Source: Clostridia bacterium
GTDB taxonomy: Bacteria; Bacillota; Clostridia; Oscillospirales; CAG-272
Assembly: GCA_017502135.1 (NCBI GenBank)
Contig: JAFVVP010000004.1
Coordinates: 47,923 to 111,922, forward strand
Direction: 5' to 3'
Length of the DNA stretch: 64,000 bases
The stretch's first letter is position 1. Every line of letters starts with the position of its first letter. Under the pieces are notes generated by a model, which saw nothing but the letters and a program-made list of their open reading frames with translations, searched no databases and was not told the origin of the DNA. Below, one piece after another: positions 1 through 64,000 of this stretch. The translations under genes were made by a program, and so were the position numbers.

Positions 1-429
1 CTGCGCCTCCGTGCCGCCGGCGCCCGGGTGGAACGAAACGATCGCGTTGTTTTTATCGTACTGACCTGAGAGAAGAACCTCGATGCGCTGTTTTTCGGCG
101 TCTGCAAAAATCTGTTCTTTTTCAGCGAGGATCTCATCCGTTACGCTTTCGTCGTTTTCCTCGATGGCCATTTCTGCCATCATGACGGTGTCCTCGAGGC
201 GCTGTACCAGAGAATCGTACCGTTCGATTTTATCTTTCAGCTGTTTTAACTGCTGGAGAGATTTCGTGGACTTTTCCTGGTCATTCCAGAAATCGGGGGA
301 TTGGGATTTTTCTTCGAGCGTTTCTGCTTGCTCACGCAAAGCCTCGATACGGAGTGCTTTGCCCAGTTCGATGAGTTGATCGCGGAACGCGTTCAGTTCC
401 TGCTTGGCTTGTTCAAGTGCAATAATCAA
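1..429 (-). CDS. prfB: Peptide chain release factor 2, N-terminal part (runs off window start); no programmed frameshift
   Basis: Not in ORF track. Manual translation from TTG at 429 (GGAGG RBS upstream) gives MIIALEQAKQELNAFRDQLIELGKALRI...PDFWNDQEKS...LLSGQYDKNNAIVSFHPGAGGTEAQ, typical of RF2, in one continuous frame. Confidence 0.93.
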   Translation of the reverse strand, partial: MIIALEQAKQELNAFRDQLIELGKALRIEALREQAETLEEKSQSPDFWNDQEKSTKSLQQLKQLKDKIERYDSLVQRLEDTVMMAEMAIEENDESVTDEILAEKEQIFADAEKQRIEVLLSGQYDKNNAIVSFHPGAGGTEAQ

Positions 430-489
430 AATATCCTCCGTGTGCGGACAGGATTTTATGTCATGACGTACATTAAGGCACACACTGCT

Positions 490-518
490 ATTATACCATC
501 TTTTAGGCGGTTTGTAAA
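490..518 (-). promoter_or_regulatory. sigmaA-type promoter of prfB
   Basis: TTTACA-17 bp-TATAAT with TG extension on minus strand. Confidence 0.65.
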
Positions 519-555
519 CAGTTGTGTGTGAAAAAACAGGGAAACTGCGTCTGAG

Positions 556-598
556 AAAAAGAAACGCAGAGGCGGGCGTAGCCATTCCTCTGCGTTTT
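556..598 (-). terminator. Rho-independent terminator after small Cys-rich gene
   Basis: AAACGCAGAGG...CCTCTGCGTTT hairpin followed by T-rich tract on minus strand. Confidence 0.65.
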
Positions 599-603
599 CA
601 GTT

Positions 604-822
604 TTACAGATCGGTTTCGGGCGGCGTAAACGGTTGAAGTTTCGGTGCAGTTCCGGGATCGCGCTTGAGCGGATCGTAGCGAAAAGTGCGGCAGTGATAG
701 CCCGCGTTTACAACGCCGCGTTTCTTGCAGAGCATCGAATCGGGATCGCTGAGGGACGCCGCAAGCTCGCAGTATTTACAAAGTTTGTCAAGTTCCGGTC
801 TCGCCTTCGTCTGTTTCGGCAT
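604..822 (-). CDS. Small Cys-rich hypothetical protein (CxxC...C...C, possible metal binding)
   Basis: 72 aa with CKYC, C, C and FRYDPLKR; own promoter (TTGATT-17-TATACT at 854-882) and terminator. Confidence 0.7.
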   Translation of the reverse strand: MPKQTKARPELDKLCKYCELAASLSDPDSMLCKKRGVVNAGYHCRTFRYDPLKRDPGTAPKLQPFTPPETDL

Positions 823-878
823 AACTTTTCACCATCCATTAAAGTCTACGTACAGTATAGCAGATATTTCGGCAAAAA

Positions 879-1979
879 TCAAGAGGCACGGGTGCGGCGC
901 TCTTTTTTTTCGTATAAAGCGGGGACGAGGCAGAAAAGGATGAGGAGTACGACCTCGCCGAGGACGAGCATTTCGGGGGTATCGGTGATTGGGATACAGG
1001 TGGAAACAGAAACCGAGCGGGTAAAGAAAAAGCGGTAATACAGCGCGGCGGCACCGCCGGTGAGGATCCCCTGAATCGCTTTAGAGACGGCGGCGGGTGT
1101 GAGACGGAGTGAGAGGGGGGAAGTAAACACCTTAGACTGTGCAAACACGGAAATCCCTGACCAGCCAACCGCGAGTCCAGTTAGAAATGCACCGAGCGTT
1201 CCGCCAAGCTTTGCGGAAAGCGCCGTTCCGCTTGTGAACTCGAGAAGCACGCCCACGACGGGGAGAAGAAAATCCGCGCCGATCTTTGCGAGGATGCGGG
1301 AGAGCAGAGAAAGGACGACCGCGAAAAACACGACGAACCCCGAAACGATGAGCACAGAGAGGGCTGCTTTTGACACGTTTTCGGCAAGTGTAGTGAGAAG
1401 ATCCTTTTTCGGTACATACCGTGCCCTTTTGGGGGGATCCGTATTTTTTGAATTTTCCGTTTTATGCGAGAATTGGGCGTATAGGGTACCGATCAAGAAA
1501 GCGGTTACGATTTGTGAAACGTATACGAACAGGCCAAAGCCACGGTTGCCCCAACAGTGCGCACCTACCACCTCAATGACGAAGGCGGGGCCGGTATTGT
1601 TGGCGATTGCAATCAGACGCTCCGCCTCGTCGGCGGTGAGGCGTTTTTGTTCAAACAACGACGAGGCGGTCTGTGCACCTACGGGAAATCCGCAAAGGGC
1701 GCCGAGCAGGATCGCACCCGCAGACTCACCCGGCAGACGAAAGAAGCGGCGGCAAAATGGGCGGGTCCATTTTCCGATCAGATCGGCGGCGCCGAGGGAT
1801 ACGATCATGCCGGCGATGACCATGTAGGGAAAAAGGGAGGGAATAATGACGGTAGCGCATAGTTTTAAAGCATTTAACGCGGCATCTCCCACGGCATTCG
1901 ACTCCGCCAGAAGGAGAACGGCACCGGCCAAAACGGCGACGGCGTACCGTGAGGATGAGGCTTTGTGATCGTTTCGCAT
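879..1979 (-). CDS. ylbJ: Sporulation integral membrane protein YlbJ-like
   Basis: IIPSLFPYM, LGALCGFPVGA, NNTGPAFV, LLEFTSG, GWSGISVFAQ motifs; multi-TM. Confidence 0.85.
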   Translation of the reverse strand: MRNDHKASSSRYAVAVLAGAVLLLAESNAVGDAALNALKLCATVIIPSLFPYMVIAGMIVSLGAADLIGKWTRPFCRRFFRLPGESAGAILLGALCGFPVGAQTASSLFEQKRLTADEAERLIAIANNTGPAFVIEVVGAHCWGNRGFGLFVYVSQIVTAFLIGTLYAQFSHKTENSKNTDPPKRARYVPKKDLLTTLAENVSKAALSVLIVSGFVVFFAVVLSLLSRILAKIGADFLLPVVGVLLEFTSGTALSAKLGGTLGAFLTGLAVGWSGISVFAQSKVFTSPLSLRLTPAAVSKAIQGILTGGAAALYYRFFFTRSVSVSTCIPITDTPEMLVLGEVVLLILFCLVPALYEKKERRTRAS

Positions 1980-2075
1980 ATCCGAAATCCTTTCGCATAT
2001 GTTGTAGTAAAAAGGGTACTTGCCCCCATTCGGCGGTGTGCCCGTTTTATCATATGAACAAAAGGAGAAAAATAG

Positions 2076-2393
2076 ATGCGCTCTTCCAAAAGAACGGGAC
2101 TGAAAAGTGTGAGAATGAGGCTATCCGAGCGGATTTCGGATGCGCTCGACGTGCCGGCGGAGTGTTTTTCGCCGATCAGTATTGTGGAAGTTAAGGGGAA
2201 CCGTGAAGCGGTGGTCAGCGGCTGCGAGAGCGTTCTGGAATACGAGGCTGACACGGTCCTGCTCCGCGTCAGAGAAGGATGTGTTCGGGTTATAGGCGGA
2301 TGCCTACAAATGCAGACGATGATTGCCGACCGCGTAACGCTGCGAGGAGAAATATGCGCCGTGTATTTTGAAAACGCGGAGATGAAACCATGA
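2076..2393 (+). CDS. yqfC: YabP/YqfC family sporulation protein
   Basis: ISDALDVP...VEVKGNREAVV...VLEYE; overlaps the start of yqfD. Confidence 0.8.
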   Translation: MRSSKRTGLKSVRMRLSERISDALDVPAECFSPISIVEVKGNREAVVSGCESVLEYEADTVLLRVREGCVRVIGGCLQMQTMIADRVTLRGEICAVYFENAEMKP

Positions 2394-3565
2394 CGAAAAG
2401 TGTTCTGAACTGGCTCTCGGGCTGGCAAACGGTTTTCGTGCCGCACGAGTATGCGGTGGAGGTGTTGAATCTCCTTCACGCCGAAAACCTTCTGTCGTGG
2501 CACATGAAAAACACAGAGGACGGCGGGCTGTCCTTTCGCATGCTTCTCCCGGATGCCCGTCGGTTTCTCGTGCGGTGTCCATTCGCCTGTGGGGATCGGG
2601 AACGCGGATTGCCGTCGCTCCTCCACCGATACCGCGGGCGGTGGGGAATACTCATCGGTGCGCTTTTGTTTGCAGTTCTCGTGTGGCAATCCACGACGGT
2701 CGTATGGGAGGTGTCCGTAACCGGCAATGAAAAACTGCCCGACAAGGAAATCGTGTCGATGCTTTCGGAGTTCGGGTTCGGTGTGGGCACGAGATTTCGC
2801 AAGATTGATTTTGACGTGCTTCAGAACGATTTTCTTCTGACTACGGACGAGATTGCGTGGATCGCTGTTAATATGGAGGGAACGGTCGCGCACGTGGAGG
2901 TGAGGGAAAACCTCGGATCGAGATCCCGTGGGAATTCGGGAAGTCCTGCAGCCAATCTGATTGCCGCCGAGGACGGACAGATTTTTGAGATTCGACTGGT
3001 GAGCGGAGGCGCCGCGGTACAGCGCGGAGATATCGTCCGAAAAGGCGATCTTCTCATAAGCGGACTGCTTACGATAGGGGAGGACGGCCTTCGGTACGAA
3101 TATGCCAAAGGCGAGGTTTTGGCACAGGTGAATCGGGTGATCGAAGCGGAGTCTCCCCTTGTGAGGACGAAAACCGTCTTTACGGGGGCGGAAAAAACGA
3201 AAAAAACCATAAGAATTTTCGCGAAAGAGATAAAACTTTTTAGAAATACTGGAATTGAGTATACAACTTATGATACAATAATAACGGATAAGCAGGTATC
3301 CTTGCCGGGCGGGCTATCGCTCCCCATCTATATCACTACCGAGACGGTCCTTGAGACCGCCGTTGAAACGGTAACGGTTACAGAAGAGGAGGCGTTTGCA
3401 GACGCTATGATCCTCTATCAAAAAGAGATGGAGAGGCTTCTTGAGGATGCGGAGATCCTCGAGATCGAAACGGAGCGCATTTTTGAAGATGGCGTTTGCC
3501 GGATCGTGGGGCGTGCCGTATGCATTGCCGATATTGCTGAAACGGCGGAGATCGGCATCCACTGA
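2390..3565 (+). CDS. yqfD: Stage IV sporulation protein YqfD
   Basis: TM then VWEVSVTGNE, IAWIAVNMEGTVAHVEVRE, NLIAAEDG, GDIVRKGDLLISG; yqfC-yqfD-phoH synteny. Confidence 0.9.
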   Translation: MTKSVLNWLSGWQTVFVPHEYAVEVLNLLHAENLLSWHMKNTEDGGLSFRMLLPDARRFLVRCPFACGDRERGLPSLLHRYRGRWGILIGALLFAVLVWQSTTVVWEVSVTGNEKLPDKEIVSMLSEFGFGVGTRFRKIDFDVLQNDFLLTTDEIAWIAVNMEGTVAHVEVRENLGSRSRGNSGSPAANLIAAEDGQIFEIRLVSGGAAVQRGDIVRKGDLLISGLLTIGEDGLRYEYAKGEVLAQVNRVIEAESPLVRTKTVFTGAEKTKKTIRIFAKEIKLFRNTGIEYTTYDTIITDKQVSLPGGLSLPIYITTETVLETAVETVTVTEEEAFADAMILYQKEMERLLEDAEILEIETERIFEDGVCRIVGRAVCIADIAETAEIGIH

Positions 3566-3606
3566 TACCGCTTTTTGAATTTTGATTTTGATACGGAAGG
3601 AATCAC

Positions 3607-4635
3607 ATGACACAGAAAAAAATTCTCACGCCTTCCTCGGAGATAACGAGACGGATCTTTGGCTCATTTGACTCTCATGCTCGCCGCCTTGAAGAATCGT
3701 TCGGCATCCGTATGTACAATACCGCCGACGCGAGCGACGGCGACTGCATCATGCTTGAAGGCGAGTCAGACGGTGTGCGCCGCTGTGCCGAGGCGATTGA
3801 TTATCTTAAAAAGGTGGCGGCTCTCGGCGACGAGCTGACCGATCAGAGCGTGGATTATGTGATCCGTATGGTGAGCGAGGGGGCGACGGAACAGCTCTCT
3901 GAACTGGATGATGACTGTTTTCTCGTTACCGCACGCGGAAAGCCCGTGAAGGCGAAAACCGTGGGACAGAAAAAATACGTGGAAGCGATAAGGAAAAATA
4001 CGATCGTCATCTGTGCCGGCCCTGCCGGTACGGGTAAAACGTATCTTGCTGTGGCGATGGCGGTGAAAGCGCTTCGCGCTCACGAGATCTCCAGGATCAT
4101 TCTCACGCGTCCCGCCGTGGAGGCGGGAGAGAAACTCGGCTTTCTGCCGGGCGATCTCCAGAGCAAGATCGACCCCTATCTCCGTCCGCTTTACGATGCG
4201 CTTTACGAGATGATGGGCGCTGAAAACGTTTCCCGCCTTATTGAAAAAATGACGATCGAGATCGCGCCGCTTGCGTATATGCGCGGGCGGACGCTTGACG
4301 ATTCGTTTATCATCCTCGACGAAGCACAGAACACGACGGAAGAGCAGATGAAGATGTTCTTAACCCGTCTCGGAAGCGGTTCAAAAATCGTCGTTACGGG
4401 CGATCTTACCCAGACGGATCTGCCGATGGGCAAACGGAGCGGACTTGCTGCTGCCGTGAAGATCCTCTCGGGTATTGAAGGAATCGCCGTGCACGAATTC
4501 ACGGAGCGCGACGTGGTCCGCCATCGCTTGGTGCAGAGAATCATTATGGCGTACGACCGCTACGAACGCGAGAGAAAAACACGGACAGCGGAGAGACAAA
4601 GCGACACGAAAAAATTCCGCGCCGCCCGAAAATAA
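3607..4635 (+). CDS. phoH: PhoH family ATPase
   Basis: GPAGTGKT, RPAVEAGEKLGFLPG, YMRGRTL, LDEAQN. Confidence 0.95.
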   Translation: MTQKKILTPSSEITRRIFGSFDSHARRLEESFGIRMYNTADASDGDCIMLEGESDGVRRCAEAIDYLKKVAALGDELTDQSVDYVIRMVSEGATEQLSELDDDCFLVTARGKPVKAKTVGQKKYVEAIRKNTIVICAGPAGTGKTYLAVAMAVKALRAHEISRIILTRPAVEAGEKLGFLPGDLQSKIDPYLRPLYDALYEMMGAENVSRLIEKMTIEIAPLAYMRGRTLDDSFIILDEAQNTTEEQMKMFLTRLGSGSKIVVTGDLTQTDLPMGKRSGLAAAVKILSGIEGIAVHEFTERDVVRHRLVQRIIMAYDRYERERKTRTAERQSDTKKFRAARK

Positions 4636-4654
4636 GAAACGGTAGGACAAAAAT

Positions 4655-5119
4655 ATGGACGTTAAAATCAGATTTTCCAAAAAGAACGTGCGCCGCGTGA
4701 ACCTTTCCGTGCCGCTCGTCGTTACGAAGGCGGTGCAGGCAGCCTTGGAGTACGAAGAATTTCATCAACCGACGCAGATCTCCGTTACGTTTACGGACAA
4801 CGAGGGCATACGTGAGTTGAACCGCACGTACCGCGAAAAGGATGCCGCGACGGACGTTCTCTCGTTCCCGCAGTACGATTTTGCCGCAGGCGAGACGCCT
4901 CTCCCCGATTTCCGCTGTGAACTCGGTGATATCGTTCTGTCCCTTGAGCGTGCGCGGACGCAGGCGAAGGAGATCGGACACGGATTTAAACGCGAAGTCG
5001 CTTTTCTTACGGTGCACTCCGTTTTGCATCTTCTCGGATACGATCACGAGCGTTCGGAGGCGGACGACGAGGAGATGTGCCGCCGTCAGCGCGAGATCGT
5101 TTCGACGATCCGCTTTTGA
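4655..5119 (+). CDS. ybeY: rRNA maturation endoribonuclease YbeY
   Basis: TDVLSFP and HSVLHLLGYDH motifs. Confidence 0.95.
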   Translation: MDVKIRFSKKNVRRVNLSVPLVVTKAVQAALEYEEFHQPTQISVTFTDNEGIRELNRTYREKDAATDVLSFPQYDFAAGETPLPDFRCELGDIVLSLERARTQAKEIGHGFKREVAFLTVHSVLHLLGYDHERSEADDEEMCRRQREIVSTIRF

Positions 5120-5163
5120 GCCGGCAGGAAATTTTGAATCAAAGAAAATGAGAGCGTGAAAGT

Positions 5164-6087
5164 ATGAACGAAGTGAAAAAGATTGATAACACAGCCACAC
5201 GCACCGCTTTTATCGCGATCGTTGGCCGCCCGAACGTGGGCAAATCCACCCTTATGAACGCGATGCTCGGGGAGAAGGTAGCAATCGTATCCTCAAAACC
5301 GCAGACGACCCGCAACCGCATCACCGGTATTCTGACCGAAGACGGGGATCAGTTCGTATTCCTTGATACGCCCGGCATCCATAAGCCGAAGAATAAACTG
5401 GGTGCGTACATGATGAAATCCGTGTCCTCCGCGATCGGCGGCGCGGATGCCGTCATCATGATCGTCGAGGCGGGCTATCCTGCCGGCGAGACGGAAAAAC
5501 GGATCATAGAGAACATAAAAGATATGAAACTGCCCGCGATTCTCGTTCTTAACAAGATTGATCTTGTGAACAAAGAGAAACTCGCCGAGACGATCACCGA
5601 GTACGCGGCACTTCATGATTTCGATGCCTTCGTTCCCACGGCGGCGGAGAAGGGGAAGAACGTAGAGATCGTTCTCGAGGAAGCTCGGCGCTATCTCAGC
5701 GAGGGCGCGTGGTTTTTCCCGTCGGATATTGCTACCGATCAGCCGGAACGGCAGATCGCGGCGGAGGTGATCCGCGAGAAGATTCTCCGTACGCTCACTG
5801 AGGAGATCCCCCACGGTACGGCCGTCGTGATTGAGGAATTCAAGGATGAGGGAACGCTCATCAGCATCCGCGCGGAGATTTTCTGCGAAAAGGCATCCCA
5901 TAAGGGCATCATCGTGGGTAAGAAGGGCGAGACGCTCAAACGCATCGGTACGCACGCGAGAGAGGATCTTGAGGCCTTTTTCGGCGTGAAGGTATATCTG
6001 AATCTTTGGGTCAAAGTGAAAGAGAAGTGGCGCGACAGCGATACGAGCCTCAATAATTTCGGCTTTAATCCGAAGGACCTTACGTAA
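5164..6087 (+). CDS. era: GTPase Era
   Basis: GRPNVGKST, PQTTR, DTPG, NKID, KH domain. Confidence 0.97.
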   Translation: MNEVKKIDNTATRTAFIAIVGRPNVGKSTLMNAMLGEKVAIVSSKPQTTRNRITGILTEDGDQFVFLDTPGIHKPKNKLGAYMMKSVSSAIGGADAVIMIVEAGYPAGETEKRIIENIKDMKLPAILVLNKIDLVNKEKLAETITEYAALHDFDAFVPTAAEKGKNVEIVLEEARRYLSEGAWFFPSDIATDQPERQIAAEVIREKILRTLTEEIPHGTAVVIEEFKDEGTLISIRAEIFCEKASHKGIIVGKKGETLKRIGTHAREDLEAFFGVKVYLNLWVKVKEKWRDSDTSLNNFGFNPKDLT

Positions 6088-6090
6088 ACG

Positions 6091-6879
6091 ATGGAGCAGA
6101 TTTCTATCCGCGGCCTTGTGGTCAGAGAGACGCCTGTTGGCGAATACGATAAGCTTCTTACCGTCATCACCGAGGAGATGGGGCGTATCGTGATCTCCGG
6201 CAAGGCGGTGCGCAGTCTCAAAAGTAAGCATATGGCCGCAACGCAGCTTTTTTGCTACAGCAATTTTATCCTGCGTAAATCCCGCGGGTATTACTATATA
6301 TCCGACAGCGCGCTTACCGAGAGCTTTTTTGGCCTCAGAACCGATCTCGACCGGCTTTCCCTCGCGTCTTATCTTTGTGACGTGGCGGCGGAGATGGCGG
6401 TAGAAGGAATTGGGGACGAAGAACTTCTGCGGCTTACGCTCAATACGCTCTACGCGCTTGCCAATCATAAACATATTCCGCTCGCACAAGTGAAAGCGGC
6501 GTTCGAACTCCGCTCGGCCGCGATCGAGGGCTTTTTGCCGAATCTGACTGCCTGCGACGTGTGCGGGGCGGATCCGGAATCCGTCCCAAAACTGTCGCTT
6601 GACGTGATGAACGGACGGCTTCTCTGTGGAGACTGCCTCCGTAACGTACGCCACACGGACGATCTCGTGGACGAGGGAACCGCGCATATTTATTTGAGGC
6701 TTACGCCCGCGGTGCTGAAGGCAATGCGGTACACCGTCGAGTCGCCCGTCGGAAAATTCCTTTCCTTTACGCTTGCCGAGTCGGACATGCCGATCTTCTC
6801 AAAGGTGTGCGAGAAGTATCTGCTCAACCATATTGAGCACGGCTTTTATACACTGGATTTTTACAAATCGCTTTTGTAA
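6091..6879 (+). CDS. recO: DNA repair protein RecO
   Basis: GEYDKLLTV OB fold, CDVC...CGDC zinc finger, follows era. Confidence 0.93.
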   Translation: MEQISIRGLVVRETPVGEYDKLLTVITEEMGRIVISGKAVRSLKSKHMAATQLFCYSNFILRKSRGYYYISDSALTESFFGLRTDLDRLSLASYLCDVAAEMAVEGIGDEELLRLTLNTLYALANHKHIPLAQVKAAFELRSAAIEGFLPNLTACDVCGADPESVPKLSLDVMNGRLLCGDCLRNVRHTDDLVDEGTAHIYLRLTPAVLKAMRYTVESPVGKFLSFTLAESDMPIFSKVCEKYLLNHIEHGFYTLDFYKSLL

Positions 6880-6918
6880 CATACACTTTCCGTCAGAAAA
6901 ACGGAGGAATCAAAACGC

Positions 6919-9300
6919 ATGAGTTTTCAGGATAAAACACTGACCACCCTGGAATTTGACAAGATCCGTCATCATCTTGCCGAAATCGCACTTACGGACG
7001 GGGCAAAACTGATGGCACAAAAATTGCGCCCGTCGGACGATATCGTCGAGATCCGCCGCCGCCTTCGCCGCACGACAGACGCCAGACGCCTTTTTATGAT
7101 TAAAGGTATGCCGCCGTTCTCGGGCGTTCGGGACGTGGGCGATTCTCTCGAGCGTGCGGTAAAAGGCGCCACGCTTTCTACAAGGGAACTGCTGGATATT
7201 GCCTCACTTCTTCACTGCACGCGTGCGCTCGTTGATTACAGCCGCGGGGAGAGGGATTTTGAAACGGTACTCGATGAGATCTTCGACCGTCTCCTTCCCA
7301 ACCGTACGCTCGAGGAAAGCATTACGCGTTCCATTATTGCCGAGGATATGATTGCAGACGAGGCAAGCCCCCAGCTTGCCGAGATCCGTCGGAAAATCCG
7401 TGCTGTCAACAGCAAGATCAAGGATCTTATGCAGAAGTATACCGGCGGTGCTTTTGGCAAATATCTGCAAGAAAATATCGTTACCACCCGCGGCGGCCGA
7501 TTTGTCGTGCCGGTAAAGGCAGAATACAAGGGCGAAGTAAAGGGGCTGGTGCACGACACCTCGTCATCCGGCGCTACGCTCTTCATCGAGCCGATGGCGG
7601 TGGTGGATGCGAATAACGAGTTGCGTTCGCTCCAGAGCAGGGAGACCCACGAGATCGAACGGATTCTTTCGGAACTGTCTGCGTTCGTTTCTGATATCTC
7701 GCATAATATAGAAGCGAATTATCTCAACATCACCGATCTTGCGTTCGTGTTTGCCGCGGCGGCCTTGTCCGTCGAGATGGATGCATCCGAGCCCGAGATT
7801 ACGGAGAAGCGGGCGGTATCTCTCCGCGCCGCACGGCATCCGTTGCTCGATCCGAAAAAGGTCGTTCCCGTAACGATCACGCTCGGCGGCGAGTATGGGA
7901 TGCTCGTTATCACCGGCCCTAACACGGGCGGTAAAACGGTTACGCTCAAAACGCTCGGCCTATTGTCTCTTATGGCGCAGGCGGGGCTTCATATCCCCGC
8001 AGAGGCGGGTTCGTCCGTTTGCGTGTTTGACGATGTCTTCTCCGACATCGGGGACGAGCAGAGCATCGAACAGTCGCTTTCCACATTCTCCTCGCATATG
8101 GTGGGGATTGTTTCGATCATGGAGCGGATGACGCCTGAGTCGCTCGTGCTCTTTGACGAGCTCGGCGCGGGCACCGATCCCGTCGAGGGGGCGGCGCTTG
8201 CTATGGCGATCCTCGAGGAGGTGCGCCGTATGGGCGCGCTTTGCGCCGCTACCACGCACTACGCGGAACTGAAAGCATACGCTATTGAGACCGAGGGCGT
8301 GGTGAACGCCTCCTGTGAATTCAATGTCGAAACGCTTCGGCCCACGTATCGGCTCGTGATCGGCACGCCCGGCAAATCAAATGCGTTTGCCATTTCGGAA
8401 AAATTGGGACTTCCCCGGGCGATCGTAGAGCGAGCCGCGCATTTCGTTGATACGGGATCGCGCGATTTTGAAGCGGTTATCGCAAAACTCGAGGATACGC
8501 GCCGTCAGCTCGAAGAAGAGAAGAGCGAGACGGAGCGTCTCAGACGCGAATACGAATCCTTCAAGAAGAACGCGGAGGCGAAACTGAACCAGAAACTCGG
8601 AACGGCTGAAAAAGAAGCTGAGCGGATGCGCGCTCAGGCGGAACAGCAGCTTCTGAGCGCGAAAGCCACGAGTAACTATATCTACGATCAGCTTGAAAAA
8701 CTGAAAAAGGAACGGGATTCCGAAAAGCTTGCCGAGAAAATGGCGCAGGCGAAAAAGGATATCCGCGCCCGCATCCGTCAGTATGAGGACAGCGCGTACG
8801 ATCCGTCTATGGATGAAGATGATGACTACGTTCTCCCGCGTCCCTTGGTGAAGGGAGACCGCGTACGGCACCGTAATCTCGGTACGTCAGGCGTGCTCGT
8901 GGACGATCCCGATAAAAAGGGCAACGTATCCGTTCGCATAGGGCAGGTGAAGACCCGCGCCAACGTGAGGGATCTGCGTCTTTTGGCAGATGCCGAAACA
9001 AATGAAGAACGGGATCGTAAGAACCAAAAGCAGTACAAAGCGATGGTCAGCCGTACGTTCAAGCCGGAGCTTGACGTACGCGGTCAGATCGGTGACGACG
9101 CGTGGTTTATGGTGGACAAGTATCTGGATGAAGCCGCGGTCGCCGGAATCCATTCCGTAACGATCATTCACGGAAAGGGAACGGGTGCGCTTCGCGCCGC
9201 GATCTGGGGGCATCTAAAGACGGATTCCCGCGTCAGTTCGTTCCGCGCCGGCGCGTACGGTGAGGGTGATTACGGCGTTACGGTGGTAGAACTGAAATAA
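6919..9300 (+). CDS. mutS2: Endonuclease MutS2
   Basis: LEFDKI N-terminus, GPNTGGKT, DELGAGTDP, coiled coil, C-terminal Smr domain (IIHGKGTG). Confidence 0.96.
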   Translation: MSFQDKTLTTLEFDKIRHHLAEIALTDGAKLMAQKLRPSDDIVEIRRRLRRTTDARRLFMIKGMPPFSGVRDVGDSLERAVKGATLSTRELLDIASLLHCTRALVDYSRGERDFETVLDEIFDRLLPNRTLEESITRSIIAEDMIADEASPQLAEIRRKIRAVNSKIKDLMQKYTGGAFGKYLQENIVTTRGGRFVVPVKAEYKGEVKGLVHDTSSSGATLFIEPMAVVDANNELRSLQSRETHEIERILSELSAFVSDISHNIEANYLNITDLAFVFAAAALSVEMDASEPEITEKRAVSLRAARHPLLDPKKVVPVTITLGGEYGMLVITGPNTGGKTVTLKTLGLLSLMAQAGLHIPAEAGSSVCVFDDVFSDIGDEQSIEQSLSTFSSHMVGIVSIMERMTPESLVLFDELGAGTDPVEGAALAMAILEEVRRMGALCAATTHYAELKAYAIETEGVVNASCEFNVETLRPTYRLVIGTPGKSNAFAISEKLGLPRAIVERAAHFVDTGSRDFEAVIAKLEDTRRQLEEEKSETERLRREYESFKKNAEAKLNQKLGTAEKEAERMRAQAEQQLLSAKATSNYIYDQLEKLKKERDSEKLAEKMAQAKKDIRARIRQYEDSAYDPSMDEDDDYVLPRPLVKGDRVRHRNLGTSGVLVDDPDKKGNVSVRIGQVKTRANVRDLRLLADAETNEERDRKNQKQYKAMVSRTFKPELDVRGQIGDDAWFMVDKYLDEAAVAGIHSVTIIHGKGTGALRAAIWGHLKTDSRVSSFRAGAYGEGDYGVTVVELK

Positions 9301-9310
9301 AAGCCAACCG

Positions 9311-9339
9311 TTGCAAACGTCAGAGATTACTGGTATAAT
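9311..9339 (+). promoter_or_regulatory. sigmaA-type promoter
   Basis: TTGCAA-17 bp-TATAAT with TG extension. Confidence 0.65.
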
Positions 9340-9405
9340 ATTAAGAGTGAAACCGCCGACCTCGGCTGTTTCGGATTCTATTTGTAAAACAAAGGAGACA
9401 CGCAT

Positions 9406-10275
9406 ATGGCAACCTTCCGTTTCAGTGCTTTTGCAGACGAGTATTCCGAATCCTTTGACGAGCAGATCAAAGGACTTCTCCAAAACGGTATCCACCTCAT
9501 CGAGCCCCGCGGTATTGACGGGATCAATATTTCCGATCTCACTTCCGAAAAAGCGATGGAGGTAAAAGAGAAACTCACCGCCGCCGGTATCGGTGTCTCG
9601 GCGCTTGGCTCGCCGATCGGTAAGATCACGCTGGAGGATGATTTTGAAGCGCACAAGATGAAACTGCGCCGTACGTGTGAGATCGCCCGTATTCTTGGTG
9701 CGGAGCGCATCCGTATGTTCAGTTTTCTGATGCCGAAGGACGCTAAGGACGTTTCCGTTTATAAGGATGAGGTCATCGACCGCATGGGGCAGATGCTCGA
9801 CATCGCAGACGAGTACGGTATGAAACTTTGCCACGAAAACGAAAAGGGAATCTACGGAGACACACCGGAGCGTTGCCTCGAACTTCTCATGGCGTTCCAA
9901 GGACGGCTCGGCTGTGTATTCGATCCCGCAAACTTCGTGCAGGTCGGGGCTGACTGTACAGAGGCGTTCCGCCTTCTTTGCGATCATATCACCTATATGC
10001 ATATAAAAGATTGCGCCAAGGCCGGTGCAATCGTGGTTGCCGGCACAGGTGCCGGTGCGATTCCCGAGATCTTTGCCGTTCTGAACCGCATCCGCGATGG
10101 TGAGATTATCGCCACGATGGAACCACATCTCCGTGAGTTCGTCGGTCTGGATGCTCTCGAAGCCGGCGAGAAGACGAAGATCAATAACGACGTCTACGCT
10201 ACCGCGGAGGAGGCGTTCTGTGTTGCCGTTGCAGGCGCTCGTATGTGCATGCCGCGTACGGCAATCCTCCTCTGA
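9406..10275 (+). CDS. Sugar phosphate isomerase/epimerase (xylose isomerase-like TIM barrel)
   Basis: SAFADE, GSPIGK, HENEKGIYG, FDPANF, HIKD, EPHL. Confidence 0.85.
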   Translation: MATFRFSAFADEYSESFDEQIKGLLQNGIHLIEPRGIDGINISDLTSEKAMEVKEKLTAAGIGVSALGSPIGKITLEDDFEAHKMKLRRTCEIARILGAERIRMFSFLMPKDAKDVSVYKDEVIDRMGQMLDIADEYGMKLCHENEKGIYGDTPERCLELLMAFQGRLGCVFDPANFVQVGADCTEAFRLLCDHITYMHIKDCAKAGAIVVAGTGAGAIPEIFAVLNRIRDGEIIATMEPHLREFVGLDALEAGEKTKINNDVYATAEEAFCVAVAGARMCMPRTAILL

Positions 10276-10323
10276 TAAAACCAAAAGGAGATAGGGTGAG
10301 CGGGGAAGTGCCGCTTGCCCATT

Positions 10324-11577
10324 ATGATGATGTACAAACGCAATACAAAACGGACTGCCCTCGTTCTTGCACTGGTTTTTTGCTGTGCTTCGTTCAGCGG
10401 ATGCGGGTTGTTCCGTTCTCCCGATCCCTCGAAGGGCGGCGTCGGCAGAGACACGGAGGGCGTGTCCGATACTACCTCCGATACAACGACGGCAGATACG
10501 ACGGAGACGACTGAGACGACGGCACCGCCCGTCGAGCCCGTAAAACGCGTCTCCATTCTTGCGGTGGGCGACAACATAATCCATGAGGCTGTGTTTACTG
10601 ATGCGAAAAAGCGTGCATCGGACGGCGAAGAATATAATTTTGTGCCGATGTACGCGGGCGTGGCGGAAAAAATCGCCGCGGCGGATATCGCGTTTATCAA
10701 TCACGAATCGCCCATAGCGGGGAATGACAAGGGTATCTCCGGATATCCCACGTTCAATTCTCCCCGCGAGGCAGGACAGGCTCTCGTTGACGTTGGATTC
10801 GACGTTATCAACCTCGCGAATAACCACATTCTGGATAAGGGTGTGGCGGGAGCCCGCGCTACGGCTGAGTATGTACAGTCTTTGCCCGTAGCGGAGCTCG
10901 GTGCGTACCTCGACGAGGAGGATCACAGCACGCTCCGCATAACAGAGGTAAACGGGATACGGATCGCGTGGCTTTCGTTCTTTGATCTGTCGATCCTTTG
11001 GCGCACGCCCGATATGACGAACATCGTGATTCCGCTCATGGACGACGATGCGAAAATCAAGACGGAGATCGAGAACGCCAAGGCGAACGCCGATTTCGTG
11101 ATTGTATCGACGCACTGGGGGCGTGAGCAGTACGAGGTTACGGCTGAACAAAAACGCGTGGCGGCACTTATGTCGGAAGCCGGCGCGGATGTGATTCTCG
11201 GCCATCATTCCCACATCATCCAGCCGGTGGAGTGGCACGAGAACGCGGACGGCTCCCGCACGCTGATCGCGTATTCTTTGGGGAATTTCCTTTCCACGCA
11301 GTACTATTCTTACAACATGGTGGGCGGCATGCTCACGTTTGATATCGTTATGGAAGACGGCGTGTGTACTGTCGAGAATCCGATTCTCAATCCCACCGTA
11401 ACGCAGTACAGCATGAACCGCGATTCTCTCGGGATATACATGCTCTCCGATTACACGGAAGAATTGGCAAAAGCGCACGGTACGCTCGTGCATTCTCCCG
11501 ATTTCTCTGTGGAATGGATCTACAAACACGTGCGGTCAATTATCTCGGACGAATTTTTACCAGTCTATTTTGAGTGA
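10324..11577 (+). CDS. CapA/PGA_cap family metallophosphoesterase-like lipoprotein
   Basis: Lipobox FSGC, Thr/Glu linker, AVGDNIIH, INHES, LANNHILD, HWG, GHHSH, YSLGNF. Confidence 0.88.
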   Translation: MMMYKRNTKRTALVLALVFCCASFSGCGLFRSPDPSKGGVGRDTEGVSDTTSDTTTADTTETTETTAPPVEPVKRVSILAVGDNIIHEAVFTDAKKRASDGEEYNFVPMYAGVAEKIAAADIAFINHESPIAGNDKGISGYPTFNSPREAGQALVDVGFDVINLANNHILDKGVAGARATAEYVQSLPVAELGAYLDEEDHSTLRITEVNGIRIAWLSFFDLSILWRTPDMTNIVIPLMDDDAKIKTEIENAKANADFVIVSTHWGREQYEVTAEQKRVAALMSEAGADVILGHHSHIIQPVEWHENADGSRTLIAYSLGNFLSTQYYSYNMVGGMLTFDIVMEDGVCTVENPILNPTVTQYSMNRDSLGIYMLSDYTEELAKAHGTLVHSPDFSVEWIYKHVRSIISDEFLPVYFE

Positions 11578-11584
11578 GTGACGT

Positions 11585-12469
11585 ATGAAAACAAAACATA
11601 TTTTTTTGCGCTTCGGTGTGATCGTGCTTTTTGCGGCAGGTATCTTATTTACCGCCGTATCCTGCAACGATGCCGAACCCGTTATTCTCGATCTTCCGTC
11701 GGATGAGGGCGGAATCGGACGGGATAAAGAATACGAGGTGCCTGAAACTTCGACTGACGCGACGACTGAAACTACCGAAACGGCAGATACGACAGTCGCG
11801 ACGAATCCTCCTTCAACCACAGCCGCCACGACCGATCCGTACTATCCCCCCGTCCCCGATGACGGAGTTCTCACTATTTGCCTCGATCCCGGCCACGGAT
11901 TTGGCGACGTGGGCACGGATTCCGAATACCTCGGCGATCTTACGGAGAAGGATATCACACTTTCCGTTGTGAATCTCATAAAAGAGAAATTGACGGCGCT
12001 TGGCTACAACGTGATTTTGACGCACGACGGAATGACGTTCCCGAAAACGGCTATCGATGACGGAAATAACCTGTTCCGCCCGCAGGAAAGAATCTCCTAC
12101 GTGTCGGAACTTGATATTGAATTTTACCTCTCCATTCACTGTGACAACTATACGGCAGATACCTCCGTCAAGGGAACGCGTATCTATTACAGCCTCGGTA
12201 CGGATCACGTCCGTGATTCCGGCGCGGCTGCAAAGCAGCTGATGAACGGCATCGACGAAAAACTGCCGAATTCGAAAAAAGCGATCATCCGTGAAATGCC
12301 GTACGATTCGGCGTATTACGTAATCCGCACCTGCCATGTTCCCTCGGTGCTTATAGAGATGGGATTCGTCTCGAACAAGACCGATGCGGAAAATATGCTT
12401 AGCGAAGAATGGCGTCAGACCTTTGCCGAAGGAATCGCAAACGGATTACATACGTATTTCGCACAATAA
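11585..12469 (+). CDS. N-acetylmuramoyl-L-alanine amidase (Amidase_3) lipoprotein
   Basis: Lipobox AVSC, Thr-rich linker, LDPGHG, TEKDI, SIHCD, VLIEMGFVSN. Confidence 0.9.
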   Translation: MKTKHIFLRFGVIVLFAAGILFTAVSCNDAEPVILDLPSDEGGIGRDKEYEVPETSTDATTETTETADTTVATNPPSTTAATTDPYYPPVPDDGVLTICLDPGHGFGDVGTDSEYLGDLTEKDITLSVVNLIKEKLTALGYNVILTHDGMTFPKTAIDDGNNLFRPQERISYVSELDIEFYLSIHCDNYTADTSVKGTRIYYSLGTDHVRDSGAAAKQLMNGIDEKLPNSKKAIIREMPYDSAYYVIRTCHVPSVLIEMGFVSNKTDAENMLSEEWRQTFAEGIANGLHTYFAQ

Positions 12470-12515
12470 CAGAGAATTCCATTTGAATTTGCGGTCGTTT
12501 TATGTAAAACAAACA

Positions 12516-12544
12516 TTGATTTTTTTCTCGGTTTGATTTATAAT
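12516..12544 (+). promoter_or_regulatory. sigmaA-type promoter
   Basis: TTGATT-17 bp-TATAAT. Confidence 0.55.
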
Positions 12545-12583
12545 AGTAGTAGGTATTAATGTTCGTATGGGTGGGTCAAGTGT

Positions 12584-13552
12584 ATGGAAGCATTTTTATC
12601 AAACTTTATATATAGCGTAAACGTAATTCTTCCGATTTTCCTTTTGCTTCTTTTGGGCATTTTTTTGAAGAGAATTGGTTTTTTGAAGGACTCCTTCACC
12701 GATATTGCGGATAAACTGGTGTTCAAAGTCGGCCTTCCGTGTATGCTGTTTTTGGATGTTGCCGGCGCATCTCTCTCTGAATTCATGAGTGTGAAGTTGG
12801 TTTTGTTCTCGGTTATCTCCGTTACCGTGTCTTTCATCGTTCTCTCTTTCATCATGATCTTTGTAACGAAGGATAACGGAAAACGCGGTGCCATGACGCA
12901 GGGCATCTGCCGATCGAACTTCGCGATTCTCGGAGTTCCGCTTTTGAGCGGTATGTTCGGGCATGAAGGCTCCACGCTGGTTGCTTTTCTGATGCCGATC
13001 GTGATCCTTATGTATAACAGCTATTCCGTGATCGTTCTCTCGGTGTTTGCGCCGAGCGAAAAGCATCTTACCGCCGCGCAAACTCTTAAGAAAATCGGCA
13101 AGAGCATCGTTACCAATCCGCTTATCATCAGCGTTGTACTCGGTATCCCGTTTATGCTTACCGGTTGGGAGCTTCCGATGGCGGCAGAGAAAACGGTCAG
13201 TTATCTGAGCGGTCTTGCCACACCGCTTTCGCTGCTCAGCCTGGGAGCTACGTTCTCGCTCAAAAGCTTCCACGGAAGATTTGCCTACGCGATCACAGGA
13301 TCTTTGGCGAAAACGATCGTTATGCCCGGTATCATGTGCACTCTTGCAGCGCTTATCGGTTTAAGAGGAGCGCCGCTCGGTACAATCCTTATTATGTTCG
13401 GTACGCCTACGGCGGTTTCCAGTTACATAATGGCGAAAAATATGGGCAGCGATCATGAACTGGCAGGGCAGATTTTGCTTTTGACCACGGGAATGTGCGT
13501 GTTTACCATATTCCTCGGCGTCTTTGTTTTGAAAACACTCGGACTTATCTGA
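12584..13552 (+). CDS. AEC (auxin efflux carrier) family transporter
   Basis: VILPIF, LPCMLF, RSNFAILGVP, NPLII, PTAVSSYIMA; about 10 TM. Confidence 0.9.
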   Translation: MEAFLSNFIYSVNVILPIFLLLLLGIFLKRIGFLKDSFTDIADKLVFKVGLPCMLFLDVAGASLSEFMSVKLVLFSVISVTVSFIVLSFIMIFVTKDNGKRGAMTQGICRSNFAILGVPLLSGMFGHEGSTLVAFLMPIVILMYNSYSVIVLSVFAPSEKHLTAAQTLKKIGKSIVTNPLIISVVLGIPFMLTGWELPMAAEKTVSYLSGLATPLSLLSLGATFSLKSFHGRFAYAITGSLAKTIVMPGIMCTLAALIGLRGAPLGTILIMFGTPTAVSSYIMAKNMGSDHELAGQILLLTTGMCVFTIFLGVFVLKTLGLI

Positions 13553-13591
13553 GCCGAAAACGATAACAAGAAAAGAGAAAGGGCGATGGAC

Positions 13592-13684
13592 ATGCTGTAC
13601 AATTCTTCCGTTTCTACTATGAAGAACATGGGAATTACGGGCGAAGTGTATGCATTTGGTGCGTCCTGCCCTCGGGATTTATAA
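13592..13684 (+). CDS. Putative 30-aa small ORF
   Basis: GAGAAAGGG RBS-like sequence 8 nt upstream; MLYNSSVSTMKNMGITGEVYAFGASCPRDL*; stop directly precedes a terminator. Confidence 0.35.
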   Translation: MLYNSSVSTMKNMGITGEVYAFGASCPRDL

Positions 13685-13688
13685 ATAT

Positions 13689-13728
13689 ACGGGAGAATGT
13701 TATTTTGTCATTCTCCCGTTTTTCTTTT
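13689..13728 (+). terminator. Rho-independent terminator
   Basis: ACGGGAGAATG...CATTCTCCCGT followed by TTTTCTTTT. Confidence 0.8.
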
Positions 13729-13785
13729 GTAACTTATGAACCAAAGGCGGTTCAAATATAAATACATCATGTGAAGGGGTTTATC

Positions 13786-14919
13786 ATGAAGGAATTGTTG
13801 TACGGAGAACTTGCCGTAATCGGTATGAGAGGCTGTGAAGGCTTTGTTGAACAGGTAGACCGTTACTTGAGAGAATGGCGCGGCCACGAAGAGGAATCCT
13901 ATCTTATTGAAACGGATTGCCCCCGTTTCGGCTCCGGTGAAGCGAAGGCGCTCATCCATCAGTCCATGCGCGGCCGGGACGTGTACATTTTCTCCGATTG
14001 CTTCAACTACGGCGTAACGTATAATATGCGCGGCTTCACGGTACCGATGAGCCCGGATGATCATTTCCAGGATCTGAAACGCGTGATTGCCGCGATCGAA
14101 GGTAAGGCGCGCCGCATTTCCGTTATCATGCCGATGCTTTACGAGGGACGCCAGCACAAGAGAAGCTCCCGTGAGTCGCTGGACTGCGCGCTGGCGCTTC
14201 AGGAGCTTGTGAATATGGGCGTTACCAACATCATTACGTTTGATGCACACGACGCACGCGTACAAAACGCTATCCCCCTGCACGGATTTGATAATGTGCA
14301 TCCCACTTACCAGATGCTGAAAGCCCTTGTCCGTGCGTATCCCGATATCGCGCTCTCTCATGATCAGGTAACGATCATCTCTCCCGACGAGGGCGCTATG
14401 TCCCGCTGTATGTATTACTCCTCTGTTCTCGGTGTGGATATCGGCATGTTCTATAAGCGCCGCAACTACGCCGTGATCGTGAACGGTAAGAACCCGATTG
14501 TCGCACACGAGTATCTCGGTAAGGATATCAAGGATAAGGACGTGATCGTCGTGGACGATATGATCTCCTCCGGCGAGTCGATCCTCGACGTGTCCGCGCA
14601 GCTTAAAGCAAAGGGTGCTCGCAGAATCTTTCTCTTTGTTACGTTCGGCCTCTTCTGCAACGGCATGAAGATCTTTGACGAGGCTTACGAGCAGGGACTT
14701 ATTGATAAGGTGTTCACAACGAACCTCGTATACCAGCCGACGGAGCTTCGTGAGCGTCCCTGGTATCAAGAAGTCAACATGTGCAAGTATGTCTCGTACA
14801 TCATCGACACCTTGAATCACGACGAATCCATTAGCACGCTCCTTGATCCCGTACAGAGAATCCATACGCTTCTCGATAAGCAGGCGAAGAGAGTGGCTGA
14901 ATCGAAAACAGAGGAATAA
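13786..14919 (+). CDS. prs: Ribose-phosphate pyrophosphokinase (clostridial long type)
   Basis: RFGSGEAK, YEGRQHK, FDAHD, SPDEG, VDDMISSGES. Confidence 0.93.
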   Translation: MKELLYGELAVIGMRGCEGFVEQVDRYLREWRGHEEESYLIETDCPRFGSGEAKALIHQSMRGRDVYIFSDCFNYGVTYNMRGFTVPMSPDDHFQDLKRVIAAIEGKARRISVIMPMLYEGRQHKRSSRESLDCALALQELVNMGVTNIITFDAHDARVQNAIPLHGFDNVHPTYQMLKALVRAYPDIALSHDQVTIISPDEGAMSRCMYYSSVLGVDIGMFYKRRNYAVIVNGKNPIVAHEYLGKDIKDKDVIVVDDMISSGESILDVSAQLKAKGARRIFLFVTFGLFCNGMKIFDEAYEQGLIDKVFTTNLVYQPTELRERPWYQEVNMCKYVSYIIDTLNHDESISTLLDPVQRIHTLLDKQAKRVAESKTEE

Positions 14920-14921
14920 AT

Positions 14922-16634
14922 ATGCTTCTTTTCAAACAAACGATTGCATCCGCTATTCTGAATGCAGCGAATGCACTTTGGCAGGATAACGGACTCACGG
15001 ATAAAGAACTTTTTGATATGCTCGAGTATCCGCCGGATGATACGATGGGTGACGTGGCGCTCCCGTGCTTTAAACTGAGCAAATTGCTCCGTTCGGCACC
15101 GCCGAAGATTGCTTCCATGCTGGCGGAACAGATCGGCGAGCTTGACGCGGCCGCCGTAAGCGTTGCGGGCGGGTATCTGAACTTCAAGATTTCGCCTGCA
15201 TACCTTCTGAAGAACGTCCTCACGGCTGTGGAGACGGCAGGCGATCGCTACGGTAAGAACGATATGGGTGAGGGAAAGACGGTCGTTCTTGACTATTCCT
15301 CCCCCAATACCTCAAAGCCGTTCCACATCGGCCATCTCGGCACGACCGTCATCGGTCATTCGTTGAAACTGCTCCACGAATACTGCGGTTATAAGTGCAT
15401 CGGCATCAATCACCTCGGCGACTGGGGTACCCAGAACGGCAAGCAGATCGTCGCATACAAGAGGTGGGGCGATAAGGCAGAGGTTGAAGCAAAGGGTTGC
15501 GACGGCCTTGTGGAACTGTACGTGAAATTTCACGAGGAAGCCGAAAAAGACCCCACGCTCAACGATGAGGCAAGAGCCGAGTTCAAAAAGCTTGAGGAGC
15601 ACGTTCCCGAGAACATTGAACTGTGGAAATGGTTTTTGGAGATCAGCCTCAAGGAGTACAATGTAACCTACAAACAGCTCGGAATCACGTTCGATCACTA
15701 TATGGGTGAGAGTTTCTTCTCCGATAAGATGGACGCGCAGATTCAGATCATGCGCGATAAGGGGCTTCTCAAACTGGATGACGGTGCTTCTATCGTTGAT
15801 CTCTCCGAGTACAATATGCCGCCGTGCCTTATCCTTAAGAGAGACGGCGCGTCTCTGTATCCGTCCCGTGACATTGCCGCCGCCGTCTACAGAAAACAGA
15901 ATTTTGGCTTTGATAAATGTATCTACGTGACGTCTGCCGGCCAGAGTCTCCATTTTGCCCAGTGGTTCAAGGTTATGGAACTTATGGGCTACGATTGGTG
16001 TGATCAGCTCGTCCACGTTCCGTACGGTACGGTCAGCATCGGCGGTGAAAAGCTCGCGACCCGTACGGGCAACGTAGTTCTTCTGAAGGATCTGTTCCGT
16101 CAGTCAATCGAAAAGGTTTATGAGATCATGAACGAAAAGAACCCTGATCTTCCCAATAAGGATGAGGTCGCAGAGGCTGTCGGTGTGGGCGCGATCGTGT
16201 TCCACTACCTCTATAACAGCCGTATCAAGGATATCAATTTCATGCTTGAGAATGCGCTCAGCTTTGAGGGAAGCACAGGACCGTACGCGCAGTACACCTA
16301 TGCGAGAACGTGCAGTATCCTCGAGAAAGCCGACGATATGGATCTCACCGGTGAGGCTGTTCTCACAAAGCCGGAGGAATCCGCCCTTCTTCTCACGCTT
16401 TCGAAATTCCCCGAGAAGGTGCTCGATGCTGTTGCGCAGTACGAGCCGTCCGTTATCACGCGGTACGTTATCGACGTGTGCACGGCGTTCAACCGCTTCT
16501 ATCAAGCGTGCCCCGTTGTAACGGCAGAGGACGAGAGTGTCCGCGCTACCCGCGTCCGTCTTACGCGTGCGGCCGGCCACGTTCTTAGAAACGCGCTTCG
16601 TCTTATTTGCATTAAGACGCCCGAGAAAATTTAA
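14922..16634 (+). CDS. argS: Arginine--tRNA ligase
   Basis: DYSSPN, HIGH, HLGDWG, GPYAQY. Confidence 0.97.
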   Translation: MLLFKQTIASAILNAANALWQDNGLTDKELFDMLEYPPDDTMGDVALPCFKLSKLLRSAPPKIASMLAEQIGELDAAAVSVAGGYLNFKISPAYLLKNVLTAVETAGDRYGKNDMGEGKTVVLDYSSPNTSKPFHIGHLGTTVIGHSLKLLHEYCGYKCIGINHLGDWGTQNGKQIVAYKRWGDKAEVEAKGCDGLVELYVKFHEEAEKDPTLNDEARAEFKKLEEHVPENIELWKWFLEISLKEYNVTYKQLGITFDHYMGESFFSDKMDAQIQIMRDKGLLKLDDGASIVDLSEYNMPPCLILKRDGASLYPSRDIAAAVYRKQNFGFDKCIYVTSAGQSLHFAQWFKVMELMGYDWCDQLVHVPYGTVSIGGEKLATRTGNVVLLKDLFRQSIEKVYEIMNEKNPDLPNKDEVAEAVGVGAIVFHYLYNSRIKDINFMLENALSFEGSTGPYAQYTYARTCSILEKADDMDLTGEAVLTKPEESALLLTLSKFPEKVLDAVAQYEPSVITRYVIDVCTAFNRFYQACPVVTAEDESVRATRVRLTRAAGHVLRNALRLICIKTPEKI

Positions 16635-16702
16635 TTTGTAAGTTCGTCCCGCATTTTCAGCGGGGAAGAAAGGATAGCCCGAACCGTCGGGCAGGTTTTG
16701 AG

Positions 16703-17434
16703 ATGTCTGGACACAGCAAATGGAATAATATCAAAAACAAAAAAGCAAAGACTGACGCACAGAAAGCAAAAATCTTTACGAAAATCGGTAAGGAGATCGC
16801 GATTGCTGTTCGTGAGGGCGGCCCCGATCCGTCCGGCAACAGCAAACTGCGCGAGTTGATCGTAAAAGCGAAAGCGAACAACGTGCCGAACGATAATATT
16901 GAGCGCGCGATCAAGAAGGCAAGCAGCGCAGACGCCGTTGAGTACGAAGAGATCGTCTACGAGGGATACGGTCCGTCCGGTGTTGCCGTGATTGTGGAAG
17001 CCGCAACCGACAGCCGCAACCGTACTGCCTCCGACGTACGGCACTATTTTGATAAGTACGGCGGAAACCTCGGCCAGAGCGGATGCGTATCGTTCATGTT
17101 TGAGGATAAGGGCGTGATCGTCGTTCTTCGCGAGGACGGCGTAGATGAGGATGCGCTCATGGAGACGGCTCTCGAAGCCGGTGCCGCCGACTTTACCGCC
17201 GACGAGGAAGCGTTCGAGATTCTTACCGAGGTTTCTGATCTGTACGCCGTGCGCGATGCACTCGCCGAGGCAGGCTACGCGATCGAATCTGCGGAAAAAG
17301 ACAAGATCCCGAGCACATACGTTACGCTCACCAGCGAAGAGGATATTAAAAACATGAACCTCCTCATTGAGCATCTCGAGGATTCCGACGATATCAGCGA
17401 GATCTATCACAACTGGGAAAATGCCGATCAGTAA
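16703..17434 (+). CDS. yebC: YebC/PmpR family protein
   Basis: MSGHSKWNNIK, YEGYGP, TDSRNRT. Confidence 0.96.
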   Translation: MSGHSKWNNIKNKKAKTDAQKAKIFTKIGKEIAIAVREGGPDPSGNSKLRELIVKAKANNVPNDNIERAIKKASSADAVEYEEIVYEGYGPSGVAVIVEAATDSRNRTASDVRHYFDKYGGNLGQSGCVSFMFEDKGVIVVLREDGVDEDALMETALEAGAADFTADEEAFEILTEVSDLYAVRDALAEAGYAIESAEKDKIPSTYVTLTSEEDIKNMNLLIEHLEDSDDISEIYHNWENADQ

Positions 17435-17471
17435 TAAAAAACGGATGCCGAATGGCATCCGTTTTATTTTT
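17435..17471. terminator. Bidirectional terminator between yebC and the cotJC 3' fragment
   Basis: AAAACGGATGCC-GAAT-GGCATCCGTTTT flanked by A/T tracts. Confidence 0.85.
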
Positions 17472-17673
17472 ACTTGCACGGTTTGTATGCGGGGTTGAAG
17501 GCGTAGAAGTTTTTTGAATCCATACTGTCCTTCGCAATACGGAGTGCATCGCCGAAGCGCTGATAGTGAACAATTTCGCGTTCGCGGAGGAATTTAAGGG
17601 GTTCGCGTACGTCCGGATCGTCAATGAGTCGAAGAAGATTGTCGTAGGTTACGCGCGCCTTTTGCTCTGCTGC
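17470..17673 (-). pseudogene. cotJC: 3' part of split spore-coat manganese-catalase-family gene cotJC (no start codon)
   Basis: Manual translation AAEQKARVTYDNLLRLIDDPDVREPLKFLREREIVHYQRFGDALRIAKDSMDSKNFYAFNPAYKPCK* matches the CotJC C-terminus; no in-frame ATG/GTG/TTG between the upstream TAG and the fragment. Confidence 0.9.
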
Positions 17674-17692
17674 GTTCTCATAAAAGCAACCT
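17659..17692. mobile_element. Predicted hybrid attachment site (attL/attR type) of the serine recombinase
   Basis: CotJC similarity breaks at about 17673; CTTTT (17659-63) and AAAAG (17682-86) are symmetric about the GC at 17672-17673; adjacent to the recombinase stop. Confidence 0.6.
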
Positions 17693-19252
17693 TCAGAAAT
17701 TCCAGCAGATCGTGATAGGTACGTTTCGCGTACCCGCGATCCGCCGCCCTACGGATATGTGATCGATCAAACGCAAAACTGTTTCGCGGTCAAGTTTTGA
17801 TACGTTCAGTCTCGTTTCAATTTCTGCATCAAAATCACGGACGGCGGTCGCCGCTTCAAGGTGCTCGAGTGCTTCTTTGCTCCCGGCGGCAAGTTTTTCA
17901 AATCGCGATTTTTCTTCGGCAAAATTATGGGACAGCAGTAAAAAATCTTCTTCCCGAACGATCCCGTTTACCCGATCGAGATACAGTTTTTGCAAAACCG
18001 ATTCATTTTCGCGGATCTTTTTTTCGTACCGATCGGCGTCTGCACGGAGACGCGTTTTTTCGGTGTCACTTTCATCTCTTAGTTGGGCGTTTTCTAGGAG
18101 CATCTCCCGATCAAGATATTTTTCATTAAACGTGCGAATGGCGTGGAGAACGGTTTGTTCAAGCCTATCGGCGGAGATGAAAGCGCCGGTGCATGCATCC
18201 TTGGCGATGTAGCGATTGGGACAAGAGAGATACCGACGCCCGCGGTTTTGGGACGAGCGAAGTGTATAGCCGCACGCGGCGCACCGCGCAATCCCTGCGA
18301 AAACCCCCACGGTGCCGCTCCCAAACGGCTTCGTTTTCTCTGAGAGTGTGGCTTGCACTTTCTCCCAAAGCGTCATGTCGATAATCGGCTCGTGCGTCCC
18401 TTTTACGACTATCCATTCATTACGCGGGCGGGAGTGGTTTGTTTTTGTTTTGTAGGAAACGCTTCCGTATTTTCCCTGTACCATGTTCCCGATGTACATC
18501 TCGTTTTTCAGCATATCCGAGATCGCGCTGTATTTCCAAAGCGTGCCTGTTTTCCCGTTCGGTTGTTTGTAGCGCATCCCCGAGAGACGCTTGTATTCGG
18601 TCGGATTCGGTATGGCACGATCGTTCAGAATGCGTGCGATCGCCGTTTTTCCGTAGCCCTTTGAAAATAGCGTGAAAACTTCCCGCACCACGGCGGCGGC
18701 TTCGGCATCGATGATGAGATGTCCTTTTTTTTCGGGGTCCTTTTTGTAGCCGTAGAGCGCAAATGAGCCGATATGAAAACCGTTTTTGCGGCGGCTGGTG
18801 AGCACATCACGTATGTTGTCCGACATATCCTCAAGATACCATTCATTCACAAGACCGTTTATCTGTCGGGATTTTTTGTTTCCGCGGTTGGCGGTGTCCG
18901 CGTTATCAACGATGCTCACGAATCGGATCCCCCATAGCGGAAATAGACCGTGTATGTATTTTTCCACCAGTTCCATCTCTCGTGTAAAACGCGACTGCGT
19001 TTTGCAGAGTATAATATCGAAACGCCGTGCCTCTGCATCGTTCAAAAGTTGGTTAAACGCGGGTCGTTTCCGGTCGGCACCCGTGTAGTCGTCGTCGCTG
19101 TAAACGCCGTAGATATCCCAGCCTTCGCGCACGGCGTACTGTGTCAGCATTGCTTTTTGGTTCTGTATGCTTCTTGAATCGTCCGTCTCGCATTCTTTGT
19201 TTCTATCTTCTTCGGATAATCGGCAGTAAAGTGCCGCTTTCGGTTTATTCAT
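17693..19252 (-). CDS. Large serine recombinase (SpoIVCA/CisA-like site-specific recombinase)
   Basis: YCRLS catalytic Ser, DDDYTG, KTQSRFTR, recombinase domain, CAACG...C...C zinc ribbon, coiled coil, LIDHISV tail; intact 519 aa. Confidence 0.95.
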   Translation of the reverse strand: MNKPKAALYCRLSEEDRNKECETDDSRSIQNQKAMLTQYAVREGWDIYGVYSDDDYTGADRKRPAFNQLLNDAEARRFDIILCKTQSRFTREMELVEKYIHGLFPLWGIRFVSIVDNADTANRGNKKSRQINGLVNEWYLEDMSDNIRDVLTSRRKNGFHIGSFALYGYKKDPEKKGHLIIDAEAAAVVREVFTLFSKGYGKTAIARILNDRAIPNPTEYKRLSGMRYKQPNGKTGTLWKYSAISDMLKNEMYIGNMVQGKYGSVSYKTKTNHSRPRNEWIVVKGTHEPIIDMTLWEKVQATLSEKTKPFGSGTVGVFAGIARCAACGYTLRSSQNRGRRYLSCPNRYIAKDACTGAFISADRLEQTVLHAIRTFNEKYLDREMLLENAQLRDESDTEKTRLRADADRYEKKIRENESVLQKLYLDRVNGIVREEDFLLLSHNFAEEKSRFEKLAAGSKEALEHLEAATAVRDFDAEIETRLNVSKLDRETVLRLIDHISVGRRIAGTRNVPITICWNF

Positions 19253-19388
19253 TACGCTTGGGCGGACGGTACGTTAGAACTTTTGGCTTCCCTACGATCT
19301 CGATCCATTTTTTCGTGTAGAGATGCGTTCTCGCCGCTTCATCTTCTGTTTTGAAAACGTGCGTTACAAAAGAGTCAGGTATCTGCAT
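19245..19388 (-). CDS. 47-aa protein translationally coupled to the recombinase (candidate recombination directionality factor)
   Basis: GGGAGGTG RBS; MQIPDSFVTHVFKTEDEAARTHLYTKKWIEIVGKPKVLTYRPPKRNE*; 8-nt ATGAATAA overlap with the recombinase start. Confidence 0.65.
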   Translation of the reverse strand: MQIPDSFVTHVFKTEDEAARTHLYTKKWIEIVGKPKVLTYRPPKRNE

Positions 19389-19412
19389 ATAGGTAATACA
19401 CCTCCCGATGAG

Positions 19413-19443
19413 AGTGTATGCCGTAAAGGCCGTCCTTGTTACA
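19413..19443 (-). promoter_or_regulatory. Mother-cell sporulation promoter (sigmaE/sigmaK-like) for small ORF and recombinase
   Basis: ACA-16 bp-CATACACT on minus strand just upstream of the RBS; no sigmaA -10 evident. Confidence 0.55.
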
Positions 19444-19481
19444 AAACTTCCCCGTCGGCAAGCTTCTGCCGACGGGGAAGT
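19442..19481 (-). terminator. Terminator of the two-component operon
   Basis: 15-bp perfect stem ACTTCCCCGTCGGCA/TGCCGACGGGGAAGT followed by TTTG on minus strand. Confidence 0.8.
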
Positions 19482-19483
19482 GC

Positions 19484-20944
19484 TTATTCGGCGGAGGGAT
19501 CTCTTTCGACCTCGGGAAGGGAGAACCAGAACGTGCTGCCGAAGCCGACGGTGCTTGTAACGCCAAACTTTGCACCGTGGAGCAGAAGGATGTTTTTTAC
19601 AATAGACAAGCCGAGTCCGGAGCCGGAGACGGCACGTTTGTGGTAGTTTTTCACCTTGTAATAGCGATCCCAGATTTTCGAAAGCTGCTCGGCCGGGATG
19701 CCCTCACCGGTGTCGGTAATCTCTATACGGCACTGACCGTTTTTCGAAAGTTGCCGGATATTCACCTTTTTATCCTCGCCCGTGTAATTGATTGCGTTAT
19801 TTACGAGATTGTACAGCACCTGCAGAATTTTCGATTTATCCGCGTATATGAATATTTCCCGATCAAAGGAGAAGGTGATCTCGTATCCGTCACGGACGGT
19901 AAGTTTTTGATAGCGCTCCAGCGTTTTTTGAACGGTATCCGTAACGGATAGAATCTCGCAGTCGAGTTTTTGCGATTCTGCGGACAGTTTCGATAAATCG
20001 AGAATATCGCCGACAAGGTCGGTAAGTCTGGCTGTCTCGTCAATAATGATCTGCATATTTTCAGCCGTCATCTCGCCGGGAATGTCGCGCATCACCTGAC
20101 TGTATCCCGAGATCATGGTGAGCGGCGTTCGGAGATCGTGCGAGATGTTGGCGAGCAGTTCCTTCTGCATCGTGTCAATGGTGGAAAGTTCTCCCGCGGC
20201 GTAGTTGAGCGCGTCGCCGAGTTCTGCTATTTCTTTCACACTGCCGCCGTCAAAGCAGACGTCGTACGTGCCCTCTGCGAGTTTTTTTGCTTCTTTACTC
20301 ATCTGAACGATGGGGCGGGAGATGGCGCCGGAGACGATCACAGCAGTGATACCGGCGAACAAAAGGAGGACTCCCGTGATGATACCGAGCTGCAGGGTGA
20401 GCGTGTCGGTGGTTGTGCCGATCGGCTCGATCTCCGCATTCAGAAGAATGAGAAACGCTTTTCCGTCCGATGTAACGGTCATCTCGGAGGTGATGATGCT
20501 CTCGGGGATGTTGTCGGCATTATCAGCGTTGCGGCCGGTCAGGAAATTGCCCGCGATGCGTTCCGTGTAGAATCCGTCCGTCAGCGCGTTCGTGTACAGT
20601 CGGTTCATCATCGAATCGGACGCGAGGTTGTGGAGAATACAACTGCTTTGGATATGTGAGGAGGCGCACAGATGCGCGCTCTGGCCTCGGATTTCATAAA
20701 CGGATATGCATATATTTTTGGACTGTGCGAGGGAGTCGGAGAGGGAAGAGAGGGCATCCCCGCTCGCGTCCCTTGCGAGCGTCTCAGAAACTGTCCTAAG
20801 CTCGTGTGTTTTTATGGATGCGTACATCGGTTTGAGCATGAAGATTTGAAAAAACCACAGAACGGACAGAATCACGAGCACAAAAACGGCAAGGAGCAGA
20901 AAGATGTGCCGCCTGAGAGGGCGGTGCATACCTGTGTTTTTCAT
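19484..20944 (-). CDS. Sensor histidine kinase (HAMP, HisKA, HATPase)
   Basis: ANISHDLRTPLT, NLVNNAINY, DTGEGI, GSGLGLSI. Confidence 0.95.
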   Translation of the reverse strand: MKNTGMHRPLRRHIFLLLAVFVLVILSVLWFFQIFMLKPMYASIKTHELRTVSETLARDASGDALSSLSDSLAQSKNICISVYEIRGQSAHLCASSHIQSSCILHNLASDSMMNRLYTNALTDGFYTERIAGNFLTGRNADNADNIPESIITSEMTVTSDGKAFLILLNAEIEPIGTTTDTLTLQLGIITGVLLLFAGITAVIVSGAISRPIVQMSKEAKKLAEGTYDVCFDGGSVKEIAELGDALNYAAGELSTIDTMQKELLANISHDLRTPLTMISGYSQVMRDIPGEMTAENMQIIIDETARLTDLVGDILDLSKLSAESQKLDCEILSVTDTVQKTLERYQKLTVRDGYEITFSFDREIFIYADKSKILQVLYNLVNNAINYTGEDKKVNIRQLSKNGQCRIEITDTGEGIPAEQLSKIWDRYYKVKNYHKRAVSGSGLGLSIVKNILLLHGAKFGVTSTVGFGSTFWFSLPEVERDPSAE

Positions 20945-21636
20945 TGTACGTGCTCCGTATCAAAGCGGTAGCCCATGCCGCGGAGCGTAACGATGTACGA
21001 GGCATACGGACCGAGGCTCTTTCGTAGAAGTTTGATGTGCGTGTCGAGGGTGCGGTCATCACCGTAGTAGTCGTACCCCCAGACCTCAGAGAGGAGCTTG
21101 TCTCTCGATAGGGCAATGTTCTTGTTTTTCAGCATATAGAAAAACAAATCGTATTCTTTCGGGGACATCTCAATCCGCTCCCCGTCAATGTAGACGATCC
21201 TGGCGGTAAGATCGGCGCGCAGTCCGCCGAGATCGACTACTTCATTTTTTGACTGTTCGTCTGTCGGTTTGCCTGTTTGCACCCGCTTCATAACGGCGGC
21301 GATGCGGAGCATCAGTTCCTTCGGGGAAAAGGGCTTTACAACGTAATCGTCTACGCCTACCTCAAAACCGTTGATCTTATCGTATTCCTCGCCGCGTGCG
21401 CTGAGCATGATGATCGGGACATCCGAAAATTTGCGAATCTCGCGGCAGGCGGAGAATCCGTCGAGCTCGGGCATCATAATGTCCATGATAACGACGTCGA
21501 AACGGCCGTTTCGGCAAAGCTCCACGGCAGTCATGCCGTCGCCGGCTTCGGTTACGCTGTGTCCTTCGTAGGTCGCGTATTTGATAATCATACGGCGTAT
21601 CATTTCCTCATCGTCTACAACGAGAATGTTATACAT
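20941..21636 (-). CDS. OmpR-family response regulator
   Basis: VVDDE, DIMMP, KPF, RTLDTHIK; AAAGGAG RBS before ATG at 21636. Confidence 0.95.
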   Translation of the reverse strand: MYNILVVDDEEMIRRMIIKYATYEGHSVTEAGDGMTAVELCRNGRFDVVIMDIMMPELDGFSACREIRKFSDVPIIMLSARGEEYDKINGFEVGVDDYVVKPFSPKELMLRIAAVMKRVQTGKPTDEQSKNEVVDLGGLRADLTARIVYIDGERIEMSPKEYDLFFYMLKNKNIALSRDKLLSEVWGYDYYGDDRTLDTHIKLLRKSLGPYASYIVTLRGMGYRFDTEHVQ

Positions 21637-21668
21637 TATGATCTCCTTTCGGTGTCGGTTCATATGTG

Positions 21669-23210
21669 TTACGGGTGGGCCGTGCGGTAAATTTCGTAAG
21701 TATAGGTGTGCCCGTTCTGTACAAATTCAAACGTATTTTTTCCGGGCACAAGATGGACGCGGACGGAGAAGTAGCCGCCCGTCGTACGAGCGACCGGCTT
21801 TCCGTTCATGGTGAGCGGCTTGTCCGGCGAGGACGCGCCGATGAGATACGTCTCCGCCGTGCTCACGGACGATCCGGCGATCGGCGAGGATACTTGCACG
21901 GAAAGGCCGGTGGGCGACGGTTCCGTGTAGATAATTGCGTCGGTGAACACGTCCGCAAGTTCGCCTATGATTCCGTGGGCATCGCGGCGGATCTCATCGT
22001 ATCCGTAGAAAATACTGCCGCGATAGGTGAGTTCGTGCCGTCCGTAGAGAACCTGTTCTTTTATCTCCCCTTTGGGGTTCGTCCACTCTTCATAGTTGTG
22101 TGCGGCGTGCGATATGAGAAGATCCGTGCCTGTGCCGTCAAGAATTTTGTTCCACCATCGAACGAGTTCGTCAAACGGGGCGCTCTCAGAGGAGAAGCGC
22201 CAATAGATCTGCGGCGCAATATAATCGACGTAGCCGCCACGAGCCCACGCTACAGGATCGGCGTAAACGGTAGAATACGCCTCCATTCCACGGGTCGGTG
22301 AGCCTCCGTTTTTGCCGTTATCATTCTGCCAGATTCCAAACGGTGCTATGCCGAAGCGGAGATCTTCGCTGACGCTTTTGACGGTGTCATACACGAGCCG
22401 TACGGTGTCGTTAACGTTCTGTCGCCGCCAATCGGCAAGGGACATATCCCCGCCGTAAAGCGAAAAGGATGCGGTGTCGTCAAACCCGGCGGTGATGCCG
22501 TTCTCATCTTTTTCGGGATACGGATAGAAATAATCGTCGAACAGAATGCCGTCCACGTTGTAGTTTTGAACGATCTCGCGAACCCCGTCCGCTATAAGTT
22601 TTCTGACCTCGGGCAGGCCGGGATCAAAATAGAGAATTCCGTCAGCGTACGGAATCGTCCATTCGGGATGGAGTTTCGCCGGACTGTTTTCGGGAATCTT
22701 TTCCCACTTAGTGCTCGTGGCGGCACGGAACGGATTTACCCAGGCATGGACGAAAATGTTTCGTTTGTGGCCTTCTTCGACGATATACTCGAGCGGATCA
22801 AACGTCAGTTCGCCGTCTGTCGTGAGATAAGCCGACACCGGAAAAATATCGGAATCGTACAGAGCATCCGCGACGGGACGTGCCTGAAAATATACCGTGT
22901 TCAACCCGGCTTCAAGAACCGTGTCGAGGATGGCATCAATTTCCGCTTTGAGAGCGGCTGTGGTAAGATTCGGTTTTGAGGGGAAATCGATATTATAAAC
23001 CGTGGCAATATAGACACCGCGTACCTCACTTGCGGGATCAATGATGGCACGGAGTATGGGCGCTTCGGGCGTTGTTTCCATAGGGAGTGAACCGCCCGAG
23101 AGGGACGTCTCTCCGTTTTTGCAGGCGGTACAAAGGAGCATCGACGCAAAAAAGAGGAGCATTAGAAAAGCGTGGGTGAGACGCTTTTTTGTCGTCGGGC
23201 AAATCTGCAT
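21669..23210 (-). CDS. Glycosyl hydrolase-like family 10 (YngK/DigH-like) lipoprotein
   Basis: Lipobox CTAC, RGVYIATV, FQARP, HAWVNPF, DGILFDDYFYP, DYIAPQIYW. Confidence 0.88.
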   Translation of the reverse strand: MQICPTTKKRLTHAFLMLLFFASMLLCTACKNGETSLSGGSLPMETTPEAPILRAIIDPASEVRGVYIATVYNIDFPSKPNLTTAALKAEIDAILDTVLEAGLNTVYFQARPVADALYDSDIFPVSAYLTTDGELTFDPLEYIVEEGHKRNIFVHAWVNPFRAATSTKWEKIPENSPAKLHPEWTIPYADGILYFDPGLPEVRKLIADGVREIVQNYNVDGILFDDYFYPYPEKDENGITAGFDDTASFSLYGGDMSLADWRRQNVNDTVRLVYDTVKSVSEDLRFGIAPFGIWQNDNGKNGGSPTRGMEAYSTVYADPVAWARGGYVDYIAPQIYWRFSSESAPFDELVRWWNKILDGTGTDLLISHAAHNYEEWTNPKGEIKEQVLYGRHELTYRGSIFYGYDEIRRDAHGIIGELADVFTDAIIYTEPSPTGLSVQVSSPIAGSSVSTAETYLIGASSPDKPLTMNGKPVARTTGGYFSVRVHLVPGKNTFEFVQNGHTYTYEIYRTAHP

Positions 23211-23363
23211 AAGTGATAACTCCGTTTTGATAGATTGGGAGCGGTAAAATCTTGCCCCCATCATCAGTATATGAGCGTGGGACAAGATATAGTATCTGTA
23301 CTCTATCTTATCATATTCGCAGTCGAAATCAAGAGATTTTTTGTGAATATTCACGAAACAAGA

Positions 23364-23448
23364 AAAAAAGGAGTTGTTGCATTAATAAAAGCAACAACTC
23401 CGCTTTACACAAACATTTGGGGCTGTCGAATCTAAACGCAACAGCCCC
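23364..23448 (-). terminator. Two hairpins after the M23 gene, the distal one terminator-like
   Basis: GGAGTTGTTGC...GCAACAACTCC with T tract on minus strand, and GGGGCTGT...ACAGCCCC. Confidence 0.65.
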
Positions 23449-23456
23449 TTGAGGTA

Positions 23457-24179
23457 TCAGCCTTCGTATGCGTTGTCAACGGTACCGATCAGCATAAAAT
23501 CCGACGGATTGACGCTTACGCCGTCGATGAGAAGCTCGTAATGCAGATGCGGTGCTTCGGCAAGCTCGATCAGTGCACTCTCCCCGACGGAGCCGATCAC
23601 ATCTCCCGCCTGCACCGTGGCACCGGTGGTGATTTCAAAAGGCAGTTCCGGTGCGAGGTTTTTGTAGATGCTGACGGCTTTTCCTGCGTGGGCGATCCGG
23701 ATGCACTTGCCCATCATGGGGTCTTCCCATACTTCTGTCACCGTTCCGTCGGCAGTAGCGCGAATCGGTGTGCCGAGTTCAGCGGCAATATCTATGCCGC
23801 CGTGCGTGCGGTAATCGTCCATCGTGAGAGAGTATACGGGTACTTCCGTGCTATACTCATAAGAGATAACACCGCTCATAGGGGCGATAAAATCGGGGAT
23901 TGCATCAAAGGTGTTGACCGCTGCCGTGTTCTCCGGTTCGGTGGATGCGGTGGTGTCGGCGGTTTCGGTGCCGGCGGTGGTATTCTCGGGGTGTACCGTG
24001 GGACGCTCGGGGTCATCTTCTGTTACGGTGCTGTCGGAGACGACGGGCGGCTGTTCGGTTTGCTTCTTTTGCCCACCGAGGGTGGTCAGAAGGATCATTA
24101 CTACTGCAAACACGGCGATTACGGCTAGCGATAAAACGAGAACGCGGGTTTGCTTTTTTGCATTTGTGCTGTTGTTCAT
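23457..24179 (-). CDS. spoIIQ: M23 (LytM) domain membrane protein, clostridial SpoIIQ-like
   Basis: N-terminal TM, Thr-rich linker, YSLTMDDYRTHGGID and HLHYE Zn motifs; sigmaF-like promoter upstream. Confidence 0.7.
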   Translation of the reverse strand: MNNSTNAKKQTRVLVLSLAVIAVFAVVMILLTTLGGQKKQTEQPPVVSDSTVTEDDPERPTVHPENTTAGTETADTTASTEPENTAAVNTFDAIPDFIAPMSGVISYEYSTEVPVYSLTMDDYRTHGGIDIAAELGTPIRATADGTVTEVWEDPMMGKCIRIAHAGKAVSIYKNLAPELPFEITTGATVQAGDVIGSVGESALIELAEAPHLHYELLIDGVSVNPSDFMLIGTVDNAYEG

Positions 24180-24241
24180 AAGATTGCCTTTCTCCCCGGT
24201 CGAAAGTCAGCCGGGGCCTTTCGGATTTCTTTGTGCAACGC

Positions 24242-24270
24242 TATTTTTGCCTTCTTTTTGTCAATTATAC
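24242..24270 (-). promoter_or_regulatory. sigmaF-like forespore promoter
   Basis: GTATA-14 bp-GGCAAAAATA on minus strand. Confidence 0.55.
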
Positions 24271-24383
24271 ATTTCATCTGCAATTTCGGGAGTTTCATAG
24301 ATTTTGCTTGACTTTTTCGGTCTGATATGGTATAAATATGCTATGGATAAAGAGCGAAAATCCGCAACTTGAAAGGAGACACC

Positions 24384-25004
24384 ATGATTAAACTCGAAAG
24401 AACTTCTGTAATGAATCTGGAAAATGCCCTTCGAGGTATGCGCAATCCTCTGAACAGCTGGAACAAATGCGACAGCGCGTACAACGAAAACGGTGAATTT
24501 ATCGTAGGCGAGAACGACCTTGATCTCGGCGGCAGACTTGCCCGCTCCGGATCGGATCACCGCAAATTTCTCCGCCAGATCTTCGTATGTGTGGATATTA
24601 CCGCCCCCCTCTACTGGTGGAAGGAGTTTGACACGTATAAAGTAGGAACGACCGCCAATTCGACGAGCACGATGCACAAAATCCACGCAAAACCGTTCAC
24701 CCGTGAGGACTTCAGCTCGGATCGCATGACGGATGACGCACTTGCCTGCCTCGATCAGACGATCGCTTTCCTCGAAAAGCGTCGTCTTGCCTACGTGGAG
24801 ACGAAGGAGCGCGCGCTTTGGGACGATATGATCCAGCTATTGCCTTCGTCCTATAATCAGATGCGTACCTGCACGATGAACTATGAGAACCTCGTCAATA
24901 TGTACTACGCCCGCCGCAGCCATAAACTGCCCGAATGGCATACGTACTGTGATTGGATTCTTTCTCTTCCTTATGCGGATACGTTTATTACGGTCAAAGA
25001 ATGA
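24384..25004 (+). CDS. Conserved hypothetical protein, divergent ThyX-like fold suspected
   Basis: RGMRNPLNSW, DHRKFLR, APLYWWKEFDTYKVG, LPSSYNQ, RRSHKLPEW; promoter TTGACT-17-TATAAA at 24308-24336. Confidence 0.6.
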   Translation: MIKLERTSVMNLENALRGMRNPLNSWNKCDSAYNENGEFIVGENDLDLGGRLARSGSDHRKFLRQIFVCVDITAPLYWWKEFDTYKVGTTANSTSTMHKIHAKPFTREDFSSDRMTDDALACLDQTIAFLEKRRLAYVETKERALWDDMIQLLPSSYNQMRTCTMNYENLVNMYYARRSHKLPEWHTYCDWILSLPYADTFITVKE

Positions 25005-25019
25005 CGCCTTGAAAAAATC

Positions 25020-25052
25020 GAAAACCGACAGATTTTTCTGTCGGTTTTTCTC
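25020..25052 (+). terminator. Rho-independent terminator
   Basis: AAAACCGACAGA...TCTGTCGGTTTT. Confidence 0.75.
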
Positions 25053-25083
25053 GTTTTCTCCCTTGCCGATTGCCGCTCTGCGG

Positions 25084-25112
25084 TTGACTTTTTCTACATA
25101 GTGATGTATAAT
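25084..25112 (+). promoter_or_regulatory. sigmaA-type promoter of the miaB operon
   Basis: TTGACT-17 bp-TATAAT. Confidence 0.7.
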
Positions 25113-25198
25113 AATTTAGATAAGGAGTTTTTGCGTGCGCGCATGAAGCCGCGCGAAAACAGGGAAGATATACGAGGCGGAGGTTTCTCATTCCGACT

Positions 25199-26629
25199 AT
25201 GACAGATACAAGAATGCCGGCCCCCAGCGAGCTTTCGAGGGAAGAAATAGATATACAGTTCCGGCATGCCGCTGAAGTGGCTCGATTTCACGCGAAAAAC
25301 GGACGAGTCGGAGACAAAGCACCGCTCTGCTTTGTCCAGACGTTCGGCTGCCAGCAGAACGAGGCGGACAGTGAGCGGATCGCAGGGCTTGCCGTTCTCA
25401 TGGGGTATAAGATCACAAACGATCCGAGTGAGGCGAAACTGATCTTAGTCAACACCTGCGCAGTCCGCGAGCACGCGGAAAAAAAGGCGCTTTCCATCAT
25501 AGGGCAGTATAAGCATCTGAAGGATGCGGATTCCGATGTACTCATCGGTGTCGGCGGCTGTATGGTTACGCAGAAGCACCGTGCCGATCAACTGAAAAAC
25601 AGTTACCCGTACGTCAGCTTTGTGTTTGATACCGGCTCCATCCACACACTTCCGTCGCTCGTGGCGGGAGCACTCGCAGGGGCAAAACGCCGCTTTGTGA
25701 TCGGTGAATCCGCCGGGATTGCCGAGGGGATTCCCACGGAACGTGCACTTTCATACAAGGCTTGGCTGTCCATCATGTACGGATGCAACAATTTCTGCAC
25801 CTACTGCATCGTCCCCTATACGCGCGGCAGAGAAAGAAGCCGCACGCCCGAGGCGATCCTCGACGAGGCGCGTTCTCTTATTGCCGGCGGGGCGAAGGAT
25901 ATCACGCTTCTTGGGCAGAACGTGAACTCCTACGGTAAGGATCTGGAGGGAGCGGATTTCCCGTCGCTTCTCCGTTCCATCGCCCGTCTGGACGGTGATT
26001 TCCGCGTCCGCTTTATGACGAGCCATCCGAAGGACGCGTCCGACGCACTCATTGAAGTGATGGCGGAGGAAGAGAAGATCGTCCGGCATTTTCACCTGCC
26101 GGTGCAGTCGGGATCCGATCAGATTCTGGATAGAATGAACCGTCGCTATACGGCGGAGAAATACCTTGGGATTATCGAAAGGCTGAAGGCCGCGATCCCC
26201 GACGTGAGCATCACCTCCGACATCATCGTGGGTTTCCCCGGTGAGACGGAGGAGGATTTTGAACTTACGATGGAAATGCTCCGCCGTGTCCGCTACGATA
26301 TGATCTTTTCGTTCATCTACTCGCCCAGGCGCGGAACGCCTGCGGCAGAAATGCCAAATCAGGTGCCCCACGAGGTAAGCACCGCCCGTTTTGAGAGAAT
26401 GCTTGCTTTGGCGAACGAGATCTCTCTTGAGCGGAATCAGCGTTTCATCGGTCGGACGGTACGCATTCTCGCGGAGGATGTGAGCCGCACGGATGAAACG
26501 AAGATTACGGGACGGGGCGATTCTCCCCGACCGATCCACTTTACGGCTGATCCGTCCGTGATCGGACAATTCGTAAACGTGAAAATTACCGGTGCTGATA
26601 CGTTCTCCTTGAATGCGGAACTTGTTTAA
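25199..26629 (+). CDS. miaB: tRNA methylthiotransferase MiaB
   Basis: TFGCQQN, NTCAVRE, CNNFCTYC radical SAM motif, TRAM domain. Confidence 0.95.
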   Translation: MTDTRMPAPSELSREEIDIQFRHAAEVARFHAKNGRVGDKAPLCFVQTFGCQQNEADSERIAGLAVLMGYKITNDPSEAKLILVNTCAVREHAEKKALSIIGQYKHLKDADSDVLIGVGGCMVTQKHRADQLKNSYPYVSFVFDTGSIHTLPSLVAGALAGAKRRFVIGESAGIAEGIPTERALSYKAWLSIMYGCNNFCTYCIVPYTRGRERSRTPEAILDEARSLIAGGAKDITLLGQNVNSYGKDLEGADFPSLLRSIARLDGDFRVRFMTSHPKDASDALIEVMAEEEKIVRHFHLPVQSGSDQILDRMNRRYTAEKYLGIIERLKAAIPDVSITSDIIVGFPGETEEDFELTMEMLRRVRYDMIFSFIYSPRRGTPAAEMPNQVPHEVSTARFERMLALANEISLERNQRFIGRTVRILAEDVSRTDETKITGRGDSPRPIHFTADPSVIGQFVNVKITGADTFSLNAELV

Positions 26630-26660
26630 TATTATCGATACAGAAAGAAGGATTTTAACA

Positions 26661-27095
26661 ATGACCGAACTTTTGTCACCCGTTATGAAAGAAGCTACCG
26701 AAGCACTCGCAAAAATGATTCGCGAGGACAAGCGGTATATCGAATACAAAAAAGCCGCTGAGGCGTACAACAACGACGCGGAGATCATCCGTATGATTAC
26801 GGAGTACAATGTGCATCAGACCGCGCTCACCGAGGAATACGCGAAAAAGGAGCGTGAGGATGTCCTTATCGAGTCGATTCAGAAGCGGATTGACGCGCTC
26901 TACGAAGCCATCACCACCGCCGATTCATACGTGAATTTCGTGCGTGCCAAAGAGGAAAGCGACGCTCTCGTAAAAGCGGTTACTGACGAACTTGATTTCC
27001 GTATTACGGGCAGACGTGCCTGCACGCACGACTGCTCATCCTGCCACGCAGATTGCGCGTCCAAATCCGCGGAGCACGATTCCGCTGATAACTAA
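26661..27095 (+). CDS. YlbF/YmcA (RicA/RicF-like) family protein with Cys-rich tail
   Basis: Helical protein ending in CTHDCSSCHADC; miaB-ymcA-mutS-mutL synteny. Confidence 0.75.
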   Translation: MTELLSPVMKEATEALAKMIREDKRYIEYKKAAEAYNNDAEIIRMITEYNVHQTALTEEYAKKEREDVLIESIQKRIDALYEAITTADSYVNFVRAKEESDALVKAVTDELDFRITGRRACTHDCSSCHADCASKSAEHDSADN

Positions 27096-27107
27096 CGGAG
27101 GTGTAAC

Positions 27108-29696
27108 ATGGCGCTGTCTCAGATGATGCAGCAGTACATGGACATAAAAAACCAGTATAAGGATTTTATTCTTTTCTACCGGCTGGGCGATTTTTACGAG
27201 ATGTTTTTTGACGACGCCAAGCTCGTCTCGTCGGAACTGGAGTTGACTCTTACCGGTCGGGACTGCGGTGAGCCGGAGCGCGCGCCCATGTGCGGCGTTC
27301 CGTACCACGCGTCAGAGGAGTACATCGGCAGACTCATCGAAAAAGGATATAAGGTCGCCGTCTGTGAGCAGATGGAAGACCCGAAAAGCGCGAAGGGTAT
27401 CGTCCGCCGCGACGTCGTCCGCATCATAACGCCGGGCACCGTGACGGACAAACAGCACCTCACCGACAATCAGAACAACTATCTTGCGATGATCTACTAC
27501 GATGGCGACAGCGCAGGTATCTGTTTTGCGGATATCTCAACGGCGTACGTTGCTGCCACTTCGTTTACAGGCGGTGAGCTTCTCTCTAACCTCGAAAATG
27601 AGATTTCGACTTATGCGCCCCGCGAGATATTGATCAATACCTCGTTTGATCTTTTGCCGGGGCTACGCTCGTTTATTGAGGAGCGCATCGGCTGTCTTAC
27701 GGATGACGGGCATCCCGAATATTTCGTGCGGCACGAGTGTATCGAGCGGGCAGAGGAGCAGTTTTCTCTGAAAGAAAGCGAAGAGAATCGCTACGCACTC
27801 ATCGCGGCAGGGGCGGCTGTCGGCTATATCTCCGCTATGCAGATGACGGATATCTCCTTCCTTAGAGAACTGAATCTGTATAAATCCGGCCAGTTTCTCG
27901 ATATGGATATATCCACGAGAAGAAATCTTGAACTGAGAGAGACGATGCTCACGAAAGAACGGCGCGGCTCGCTTCTGTGGGTCCTGGATCACACCAGCAC
28001 GTCTATGGGAGCCCGACTCCTTCGCCAGTTCATTGAGCACCCTCTTACGAACGTCAATCAAATTATGCGCCGTCAAGGTGCCGTTTCCGAACTGTACGGC
28101 GATTTTATGATGCGGGAGGATCTCATATCTCTCCTTAAGGATCGGCTGGATCTCGAACGTCTCATCACCCGTATCAGTATCGGTACGGCGGGTGCGCGGG
28201 ATCTCAGGGCGATCTCACAAAGCATCAGTACACTTCCCGAAATAAAAGCGCTTCTGCTCGAGAAGGCGCAGTCGGAAGAACTTTCGGTAATTGCAGAATC
28301 CATTGACGAGTTGACGGATATCCGAGAACTCATCGACGCCGCTATCGTAGACGAGCCGCCGTTTTCCGTAAGGGAAGGCGGCATGATCCGCGACGGATAC
28401 AGCCGAGACGTGGATGCTCTTCGTGCCATTATGGCGGACGGCAAAGGCTGGATCGCGCGCGTGGAAGCAGAAGAGCGTGAGAAAACCGGTATTAAGAATC
28501 TGCGCATCAGTTACAACCGTGTGTTCGGGTATTATATCGAGGTTACGAAATCGTTCCAGAATCTCGTGCCCGAGAGTTATATCCGTAAGCAAACTTTGGC
28601 AAATGCCGAAAGATACATAACCGACGAGCTGAAGGACACGGAAGCCACGATTTTGGGCGCGGCGGACAAGGTTCAGAATCTCGAATACGAGCTGTTCGTC
28701 CGCATCCGCGAAGAAGTAGGGAAGGCGGCGGAAAGAATCCGTGCCGCGGCGGCCGCTTTGGCGCGCATCGACGTGTACGTATCTCTTGCCGTGACGGCGG
28801 CGGAGAACAACTACGTTTGCCCCGAGGTCGATTACAGCGACGTCATCGACATCAAAGACGGACGCCATCCGGTCGTGGAGCGCTTCGTCAGAGATTCGTA
28901 TTTTGTTCCGAACGACGCGTATCTCGACTGCTCATCGAACCGGCTTATGCTTATCACCGGGCCGAATATGGCAGGTAAATCGACGTATATGCGCCAGACG
29001 GCGCTCATCATTCTCATGGCGCAGATCGGGTCGTTTGTGCCCGCAAGGTCAGCGCGGATCGGTGTCGTTGACCGACTCTTTACCCGCGTGGGCGCCTCGG
29101 ACGATCTCGCTTCCGGACAGTCGACCTTCATGCTCGAGATGCGCGAGGTTGCGTTCATTCTTGCCCACGCCACCCGCCGCAGTTTTATCATTTACGATGA
29201 GATCGGACGCGGCACGAGCACGTACGACGGTATGAGCATCGCCCGCGCCGTGGCGGAATTTACAAACGGTAAAAAGATCGGTGCGAAAACGATGTTCGCG
29301 ACGCACTACCACGAACTGACCGCTCTCGAAGGGGAGATGGACGGCATCGTCAATTATAACATCGCCGCGAAGAAACGCGGGGCGGATATTATTTTCCTTC
29401 GTAAAATCGTACGCGGTCCGACCGACGACAGCTACGGCATCGAGGTCGCGCGTCTTGCCGGTGTTCCAGACGAGGTAACTCGCCGCGCGAAGGAGATTCT
29501 CAAAGATCTTGAATCGGAAGGGAAGCGCGAGAGACTCATTTCTCGCGATGAACCCGAGTCGGCGGCGAACATGACGCTTACGTTTGCGGACAGTGCCGCC
29601 GAGCAGATCAAGGACGAGCTTAGAAAACTGGACATTAACACGCTAACGCCGATTGAGGCGATGACTTTCCTCTATGAGTGGAAGAAACTTTTATAA
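27108..29696 (+). CDS. mutS: DNA mismatch repair protein MutS
   Basis: GDFYEMF, GPNMAGKST, DEIGRGT. Confidence 0.98.
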   Translation: MALSQMMQQYMDIKNQYKDFILFYRLGDFYEMFFDDAKLVSSELELTLTGRDCGEPERAPMCGVPYHASEEYIGRLIEKGYKVAVCEQMEDPKSAKGIVRRDVVRIITPGTVTDKQHLTDNQNNYLAMIYYDGDSAGICFADISTAYVAATSFTGGELLSNLENEISTYAPREILINTSFDLLPGLRSFIEERIGCLTDDGHPEYFVRHECIERAEEQFSLKESEENRYALIAAGAAVGYISAMQMTDISFLRELNLYKSGQFLDMDISTRRNLELRETMLTKERRGSLLWVLDHTSTSMGARLLRQFIEHPLTNVNQIMRRQGAVSELYGDFMMREDLISLLKDRLDLERLITRISIGTAGARDLRAISQSISTLPEIKALLLEKAQSEELSVIAESIDELTDIRELIDAAIVDEPPFSVREGGMIRDGYSRDVDALRAIMADGKGWIARVEAEEREKTGIKNLRISYNRVFGYYIEVTKSFQNLVPESYIRKQTLANAERYITDELKDTEATILGAADKVQNLEYELFVRIREEVGKAAERIRAAAAALARIDVYVSLAVTAAENNYVCPEVDYSDVIDIKDGRHPVVERFVRDSYFVPNDAYLDCSSNRLMLITGPNMAGKSTYMRQTALIILMAQIGSFVPARSARIGVVDRLFTRVGASDDLASGQSTFMLEMREVAFILAHATRRSFIIYDEIGRGTSTYDGMSIARAVAEFTNGKKIGAKTMFATHYHELTALEGEMDGIVNYNIAAKKRGADIIFLRKIVRGPTDDSYGIEVARLAGVPDEVTRRAKEILKDLESEGKRERLISRDEPESAANMTLTFADSAAEQIKDELRKLDINTLTPIEAMTFLYEWKKLL

Positions 29697-29720
29697 CCGA
29701 TAAATGAAAAGGAGGGCGCA

Positions 29721-31748
29721 ATGGGAAAAATTCAGGTTTTGAGTTTTGACGTGGCGAATCTTATCGCGGCAGGCGAGGTGGTTGACCGCCCGGCTTCCGT
29801 CATCAAAGAGCTTCTTGAAAACGCCATCGACGCCGGCGCGACTTCCGTTACGGTGGAGATCCAGAACGGCGGTATCTCGTTTATGCGCGTGTCCGACGAC
29901 GGATGCGGCATGGAGCCGGATGAACTCCCTGTGGCTGTTCTCCGCCACGCGACGAGCAAGATTCGAACGGCGGAGGATCTTGACGGAATCGAAACGCTTG
30001 GATTCCGCGGGGAGGCTTTAGCCGCGATTTCCTCCGTATCAAAAGTGCGGATATTCTCGAAAACGCACGATGCCGAGTTCGGGGCTCTTATGGAGTGCAA
30101 CGGCGGCAGCGTTGTGAGTGTTACCGAAACGGGCTGTGCCCCCGGTACGACTGTAATCGTTGAGGAACTGTTTTATAATGTTCCCGCGCGTCGGAAATTT
30201 CTCAAGAAGGATTCTACCGAAACGGTCGCCGTGGGCGGTGTTGTCGAGAAGATCGCCCTTTCCTCGCCGGAGATTTCGATCAAATACATAGCCGACGGGG
30301 AAGTGAAGTTCATGACCGCCGGCGACGGTAATCTCAAAAACACGATTTACGCGCTCTACGGCAGAGAAACGGCCTCGCGCCTTTTGCCTGTTGATCGGAG
30401 CGAAGGCGGCATCCGCGTTACGGGATACGTTTCGGAGCCGTCTCTTATCCGTTCGAACCGCAATCAAGAGAACTTTTTTATCAACGGCCGCTACATCAAG
30501 AGCCGCACGGCAACGGCGGCGCTCGAGCAGGCGTTCGTTACGAGAATCCCCTCGGAGAAGTTTCCGTTCTGCGTTCTCAATATTGAACTGAATCCGGAGG
30601 CGGTGGATGTGAATGTGCATCCCGCAAAGCTGGAGGTCAAGTTCTCCAATGAAAAACTGATCTTTGATGCGGTCTACTACGCCGTTATGAGCCCGCTTGA
30701 AAGCATCACGCTCCGACCGGAGCTAAAGATCGACAGCCGGGTAGCACAAGCGATGTCGAAGATCGAAATCTCGCCTGTTGCGCATCCGGCAACGCCGGCT
30801 GTACCCAACCCGGCTCCCAAAAAAGAATCGTTTTGGGTGAGCGGGGAAGAAGCACGAAAACTTTTCGGTGCGACGCACGCGAGGGGCGATACTGTGAACG
30901 CCGTCCGTTCGCAGGTAAAAATGGAGACGCCCGGTATGACGGCCGCCGCTACCCCGACGGATTACGGATTTACTCCGTTGCGCTCCGGAAAATATGACGT
31001 GCCTCCCTTGCCGACGGACAGAGATGTACCGCCCCCGTATCGTGAACCGGTAAAACCGACCGCACCCACCGCGTCCGAGAGGGCAGAGACTTTCTCAAAG
31101 CCTCCGGTGGCAGAACCCGCAGTAGAATATGTTTCCGAAGAGTCGGATATCCCCGATTACGTCATTATAGGTGAGGCGTACAACACGTACATCATCGTTC
31201 AGCTCGATGACCGTCTCATTTTCATTGATAAGCACGCCGCGCACGAACGGATCATTTTCGACGGGCTTTGTGCACATCTGCGCGGACGACCGAAGAACGG
31301 ACAGCTTCTCCTCGTCCCGATCGAGATCCCCATGTCGGAAGGACAGATCCTTGCACTCGAAGAAAATCGGGCGAATATTGAGGCGATTGGCTTCGGCTTC
31401 AAAAAAGAGAGCAACAAAATCGCCGTTACGGAAATCCCAACGGAGATCCACCGAGACGATACGGAGAATATGCTTCTCACCTTGGCGGATCGGCTCGCCG
31501 AGGGCATCGGCACGGTGGAGAGCACCTCGCTTGAATTCTTTGAGGAAAAACTGTTCCAGGCATCCTGCAAGGCTGCGATCAAAGGCGGAAGACTGTACAG
31601 TATTGAGAACATCCGTTGGATCTGTGACCGCACGCTCCAAAAACCGAAAAACGGAGGTTCCGTTATCCGCACTTGTCCGCACGGGCGATCCGTAGCATTT
31701 GAACTGAGCAAAAATTCGATGGAAAGGCAGTTTTCCCGCATCGTTTGA
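29721..31748 (+). CDS. mutL: DNA mismatch repair endonuclease MutL
   Basis: IAAGEVV, GFRGEAL, DKHAAHER, CPHGR. Confidence 0.97.
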   Translation: MGKIQVLSFDVANLIAAGEVVDRPASVIKELLENAIDAGATSVTVEIQNGGISFMRVSDDGCGMEPDELPVAVLRHATSKIRTAEDLDGIETLGFRGEALAAISSVSKVRIFSKTHDAEFGALMECNGGSVVSVTETGCAPGTTVIVEELFYNVPARRKFLKKDSTETVAVGGVVEKIALSSPEISIKYIADGEVKFMTAGDGNLKNTIYALYGRETASRLLPVDRSEGGIRVTGYVSEPSLIRSNRNQENFFINGRYIKSRTATAALEQAFVTRIPSEKFPFCVLNIELNPEAVDVNVHPAKLEVKFSNEKLIFDAVYYAVMSPLESITLRPELKIDSRVAQAMSKIEISPVAHPATPAVPNPAPKKESFWVSGEEARKLFGATHARGDTVNAVRSQVKMETPGMTAAATPTDYGFTPLRSGKYDVPPLPTDRDVPPPYREPVKPTAPTASERAETFSKPPVAEPAVEYVSEESDIPDYVIIGEAYNTYIIVQLDDRLIFIDKHAAHERIIFDGLCAHLRGRPKNGQLLLVPIEIPMSEGQILALEENRANIEAIGFGFKKESNKIAVTEIPTEIHRDDTENMLLTLADRLAEGIGTVESTSLEFFEEKLFQASCKAAIKGGRLYSIENIRWICDRTLQKPKNGGSVIRTCPHGRSVAFELSKNSMERQFSRIV

Positions 31749-31775
31749 CGATGCGCGGGATTTGGAATAAACCGT

Positions 31776-32912
31776 ATGTTTGAACTGATAAAAAAAGACG
31801 GAAACGCCCGCCGCGGCAGACTCATTACCCCGCACGGGGTCATAGAGACGCCGGTCTTCATGAACGTGGCGACCTGCGGCGCGATTAAGGGCGGTCTTTC
31901 GGCAATAGATCTATCCGAGATCAACTGCCAGGTTATGCTCTCGAACACGTATCATCTGCATATTCGTCCCGGCGATCATCTCGTAAAAGAGATGGGCGGC
32001 CTTCAGAAGTTCACTGGCTGGACCGGCCCCACGCTCACCGACAGCGGCGGATTTCAGGTGTTCTCTCTGGCGGCACTTCGCCGTATCAAGGAGGAGGGCG
32101 TGTATTTCGCTTCTCACATCGACGGAAAGCGGATTTTCATGGGTCCCGAGGAGAGCATGCAGATCCAGTCGCACCTCGGCTCCACGATCGCTATGGCGTT
32201 CGACGAGTGCATTGAGAATCCCGCGGAATACAATTATACGAAAGCATCCACTGACCGGACGGTCCGATGGCTCCTCCGCTGTAAGACGGAACTCGATCGG
32301 CTGAACGCGCTTCCCGATACGGTGAACCCAAAACAGATGCTGTTCGGTATCAATCAGGGCTCCACGTACGAGGATCTTCGTATCCGTCATATGAAGCAGA
32401 TCGCCGAGATGGATCTCGACGGATACGCGATCGGCGGCCTTGCCGTAGGTGAGGAGGCAGAGGAAATGTACCGCATCATTGAAGCGGTCGAGCCGTATAT
32501 GCCCACGCACAAGCCCAGATATCTCATGGGCGTAGGTACGCCGCAGAATATTCTTGAAGCGGTGCACCGCGGTGTCGATTTCTTCGACTGCGTAATGCCG
32601 TCCCGTAACGCGCGCCACGGCAATCTCTTTACGTGGAAGGGCAAGATGAACCTTCTGAACGAGAAGTACGCAAAAGACGAGCGCCCGATTGATGAAAACT
32701 GCGGATGTCCCGCCTGCCGTAATCACAGCCGCGGCTATATCCGCCACCTCATCAAGGCAAAAGAGGCGCTTGGTATGCGCCTTGCCTGCACGCACAATCT
32801 CTATTTCTACAATGAACTGATGCAGAAGATCCGGGATGCCCTCGACGGGGATTACTTTGAGAGCTTCTATCAGAAATATCACGAGCTTCTGGCGGAGCGC
32901 TCGCCGGACTGA
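31776..32912 (+). CDS. tgt: tRNA-guanine transglycosylase
   Basis: TDSGGFQ, FDEC, GGLAVGE, YLMGVG, CGCPAC...H. Confidence 0.97.
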   Translation: MFELIKKDGNARRGRLITPHGVIETPVFMNVATCGAIKGGLSAIDLSEINCQVMLSNTYHLHIRPGDHLVKEMGGLQKFTGWTGPTLTDSGGFQVFSLAALRRIKEEGVYFASHIDGKRIFMGPEESMQIQSHLGSTIAMAFDECIENPAEYNYTKASTDRTVRWLLRCKTELDRLNALPDTVNPKQMLFGINQGSTYEDLRIRHMKQIAEMDLDGYAIGGLAVGEEAEEMYRIIEAVEPYMPTHKPRYLMGVGTPQNILEAVHRGVDFFDCVMPSRNARHGNLFTWKGKMNLLNEKYAKDERPIDENCGCPACRNHSRGYIRHLIKAKEALGMRLACTHNLYFYNELMQKIRDALDGDYFESFYQKYHELLAERSPD

Positions 32913-32951
32913 CTGACGATTTTCTAAATACAATTTTGTGAGGACGAAAAA

Positions 32952-34109
32952 ATGGCAAACAAAATGGCAGCAATTATTAACGCGAACGTCGTACTTGAGA
33001 ACGGGATCATCTGGGACGGCGTGATCATTATCGCCGACGGAAAAATCGTGAAGGCGGAGGAGAAGACAAAGATAGAGATTCCCGCTGATGCGGAGATCAT
33101 TGATGCCGAGGGCGCGTACGTCGGTCCCGGTTTCGTCGATATTCACGTGCACGGTGGCATCGGCGAAAACCTGTTTGTTGATCCGGAGACTGTCGCCGAG
33201 CATTTCTTAAAGCACGGCGAAACGACCATCTTGGCAACACCGATCTCCACGTTCCCCTTTGACGTAATGATGCAGGGCGTTGAGAACATCAGACGTGCTC
33301 TGACAACGACGAAGAACGTCAAGGGCGTATATATGGAAGGCCCGTACATGAATCCCGAGTACGGCGCAGGCCGCGGCAGACTTACGTGGAGCCTTGAGAT
33401 CAACAAAGAGAACTACGAGCCGCTCGCAGACGCACTCGGCGATATGGTGAAGGTCTGGTCGATCGCGCCCGAGCGCCCGGGCATTATGCCGTTCATTCAG
33501 TACGTGCGCCGTGTGAATCCGAACGTAGTTTTGTCCGTTGGACACAGCGAGGCGACACCGGAGCAGGTGCGCGCGCTTGGTCCCGAGTACCGTCCCACTC
33601 TTATGACGCACATCATGAACGCAACGGGAAGAACGACAGGCGGCGGCGGTGTGCGCGGCTACGGCCCGGACGAATACTGCCTTGCCGATAATGAAATGTA
33701 CGCAGAAATGATCAGCGACTCTCTCGGCGTGCACGTTCACTCCGATCTGCAGCGGATGATCGTGAAATGTAAGGGTATCGAACGCGTCGTTCTGATAACG
33801 GACAGCACCTGTGCGAAGGGAACTCCCCCTCCGCAGTATGCGCACACGCCAGATATCAACTTCACGCCGGAAGGCGCTATTTCCGGCAGCAAACTCACCA
33901 TGGATCTTGCCTGCCGCAACATTATGAAGCATACGAACTGCGGCATCGCGCAGGCGTTTTTGATGGCATCACTGAACCCCGCCCGCGCGGTCGGAATGGA
34001 TAAAGAGATCGGCTCGATCGAACCCGGAAAGAATGCGGACCTCGTATTCGTTGACGATAAATTCAACGTCAAGGAAGTTATGGTCGGCGGAGAAATCTGC
34101 AAGTTCTGA
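32952..34109 (+). CDS. nagA: N-acetylglucosamine-6-phosphate deacetylase-like amidohydrolase
   Basis: PGFVDIHVHG, MEGPY, GHS, THIMNA, LITDS. Confidence 0.75.
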   Translation: MANKMAAIINANVVLENGIIWDGVIIIADGKIVKAEEKTKIEIPADAEIIDAEGAYVGPGFVDIHVHGGIGENLFVDPETVAEHFLKHGETTILATPISTFPFDVMMQGVENIRRALTTTKNVKGVYMEGPYMNPEYGAGRGRLTWSLEINKENYEPLADALGDMVKVWSIAPERPGIMPFIQYVRRVNPNVVLSVGHSEATPEQVRALGPEYRPTLMTHIMNATGRTTGGGGVRGYGPDEYCLADNEMYAEMISDSLGVHVHSDLQRMIVKCKGIERVVLITDSTCAKGTPPPQYAHTPDINFTPEGAISGSKLTMDLACRNIMKHTNCGIAQAFLMASLNPARAVGMDKEIGSIEPGKNADLVFVDDKFNVKEVMVGGEICKF

Positions 34110-34123
34110 TCTTCCTTTACACG

Positions 34124-34155
34124 AAAAGGCTCACAATCCTCGGATTGTGAGCCTT
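34124..34155. terminator. Bidirectional terminator / palindromic repeat copy 1
   Basis: AAGGCTCACAATC...GATTGTGAGCCTT between convergent genes. Confidence 0.75.
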
Positions 34156-34167
34156 CAATATTATTTG

Positions 34168-35481
34168 TCAGAGGAGAGCTTCCTCTTCTTTCTCCTCTTT
34201 AACCTCATGGAGGATCGTGAGTTTTGTTACACGCTCTTCATCCATGTGTGCTACGATAATGAAGAGATTTTCATAGCGGAAGCTGTCGCCTACGTGCGGA
34301 TCGGCATCCAGCATCTCGATCGCCCAGCCGCCCATCGTGGAATACTTGCAGGCGAACTCTTCGGGCTTCGTGAAGTCGATCTCCTCGAAAAAGTCGTCGA
34401 TGTTCATATCGCCGTTCACCTCGTAGGTGTTCTCACCTGTTGCGATACACTCGTTTACGATAACGTCCGTATCGTCCCAGATGTCGCCTACGATCTCCTC
34501 GAGGATATCTTCCATACTGACGATGCCCAGCGTTCCGCCGAATTCGTCAATGACGACGGCAAGGTGCATTTTTGCTTCGCGTAGTTTTGCCAGCGCTGCA
34601 GGCAGCTTCATCGTTTTGTGAAGCTTGCACGGCTTCAGAAGGAGAGAACGGATGTCGGCGCCGTCGGTGAGATACGCCTTATAGTACCGCGTCAGAGACA
34701 ATACGCCGATAATATTATCGATGCTGTCCTCGTACACGGGGATGCGTGAAAACTGCGTTGAATCGGAGAGGAGTGCCGCCACGTCTTCTTTGTCGGCGTT
34801 GATATCAAGGGCAACCATGTCCATACGCGGCGTCATGATCTCTTCGATGGTAATATCGTGAAAGAGGAGCATGGACTGGAGCAGATCACCCTGTTCTTCG
34901 TTAATGACTCCTTCTTCTTCGACCGTGTCAATGATCGTTACGAGTTCTTCTTCGGTTACGGTCGGCTCGTCGTTTTTGTGATCGTTGCCCCAGAGCTTGC
35001 GAAGGAAGAAGAGTAGGCCCATAACGATAAATACGATCGGGCTTAAGAGAATCATCAAGATACGCGTAGGAATTGCAATAAAGTGGACGACGACATCTGC
35101 ATGCTGTTTTGCAAGCACCTTCGGAATGATTTCTCCGAAAATCAGAATAATGATCGTCACGAGAATCGTAGCGATGGTGGACGCAAGTCCCACGTTATCG
35201 TGAAAGAGATTCAGAACAATGAGCGTGGTACAGGTGGAAATTGCGATATTGGCAAGGTTGTTGCCGATGAGGATTGCGGAGAGCGCCGTTGTGAATTTCT
35301 GCGTAATGTTGTAGGCGATTTTTGCTGTGGTACTGCCGTTTTCCGCTGCGTGTCGCAGACGCATCTTATTCGAGGAGTTAAACGTGATTTCGGAAGCGGA
35401 GAAGTACGCGGACAGACAGAGCATCAGGAAAATGACGAGATAAGCCCACCACATATACGCGAGATGTTCGGAGAACGTCAT
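34168..35481 (-). CDS. CNNM/CorB-HlyC family membrane protein (DUF21-CBS-CorC)
   Basis: FSASE, ILIGNN, GEIIPK, FSRIPVY, DEFGG. Confidence 0.92.
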   Translation of the reverse strand: MTFSEHLAYMWWAYLVIFLMLCLSAYFSASEITFNSSNKMRLRHAAENGSTTAKIAYNITQKFTTALSAILIGNNLANIAISTCTTLIVLNLFHDNVGLASTIATILVTIIILIFGEIIPKVLAKQHADVVVHFIAIPTRILMILLSPIVFIVMGLLFFLRKLWGNDHKNDEPTVTEEELVTIIDTVEEEGVINEEQGDLLQSMLLFHDITIEEIMTPRMDMVALDINADKEDVAALLSDSTQFSRIPVYEDSIDNIIGVLSLTRYYKAYLTDGADIRSLLLKPCKLHKTMKLPAALAKLREAKMHLAVVIDEFGGTLGIVSMEDILEEIVGDIWDDTDVIVNECIATGENTYEVNGDMNIDDFFEEIDFTKPEEFACKYSTMGGWAIEMLDADPHVGDSFRYENLFIIVAHMDEERVTKLTILHEVKEEKEEEALL

Positions 35482-36815
35482 ACACCCACCTCCTCTTCAG
35501 CCGCAAGGGCTCGTTCGGCCAGTGCCTCTTCGTCCAGAATACGGATAATTACCTCGGTAACACCTTTTTCCTGCACGGATTTGGCTGTGAATTCGAGATT
35601 GCCGTGAAGAAATGATTCATCCTCTGCGGGCAGATGTCCGAGCGTTTCAAGAATAAAGGAAACGATCGGCTTGGAAGCCAAAGCCGGCGTAGGGGGCAAA
35701 AGTCCCATCCGTTCGTATGCGTTTCCGAGAAGCATGTGGGTGTTGACCATGTATCGATTACCGCCGAGGGAGTAGAAGTTTTTGTCTACCTGGTCGTCCT
35801 CGTCGAAAATTTCACCGACAAGTTCCTCAAGGATGTCTTCGATGGTAATAAGTCCGACTACCTTCTTGTTATCGTCGCACACGATGGCAAGATGACACTT
35901 GTGCTGACGCATATCGTTCAGAAGATTGTCGATCTTCGCTTTGCTTTTCACGATATAAGGCGGAATCATTACGGAGCGAAGTTTCACCGCAGGATTCCGT
36001 TTGTATTCGGTGAGAAACGCGCGTGTGCGGAGAATACCGATCACGCGGTCAGAATTTGCTGCCTTGATGGGCAGACGGGAGTGGCGTGTTTCGAGAATCG
36101 TTTCGAGAATCTGTTCGGTGGAATCGTTTATATGGAGATAAACGATATCCTTTTCCATCGTCATAATATCGTCCGCCGTTGTTTTGGCGAATTCGAGGGC
36201 TGATTTGAGCATGTCGCCCTGCTCCTCGTCCACGACGCCTTCTTCCTCTGCCGTATCAATGATCTCTGTCAGTTCGTCTTCGGTGATGGAAGGCTCCGCT
36301 TCGCCGAATGAAAACAGACGGGTAACGAACGAGGAGATTTTGTTGAAAAATGCGGCAACGGGGTAGAGGATTTTCATAAGAAACCGGAGCGACCCTTGGA
36401 AAAAGAGGGAGACGCTCTCGCTGCGGTCGTTGGCAAAACTTTTGGGAATCATTTCGCTGAAAAGGAAAATGATCGCCGTGCTTGCCGCGGAGCAGATCAT
36501 GGAGAAACCGAAAGAATCGAGAAAACTATCGGATTTACTGAAGTAATTCCGGGCTATATCAGTAGCCAGAATGGTAAAAATCGCGGCGCCGGCTATTTTG
36601 GTAACGTTGTTTCCTACGAGAAGCGTAGTCAACGCCTGTTCAAACCTGTTTAGTATGTACATAACGCCTTTTGCCGATTTATTGCCGTCATCAGCCATGG
36701 CTTTGACTTTGATCTTGTTGACAGCGGAAAAAGAACTTTCCGTAGCCGCAAAATACGCACCGCCGATAACGCAAAGTAAAAACGCGCACCATAAAGGTAT
36801 ACTGTCACTGCCCAT
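35478..36815 (-). CDS. CNNM/CorB-HlyC family membrane protein, tandem paralog
   Basis: FAATE, LLVGNN, SEMIPK, HSRLPI; promoter TTGACA-17-TAGAAT at 36873-36901. Confidence 0.9.
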   Translation of the reverse strand: MGSDSIPLWCAFLLCVIGGAYFAATESSFSAVNKIKVKAMADDGNKSAKGVMYILNRFEQALTTLLVGNNVTKIAGAAIFTILATDIARNYFSKSDSFLDSFGFSMICSAASTAIIFLFSEMIPKSFANDRSESVSLFFQGSLRFLMKILYPVAAFFNKISSFVTRLFSFGEAEPSITEDELTEIIDTAEEEGVVDEEQGDMLKSALEFAKTTADDIMTMEKDIVYLHINDSTEQILETILETRHSRLPIKAANSDRVIGILRTRAFLTEYKRNPAVKLRSVMIPPYIVKSKAKIDNLLNDMRQHKCHLAIVCDDNKKVVGLITIEDILEELVGEIFDEDDQVDKNFYSLGGNRYMVNTHMLLGNAYERMGLLPPTPALASKPIVSFILETLGHLPAEDESFLHGNLEFTAKSVQEKGVTEVIIRILDEEALAERALAAEEEVGV

Positions 36816-36980
36816 TGAGAAATCAACTCCTTAAAGTATAGTCATATTGTAAAAATTTTGTCGCTAACTATAATTCTATCATTTTTATCGGTATTTGTCA
36901 AGGTATTGCTTGCGTCTGTAAAAAGAGAGGAAGAATGCATTCGCTGCTCAATCACTTCCTTATATTCAAGGTATTAACAC

Positions 36981-37009
36981 TTGACTTTACCGCGCGATTT
37001 ATGTATAAT
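36981..37009 (+). promoter_or_regulatory. sigmaA-type promoter of the rnf operon
   Basis: TTGACT-17 bp-TATAAT. Confidence 0.7.
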
Positions 37010-37084
37010 CATGTACAGTGGGTGTACTGTGCGGTGGACACCTTTTTGCCGCATAGACACAATAGAAAAGAAAGGTACAAAGAT

Positions 37085-38404
37085 ATGGCTTTTTATCTTC
37101 GTGGTATACATACACCGCACAGAAAAAACACGATTAAGCAGCCCACGGTACGGATAAATTCTCCTGCGTTTGTAACGATTCCGATGACGATGCACATCGG
37201 CAAGCCTGCAATCCCTACGGTCAAGGTCGGGGATTTGGTTCAGATCGGTACGAAAATCGGCGAGGCTGACGGAAGAATTTCGTCAAATATCTATTCCAGC
37301 GTTTCCGGCAAGGTTACAAAACTCGTGGAATATCTCCAGTACAACGGTTCTGCAACCACGGCTGTGGTGATCGAATCCGACGGCGAGATGACGGTCGATC
37401 CCGCTATCTGCCCGCCTGCCGTTCACAATAGAGAAGATCTTATTGCAGCGCTTCGCGAGAGCGGCATCGTTGGACTCGGCGGTGCAGGGTTTCCCACGCA
37501 CGTAAAACTGGACGTGGAGCCGGAGCGCATTGAGCATCTCATCATAAACGGTGCCGAGTGCGAGCCGTACGTTACAAGCGACACGGTAACCATGCTGACG
37601 AGGGCTGACGATATGGCGTATGCTCTTCGAGAGCTCTATCGCTGTCTTGGGATAATAAACGTTGTGATTGCTATCGAAAACAACAAGAAGGAAGCAATCG
37701 CCGCCATGCGTGAGATGGCGGGGGCGGTAACCGAATGTAACGTGAGCGTGAAGTCTTTGCCGTCCGTATATCCCCAGGGCGGAGAAAAGGTACTCATCTA
37801 CCACACGACGGGACGAAAGGTGCTTGAGAATAAACTGCCTATCGACGTTGGCTGTGTCGTTCTCAACTGCACGACGCTCGCGGCGATCGGCGCGTACCTC
37901 AAGACCGGCATGCCGCTCGTTGAAAAATGCGTAACGGTGGACGGCGGCTCTGTAAAGAATCCGCAGAACGTGATCGTACCTATCGGTACTTCGATTGAGG
38001 ATCTGTTCAATTTCTGCGGCGGCTTAACCGAACAGCCTGCGAAGATTATCTACGGCGGGCCTATGATGGGAATCACGGTGCGCAATACCGATACGCCGGT
38101 GCTCAAAAACACCAACGCGATCCTTGCTTTGACTCCGAAGGAGGCAAAACTTCCCGAGCCTACTGCTTGCATCCGATGCGGTACCTGTACCAACACCTGC
38201 CCGTTCGGACTTGCTCCTGCCGCTATTGCTCTGGCGTATGAAAAGAAAGACATCGAAGCACTTAAGGCTTTGTCGGTAGGAACCTGTATGGAGTGCGGAT
38301 GCTGCAGCTTCGTTTGTCCTGCGAACCGTCCCTTGGTGCAGATGAACAAACTTTCAAAACAGCTTCTGAGAGAAGAACAGATGAAGGAGGCTAAGAAATC
38401 GTGA
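37085..38404 (+). CDS. rnfC: Rnf complex subunit C
   Basis: GLGGAGFPT, NGAECEPY, YPQGGEK, two CxxCxxCxxxCP motifs. Confidence 0.95.
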   Translation: MAFYLRGIHTPHRKNTIKQPTVRINSPAFVTIPMTMHIGKPAIPTVKVGDLVQIGTKIGEADGRISSNIYSSVSGKVTKLVEYLQYNGSATTAVVIESDGEMTVDPAICPPAVHNREDLIAALRESGIVGLGGAGFPTHVKLDVEPERIEHLIINGAECEPYVTSDTVTMLTRADDMAYALRELYRCLGIINVVIAIENNKKEAIAAMREMAGAVTECNVSVKSLPSVYPQGGEKVLIYHTTGRKVLENKLPIDVGCVVLNCTTLAAIGAYLKTGMPLVEKCVTVDGGSVKNPQNVIVPIGTSIEDLFNFCGGLTEQPAKIIYGGPMMGITVRNTDTPVLKNTNAILALTPKEAKLPEPTACIRCGTCTNTCPFGLAPAAIALAYEKKDIEALKALSVGTCMECGCCSFVCPANRPLVQMNKLSKQLLREEQMKEAKKS

Positions 38405-39321
38405 GCGCTTTAACGAAAGTAATGGTTTCTCCCCATATTCACAGCGGCCGCTCGACCGCCGGAATCATGCGGGACGTACTTATAGCCCTTCTTCCCGCAA
38501 CGGTCGCCGGTGCCGTGATCTTCGGCTGGCGTGCGCTTTTGCCTGTTTTCTTTTGTGTGGTCTCCTCCGTTCTCTTTGAGGCGCTTTTTAATCTCATCAC
38601 GAAGAAAAAGCAGACGGTGGGCGATCTTTCCGCGGCTGTTACCGGCTTGCTTCTTGCTTTGAATTTGCCTGTGACTGTTCCGCTTTGGCAGTGTATCGTC
38701 GGTTCCTTGTTTGCGATCATCGTGGTGAAATGCCTGTTTGGAGGTATCGGCAACAACCTTGTAAACCCCGCCATTACCGCGCGCGTATTTATGCTGGTCG
38801 CCTTTGAATCGCTGGCTGTAGCGGCATTTCCCCTTGATGCAGTGGCGGGCGCGACGCCTCTTTCGGCGGACAAGATGCCCTCGCTTATGACGATGTTCCT
38901 GGGTAATTACGGCGGTGCGATCGGCGAAACCTGCACGGCGGCTTTGCTTCTCGGCGGTCTTTACCTGCTCGTTCGCCGTGTGATCACCTGGCACATCCCG
39001 ACGGTGTTCATCGGTACGGTGTTTGCATTTTCTTTCTTCATGGAAGGCTTTGACGCGGTGGCTGCATTGTCGTTCGTTATGGCGGGCGGTGTGTGCATCG
39101 GCGCGATCTTTATGGCGACGGATTACGTTACCTCTCCCTCGACGGGCCGGGGTAAGGTGCTGTTCGGTCTCGGATGCGGATTACTTACCTGTCTCATGCG
39201 CTATTACAGCGTATATCCCGAAGGCGTTTCCTTCGCGATTTTGCTTATGAACATACTCACTCCGTACATTGATCGCTGGACGAAACATAAAGTGTTTGCA
39301 AAAGGAGAGGGCAAAGCATGA
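38401..39321 (+). CDS. rnfD: Rnf complex subunit D
   Basis: SPHIH, FGGIGNN, AGATPL (FMN site), FMATD. Confidence 0.95.
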   Translation: MSALTKVMVSPHIHSGRSTAGIMRDVLIALLPATVAGAVIFGWRALLPVFFCVVSSVLFEALFNLITKKKQTVGDLSAAVTGLLLALNLPVTVPLWQCIVGSLFAIIVVKCLFGGIGNNLVNPAITARVFMLVAFESLAVAAFPLDAVAGATPLSADKMPSLMTMFLGNYGGAIGETCTAALLLGGLYLLVRRVITWHIPTVFIGTVFAFSFFMEGFDAVAALSFVMAGGVCIGAIFMATDYVTSPSTGRGKVLFGLGCGLLTCLMRYYSVYPEGVSFAILLMNILTPYIDRWTKHKVFAKGEGKA

Positions 39322-40493
39322 AACAAAACATAAGAAACCTTTCCGTGTTCGTCTGTATCTGCACGGTGATCACGCTCCTTCTGGCATTTACCAACTCGCT
39401 GACCGCTCCCATTATAGAGCAAAACCAAAATGCCGCCGCAAATAAGGCGCTTCTTGAGGTAATGCCCGAGGGGCAAGGCTTTGAGACGGTTCTCTTGGAA
39501 GAATACACGCTCCCCACTACCGTATCCGAGGTTTACAGAGAAACCTCCGGCCTCGGCTACGTGGTGAAGCTTATCACCTCCGGTTACGGCACCGATATGG
39601 TCATCATGTGCGGCGTTGACACTAAGGGGATCGTTACCGGTGCTGTATGCCTTTCCTCGAACGAAACGCTCGCGAAAGAAAAGACGTACGGTGAAAACTT
39701 TACGGATAAAGATGCGGCCGGTGTGGATGCAGTCGATACGATCGGCGGCGCTACGAAAACGACTGCCGCCTACAAAAACGCAGTCAAGGATGCGCTTAGT
39801 ACCGCGATCATTCTCGGCGGCGGCTCTGTCGACATCCGTACGGAGGAGGAAATCCTCGCTGACAATCTGGCGGCGGCTCTGCCGGCAGGTGAGGCAAAAT
39901 TTGAAAAGCTTTTCCGCGTGGAGCTTATCGAAAACGTCGATGCCATTTACGCCGCTGAAAACGGGGCAGGGTACGTCTTCGTTATCGGTGAGACGTTCGT
40001 CGGTGTTCTGGCTGACGGTACGGTTGTTACCGAAGGCATCGACAACGCAGAGATGATCACCGCGGCGGTCACCCTCATTCAGTCGAGTACCGTGGAGGAT
40101 ATCGCTCTCTCTGCTTACACCGATCTTACCAAAACGGTTGTCTCTGCGAAGAAGACGGCCACCGGCAACTTCATCGTGGAAACGAAGGGCGCCGGCTACG
40201 GCATCAAAGGCGGTAATGAATATCATCCCGCATCGGGTGAATATATCATCGTACGCGTTTCGATGACGCCCGATTACAGGATCATCGACTGCCTCACCGT
40301 TTTTGAAGCGGAAACGGACGGTCTTGGCGATGCGTGCGCTGACGAAAGTTTCTACGGTCAGTTCGTCGGTAAGACGGAAGCAAATTATACCGAGATTGAT
40401 GCAATCAGCGGAGCCACGATGACGACTGACGGCTACAAACAGGCGATTGAACGTGCCTTTGCGGCTGTGAAAATCCTGAAAGGAGGAGAATGA
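39318..40493 (+). CDS. rnfG: Rnf complex subunit G with two FMN-binding domains
   Basis: 391 aa; N-terminal TM; DTIGGATKT and DAISGATMT motifs. Confidence 0.88.
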   Translation: MKQNIRNLSVFVCICTVITLLLAFTNSLTAPIIEQNQNAAANKALLEVMPEGQGFETVLLEEYTLPTTVSEVYRETSGLGYVVKLITSGYGTDMVIMCGVDTKGIVTGAVCLSSNETLAKEKTYGENFTDKDAAGVDAVDTIGGATKTTAAYKNAVKDALSTAIILGGGSVDIRTEEEILADNLAAALPAGEAKFEKLFRVELIENVDAIYAAENGAGYVFVIGETFVGVLADGTVVTEGIDNAEMITAAVTLIQSSTVEDIALSAYTDLTKTVVSAKKTATGNFIVETKGAGYGIKGGNEYHPASGEYIIVRVSMTPDYRIIDCLTVFEAETDGLGDACADESFYGQFVGKTEANYTEIDAISGATMTTDGYKQAIERAFAAVKILKGGE

Positions 40494-41185
40494 GCGTGAA
40501 GGAAAAAAACTCGCTTTCCGTTTTAACGAACGGAATTCTTAAAGAAAACCCTGTGCTGGTGCTCATTCTCGGCACCTGTCCCACCCTGGCTACGACGACC
40601 ACGGTTACCGGCGCTTTGGGCATGGGGATCGCGGCGCTCCTCGTTCTCCTTTGCTCCAACGTGTTCATTTCGCTTCTCCGTAAAATTATCCCCGAAACGA
40701 TGCGTATCCCGTGCTACATCGTCATCATTGCGGGATTTGTAACGATCGTAAAAATGTTTGTACAGGCGTATTTTCCCGGCCTTTATGAAACGCTCGGTGT
40801 TTACCTCGATCTTATAACGGTAAACTGCATCATTCTCGGCCGTGCCGAAATGTTTGCCGGCAAAAATACCGTTTTGAAATCTGCACTTGACGGCATCGGT
40901 ATGGGCCTCGGCTTCACCCTGGCTCTCGGTGCGATGGCTACCGTCCGTGAGGTTATCGGTGCCGGTACGTTTGCGGGTATGGCGATTCCCTTTATGGAGG
41001 AATACAAGATCGCGTTTATGGCGAAAGCGCCCGGCGGACTCCTTGTCTACGGACTTTTGATTGCGCTTGTGTACGCGATCACCAAGGGCAAATTCCCCAA
41101 AAAGACGACGTTCTCCTGTGAGGGATGCTCGCACAGAGACACCTGCCAGATTGAAACCTGCACGAAGAAGGGGGCTGAATGTTAA
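40490..41185 (+). CDS. rnfE: Rnf complex subunit E
   Basis: ENPVLV, GTCPTLA, TVNCIILGRAE. Confidence 0.95.
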   Translation: MSVKEKNSLSVLTNGILKENPVLVLILGTCPTLATTTTVTGALGMGIAALLVLLCSNVFISLLRKIIPETMRIPCYIVIIAGFVTIVKMFVQAYFPGLYETLGVYLDLITVNCIILGRAEMFAGKNTVLKSALDGIGMGLGFTLALGAMATVREVIGAGTFAGMAIPFMEEYKIAFMAKAPGGLLVYGLLIALVYAITKGKFPKKTTFSCEGCSHRDTCQIETCTKKGAEC

Positions 41186-41784
41186 TGGAGCAATTGAAAC
41201 TTCTTATCGTTATTCTGCTTTCCGCTGTTTTTGTAGATAACTACGTGCTCTGCCGTTTTCTCGGCATCTGTCCGTTTCTGGGCGTCTCGAAGAAGCTTGA
41301 TCAGGCAACAGGTATGGGACTTGCCGTTACGTTTGTCATGCTCCTCGCCGCGGCTGTAACCTGGCCGATTCAGCATTTCGTTCTCGATGCGCTCGATATG
41401 GGATATCTTCAGAATATCGTTTTTATTCTGATTATCGCAACGCTCGTGCAGATTCTCGAGATGCTTCTTAAAAAACTCTCGCCCGCCCTCTATAAAGGAC
41501 TCGGCGTGTATCTCCCCCTTATTACTACGAACTGCGCGGTTCTCGGCGTTACGATCAACAATATCATTGACGGCTATTCCTTTATCGAATCCATGGTAAG
41601 CACGCTTGGATGCGGACTTGGGTTCCTTCTTGCCATGGTACTGTTCTCCGGCCTTCGTTCCCGCATCAACGAAGCGAACATCCCCGCGCCTTTCCGCGGA
41701 CTCGCAGTTACTCTTATTGCCGCTTCCTTTATATCCCTTGCGTTTATGGGATTTGCCGGCATCGTTGAAAATCTTTTCGCATAA
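41179..41784 (+). CDS. rnfA: Rnf complex subunit A
   Basis: FLGICPFLG, LPLITTNCAVLG. Confidence 0.95.
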   Translation: MLMEQLKLLIVILLSAVFVDNYVLCRFLGICPFLGVSKKLDQATGMGLAVTFVMLLAAAVTWPIQHFVLDALDMGYLQNIVFILIIATLVQILEMLLKKLSPALYKGLGVYLPLITTNCAVLGVTINNIIDGYSFIESMVSTLGCGLGFLLAMVLFSGLRSRINEANIPAPFRGLAVTLIAASFISLAFMGFAGIVENLFA

Positions 41785-41800
41785 TTACGGGAGGTTGTAG

Positions 41801-42643
41801 ATGGAAATTTTAATTGCATTTCTTTTTATGCTTGCCGTAGCGCTTCTGGCAGGAATTTTGCTCATCGTTTTCTCCCGCCTTTTTGCGGTGGAGAAAAATC
41901 CTCTGGAAAAAAGGATCAGAGAATGTCTGCCGGGCATTAACTGCGGTGCCTGCGGTTACAAGGGCTGTGACGACTACGCCGCTGCATTGGCGGAAGATGG
42001 CGCAAAACCAAGTCTGTGTGTCCCGGGAACGCAAAAGGTCGCCGATGAGATCAGCGACTTGCTTGGCATCGAGAAAGTGCAGGTAGAGGATGTAGTTGCA
42101 TTCGTTGCCTGTAACGGACATCCCGGCGTTACTTCCCGTATGGCGGAGTATGAGGGCGTTATGACGTGCCGCGCCGCGTCCATGCTTTTCGGCGGTCCCA
42201 ATTCCTGTCGCTTCGGCTGTCTTGGCCTCGGTGATTGCGCGGCTGCCTGCCCGTCGGATGCGATCTGCATGGTTGGCGGTATCGCACACGTGGATACCTC
42301 CCGCTGTCTGGGATGCGGCTTGTGTGCCCGGACTTGCCCCAAAAAGATCATCAAGATGCTCCCGCAACAGGCGGCAGCCGCCGTGGTATGCAGCAATACC
42401 GAGAGCGGCGCACTTGCACGCAAAGCTTGTAAGAATTCTTGCATCGGCTGTAAAAAGTGCGAAAAAGCGTGTCCGTCAGGCGCAATCAAGATTAAGGATA
42501 ATCTTGCTGTAATTGATTATAATATCTGTACGTACTGCGGCTTTTGCATAAGCCAGTGTCCGACCGGCTGCCTTAAGAAAGTGTTCTTCCCCGATCTGCC
42601 GGAGGACTGCGATGTTAAAGAACTCACGGAGGATTATGAATAA
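41801..42643 (+). CDS. rnfB: Rnf complex subunit B (polyferredoxin)
   Basis: LPGINCGACGYKGC and multiple CxxCxxCxxxCP motifs. Confidence 0.95.
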   Translation: MEILIAFLFMLAVALLAGILLIVFSRLFAVEKNPLEKRIRECLPGINCGACGYKGCDDYAAALAEDGAKPSLCVPGTQKVADEISDLLGIEKVQVEDVVAFVACNGHPGVTSRMAEYEGVMTCRAASMLFGGPNSCRFGCLGLGDCAAACPSDAICMVGGIAHVDTSRCLGCGLCARTCPKKIIKMLPQQAAAAVVCSNTESGALARKACKNSCIGCKKCEKACPSGAIKIKDNLAVIDYNICTYCGFCISQCPTGCLKKVFFPDLPEDCDVKELTEDYE

Positions 42644-43022
42644 ACAGAACCGTATCAGAAACGATGTACTTCTTGTAGCAGTTCTCCTTTTGCTGTGTGC
42701 TGTCGGGATTTTGTATCTGTTTGTGTTCCGCGAGGGCGGTGACACCGTTCGTGTTACCGTGGACGGCGAGCTGTACGGCGTCTATTCTTTACATGAGGAC
42801 TTTACCGAAGAGATACGAACCGGTGAGGATGACGGCCAATTCAATCGGCTGATTATACAGGATGGGCGTGCGTTTGTCGAAAGTGCGTCTTGTCCCGACG
42901 GAATCTGCGTGGGGCATCGGCCGATCTTCCGCAACGGAGAAAGCATCGTCTGCCTCCCGCACGGCGTAGTGATTACGGTGTTTACCGATAACGACAAATA
43001 CGCTCCCGATATCGTGGCGTAG
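42636..43022 (+). CDS. NusG domain II-containing membrane-anchored protein (EetA-like)
   Basis: N-terminal TM, ASCPDGICV, IVCLPH. Confidence 0.85.
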   Translation: MNKQNRIRNDVLLVAVLLLLCAVGILYLFVFREGGDTVRVTVDGELYGVYSLHEDFTEEIRTGEDDGQFNRLIIQDGRAFVESASCPDGICVGHRPIFRNGESIVCLPHGVVITVFTDNDKYAPDIVA

Positions 43023-43033
43023 AAAGGTTTTGT

Positions 43034-43537
43034 ATGAGGGAAAAATCCAAAAACGTTGCCTTTCTCGGTGTGTGTACAGCCCTGGCTCTGATACTCGCAT
43101 ACGTTGAGATACTTATCCAGCCGCTGATTCCTTCGATACCGGGAATCAAAATGGGTCTGCCAAACGTCATCATCGTCTTTCTGCTTTACCGGCGCTCTGC
43201 CGCATCTGCCATAGGAGTCTCCTTTTTACGCATCCTTTTAGTAAGCCTTCTTTTCGGCAATATGATGGCTCTTGCATACAGTTTGGCGGGCGCTGCCCTC
43301 AGCCTTCTTTTTATGATCGTCCTTCGCCGTCTGAATCTGCTTTCGCCGGTGGGCGTCAGCATAGCCGGCGGCGTGATGCACAACGTCGGACAGATTATGA
43401 TGGCGGTCCTTCTTCTCAAAACGGTTGAACTTTCGTATTACCTCGTGGTTCTGACCGTTACGGGTACGATAGCCGGTATTCTCGTTGGACTTTGCGGATC
43501 TCTTCTCGTGCGGAAAATACCTGAAAAACTGTTTTGA
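43034..43537 (+). CDS. Gx transporter family protein (EetB-like)
   Basis: ALILAYVE, PGIKMGLPN, HNVGQ. Confidence 0.88.
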   Translation: MREKSKNVAFLGVCTALALILAYVEILIQPLIPSIPGIKMGLPNVIIVFLLYRRSAASAIGVSFLRILLVSLLFGNMMALAYSLAGAALSLLFMIVLRRLNLLSPVGVSIAGGVMHNVGQIMMAVLLLKTVELSYYLVVLTVTGTIAGILVGLCGSLLVRKIPEKLF

Positions 43538-43569
43538 CGCATAGATTGTTTGGCGATCATAAAAAACGA

Positions 43570-43598
43570 TTGACAGGCAAATAACGGTATGGTACAAT
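43570..43598 (+). promoter_or_regulatory. sigmaA-type promoter of the lipoprotein gene
   Basis: TTGACA-17 bp-TACAAT with TG extension. Confidence 0.7.
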
Positions 43599-43642
43599 AA
43601 AATTGTAAACCTAACAAGATAAAACTCTTTAAGGAGAAATTT

Positions 43643-44611
43643 ATGAAAAAGATTCTGATTCTTGCTCTTTCTGTTCTCATGGTAATCCCCGTACTTTTCA
43701 TTGGCTGTGATAAGGCTGAGCCAACCGTTAAGTTTGGCGCAGGCGTATACACGAGCACGCTCACCGTTACCGACGCTACGGAAGACAAAAACGGTGCAGG
43801 AAAAATCGACGTTACCGTTGCCGCTCTTACGGTGGACGCAGACGGAAAGATCGCTGCTTGTGCACTGGATACGATCAGTTATACGACGGAGTATACGGCA
43901 GACGGCAAGGCTGTTGCCGGTGAATTCAAGACCAAGTACGAACAGGGTGCCGGCTACAACATGGTAGCATACGGCGGTGCTAAGAAGGAGTGGTTTGAGC
44001 AGGCAGATGCGTTTGAGACTGTCGTTGCCGGCAAGACTCTTGACGAAGTAAAGGCGCTCGTTGCAGATGCTAACAAGGGCACGGAGGAAGTAATGACCGC
44101 CGGCTGTACCATCATGATCCATGAATTCGTTGGTGCTATCGAAAAGGCTTACAACGCAGCAGGTGCTGAGGTCAGCGCGGATGCAGCTTTGAAGGTTAAC
44201 GTTGCCACCGAGCAGACCTTGACCGATGCTACTGATGAGAAAGACGGCTCGAACAAAATCGCATGCTACTCCTTTGCCGCAGCGGTTGATGCGGACGGTA
44301 AGGTGCTTGCCGCATCCAGCGACTGCGTAGAGGTATCCTTCACGTTTACCGCAAAGGGTGTCGCAACCCTTGATACCGCGAAGACGGTTCTCTCGAAGAA
44401 AGAGCAGGGTGCTTCCTACGGTATGGTAGCATACGGCGGTGCCAAGAAAGAATGGTTCGAGCAGGCTGCTGCTTTTGACGCTGCTTGCATCGGCAAGACC
44501 ACCGAAGAGATCGCCGGCCTCCTTGGCGCAGACGGCAAGGGTGTGGAAGATCTCCAGACTGCAGGCTGCACGATCTACGTAACCGGTTTCGTGAGGGCTG
44601 CTGCGAAGTAA
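43643..44611 (+). CDS. Lipoprotein with two repeated FMN-binding-like domains
   Basis: Lipobox FIGC; duplicated EQGAxYxMVAYGGAKKEWFEQA...GKT...TAGCTI units; adjacent to apbE. Confidence 0.75.
   Translation: MKKILILALSVLMVIPVLFIGCDKAEPTVKFGAGVYTSTLTVTDATEDKNGAGKIDVTVAALTVDADGKIAACALDTISYTTEYTADGKAVAGEFKTKYEQGAGYNMVAYGGAKKEWFEQADAFETVVAGKTLDEVKALVADANKGTEEVMTAGCTIMIHEFVGAIEKAYNAAGAEVSADAALKVNVATEQTLTDATDEKDGSNKIACYSFAAAVDADGKVLAASSDCVEVSFTFTAKGVATLDTAKTVLSKKEQGASYGMVAYGGAKKEWFEQAAAFDAACIGKTTEEIAGLLGADGKGVEDLQTAGCTIYVTGFVRAAAK
43961..44467 (+). repeat. Intragenic direct repeat (about 45 bp cores at 43961 and 44423)
   Basis: ATGGTAGCATACGGCGGTGCyAAGAArGArTGGTTyGAGCAGGC occurs twice. Confidence 0.85.
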
Positions 44612-44634
44612 TAACGATACTAAACAAATACAGT

Positions 44635-44666
44635 AACAAAAAAGGAGACTCGTCTCCTTTTTTGTT
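44635..44666 (+). terminator. Rho-independent terminator
   Basis: AACAAAAAAGGAGAC-TC-GTCTCCTTTTTTGTT. Confidence 0.75.
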
Positions 44667-44678
44667 TAAATGGGATAT

Positions 44679-45731
44679 ATGAAACAACGAATTTACTCTA
44701 TAGCGCTTTCTGTTTGTTTGCTGCTTTGCGCCATGCTTTCTTCCTGTGCTTCCGAACCGCAAAAAAACAAGTATTCTGCGTATTCTATGGACTATTTCGA
44801 TACGGTAATTACCATCGTCGGATATGAGTATACCGAGGAAGAATTTGATGCAGTAGCAGAAGGGATCCTCGCCGAGTTTGAGGAGTATCACAGACTGTAT
44901 ACCATTTACCACCGTTTTGACGGCCTTGAAAATCTCCGCACGATAAACGACCTGGTTGACGGCGCGCATCGCACCGTAACGGTTGATCGGCGAATTATCG
45001 ATTTGCTTTTGTATGCAAGAGAGATGTACGACTTCACAGACGGTACTGTGAACGTCGCTATGGGCAGCGTGCTTTCGTTGTGGCACGATTACCGTGTCCT
45101 TGGCGCTGATCCCGCTACTGCCGCTTTGCCGCCTATGGAGAGGCTTGCGGCCGCCGCAAAGCATACGGATATAACGAAGATGATCATCGACGAGGAAAAC
45201 TGTACCGTTACGCTGACAGACCCGCTTATGAAGTTGGACGTTGGCGCTATTGCCAAAGGCTATGCTACGGAATGTGTCGCGCGCTCCCTTGAGGAGCGAG
45301 GGGTCACGGGTTATATCCTCAACGTTGGCGGCAATATCCGCGCCATCGGCGCAAAGCCGGACGGCAGCCTTTGGAGCGTAGGGATAGAAAATCCAAGCGG
45401 GGAAGAGTACCTCGCGTATCTTGAACTGAACGGTGAGTCCGTGGTAACGAGCGGTTCGTATCAGCGGTATTACTATGTGGACGGTAAGCCGTATCACCAC
45501 ATTATTCACCCGGATACACTGATGCCCGCCGAGGGCTTCATCTCCGTTTCGGTGGTGTGTGAAGATTCCGGTTTCGGAGATGCGCTCTCAACCGCACTGT
45601 TCTGTTTGTCCTTGGAGGAGGGCTTGGCGTTGGTAGAGTCCACCCCCGAGCTTGAAGCGATGTGGATGAGCGAAGACGGCACGAAAACCGTTTCCTCCGG
45701 TTGGAATGACTTCTTGAAAAATAAAGGATGA
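44679..45731 (+). CDS. apbE: FAD:protein FMN transferase (ApbE/FmnB)
   Basis: Lipoprotein; DVGAIAKGY, GGNI, TSGSYQR, HHIIHP, DALSTA. Confidence 0.93.
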   Translation: MKQRIYSIALSVCLLLCAMLSSCASEPQKNKYSAYSMDYFDTVITIVGYEYTEEEFDAVAEGILAEFEEYHRLYTIYHRFDGLENLRTINDLVDGAHRTVTVDRRIIDLLLYAREMYDFTDGTVNVAMGSVLSLWHDYRVLGADPATAALPPMERLAAAAKHTDITKMIIDEENCTVTLTDPLMKLDVGAIAKGYATECVARSLEERGVTGYILNVGGNIRAIGAKPDGSLWSVGIENPSGEEYLAYLELNGESVVTSGSYQRYYYVDGKPYHHIIHPDTLMPAEGFISVSVVCEDSGFGDALSTALFCLSLEEGLALVESTPELEAMWMSEDGTKTVSSGWNDFLKNKG

Positions 45732-45735
45732 TATT

Positions 45736-46128
45736 ATGATAGAAACATTGCTTACACAGTATAAGGATGCTCTTTATATTTTGGCAGAGATCGCGGCCAG
45801 CACGCTGGAACTGATTGGCGTTCTCATCATCATTATCGGCTCTTTTCGTGCACTTGTGCGTCTTATCAAATGCCTCGTGAGAAAGCTCCCCTTCCACGTA
45901 GTGGTTGATCTCGGTAAAGCTTTGTCTTTGGCACTTGAATTCAAGATGGGCGCCGAGATCATAAAGACGGTTATCATTCATAATCTTGAAGAACTTGCAA
46001 TACTTGGCGTGGTGATCATCATTCGCGCACTGCTCGCTTTTATCGTTCACTGGGAAATCCGAACGGAGCAAAGAGAAAGAGCCCTTAATCTCGCCAAAGA
46101 ACCCGGGTCTTTCCCTGAAGAAAAATAA
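45736..46128 (+). CDS. DUF1622 family membrane protein
   Basis: LGKALSLALEFKMGAEIIKTV...HWEI. Confidence 0.8.
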   Translation: MIETLLTQYKDALYILAEIAASTLELIGVLIIIIGSFRALVRLIKCLVRKLPFHVVVDLGKALSLALEFKMGAEIIKTVIIHNLEELAILGVVIIIRALLAFIVHWEIRTEQRERALNLAKEPGSFPEEK

Positions 46129-46130
46129 AG

Positions 46131-46166
46131 AAAAAGCCTTGGAATGAAACGATTCCAAGGCTTTTT
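46131..46166. terminator. Bidirectional terminator
   Basis: AAAAAGCCTTGGAAT...ATTCCAAGGCTTTTT. Confidence 0.85.
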
Positions 46167-46203
46167 ATGTTGATGGCATACTATCGAAAGTGCACTCTGT
46201 ATT

Positions 46204-47472
46204 TTACGACAGCATAATTTTTATGATCTCTGCATCGGTTTTTCGCATACCCTCGGCGGCGAGACGGCTGACGTTTTGAATGGTGTTTTCCACACCCTTG
46301 CTGACAATGCCGTCTCCGCCCACGAACTGGCTGCCTTCTCTAAACATCTGCATGCCGAGGATGCCTGCATCTACCGCAGACACGATCTTTGCGGCACAGC
46401 TGGCCTTCGCACCGTCGCAGATGACACCCGAATTAATAGCGAGTGCATTAACTATTGTGTGGGCGATCTCGCGGAATTTGCCGCCGTACAGATACGTTAT
46501 GCCGGCGGCCGCACCGCAGCCTGCACTGATGACGCCGCAATAGGCGCTCAGTGGGCCGATGCCGCTCTTCAGATGGAGCGTTACCAGATTCGATACGGCA
46601 AGTGCTCGGTATAACCGTTCTTCGGATGCCCCCAGCTCGCGTGCGTAGATCACAACAGGCACCGAAGCGGTAATCCCTTGATTGCCGGAGCCGGAATTGA
46701 TAACGACTGGCTTTTCGCATCCGCCCATACGCGCGTCCGAGGCGGCTGCCGCGTAGGCTTTCGCGCGGGTAAGGACGTCATTTCCGTTTGCCTTGAGGAG
46801 CACTTGTCCGATGCGAGCGCCGTAGCTGTTTTTAAGTCCTTCCTCGGCGATGGCCATGTTGTAGGCAATCTGGCAATCAAAAATATCCTTTACGTCGGCA
46901 GCTTCAAGCATGTCGGCAAAGTCTATGATGCGTTCAACCGTTAAAAGCTCTTTGTCCTCCGATGACTCCGGTGCTTGATTTTTCGGCGTGCGGCTGTAAA
47001 CAGTTTCTCCGTCCCGTGAGATAGAGACGATGTTGGTGTGATTCCCTGCTATTCGGCATGATGCCGTGTGTCCGCCTTTCGTAAGGGAAATGAAAATATC
47101 AAAGAGCGCACCTGATTCCGACTCCTGCACCGTGAAGGCGGCGCTGTTCAAATATGCGGTGATCTGTGCGCGGTTTTCATCGGTAACCTCGCTTATGACC
47201 AAAAGCTGACGGGCAGGGTCGCCTGCGATGATGCCGGCCGCGGCTGCAGCCTCAAGCCCGCGCAGGCCTCCCGTGTTGGGCACGACCACGCTTTTTACGT
47301 TTTTGATTATGTTGGCGCTGACGCAGATATCCACCGTGTCGGGAAGACAGCCAAGTTCCCGTGCGGCCGCCGCTGCGGCGTAAGCCACGGCAATGGGCTC
47401 CGTGCATCCCATAGCGGGCACAAGTTCCCGCTTCAAAAGGCGAACGTAGGCTTCGTAAATATGTTCTTCCAT
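46204..47472 (-). CDS. L-cysteine desulfidase / serine dehydratase alpha family Fe-S protein (CdsB/CyuA-like)
   Basis: PAMGCTEP, SDARMGGC, SGSGNQG, SAYCG, CDGAKASC. Confidence 0.88.
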   Translation of the reverse strand: MEEHIYEAYVRLLKRELVPAMGCTEPIAVAYAAAAAARELGCLPDTVDICVSANIIKNVKSVVVPNTGGLRGLEAAAAAGIIAGDPARQLLVISEVTDENRAQITAYLNSAAFTVQESESGALFDIFISLTKGGHTASCRIAGNHTNIVSISRDGETVYSRTPKNQAPESSEDKELLTVERIIDFADMLEAADVKDIFDCQIAYNMAIAEEGLKNSYGARIGQVLLKANGNDVLTRAKAYAAAASDARMGGCEKPVVINSGSGNQGITASVPVVIYARELGASEERLYRALAVSNLVTLHLKSGIGPLSAYCGVISAGCGAAAGITYLYGGKFREIAHTIVNALAINSGVICDGAKASCAAKIVSAVDAGILGMQMFREGSQFVGGDGIVSKGVENTIQNVSRLAAEGMRKTDAEIIKIMLS

Positions 47473-47538
47473 ATATTTACCTCGCGTGTGATCTTTATCA
47501 TAATTATATCAGAGAACCATGTTTTTTGCAAGAACATA

Positions 47539-47576
47539 TTGACATGCGTCCACACTCATGGTATACTTGTATACAA
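47539..47576 (+). promoter_or_regulatory. sigmaA promoter with adjacent GntR/FadR-type operator
   Basis: TTGACA-17-TATACT immediately followed by the palindrome TTGTATACAA; a GntR gene lies in the operon. Confidence 0.7.
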
Positions 47577-47619
47577 TAAAAACAACTCGCAGAAATTCAT
47601 CCAAAAAGGAGAGCGAAGA

Positions 47620-48996
47620 ATGATCGAAATTTCGGAAAAAACAAACCTGCTGGAGCAAAAGAATTACCGTTATCAGCTGCAGGATGTCGCATCACCGAAT
47701 CTGTATCGCGAGGTTTATCCGTACGACGAGGTGCCGAAGATCACCTTCAACCACCGCCGCGTACCTCTTTCTATGCCGCGTGAGATATGGATCACGGACA
47801 CCACTATGCGTGATGGTCAGCAGTCGGTTGAGCCGTATACCGTAAAGCAGATTGTTGATCTGTATAAGCTTCTCTCGCGGCTCAGCGGCCCTAAGGGCAT
47901 CATTCGCCAGAGCGAGTTCTTCGTTTACAGTAAAAAGGATATCGAGGCGCTCGAAGCGTGCCGCGATCTTGGACTCAAGTTTCCAGAGATCACAACTTGG
48001 ATCCGCGCCAGCCGCGAAGACTTCAAACTGGTAAAGAGCCTCAATATCAAGGAAACGGGTATTCTCGTCAGTTCTTCGGATTACCACATCTTTAAAAAGA
48101 TGAAAATGACGCGCCGTGAGGCGATGAATTTCTATCTCCAAACGGTGTCGGATGCATTCGAAGCGGGCGTTGTGCCGCGCTGTCATCTGGAGGATATCAC
48201 GCGCGCCGATTTCTACGGCTTCGTCGTTCCGTTTGTCAATGAACTTATGAAGATGAGCCGCGATGCCGGTATCCCCGTGAAGATCCGCGCCTGCGATACG
48301 ATGGGATACGGTGTGCCGTATACGGAGGTTGCGCTTCCTCGAAGCGTCCCCGGCATCATTTACGGTCTTCAGCATTATTCCGACGTGCCGAGCGAACAGC
48401 TTGAGTGGCACGGTCATAACGATTTCTATAAGGCGGTTTCCAACGCGTCGGCCGCTTGGCTGTACGGCGCATCTGCCGTCAACTGTTCACTTCTCGGTAT
48501 CGGTGAGCGAACGGGCAATATTCCGATCGAGGCGATGGTATTCGAGTATGCGTCCCTTCGCGGTACGCTCGACGGCATGGATCCGACGGCGATCACCGAT
48601 ATTGCGAACTATTTCCACGAGGAGATCGGTTACAACTTACCGCCTATGACGCCGTTCGTAGGACGCAACTTCAACGTGACACGTGCCGGTATTCATGCGG
48701 ACGGTCTTATGAAGGACGAGGAAATCTACAACATTTTTGATACCAAAACGATTTTGAACCGTGACCCGAGTGTTATGATCACGAAGACGTCGGGACTCGC
48801 CGGCATCGCTTACTGGATCAATACCACCTACCGCCTCACGGATGCGGATAAGGTCGACAAGCGAGATCCGCTCGTCGTAGCTATGAAGGAGTGGGTGGAT
48901 AAAGAGTACGAGGACGGACGTCTTACGATCCTTTCGAACCAGGAACTGGAAGAAAAGATCGCTGAGCTCTCGGGCGGACGCTTGGTCATGCACTGA
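47620..48996 (+). CDS. Re-citrate synthase (isopropylmalate/homocitrate synthase superfamily)
   Basis: DVASPNLYR, ITDTTMRDGQQ, HLEDITRAD, HGHND, GERTGN; operon with aconitase and IDH. Confidence 0.85.
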   Translation: MIEISEKTNLLEQKNYRYQLQDVASPNLYREVYPYDEVPKITFNHRRVPLSMPREIWITDTTMRDGQQSVEPYTVKQIVDLYKLLSRLSGPKGIIRQSEFFVYSKKDIEALEACRDLGLKFPEITTWIRASREDFKLVKSLNIKETGILVSSSDYHIFKKMKMTRREAMNFYLQTVSDAFEAGVVPRCHLEDITRADFYGFVVPFVNELMKMSRDAGIPVKIRACDTMGYGVPYTEVALPRSVPGIIYGLQHYSDVPSEQLEWHGHNDFYKAVSNASAAWLYGASAVNCSLLGIGERTGNIPIEAMVFEYASLRGTLDGMDPTAITDIANYFHEEIGYNLPPMTPFVGRNFNVTRAGIHADGLMKDEEIYNIFDTKTILNRDPSVMITKTSGLAGIAYWINTTYRLTDADKVDKRDPLVVAMKEWVDKEYEDGRLTILSNQELEEKIAELSGGRLVMH

Positions 48997-49017
48997 TCGG
49001 GAAGGACGGAATATTGT

Positions 49018-49680
49018 ATGAACGCAAATAATAAGAGCACTACCCGCGCCGATCTGGTGTTTGAAGCACTGGAGGGGGATATTCTCAGCGGAAAGTATCA
49101 GCCCGGAGATCTTCTCACCGAAGTGAAACTGTGCGAGCGGATGGGCGTGAGCCGAACGCCCGTACGAGAGGCGCTACACCGCCTCATGCAGGAGGGCCTC
49201 GTCCGCGAAACGACGCACGGCATGGTTGTGCGCGGTGTTACGTATCAGGACCTTATAGATATTTACGAGATCCGTCAGCGCATCGAAGGATACGCTACCA
49301 GACTGTGCGCTGAACGTATTACCGACGAGCAGCTCCGTGAACTCCGTGAGGTCGTTGAATTGCAGGACTTCTACACGGCGCGCGGCGGTGCCGCCCATAT
49401 AAGAGATACGGATACGCTCTTTCACGAATTCCTTTATCGTTATTGCGGCAGCGAGATACTGGGCACTATGCTGAGTGAACTGCACCGTAAAGTACAGCGC
49501 TTCAGAAAATCGTCGGTGGAAAATCCCGATCGTGCGCGTGTTGCCGTCAAGGAGCACGCGGATATTCTCCGTGCACTTGAAGAGCATAACGGAGATGAAG
49601 CGGAGCGCTTGGCCATCCTCCATATAGAAAATGCCAAGGGCGGCATCGTACCCGTAACAGCCGCTACTCTACATAAATAA
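49018..49680 (+). CDS. GntR (FadR/FCD) transcriptional regulator
   Basis: GVSRTPVREAL, FH...EH...H FCD domain. Confidence 0.93.
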   Translation: MNANNKSTTRADLVFEALEGDILSGKYQPGDLLTEVKLCERMGVSRTPVREALHRLMQEGLVRETTHGMVVRGVTYQDLIDIYEIRQRIEGYATRLCAERITDEQLRELREVVELQDFYTARGGAAHIRDTDTLFHEFLYRYCGSEILGTMLSELHRKVQRFRKSSVENPDRARVAVKEHADILRALEEHNGDEAERLAILHIENAKGGIVPVTAATLHK

Positions 49681-49698
49681 TCACGAAAGTGTGAAACA

Positions 49699-51624
49699 AT
49701 GGGACTTACGATTGCACAAAAAATTATCAAAGAGCATTTGATTGAGGGTGAAATGGTCGCCGGGCAGGAGATTGCTCTCAAAATCGATCAAACGCTGACG
49801 CAGGACGCAACAGGCACGATGGCGTATCTTGAATTTGAGGCTATCGGAATTTCGCGTGTTAAAACGGAACTCAGCGTTGCCTATATCGACCACAATACAC
49901 TTCAGTCCGGCTTCGAAAATGCCGACGACCACCGCTACATTCAATCCGTTGCAAGAAAGCACGGTATCCGCTTCTCCCGCCCTGGTAACGGTATCTGCCA
50001 TCAGGTGCATCTTGAGCGCTTCGGTAAGCCGGGCAAGACGCTCATTGGCTCCGATAGCCACACGCCCACGGGCGGCGGCATCGGCATGCTGGCGTTCGGC
50101 GCGGGCGGTATGGACGTGGCTGTTGCCATGGGCGGCGGTGTATATCACATCACCATGCCCAAAATGATCAAGGTGAACTTGACTGGCAAACTCTCTCCGT
50201 GGGTGAGCGCGAAGGACGTAAGTCTGGAAATCCTGCGCATCCTCTCCGTCAAGGGCGGTGTCGGCTATATTATCGAGTGGGGCGGCGAAGGCGTCAAGAC
50301 GCTGTCCGTACCCGAACGAGCCACTATCACCAACATGGGTACCGAACTTGGCGCCACGACCTCCATTTTTCCGTCTGACGAGGCGACGAGAGCATTCCTT
50401 GCCGCCGAAGGCAGGGAAGAGGATTATACCCCCCTCGAGAGCGATCCCGATGCCGTATACGACCGCGTGATTGATATTGACCTTTCCTCGCTTGAGCCGC
50501 TTTTGGCTTGCCCGCACAGCCCTGATAATATCAAAAAAGCAAGCGAGCTTTCCGATATGAAGGTAGATCAGGTGTGCATCGGCTCGTGCACCAATTCGTC
50601 TCTCCGTGATATGCTGCGCGTTGCCGCGATTCTGAAGGGAAAGAAGATCCACGATTCCGTCAGTCTTTCCATCTCTCCCGGATCAAAGCAGGTGCTTTCT
50701 ATGCTCGCCGACTGCGGTGCTCTTACCGACATGATTGCCGCAGGCGCACGCATTCTCGAGTGCGCGTGCGGTCCTTGCATCGGCATGGGCTTCTCGCCGC
50801 ATTCCGCCGGTGTGTCCCTCAGAACCTTTAACCGCAATTTTGAGGGAAGAAGCGGCACCAAAGACGCGCAAGTCTATCTGGTTTCGCCCGAGATTGCCGC
50901 CGCATCGTCGCTCACGGGATACATCACTGATCCGAGAATGCTTGGCGATTATCCCGAGATTACCGTACCCGATGCTTTCAAGATCAACGACACAGCCGTC
51001 CTTATGCCCGCAGACGAGAACGAGGCGGCGGACGTCGAGGTCGTGCGCGGGCCGAACATCAAACCGCTCCCCGATGCCCGTCCGCTCACGGACACGATCA
51101 CGGCTCCCTTGACCCTTAAGGTTGGCGACAACATCACCACCGATCATATCATGCCCGCCGGTGCGAAGATTCTGCCGTACCGCTCCAATATTCCATATCT
51201 GTCAAAATTCTGCTTTTCCGTGTGCGATGAGAACTTTGCAGAGCGTGCTCTTTTGGCAGGTAACTCAATCATCGTCGGCGGATCCAACTACGGCCAGGGC
51301 TCATCGCGTGAACACGCCGCGCTCGTTCCGCTTTATCTGGGTGTCCGTATTGTCGTAGCAAAGAGCTTTGCACGTATCCACGTGGCAAATCTCATAAACA
51401 CCGGTATTCTGCCACTCACTTTCCAAAACCCCGACGACTATGAGAAACTCACCGAGGGCGATGAGCTTGAACTCTGTGGCCTTACAGAGGCGATAAAGAC
51501 GGGCGAAGTTACGCTCACGGATAAGACGAACGGCGAGAAAATTCCGCTCACGTGCGACTTCTCCGAGCGGCAGATCGATATGCTCCTCGCCGGCGGCCTT
51601 CTGAAATACACAGCCGGTAAATAA
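49699..51624 (+). CDS. acn: Aconitate hydratase
   Basis: QDATG, GSDSHT, IGSCTN, CGPCIG, NRNF, GSSREHA. Confidence 0.95.
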   Translation: MGLTIAQKIIKEHLIEGEMVAGQEIALKIDQTLTQDATGTMAYLEFEAIGISRVKTELSVAYIDHNTLQSGFENADDHRYIQSVARKHGIRFSRPGNGICHQVHLERFGKPGKTLIGSDSHTPTGGGIGMLAFGAGGMDVAVAMGGGVYHITMPKMIKVNLTGKLSPWVSAKDVSLEILRILSVKGGVGYIIEWGGEGVKTLSVPERATITNMGTELGATTSIFPSDEATRAFLAAEGREEDYTPLESDPDAVYDRVIDIDLSSLEPLLACPHSPDNIKKASELSDMKVDQVCIGSCTNSSLRDMLRVAAILKGKKIHDSVSLSISPGSKQVLSMLADCGALTDMIAAGARILECACGPCIGMGFSPHSAGVSLRTFNRNFEGRSGTKDAQVYLVSPEIAAASSLTGYITDPRMLGDYPEITVPDAFKINDTAVLMPADENEAADVEVVRGPNIKPLPDARPLTDTITAPLTLKVGDNITTDHIMPAGAKILPYRSNIPYLSKFCFSVCDENFAERALLAGNSIIVGGSNYGQGSSREHAALVPLYLGVRIVVAKSFARIHVANLINTGILPLTFQNPDDYEKLTEGDELELCGLTEAIKTGEVTLTDKTNGEKIPLTCDFSERQIDMLLAGGLLKYTAGK

Positions 51625-51642
51625 GAAAGAGACGGAACGAAC

Positions 51643-52842
51643 ATGCAAAAAATTCAAATGAAAACACCGCTCGTCGAGATGGACGGCGACGAAATGACGC
51701 GAATCCTTTGGAAGCAAATCAAGGACGAACTGATTCTGCCTTTCGTGGATCTGAAGACCGAATACTATGATCTCGGCCTGCCCGAGCGCGAGCGCACGAA
51801 GGATCAGGTAACGATCGACGCTGCAAACGCCAACAAAAAATACGGTGTTGCCGTTAAATGTGCCACCATCACGCCCAACAAACAGCGCGTGGAGGAGTAT
51901 AACCTCACCGAGATGTGGAAGAGCCCGAACGGCACGATCCGTGCTGTCCTTGACGGAACGGTGTTCCGTACGCCTATCCTCATAGACAGTATCAAACCCG
52001 CCGTCCGTAACTGGAAGCGTCCGATCACGATCGCGCGCCACGCGTACGGCGACGTTTACAAGTCCACCGAGTACCGCGTGCCGGGAGAGGGAAAAGCGGA
52101 ACTTATGTTCACCGCCAAGGACGGAACCCGGTACCGTCAGACGATCTACGATTTTGAGTGCAGCGGCGTTCTTCAGGGTCAGTACAACAAGGACACCTCT
52201 ATCCGTTCGTTTGCACATTCGTGCTTTCAATATGCGATCAATACGAAGCAGGATCTGTGGTTCTCGACGAAGGACACGATCTCCAAGCAGTACGACCAAA
52301 CCTTCAAACTCATCTTTGAGGAGATTTATGAAAGCGAGTACAAGGACGAGTTCGGAAAACTCGGCATCGAGTATTTTTACACGCTGATCGACGATGCGGT
52401 AGCCCGCGTTATTCGCAGTGAGGGCGGTTTCATCTGGGCGTGCAAGAACTACGACGGTGACGTCATGAGCGATATGGTCTCGACGGCGTTCGGCTCGCTC
52501 GCTATGATGACCTCCGTTTTGGTATCTCCCGACGGGAACTACGAGTACGAAGCGGCGCACGGCACGGTTACGCGTCACTATTACCGTTATCTCAAGGGTG
52601 AGGAGACATCGACCAACCCCATGGCGACGATCTTTGCCTGGACGGGCGCACTCCGCAAGAGAGGTGAACTGGACGGACTTTCCGATCTCAGGGCTTTTGC
52701 GGATAAACTCGAAGCCGCCTGCATTAAAACGCTTGACGACGGCATCATGACGAAGGACCTCGCCGGACTCGTCGACGATACGGCGAAGGTGAAAGCGGTC
52801 AACAGCCTTGCATTTTTGAAGGCGATCAGAGACAGAATGTGA
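51643..52842 (+). CDS. icd: NADP-dependent isocitrate dehydrogenase
   Basis: [29 protein letters not shown]. Confidence 0.96.
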
Positions 52843-52874
52843 TTACCATGCTTTCACACAATAAAAGGATAAAA

Positions 52875-52910
52875 GGAAATGCCCGCGTCTTAGGCGCGGG
52901 TGTTTTCTTG
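52875..52910 (+). terminator. Rho-independent terminator
   Basis: TGCCCGCGTC-TTA-GGCGCGGGTG followed by TTTTCTT. Confidence 0.7.
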
Positions 52911-53015
52911 TTCTTGTAATTTTATGAAATATGTGCTACAATAATATGGAAAAGATGATCGTGATGTGTCTTTTTAATGGAAGATTACTCTGGTCAAAAA
53001 ACGGGGGGATTTGTA

Positions 53016-54842
53016 ATGCAGAAGAAACGCTTTTTTGGTGCCGTGGAATGGACACTTTTGATTGGTGCCATCGGTGCTTCCATACTCCTTTTGTCATACA
53101 TTACGCTTTACAGTGATGACTACCAGTATGCTACTTATTTTTACGGCGGCCTGCGTGGCTTTTGGGACAAGACGGTTGAACACTATCTTACCGTGAACGG
53201 CCGTGCTTTGATCCACTTTTTTGCTGAAGTCTTTTTGATTTTCGGCACAAAGCTCTACGCGATCGTTTTTCCTTTTATGATGGCGTTTTCATTTTTTCTT
53301 GCACACAAAGTGCAGAATGAAAATACGCGCCAATTTTCCCCACTGGCTGTAGCTGTGCCCCTATGTCTTTTCCTTGCCTTGCCCGTCGTTTATCTCAATC
53401 AAACTTTTCTTTGGATTGCGGGCTCCTTTAACTACTGCTTCCCGGCTTTACTCGTGTTTGCTTATTTTGCCGCCGAGCAGCGCGCTGTCGCGGGGCGGGG
53501 CATTTGGCTTTCTTGCCTTTTGGGCTTTTTCGCAGGTGCCACCACGGAGCAAAACGGTCTTATGGCGCTCGTCGGCGGATCTCTGATCGCAATTATCGGT
53601 ATTCTTCGGGCGCCGCGTAAAAAACGCCCTTTTCGATCTCTTTGTTCCGTTTTGTTTGTTCTTGCGGGTTATCTCTCTGTTATGCTTTCCCCCGGCACGT
53701 TCAGCCGTGTTTCTTTCGACGGGGAGGACGTTGGACTCTTATCGGTTATCTTAAATCCCGGGCTTCTTGCCCGTCGCTTTTATTCTGTCATGGCGTATTT
53801 CTGCGGGACAGATCGATCTATGCCCGGCGCTACCTTTCTGTTAACAGTCCTGATTCTCCTTTTGAGCTTCCTGCCGATCATTTGTGGCTCAAAAAGACTT
53901 CGCCCGCTTTTAATCGGTCTTCCCGTTGCCGCGTCTTATCTTATGCTTTTGTTTTTCGGTAACGGCAAACTGACGGCAGGTATTCTGCAGCTCATCGTGT
54001 GCGGATACCTTGCTTTTGCAGGTATCCTTCTTCTCTTTGAGCGCGAGTTTTCAACGAGCGGCGTGTTCCTTATAGCAGGTCTTGCATCCATCGGGATAAT
54101 GGTTTTCACCAATCTCGGTGCATACCGCACCGTCGTCCCCACGCTCATTATGCTGATTGCCGTGATCGTGCGCTTGTGCGAGGTTTATTTTGAGCGCGTA
54201 CCGCAACTTTGGCGGGTAGTGATCGGTGTAGTTGTGATCATGCTTTGTGCATTGGCGGCTTTGCCCACTTTCCGAGGTTATCGAGTCAACAGTGTCGTCG
54301 CCGAACAAAACGAGGCGGCCATTGCTGAAGGGCTTAAAACGGGAGAAATCACCCTTTGCACGGATTATCTTGACACCTACCGTCATACCTTGATGTTTGA
54401 AGGCGGCTATTTCTTCACCCAATTCCGCCTTTGTTACGGTATTCCATCCGATATGCCTGTTCACCTTGAGGGGGAGCATTTCGCACATTGGCCTGTCGTA
54501 ATGGATGAAATCACTTTCCGTAATCACGCTATGATGACCAATTCTGTTCTGTATCTTCCTATGCGAGAGCTCATCGAGTTTTACGGTGCCTCGTTCGTGT
54601 GGGATTTTGAACGCGGAACTGGATTCTATATAAACCGCGGCGGTGAGCAGTATTATCTTTCAAGGATTGATAACACGATCAAAAGGCTTTCGGACGGTGA
54701 AGTAGTAACGGATGAGTGTTACACAATAGGCGTGACCGATCGCGACTATATGGAAATCCACGCAGCAGCCGATTTCTTCGGATTCACGTACACGTTCGAT
54801 TGGCAGACCGTTACCGTTTTTCCGGAAGTGATAAACGAATAA
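53016..54842 (+). CDS. Multi-TM protein (DUF6056/GT-C-like) with a C-terminal extracellular domain
   Basis: SDDYQY, NGR, FLWIAGSFNY, TTEQ, SPG motifs; C-terminal YLPMRELIEFYGA stalk-like motif. Confidence 0.6.
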   Translation: MQKKRFFGAVEWTLLIGAIGASILLLSYITLYSDDYQYATYFYGGLRGFWDKTVEHYLTVNGRALIHFFAEVFLIFGTKLYAIVFPFMMAFSFFLAHKVQNENTRQFSPLAVAVPLCLFLALPVVYLNQTFLWIAGSFNYCFPALLVFAYFAAEQRAVAGRGIWLSCLLGFFAGATTEQNGLMALVGGSLIAIIGILRAPRKKRPFRSLCSVLFVLAGYLSVMLSPGTFSRVSFDGEDVGLLSVILNPGLLARRFYSVMAYFCGTDRSMPGATFLLTVLILLLSFLPIICGSKRLRPLLIGLPVAASYLMLLFFGNGKLTAGILQLIVCGYLAFAGILLLFEREFSTSGVFLIAGLASIGIMVFTNLGAYRTVVPTLIMLIAVIVRLCEVYFERVPQLWRVVIGVVVIMLCALAALPTFRGYRVNSVVAEQNEAAIAEGLKTGEITLCTDYLDTYRHTLMFEGGYFFTQFRLCYGIPSDMPVHLEGEHFAHWPVVMDEITFRNHAMMTNSVLYLPMRELIEFYGASFVWDFERGTGFYINRGGEQYYLSRIDNTIKRLSDGEVVTDECYTIGVTDRDYMEIHAAADFFGFTYTFDWQTVTVFPEVINE

Positions 54843-54864
54843 TGTTTTGTTTTAGTACAAAAAC

Positions 54865-54899
54865 AAAAGGCTCAGAATCTTATGATTCTGAGCCTTTTT
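54865..54899. terminator. Bidirectional terminator / palindromic repeat copy 2
   Basis: AAAAGGCTCAGAATC...GATTCTGAGCCTTTT. Confidence 0.8.
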
Positions 54900-54994
54900 G
54901 CGAGTAATGAATGCGTTAAAGGAGTTATGCGTCAGATCGCCGTTTCGTCAGTGCGATAGATCTGCTGTTTCCTATCAGAATGCAGGACAATCAA

Positions 54995-56257
54995 TTAAAA
55001 CAGAATAACAAGAAATTGAGAAACCAAAACAACCGCAACGAGCGCGATCGGATAGGTTGCTGCATAGGCAGAGGCAACGTCCTCCGTTTTTGCCACGTTG
55101 ATCAGGGTACCAAGCGCAGGAGTACTCGTCATACCGCCGGTGAGAGAACCGAGATTGTTGAGAAGACTCATCTTAAGGACATATTTCGCGAAGAAATAGC
55201 CGGCGATAAGCGGGATGCCGGTCATGATAACACCGTAAACGAAATACATAGGATCGAAGTTTGCGATGAATTCCGCGCCGCCGGGGATACCCGCACCGAC
55301 AAGGAAGAGTACCAATCCAAGTTCACGGAAGAGTTTCAAAGTTCCGATGCCGGGCATAAGATTGATGCGGCCGATTCTGCCGAAGTGTCCGAGAACAAGG
55401 CTCGTGAGAAGGCATCCGCCGGTTGTGGTGAGCGAAAAGCACGTACCCGAAAGGCCGGCCGAGGAGAGCGGTATCTTAATCTGACCGACAACTGTACCAA
55501 TGATGGCTGCAAGCGCGAATGCAGCAATGCCCATGTGGTCAATTTCAAACAGCCTCGTAATAACGGATTCTTTCGAGTCTTCTTTTTTTACGAGGAGAAG
55601 TTCTCTTTCTTTGTCCATATTCGCTTTTACCATTTTAGGAATCAGCTGAACGAAGAGAACGACACCCACAACGCCGAATATGTAAGCAATTCCGTGGCCT
55701 ACGGAAACAAGGCCTACGTACTCGGGGGCAACGGTTGCCTTTGCTGCCGCAAAAGCAGGCGTGGATGTAAGAGAGCCGGAGAGAAGTCCTACGATCATGG
55801 CTACAAAGCCATCCTGTTCGGTGATCGTCGCACCGTAGCCGAGTACTTCGCCGAGTCCTATGCAGCCGGCAGCGGCCGCGCCGCCCGCTAAGATAACGAT
55901 AAGACCGAGAAGAACGTAGGATTTGAAGTTTTTCTTGAAATTCCCGAAAAACTTCGGACCGGCTATAAAGCCAACGGATGTTACAAAGAGGATAAGACCG
56001 AGAGCTTCTATTAGCGAAAGACCGCTTGTAAAATCGTACGGCTTTGCGGATGCACTGAAATGCAGCGCACCTTCCGTATTTACTTGGAAAAACAGCGCGC
56101 CGAAAATAAGCGCTACGATAAATACACCGGCATCACCGAGGGAAATGCCCTTGATCGTAATTCTGCCGAGTGCGTAGCCGAGAAGAAGTACGGTAAATAC
56201 CACAAACAACAGGGTATAGATATTACTGATGGAAATAACACCGCCAAATAAACTCAT
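54995..56257 (-). CDS. Aspartate:alanine antiporter (AAE, YidE/SucE-like) family transporter without TrkA-C domains
   Basis: Duplicated GSLTSTPA / GGMTSTPAL, YAATYP, LGYALGRI. Confidence 0.85.
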   Translation of the reverse strand: MSLFGGVISISNIYTLLFVVFTVLLLGYALGRITIKGISLGDAGVFIVALIFGALFFQVNTEGALHFSASAKPYDFTSGLSLIEALGLILFVTSVGFIAGPKFFGNFKKNFKSYVLLGLIVILAGGAAAAGCIGLGEVLGYGATITEQDGFVAMIVGLLSGSLTSTPAFAAAKATVAPEYVGLVSVGHGIAYIFGVVGVVLFVQLIPKMVKANMDKERELLLVKKEDSKESVITRLFEIDHMGIAAFALAAIIGTVVGQIKIPLSSAGLSGTCFSLTTTGGCLLTSLVLGHFGRIGRINLMPGIGTLKLFRELGLVLFLVGAGIPGGAEFIANFDPMYFVYGVIMTGIPLIAGYFFAKYVLKMSLLNNLGSLTGGMTSTPALGTLINVAKTEDVASAYAATYPIALVAVVLVSQFLVILF

Positions 56258-56271
56258 TCTGTTATCCCTCC

Positions 56272-57876
56272 TTAAATATTTTCCTGTTTTGTGTAGTTTG
56301 GCAGGAGTTTCGGGGAAACGGTTTCCGTTTTGATTCCCGCATCGGCGAGCATCGCTTCAAATTTTGCAATATGATCGAGCGTGAGCTTGCCGACGGTGGT
56401 CTCTTTAGCGACAGCGGCTGCGTGCTGACCTGCATTTCTGCCGAAAACAATAATGTCAAGAAGGCTATTGCCCATCAGTCTGTTTTTGCCGTGAATGCCG
56501 CCAACGGCTTCGCCTGCGACAAAGAGGTTCTTCACGTTTGTGGTTTCGCCGTTAACTTTAATGTCGAGACCGCCGTTCTGGTAGTGCAGGGTAGGATAAA
56601 TGAGAATCGGTTCCTTGCGGATATCAATGCCGTATTTACCGAACATACGCATCATCGCGGGAATTCTCTTTTCGATCGTGCCTTCACCGCCGATTTTTTC
56701 AATCATAGGTGTGTCGAGCCATACAGCCTGACCGTTTCCTGTATCGACGCCGTTACCGCGCTCAGAGCATTCGCGGATGACGGAGGCAGCGGTAACATCG
56801 CGGGTTTCCAAGGGGTGCATAAATACTTCGCCATTTTTATTGACGAGTTTAGCACCGAGGGAACGGACCTTTTCGGTTACGAGCGCGCCGAAAATCTGTG
56901 TGGGATAGGCAGCGCCGGTGGGGTGATACTGAAGTGTTTCCGCATAGAGAAGTTTTGCGCCCGCGCGGTAGCCGAGAACAAGGCCGTCAGCGGTTGCACC
57001 GTAGTGGTTAGAGGTTGGGAAGCCCTGGTAGTGCATACGACCTGCGCCACCGGTTGCGATAATGACGGTTTTTGCCTTCGCAACGAGGAGTTCCTTTGTC
57101 TCCATATTCATAAGAACCGCCCCGGCTGCCGCACCGTTTTCATCGAGAATAAGCTCGATTGCCGCCGTGAAGTCAACAACGGTGATGCCGCGGTTGAGAA
57201 CTTCATCGCGGAGGGTTCTCATAATTTCGGCACCGGAGTAGTCCTTTGCCGCATGCATACGCTTGCGGGACGTACCGCCGCCGTGTGTTGTGATCATGGT
57301 GCCGTCCGGTTCCTTGTCAAACTCTACGCCCAGTTCAGACAGCCACCGGATCGCCTCGGGGGCGTCGCACACCAGTTTTGCAAGCAGATCACGCTTTGCG
57401 GAAAAGTGGCCGCCGCCGAATGCGTCGACAAAGTGGATCGCGGGTGAGTCGTTGGGCTTATCAGCCGCCTGAATACCGCCCTCTGCCATCATTGTGTTGG
57501 CATCACCCATACGAAGTTTGGTAACAATCATAACGTCAGCGCCTGCTTCATGTGCTTCGATAGCCGCGGCGGTACCCGCACCGCCGCCGCCGATGATGAG
57601 CACGTCGGTTTCGTAATCGGGTGCGGAGAGGTTTACGCTGTCTGCAGTGATGCGGCTGTGTGCCTGGAGCGTCGCCGCAAGTTCTTTCGGAACCTTTTCT
57701 CCTTTGTTAGGACCTACTGTGAGCGTTTCGAACTCATCCGTTTTATAGTCGGGATGGAAAGTGGACAGCACTTGCTCCTTTTGCTCGGCGGTCATGCGGG
57801 CCGGCTCGAACGCAATATTCTTTTCTCTTGCGGCTTCTACAAGCGCGAGAGATTCCTTAAACTGTTCAGAATACAT
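56272..57876 (-). CDS. Soluble fumarate reductase/succinate dehydrogenase-like flavoprotein subunit
   Basis: GGGGAG, ANTMMAEGG, QYHPT, TEKVR, TRD, HYQNGG, HGKNRLMGNSL. Confidence 0.88.
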   Translation of the reverse strand: MYSEQFKESLALVEAAREKNIAFEPARMTAEQKEQVLSTFHPDYKTDEFETLTVGPNKGEKVPKELAATLQAHSRITADSVNLSAPDYETDVLIIGGGGAGTAAAIEAHEAGADVMIVTKLRMGDANTMMAEGGIQAADKPNDSPAIHFVDAFGGGHFSAKRDLLAKLVCDAPEAIRWLSELGVEFDKEPDGTMITTHGGGTSRKRMHAAKDYSGAEIMRTLRDEVLNRGITVVDFTAAIELILDENGAAAGAVLMNMETKELLVAKAKTVIIATGGAGRMHYQGFPTSNHYGATADGLVLGYRAGAKLLYAETLQYHPTGAAYPTQIFGALVTEKVRSLGAKLVNKNGEVFMHPLETRDVTAASVIRECSERGNGVDTGNGQAVWLDTPMIEKIGGEGTIEKRIPAMMRMFGKYGIDIRKEPILIYPTLHYQNGGLDIKVNGETTNVKNLFVAGEAVGGIHGKNRLMGNSLLDIIVFGRNAGQHAAAVAKETTVGKLTLDHIAKFEAMLADAGIKTETVSPKLLPNYTKQENI

Positions 57877-57889
57877 GGTGCTGTCCTCC

Positions 57890-58570
57890 TTATTTCTCAA
57901 TCTCACGTGTGTTGTAAAGCTCTTTCATTTCGTCGATCTGCTTTTCCATGAGAGCCTCAATGAGTTCGGTAAACGTGCCGTCGTTGATCTCTCGTACGCG
58001 GTCTTCCAGGTGATCGCAGCCGGGCGCGAGATACTTGCCGTTGATACGGCGAGCAAGCATTGCCACCTGCGGGTGGGAAATGCCCGCGGGGCAACGGGAG
58101 GAGCACACGCCGCACATTACGCAGTCAAACGATTCCTCCGCGCATGCAGCGAAATCACCGCGCTGTGCGTATGCGATGTACTGCATAACGTTCAACTCCT
58201 GGGTGCACGCTTTCGTGCAGGCATTACATCCTACACAAGCGTAAATTTCGGGGTAAAGCTGCATCATGACAGCCTCGGTGGGCGTGATCTTCTCCATGTC
58301 GTAAACCTGCTTGATAAGGGGGAAGAAGGGAAGTGTTGCAATGTACATGCCGTCTTCCACCTTGGTCTGGCAGGCGAGGCAAGCCTTCAATTCATGCTGA
58401 CCCTTGATGCGGTACAGCGTTGCACAGGCACCGCAGAAACCGTTTCTGCATCCGCATCCGCGAACGAGTTGATAGCCTGCGTATTCCATCGCCGTCATAA
58501 TCGTCAGCTCGGCGGGAACCTCATATTTTTTGCCGAAAAGGAATATATTTACAGTATTTTCCATATTCAT
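57890..58570 (-). CDS. 2Fe-2S/4Fe-4S protein (SdhB/FrdB-like partner)
   Basis: CRNGFCGAC...C plus two 4Fe-4S-type motifs. Confidence 0.85.
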   Translation of the reverse strand: MNMENTVNIFLFGKKYEVPAELTIMTAMEYAGYQLVRGCGCRNGFCGACATLYRIKGQHELKACLACQTKVEDGMYIATLPFFPLIKQVYDMEKITPTEAVMMQLYPEIYACVGCNACTKACTQELNVMQYIAYAQRGDFAACAEESFDCVMCGVCSSRCPAGISHPQVAMLARRINGKYLAPGCDHLEDRVREINDGTFTELIEALMEKQIDEMKELYNTREIEK

Positions 58571-58580
58571 TCACCGTCCA

Positions 58581-59414
58581 TCAATATTCATCCGGAAGCT
58601 CATCCAGTTCATCACAGCGGAAGACCGGACCGTCCTTGCATACGTACTTTGCGCCAACGTTGCAACGTCCGCATTTGCCGACGCCGCACTTCATGCGCAG
58701 TTCCAGGGTCGTGTAGACCTGTGTTTTGTCAAATCCGAGTTCCGATAGCCCGTCAAGTGTGAATTTGATCATGATCGGCGGTCCGCAAAGAACTGCCATT
58801 TTATTTGTATCAAATCCGAGTTCCTTGACATAATTCGGCACGAATCCGACATGCCCGTCCCAACCCTCTTGTTCGCGGTCAATGGTTAGGTGAACGTGCA
58901 CGTTTTCATCGTTCTGCCATTCTTCGATAATTTCACGGTAATCCAGAAGATCGTCCTTGGAGCGGGATCCGTATACGATATCGATACGGCCGTATCTGTC
59001 GCGGTAGTGACGGCAATAGTTGATAACGGAGCGCAGAGGTGCAAGGCCGACACCGCCGGCGATGAACAGCATATCGTGACCGGCAAATACGTCGTCAACG
59101 GGGAACGGCTTTCCGTACGGACCGCGGACGGTGATCATCTGACCTTCCTCGGCGGCATGAAGCCATTCGGTAACGCAGCCGCATTTTTTGATAGAGAATT
59201 CCATATACTCCGTATTCGTGGGAGAGGAGGTAATGGAAAACATTGCCTCGCCGATTCCGGGAACGGACAGCATAGCACACTGTCCGGGGCGGTGATCAAA
59301 CGGCTTTTTGCCGTCCGGCGTAACAACGCGGAAGGTTTTGATGTCCGGGGTATCAATGCGCACGTCGGTGATTACACCCAGGATGGGAATTAAAGTTTCA
59401 TTCATGTCAGTCAT
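58581..59414 (-). CDS. flxA: FAD/NAD-binding subunit FlxA (AsrB-like)
   Basis: PGQ, RGPYG, AGGVGLAP, CGPP, MKCGVGKCGRC. Confidence 0.8.
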   Translation of the reverse strand: MTDMNETLIPILGVITDVRIDTPDIKTFRVVTPDGKKPFDHRPGQCAMLSVPGIGEAMFSITSSPTNTEYMEFSIKKCGCVTEWLHAAEEGQMITVRGPYGKPFPVDDVFAGHDMLFIAGGVGLAPLRSVINYCRHYRDRYGRIDIVYGSRSKDDLLDYREIIEEWQNDENVHVHLTIDREQEGWDGHVGFVPNYVKELGFDTNKMAVLCGPPIMIKFTLDGLSELGFDKTQVYTTLELRMKCGVGKCGRCNVGAKYVCKDGPVFRCDELDELPDEY

Positions 59415-60432
59415 CGGTATCCACCTCCAGCGCTTTCATAACCTTGACGATATTCATAGAGATCGGACACTTGGCAAGGCATCTGCCGCAGCCGACACAA
59501 GAGAATATTCCGTCGTTGTTTTCGGGAAAGTACACAAGTTTGTGCATGAATCGCTGACGGAAGCGCTCCTTCTGCGAGTTGCGGTTGTTGCCGTGTGCCA
59601 TTTTCGTGAATTCCGAGTACATGCAGGAGTCCCAGCAGCGATAACGTACTACGCCGTTGTTCGTCTTGAAATCGCGGATATCATAGCATTGGCAAGTGGG
59701 GCAAACGAAGGTGCAGGTGCCGCAGCCGAGACAACTCTCAGACAGCTTTTCCCACTGGGGGGAATGGAAGAACTGTTCGGTTTTACTGCCGCCGAATGCA
59801 TTGGCTTCCAGATCGGCAAGCGGCAGGCGCTTCATAACCTTGCGGTTTTTTTCCTTTTGCGCACTTACTGCGGAATCATCACATGCTTCGGTGAGATCGG
59901 CAATCAGTTTCGTGAAGGCTTGGCCGCGCTCGGTATTGGCATGCAGATATAGCGCGTCGTCCGTGAGCCATGCGCTGACGTCGCCCATGGGCTCTGCGGC
60001 GTCAATGCCGAAAGTTCCGCAGAAGCAATTTTCCGTCGGGCGATTGCAAGCAAGCGAAATAATGACTCCGTGCTCACGGCGCGAAGCGTAATAGCTGTCG
60101 CGGGGCTCGGTGAGAAAGACGCGGTCAAGAATCTCCAGACTTTTTACATCACACGCACGTACGCCAAAGACGGCAAAGTCCTCGGTTTCAGTTCTCGTGT
60201 CAATGACTTCAATTTTTTTACCTTCGGTCTTGAATGCCATCAAGTCTTCACTCTGCGGAAAGAAGAGATCCTTGGGACCTTTTACGGTATTCGAGGCGTT
60301 GCTCCATACCGTGCCCGGCTGCCATTTTTTGAAAACGGCACCGTTTTTATCCTCCGTCGGGAGATAGAGCGGCATAGAGGCAGAAACGATCTCAAAAAGT
60401 TTATCGATGTTCGAGAGAGTACATTTAAGCAC
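59407..60432 (-). CDS. flxB: 4Fe-4S subunit FlxB (AsrA-like)
   Basis: GVRACD, CFC, CLGCGTCTFVCPTCQC, CVGCGRCLAKCP. Confidence 0.78.
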   Translation of the reverse strand: MLKCTLSNIDKLFEIVSASMPLYLPTEDKNGAVFKKWQPGTVWSNASNTVKGPKDLFFPQSEDLMAFKTEGKKIEVIDTRTETEDFAVFGVRACDVKSLEILDRVFLTEPRDSYYASRREHGVIISLACNRPTENCFCGTFGIDAAEPMGDVSAWLTDDALYLHANTERGQAFTKLIADLTEACDDSAVSAQKEKNRKVMKRLPLADLEANAFGGSKTEQFFHSPQWEKLSESCLGCGTCTFVCPTCQCYDIRDFKTNNGVVRYRCWDSCMYSEFTKMAHGNNRNSQKERFRQRFMHKLVYFPENNDGIFSCVGCGRCLAKCPISMNIVKVMKALEVDTDD

Positions 60433-61423
60433 GATCGAAGCCTCCTTTCACAACGTCAGAGGGCTCGGGATCATCCAGACTGAAGTTAACAAGCGGTGCA
60501 CGCTGATTGTCGTATTCGCCTGCCTGGTACTCTCCGTACGTTTCATTCATATCTTTGATGAACTTACGGTTCAACAGGTGAAGCGGGATGTTCTGCGGGC
60601 ATACGCGTGAGCATTCGCCGCAGTCCGTGCATCTGCCCGCTACGTGGTACGCGCGGATGATGTGGAACAGCTTTTCTTCAAATTCTCCGCCGGGTGCTTT
60701 GCTCTGTACGCCGGAGTTCGGATTGTCAAATACGCACTTTTCGCAGGTGCAAGCAGGACATGCATCGCGGCAAGCATTACAGCGGATGCAGCGGGAGAGT
60801 TCGTTCTGCCAGAAAGCAAAACGTTCGTCTGCACTCAGCGCTTCAATCTTTTCAACTTCGTCAAAACGGTTGGAGGTGAGAACCTCGCCCTCGTCTCCGA
60901 TAAGCTCGTCGTATGCAACGTGTTTCTTTGATTTGCAGTTGAGACAGCGTTCCGTGAGAACCTCGGCGCAGCTTACCGATATCGGTTCGTCATCATAGAG
61001 CGTATGAACGAGAAGGGAATTCTCGCACGCTTCGATTGCCGTGATACCTTCACCGACGATCTTGCGGATTTTTTGAATATCTGCCATGCCACTGCAAGGT
61101 ATGCCGATCGCGTACACCTTTTCGCGGTCGAAGCGATGCTCAGAAAGGAGCTGGTTGAAACTGTATGTATCACAGGGCTTCAAAAATACAAGAATCTTAC
61201 CGTCGATCTCGCGGGTTTTCTTGAGAAGATATTTTGAAAGGTTCGCTCCGGAGAAATCGTTGTAGATAAAGCCTTCGGTCAGTTCCTCGGCGGCTGTGAA
61301 GACTGCGGGTGTCAGATCGTAGTCAAATTCGCCGCGTTTCCAGCCGAGAACAGCGGCAACGGTGCCTTCGCCGAGCAGGGATGCTGCGCGCTCGCACAAT
61401 GATTTGGTTGTTACTGTTTGCAT
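60425..61423 (-). CDS. 4Fe-4S dicluster subunit (FlxC/D-like)
   Basis: KPCD, CIRCNACRDACPACTC, HVAGRCTDCGECSRVCP. Confidence 0.78.
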   Translation of the reverse strand: MQTVTTKSLCERAASLLGEGTVAAVLGWKRGEFDYDLTPAVFTAAEELTEGFIYNDFSGANLSKYLLKKTREIDGKILVFLKPCDTYSFNQLLSEHRFDREKVYAIGIPCSGMADIQKIRKIVGEGITAIEACENSLLVHTLYDDEPISVSCAEVLTERCLNCKSKKHVAYDELIGDEGEVLTSNRFDEVEKIEALSADERFAFWQNELSRCIRCNACRDACPACTCEKCVFDNPNSGVQSKAPGGEFEEKLFHIIRAYHVAGRCTDCGECSRVCPQNIPLHLLNRKFIKDMNETYGEYQAGEYDNQRAPLVNFSLDDPEPSDVVKGGFDRA

Positions 61424-61848
61424 CGCAGATCCTCCAATCTTTTGTTCGGGCCAAGCGCCGTAACTTTTTCTACAAACTCGTTCATCGTAGCGGCAAATTT
61501 CGCACCTTCGGCGGCGGATACCCACTCAACACGCGTGCGGTCACGCTCAATGCCAAGAAAATCAAGCATCGAGAAGAGCATCGACATACGGCGGCGGGTG
61601 TAGTAGTTGCCGGTGGAATAGTGGCAGTCGCCCGGATGACATCCGCAAAGGATTACGCCGTCCGCGCCGCGCTGAAATGCGCGAAGGATAAACATAGGAT
61701 TGACACGACAGGAGCAGGGTACGCGAATGATTTTTACGTCAGCCGGGTATGCGAGGCGATTGCTTCCTGCAAGGTCTGCACCGGCGTATGAGCACCAGTT
61801 GCAGCAGAATGCAACGATAACGGGCTTGAATTCTTTTACATCTTGCAT
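61411..61848 (-). CDS. mvhD: MvhD-like [2Fe-2S] subunit
   Basis: FCCNWCSYAGAD, RVPCSCR, GCHPGDCHY, WVSAAEG. Confidence 0.92.
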   Translation of the reverse strand: MQDVKEFKPVIVAFCCNWCSYAGADLAGSNRLAYPADVKIIRVPCSCRVNPMFILRAFQRGADGVILCGCHPGDCHYSTGNYYTRRRMSMLFSMLDFLGIERDRTRVEWVSAAEGAKFAATMNEFVEKVTALGPNKRLEDLRCKQ

Positions 61849-63833
61849 ATTGCATCCACCTCCGCCATGATTTGATTGTTTTTAAATCCGTTCAGATCCA
61901 TTGCACCGGACGGGCAGGCAACCGTACAAGCACCGCATCCCTGACAAACTGCAGGATTGACCGAGGCAACACGTCGGAGCTTTGTCGTGCGGTCAGGCAT
62001 TCTGAATTCTTTTTCTTCATAAGTGATAGCGCCGTACGGACAGACGCGTTCACAGCTTGAACAGCCGTTGCACATCAGCTCATTAGACTGTGCGATGCAC
62101 GGGTTACCGGTCAGATGATCCTTAACAAGAAGACCGATGACTTTAGAAGCCGCGGCACTTGCCTGGGATACCGTTTCGGGAATATCCTTCGGGCCCTGGC
62201 AGCAGCCGGAAAGGAATACGCCGGCAGTGGGGGATTCCACGGGACGTAGTTTCGGGTGCGCTTCGGTGAAGAAATCGTTTGTGTCCATAGAAGCTGTCAG
62301 CATGGTAGCCAGCGGTCGGGCGGACTTGTCCGGCTCGATTGCCGCCGCGAGAACGACGAGATCGGCGTCGATGTGAAGCTGCTTTCCGTTTATGAGATCG
62401 GATGCCTGTACCAGCAGCTTTTTACCCTCCGGAACGACCTTCCCCACCATACCTTTGATGTAATGCACGCCGTACTCTTCCACCGCGCGGCGGTAGAATT
62501 CGTCAAACGCCTTACCGGGGGTACGTACGTCAATATAGAACACGTAAACGTCGGTATCGGGGTATTTATCACGGATAAGCATTGCGTGCTTTGCCGTGTA
62601 CATACAGCAGATTTTTGAGCAGTATTCTTTGCCTTTTTCGGCGCAGTTTTCGCATCTGGAGCCGACACACTGTACGAAAACGATCTTATGCGGATGCTCA
62701 CCGTCGGAAGGGCGGAGCAGTTTTCCGGAAGTAGGGCCTGCCGCATTGGTGAGACGTTCGAACTCAAGAGAGGTAATGACGTCCTTTGACTGGCTGTACG
62801 CGAACTCGTCGAACTTCTCCATGGAGATGGGGTTGTAGCCGGTTGCAACGACGATCGCACCGTATTTTTCCTTTACAAACTCGTCTTTTGCATTGTAATC
62901 GATGGCGCCGGCGGTGCACACCTTGGCACATACACCGCACTTGCCGGTTTTCAGCATAGTGCAGTAATCGGCATCAATGGTTGCGACCTTCGGTACGGCC
63001 TGCGCAAACGGAATATAAATAGCGCGGCGGTTGTCCATACCGAGATTGAATTCGTTGGGGACTTTCTTCTGCGGGCACTTTTCCGTACAGAGTCCGCATC
63101 CGGTACAAATATCTTCCTTTACGTAACGTGCCTTGCGCTTGATGGTAACGTCGAAGTTACCAACGTAACCGCCGACCTCCGTTACTTCGCTGTAAGAATA
63201 GATGCGGATATTTTCGTTTTGTGCCGCATCGACCATTTTCGGAGTGAGAATACACGCGGCGCAGTCGAGCGTAGGGAAAGTCTTATCCAGCTGCGCCATC
63301 TTGCCGCCGATAGTGGGCTTTTTTTCTACGATATCAACGGGGAAACCTGCATCGGCAATATCGAGCGCGGTCTGAATACCCGCAATACCGCCGCCGATCA
63401 CGAGCGCGCGCTTGGTGACGGTTGATTGACCGGGAGTAAGCGGGGCGTTGAGGTTTACCTTAGCCACGGCTGCTTTGCCGAGGATAATAGCTTTTTCCGT
63501 GCCGGAAAGCATATCCTTATGTATCCAGGAGCATTGCTCGCGGATGTTGGCGATCTCCACCATGTACGGATTGAGTCCGGCGGCCGCCGCTGTTTTACGG
63601 AAGGTTGCTTCGTGCATACGGGGTGAGCAGGAGCAGACAACGATGCCGGTCAAAGAATGTTCGTGGATCGCATTTTTGATAATATCCTGACCCGCCTGGG
63701 AGCACATATACTGATAATCGGTGGAAAAGACCACACCGGATTCCGTTTTGAGTGCTTCTGCAACGGCGTGAACATCTACGGTGCCCGCAATATTCGAGCC
63801 GCACCAGCATACAAATACGCCAATTCTTTGCAT
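61836..63833 (-). CDS. hdrA: Heterodisulfide reductase subunit A
   Basis: GVFVCWCGSNI, CSPRMHE, NIREQCSW, GGGIAG, KTFPTLDC, QCVGSR, CSKICCMY. Confidence 0.96.
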   Translation of the reverse strand: MQRIGVFVCWCGSNIAGTVDVHAVAEALKTESGVVFSTDYQYMCSQAGQDIIKNAIHEHSLTGIVVCSCSPRMHEATFRKTAAAAGLNPYMVEIANIREQCSWIHKDMLSGTEKAIILGKAAVAKVNLNAPLTPGQSTVTKRALVIGGGIAGIQTALDIADAGFPVDIVEKKPTIGGKMAQLDKTFPTLDCAACILTPKMVDAAQNENIRIYSYSEVTEVGGYVGNFDVTIKRKARYVKEDICTGCGLCTEKCPQKKVPNEFNLGMDNRRAIYIPFAQAVPKVATIDADYCTMLKTGKCGVCAKVCTAGAIDYNAKDEFVKEKYGAIVVATGYNPISMEKFDEFAYSQSKDVITSLEFERLTNAAGPTSGKLLRPSDGEHPHKIVFVQCVGSRCENCAEKGKEYCSKICCMYTAKHAMLIRDKYPDTDVYVFYIDVRTPGKAFDEFYRRAVEEYGVHYIKGMVGKVVPEGKKLLVQASDLINGKQLHIDADLVVLAAAIEPDKSARPLATMLTASMDTNDFFTEAHPKLRPVESPTAGVFLSGCCQGPKDIPETVSQASAAASKVIGLLVKDHLTGNPCIAQSNELMCNGCSSCERVCPYGAITYEEKEFRMPDRTTKLRRVASVNPAVCQGCGACTVACPSGAMDLNGFKNNQIMAEVDAICKM

Positions 63834-63848
63834 GTATCTTCTCCTCTC

Positions 63849-64000
63849 TTATTTCGTGTATTTCCGGAATGCGCTGACGAGCAACTGTCCTGGCGTGTTA
63901 TCATCAAGCATCTGGGGAACGTCATCGGCAGTCATGCGGTTAGCCCCCTGCTTACGGATCGCGGTAAGACGAACTGCTTCAATGAGTTTGGCAGGCTCTA
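63849..64000 (-). CDS. hdrC: Probable HdrC C-terminus (gene runs off window end)
   Basis: Manual translation EPAKLIEAVRLTAIRKQG...PGQLLVSAFRKYTK* directly upstream of hdrA. Confidence 0.6.
   Translation of the reverse strand, partial: EPAKLIEAVRLTAIRKQGANRMTADDVPQMLDDNTPGQLLVSAFRKYTK

Follow-up and report, generated by a model that had tools for sequence, protein, structure and literature searches.

The 3' part of the spore-coat gene cotJC lies in the window (the 64,000-nt stretch of DNA analysed here) directly behind the gene of a large serine recombinase, with core genes on both sides. Where is the rest of cotJC, and which DNA would have to move if the recombinase were to rejoin it?

Three pieces of cotJC and a cargo-less recombinase unit

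A PF05067 profile search of the whole assembly found cotJC in three pieces on three contigs. Piece 1 (P1, C4:32512-32613) matches HMM positions 1-34 and is preceded by cotJB (CotJB, 7.3e-27) and cotJA (CotJA, 6.5e-07). Piece 2 (P2, C8:18748-19068) matches positions 30-150, and the 3' piece (P3, window 17470..17673, minus strand) matches Mn_catalase positions 145-198 with 67 codons running from AAEQK... to the stop. The three pieces together cover positions 1-198, and a Mn_catalase-like protein of ~190-200 aa encoded downstream of cotJA and cotJB is the make-up of CotJC. P3 is the sole PF05067 match on the 171-kb contig C9, which agrees with the earlier note that the window holds no 5' cotJC. 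The first break, at codon ~34, is caused by a true prophage with its own integrase (SrA). At the second break, at codon ~150, only a unit without cargo is found, consisting of a 47-aa ORF, the recombinase SrB and attR.

SrB (17693..19252, minus strand) has 519 aa and carries the catalytic, recombinase and zinc-ribbon domains of large serine recombinases (Resolvase, PF00239, 1.5e-21; Recombinase, PF07508, 4.3e-26; Zn_ribbon_recom, PF13408, 2.4e-11) together with a weak DUF4368 match. Its N-terminal block YCRLSEED, including R11 and S13, the latter of which we take to be the nucleophile, is invariant in 6 orthologues. In the sister species G004, G003 and G007 an orthologue is found at the corresponding position (92 %, 65 % and 64 % identity, respectively). 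In other Clostridia a cotJC fragment adjoins 77 of 80 members of the SrB family, and compact elements of this family share the target codon (~150) and the small upstream ORF, with recombinases of 57-67 % identity.

This small ORF, orf47 (19245..19388, minus strand, 47 aa), overlaps the start of SrB with its 3' end (ATGAATAA) and is preceded by the ribosome binding site GGGAGGTG (19399-19406, minus strand). An ORF of 47-51 aa overlapping the SrB start is conserved, and in 40 of the 77 SrB-family loci examined a small ORF lies upstream that contains the motif [YF]T..W. There is no Pfam family match for orf47. A complex model of orf47 with SrB, built from 6-row alignments of our own making, reached an ipSAE of 0.72 (3 runs; best control 0.00) with a partner pLDDT of 74 and at least 87 % of contacts common between runs. 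The mark applied to such models is reached by 58 of 80 solved complexes and by 2 of 110 mismatched pairs. The model supports, but does not show, binding of orf47 to SrB; orf47 is a candidate recombination directionality factor. Upstream of orf47 a possible -10 element of an orf47-SrB promoter is located at 19413..19420 (minus strand); in the alignment it reads CATACACT in the source genome (G000) and G004 and CATATACT in G003 and G007. CATACACT presumably resembles the -10 consensus of mother-cell sigma factors; the promoter call is weak.

The attR core CGCAGCAGAG (window 17665..17674, minus strand) is identical over its 10 nt to the attL core at C8:18748-18757. On the element side of attR the arm AAGGTTGCTTTT (window 17682..17693, minus strand) is the exact 12-nt reverse complement of the attL arm AAAAGCAACCTT (C8:18723-18734). 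The two arms are roughly symmetric about the core, as in attP-type sites, whose inverted arms face the element at attL and at attR. G004 and G007 retain this symmetry, which is less clear in G003. Joining the sequences in silico at the two cores yields a 200-aa in-frame ORF, which fuses ...EDLAAE to QKARVTY... and aligns over 196-200 aa with the intact CotJC of G013, G011, G010 and G001 at 72-78 % identity, with 0 gaps in three of these homologues and 1 in G001. In silico, the locus shows the in-frame split, the short common core and the restored ORF of an element intervening in a sporulation gene.

The partner site and the DNA between the pieces

The earlier note had placed the partner site outside the window, across core genes. 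It is indeed located there, at C8:18748-18757, beside a MacB-like transporter gene, dpaAB, der and plsY; the other end of the element has not been lost. Within ~60 bp of attL comes the MacB promoter, and beyond it 18.5 kb of core genes (C8:1-18512: pgm, greA, nagAB, plsY, der, a sigma factor, dpaAB and the MacB-like gene).

In the window the SrB unit is followed by the terminator of a histidine kinase (HK)-response regulator (RR) operon and at least 104 kb of core genes. This terminator (19447..19480, minus strand; a GC-rich hairpin and a T run) is the boundary between the core genes and the recombinase unit. Then come HK (19484-20944), RR (20941-21663), GHL10 (21669-23354) and an M23 peptidase (23457-24179) that had been called spoIIQ-like, all on the minus strand. 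The core block (HK, RR, GHL10, M23, miaB, mutS, mutL, rnf, aconitase, icd, hdrA) extends over 19484..64000 and would lie between P2 and P3 if these are in direct orientation. Beyond 24 kb, 34 ORFs reach 90 aa or more, and 29 of them were searched for families. These encode MiaB, a YlbF-like protein, MutS, MutL, a NagA-like amidohydrolase, two CNNM transporters, RnfC/D/G, NusG_II, ApbE, a citrate/homocitrate-synthase-like protein, GntR, aconitase, isocitrate dehydrogenase, an AspT/YidE transporter, a fumarate-reductase-like flavoprotein, Fe-S/NAD oxidoreductases and HdrA; 5 of those searched are without family. Phage, relaxase, T4SS, transposase or recombinase genes are not among the 29 ORFs, and the suggestion that no mobile cargo follows the recombinase holds for this set. 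From the gene list given previously, miaB, mutS/mutL, rnf and hdr were recovered; tgt was not seen among the ORFs searched. On the other side of P3, and convergent with it, are the core genes prs-like, argS and yebC (13771..17434, plus strand). A discrete foreign element between direct attL and attR sites is not what we find, as both sites adjoin core genes.

The same two junctions (P2-MacB and SrB-P3-yebC) exist in 3 of 13 other genomes of the genus, G003, G004 and G007, where the prs-like/argS/yebC flank is present as well. As anticipated, the unit of recombinase and 3' cotJC is therefore vertically conserved and its spacing varies, with SrB-HK gaps of 230 bp, 4.7 kb and 7 kb. As far as C9:~160 kb the core block keeps synteny with G004 and G003, and the stretch from HK to orf211 is syntenic in G006, G009, G010, G012 and G013.

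In the two nearest species without SrB, G006 and G009, HK and an orthologue of the MacB-like gene (78-79 % identity) are adjacent on one strand with a gap of ~200 bp (spacers 64870-65080 and 20327-20514, respectively). The spacer of G006 contains a hairpin equivalent to the HK-RR terminator. These are the only 2 of 9 genomes of the genus without SrB that show the adjacency; in the other 7 either the best MacB-like match is 46-54 % identical and does not share a contig with HK, or no HK was found. Given the neighbourhood in G006 and G009, recombination between the att sites would restore the ancestral gene order.

A proposed chromosomal rearrangement and its rivals

The most likely reading is that SrB has been domesticated and rejoins cotJC via a large chromosomal rearrangement. 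That the SrB/orf47 unit acts in this way, and most likely by inversion, we regard as fairly probable. The recombination itself, the time at which it happens, the part of orf47 in it and the orientation of the sites are inferred as follows. The heritable chromosome would keep cotJC as three pieces, of which the second and third would be rejoined by a 2-kb domesticated unit (promoter, orf47, SrB and attR). During sporulation, probably in the mother cell, SrB together with orf47 as directionality factor would pair attR (window 17640-17700) with attL (C8:18720-18760), cut within the shared core CGCAGCAGAG and religate, giving an in-frame cotJC fusion. An attP would be left between SrB and the MacB-like gene and the ancestral HK-MacB neighbourhood would be restored. 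The separate integrase SrA would remove the prophage at codon ~34. Because core chromosome fills the interval from attL to attR, a large part of the chromosome would be rearranged in the reaction. Most likely it would invert at least 84 kb judged by the contigs of the genome itself and at least 275 kb judged by the sister species G004; alternatively it would excise a circle of at least 124 kb.

Parsimony, as far as gene order can tell, favours inversion over excision, because a single reciprocal exchange between the cotJC site and the HK|MacB site on a circular chromosome would be viable only as inversion. The yebC block and HK-MacB are found on one strand, 21 kb apart, in G006 and on opposite strands in the source genome. 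The gene order of these two genomes differs further (3' neighbour of MacB, C9:46.4 kb, C1:232.6/242.3 kb); hence there was more than one rearrangement, which weakens the argument. Inverted halves on one contig do occur in G133 (108 kb, site ~33) and G426 (2.7 kb, site ~150). Possibly, although we put this forward tentatively, the heritable chromosome of this clade is held in an inverted state made by the recombinase itself: a 2-kb chromosomal SrB/orf47/attP unit between HK and MacB would once have recombined with the attB of cotJC, and every sporulating mother cell would flip at least 275 kb back. If so, the segment would be a tenth or more of the genome including core genes and an rRNA operon. 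Bacterial development would then include a programmed inversion on a large scale, with the chromosome itself as the 'intervening element'.

The strongest rival, which we consider rather unlikely, is excision. Here attL and attR would be direct and the mother cell would loop out a circle of at least 124 kb with mutS, mutL, miaB, rnf, TCA genes, dpaAB, der and possibly the replication terminus. According to the accessible parts of the literature, all characterised sporulation rearrangements (skin, SPbeta, gin) are excisions. Moreover, among six relatives with both halves of the site at codon ~150 on one contig the halves are direct in five (G118, G423, G424, G425 and G427; 10-40 kb) and inverted in G426; at other break sites they are direct in G041, G045, G033 and prophage A of G003 and inverted in G133. 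Strand polarity fits excision as well, if the terminus lies between the sites: the minus strand of C8 is leading, as seen from the 16S rRNA gene on this strand beside pgm in G004 and from a negative GC skew, and on C9 the plus strand is leading up to ~100 kb, where the gene-strand bias switches. This polarity is, however, equally compatible with an inverted layout. Starting from HK-MacB adjacency, one direct exchange would split the chromosome into two circles, so that a direct layout needs at least one further large rearrangement; besides, the loss of the circle would strip the mother-cell chromosome of many housekeeping genes.

It is improbable that a rearrangement tore an ordinary cotJC element apart and left a dead gene. 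A substitute could be the intact Mn-catalase paralogue of 221 aa at C4:40190-40798; this protein is, however, only 34-37 % identical to CotJC and lacks cotJAB. In addition, neither a joint of the rejoined form nor a loose end at the core was seen in Logan contigs, a result of little weight because such contigs drop rare variants. In G006 the search recovered piece 1 alone, and the remainder of cotJC seems to have been lost there. Against decay, the split pieces are by their substitution pattern under strong purifying selection: across four species and up to saturating dS (0.24-2.9) dN/dS is 0.00-0.05 for P2 (6 pairs) and 0.009-0.038 for P3 (6 pairs, including those with G003, G004 and G007), and neither piece has a stop or frameshift. 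SrB is likewise intact with invariant domains over 92-64 % identity, and orf47 is retained, as are the att arms and the core.

Very improbable is an artefact of assembly or binning, in which the pieces stem from different strains or a misjoined contig and the real element is compact. The source assembly is a 10-contig MAG of 64.6 % completeness with the three pieces on three contigs. Both junctions are nevertheless internal to contigs, and those of the window are bridged in four runs of four studies: in X1 and X3 single contigs extend across 15500-22500 with 0 differences, in X5 and X6 unitigs span 18593-19790, and a further unitig of X5 spans 17300-17778. A misassembly at 19.4-19.5 kb, against which the earlier note had cautioned, is thereby ruled out. 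All four runs are flagged as possible DNA source and are thus not fully independent. The recurrence of both junctions in the assemblies of three other species also argues against an artefact, as does the absence of a P2-P3 junction from all four genomes (G000, G003, G004, G007). P2 and P3 lie on different contigs in each, and in G004 the C8-type contig has a 16S rRNA gene at its end. Finally, that the pieces act as separate polypeptides without DNA rearrangement is scarcely credible, since despite the own start and cotJAB context of P1+P2 where these are fused (G007), P2 of the source genome has no start and P3, open for 92 aa from stop to stop, offers no ATG/GTG/TTG start in frame from which the window's ORF list has an ORF of 50 aa or more, has no RBS and begins 20 nt past the SrB stop in another frame.

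Comparison with known developmental rearrangements

The closest parallel to the proposed SrB/orf47 reaction is the non-phage gin element in gerE of Bacillus cereus ATCC 10987 with GirC and the 6.5-kDa GirX, as far as the accessible part of the report describes it (PMC5595907). In both cases a large serine recombinase and a very small protein rejoin, here putatively, a split mother-cell gene, with a short core and inverted flanks. gin is compact and excisable with its ends together, whereas here each att site adjoins core genes and the two are separated by at least 124 kb. No sequence family is detectable for orf47.

Insertions of the skin/SPbeta type measure 14-134 kb. Accessible accounts name SpoIVCA for skin in sigK, CD1231 with the RDF CD1234 in C. 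difficile, and SprA/SprB for SPbeta in spsM. As in these systems, the recombinase gene here lies at the element edge, directly upstream of the 3' fragment of a mother-cell gene; prophage A at the first cotJC break is an ordinary example of this type. In contrast to the prophage or prophage-like foreign DNA that they excise as circles, the DNA at the second break is host core chromosome.

Compact cotJC elements are common in relatives; the long-range form of the interruption is new. SrB-family elements measured on one contig span 4-40 kb (G118 40 kb, Roseburia faecis 24 kb, C. fessum 20 kb, L066 ~4 kb), are direct and carry defence or mobile cargo, unlike the unit described here. In the part available, Galperin et al. 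(bioRxiv 10.1101/2022.02.25.481979) list a compact cotJC-interrupting element in Laceyella sacchari and give 48 kb for skin of B. subtilis.

Restoration of genes by inversion is described, in the accessible text, for heterocysts of Calothrix sp. NIES-4101, where inversions and excisions over a 350-kb region restore nif genes (PMC11249958). Our literature search found no sporulation example of this kind. Calothrix differs from our case in being a cyanobacterium with other recombinases and other genes, and resembles it, if our proposal is right, in that site-specific recombination puts fragmented genes back together in a cell that has terminally differentiated.

The three cotJC pieces and their breaks

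Across the source assembly (G000; 10 contigs, C1-C10, 1.14 Mb, 64.6 % complete) the PF05067 profile gives four matches, namely three pieces of cotJC and one intact paralogue. Piece 1 (P1, HMM 1-34) is located at C4:32512-32613 downstream of cotJA and cotJB (Pfam), piece 2 (P2, HMM 30-150) at C8:18748-19068. The window spans C9:47923-111922 and carries, at 17470-17673 on its minus strand, piece 3 (P3); this piece comprises the final 67 codons of the gene (Mn_catalase HMM 145-198) and has no start codon yielding an ORF of ≥50 aa. Joining the pieces in silico at the two recombination cores results in an ORF of 200 aa. In alignments with intact CotJC of four same-genus species it covers 196-200 residues at 72-78 % identity, free of gaps for three of the four homologues and with one gap for that of G001. 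The paralogue is a Mn-catalase of 221 aa (C4:40190-40798, minus strand), 34-37 % identical to CotJC, without cotJAB and 7.6 kb away from P1; two paralogues of this kind are present on the homologous contig of the same-genus genome G004.

The first break (codon ~34) is a complete-looking tailed prophage (C4:1-32512 plus C8:19069-20479; loci L041, L042, L006 and L002) with genes for terminase, portal, head-protease, tape measure, baseplate, tail fibre, methyltransferases and a LexA-like repressor. Its own serine integrase, SrA (484 aa), is convergent with P1, and its core reads GGCGGTCC(C/G)GATGGC with inverted arms. The prophage ends are found in direct orientation 37 kb apart on a single contig of the same-genus genome G003. 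The same type of integrase (65 % identity to SrA) adjoins P1 in G006.

The second break (codon ~150) separates P2 from P3. Its 10-nt core, CGCAGCAGAG, is identical at attL (C8:18748-18757) and attR (17665-17674). The sides pointing away from cotJC carry a perfect 12-nt inverted repeat, AAGGTTGCTTTT beside the recombinase and AAAAGCAACCTT beside P2, roughly symmetric about the core. Judged by these sequences, the break bears every mark of an attL/attR pair of a serine integrase. The large serine recombinase SrB (519 aa; 17693-19252, minus strand; Resolvase, Recombinase and Zn-ribbon domains) ends 20 nt upstream of P3, and its start is overlapped by a 47-aa ORF with a strong RBS (orf47, 19245-19388). 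A gap of 230 bp containing the terminator of the adjoining operon leads to a histidine kinase gene (HK), followed by a response regulator (RR), a GHL10 protein and an M23 peptidase.

Further along, between 24 and 64 kb, 29 of the 34 ORFs of ≥90 aa were family-scanned, which returned MiaB, MutS, MutL, Rnf subunits, aconitase, isocitrate dehydrogenase, HdrA and similar proteins and no phage, conjugation or transposition genes. The earlier note had described only core genes and no mobile cargo beyond the recombinase unit, and this description holds, except that the tgt gene it named was absent among the ORFs scanned. It had also seen no 5’ cotJC in the window and placed the partner site outside; indeed the profile finds P3 alone on the whole 171-kb contig C9, and P2 with attL is located on C8 next to core genes. 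Three ORFs are without NCBIfam match (24384-25004, plus strand, 206 aa; 46204-47472, minus strand, 422 aa; 52977-54842, plus strand, 621 aa). The first of these also lacks a Pfam match; its place beside the M23 peptidase gene is conserved throughout the same-genus genomes examined.

On C8, P2 is followed by a spacer of ~240 bp, in which an att arm precedes the promoter region, conserved in four species, of a MacB-type ABC transporter (MacB). The genes after MacB are, in order, PGA_cap, dpaB, dpaA, DUF378, HAD, a sigma factor, DUF512, der, plsY, nagB, nagA, greA and pgm. Both attL and attR thus border core genes, leaving the 2-kb orf47-SrB unit as the sole element-like DNA.

A misassembly near 19.4-19.5 kb is not indicated, since the junctions at 17.7 kb and 19.3-19.5 kb are spanned without differences by contigs of four public runs, the source sample possibly being among these runs. 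These assembled contigs show neither a joint nor a loose end at the core, and absence of the rejoined form from contigs carries no weight as evidence. Loose ends at 17054, 17073, 17300, 17749 and 19761 are unitig branch points off the core.

Inheritance of the recombinase unit and its putative small partner

SrB orthologues are present in three of the 13 other same-genus genomes, i.e. G003 (65 % identity), G004 (92 %) and G007 (65 %). In all three, P2 is followed by the same block from MacB to der and SrB-P3 by the same yebC-argS-prs block, while the distance from SrB to HK amounts to 230 bp in G000, 4.7 kb in G004 and 7 kb in G003. The proposal that recombinase and 3’ cotJC form a vertically conserved unit with varying spacing is borne out by these shared junctions. 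cotJC is intact in six of the 13 genomes; for the remaining four the profile search gave no match, paralogues only, or P1 only.

The DNA between SrB and HK in G004 (L010, 3737-8415) and G003 (L008, 11742-18760) is a small metabolic cluster of 4.7-7 kb. Its ORF translations indicate an AraC regulator, a GFO/MocA oxidoreductase, amidohydrolases and a DegT-like aminotransferase, plus a BNR-repeat protein in G003, and tblastn gives a weak match to a GFO gene. Phage cargo was considered and rejected on account of these metabolic-type genes, as read from the translations. Neither G000 nor the spacer between HK and MacB in G006 and G009 contains the cluster, which may have been inserted later or be old cargo of the element. 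In G007 (L012, contig C214, 7850-11135) a 1.4-kb insert separates SrB from the true P3. Present on this insert are an XRE-HTH/TPR-like gene (384 aa) and, beside SrB, a degenerate 33-codon duplicate of the P3 start, so that the true attR arm and core lie 1.4 kb away from the recombinase gene.

Both pieces are under strong purifying selection. Over six species pairs spanning dS 0.24-2.9, dN/dS is 0.00-0.05 for P2 (107 codons) and 0.009-0.038 for P3 (67 codons). As P3 is untranslatable alone and has been strongly selected since before the divergence of the four species, it must still join a translated gene, evidently through rejoining of the DNA by the neighbouring SrB.

The small ORF orf47 is conserved together with SrB across genera and has no Pfam family at E-values up to 1. 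A model of the orf47-SrB complex places the contact at SrB residues 367-398 and 465-519, i.e. the region following the zinc ribbon and the C-terminal strand. The model reaches an ipSAE of 0.72 in three runs sharing ≥87 % of contacts (partner pLDDT 74), the best control giving 0.00. The score mark is met by 58 of 80 solved complexes and by two of 110 mismatched pairs, counts that are rough here because custom alignments of 6 rows were used. The modelling supports binding of orf47 to SrB, and by analogy to GirX and its recombinase GirC we regard orf47 as a candidate directionality factor. Upstream of orf47 a motif is conserved, CATACACT or, in G003 and G007, CATATACT, a putative promoter element that may resemble the -10 region of mother-cell sigma factors.

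Ancestral order, orientation and distance of the sites

The two closest genomes without SrB, G006 and G009, have HK and a MacB orthologue (78-79 % identity to MacB of G000) on the same strand ~200 bp apart, with a spacer made up of the HK terminator and the MacB promoter. Given this adjacency, recombination of attL with attR in G000 would recreate RR-HK-[orf47-SrB-attP]-MacB, matching the ancestral order except for a 2-kb insert. Seven further genomes of the genus lack SrB and are uninformative: their best MacB-like matches reach no more than 46-54 % identity and are on contigs other than that of HK, or HK was not found. G001 and G010-G013, where cotJC is intact, were tried as a source for the ancestral state and proved too rearranged, with different neighbours at yebC and HK; their cotJ operon is located in a different neighbourhood (homologues of C10:47.8-51 kb).

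Whether rejoining proceeds by inversion or by excision depends on the relative orientation of the sites, and inversion is somewhat the likelier. A single reciprocal exchange between cotJC and the HK/MacB junction on a circular chromosome is viable only as an inversion, since a direct exchange would yield two circles. An inverted layout of attL and attR would hence be the parsimonious one. The yebC block of G006 is located 21 kb from HK-MacB on the same strand, whereas in G000 a distance of 2 kb separates yebC from HK and the two are on opposite strands, as would be expected from an inversion ending at HK/MacB and the 3’ flank of yebC. On the side of excision, G006 and G000 differ at further points, so extra rearrangements occurred and could have made the sites direct. 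GC skew and gene-strand bias are weak and compatible with both orientations. As an observation in its own right, genes are mostly on the plus strand at C9:0-100 kb and mostly on the minus strand at 100-171 kb, the switch falling near window ~52000-57000 (C9 ~100-105 kb), while the GC skew of C9 stays weakly positive up to ~120 kb, past this switch. The switch may represent a replication terminus or an old rearrangement boundary.

In the direct case the intervening DNA of G000 comprises at least 124 kb (105.7 kb from the core to the end of C9 plus 18.7 kb on C8), in the inverted case at least 84 kb (65.6 plus 18.7 kb). For the inverted case G004 gives at least 275 kb (255 plus 20 kb), P3 being at 72.7 kb of the 327.7-kb contig C79. 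Scaffolding of the P2 and P3 contigs in G000, G003 and G004 gave no link. In these genomes the C8-type contigs stop at most about 1-6 kb from pgm. The first gene on G003:C5 is htpG, for which G000 and G004 gave no match, and G004:C126 opens within a 16S rRNA gene. At its far end G004:C79 corresponds to C6:195-202 kb of G000, a stretch without rRNA.

Related recombinases and known systems

Relatives of SrB with 63-67 % identity occupy at least 80 loci in Oscillospiraceae, Lachnospiraceae and other Clostridia, and among the matches listed 77 of 80 have a cotJC fragment beside the recombinase. By scripted, approximate counts, P3 is located just downstream on the same strand as in G000 in ~52 of the 80, and the recombinase is convergent with the 5’ part of cotJC in ~18; six were left unclassified, some of them with cotJC matches. 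An orf47-type small upstream ORF was recognised in 40 of 77 loci examined.

For comparison of orientations PF05067 was run on 15 genomes chosen from 400 of the family in favour of few or of long contigs, which makes the ratio of direct to inverted cases an unfair sample. In most cases with both halves on a shared contig, the element at codon 150 is inserted in direct orientation, measures 4-40 kb and carries defence or mobile cargo: 40 kb in G118 (SNF2, methylase, endonuclease, RecQ, AbiEii-like), 24 kb in Roseburia faecis, 20 kb in C. fessum, 10.5 kb in G427 and ~4 kb at L066. In G279, with halves on two contigs, RM, Fic and Pycsar cargo is found at both ends. Inverted arrangements also occur. 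In G426 (L116, C1:143108-146375) cotJA-cotJB-5’cotJC stands head to head with SrB-3’cotJC on opposite strands, 2.7 kb apart and with proper matching arms at codon ~150; judging from its sequence, it resembles a small invertible switch with the recombinase gene inside. In G133, from another genus of the family (L035, L036), halves split at codon ~33 are located 108 kb apart on one contig (C3:54039-54512, plus strand; 162490-162588, minus strand) and, being on opposite strands, are rejoinable only by inversion. Upstream of its 3’ half are a serine recombinase, a type I RM system and PemK, and its 5’ half adjoins fakA/degV. Break sites at ~33, ~63 and ~150 recur across the family, and G425 (C2:546618-597100) has cotJC in four pieces, all direct (HMM 1-34, 29-66, 59-150 and 146-198), separated by three elements whose lengths are about 4, 23 and 23 kb.

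Taken together, the SrB unit has no cargo, its sites are distant and embedded in core genes, it has been inherited through at least four species and the cotJC pieces are under strong selection. This supports the earlier idea of a domesticated recombinase that would restructure the mother-cell chromosome, and the host seems to have captured a developmental rejoining machinery. Probably, a domesticated serine recombinase rebuilds cotJC with the help of a small accessory protein, and in doing so rearranges core chromosome on a large scale. If so, terminal mother cells tolerate and rely on rearrangement of 100 kb to several hundred kb, a serine integrase naturally works over such distances on a bacterial chromosome, and a route from selfish element to host developmental gene becomes visible. 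For annotation, cotJC pieces of gut Clostridia are easily mislabelled as pseudogenes, and contig breaks at such sites mislead gene-content calls from MAGs.

To our knowledge, the only known way in which spore-formers rebuild developmental genes is to excise discrete foreign elements. No sporulation gene with halves separated by core chromosome or rejoined via inversion was found in searches of an open-access library. The skin, SPbeta, yin and gin elements are described as excision systems of sporulation genes, and a skin-like element in cotJC itself is mentioned for Laceyella sacchari by Galperin et al. (bioRxiv 10.1101/2022.02.25.481979). GirX as partner of GirC in gin (PMC5595907) is the model for the proposed role of orf47 towards SrB. 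Inversions in addition to excisions are described in PMC11249958 for the nif genes of Calothrix, where heterocysts restore genes through both.
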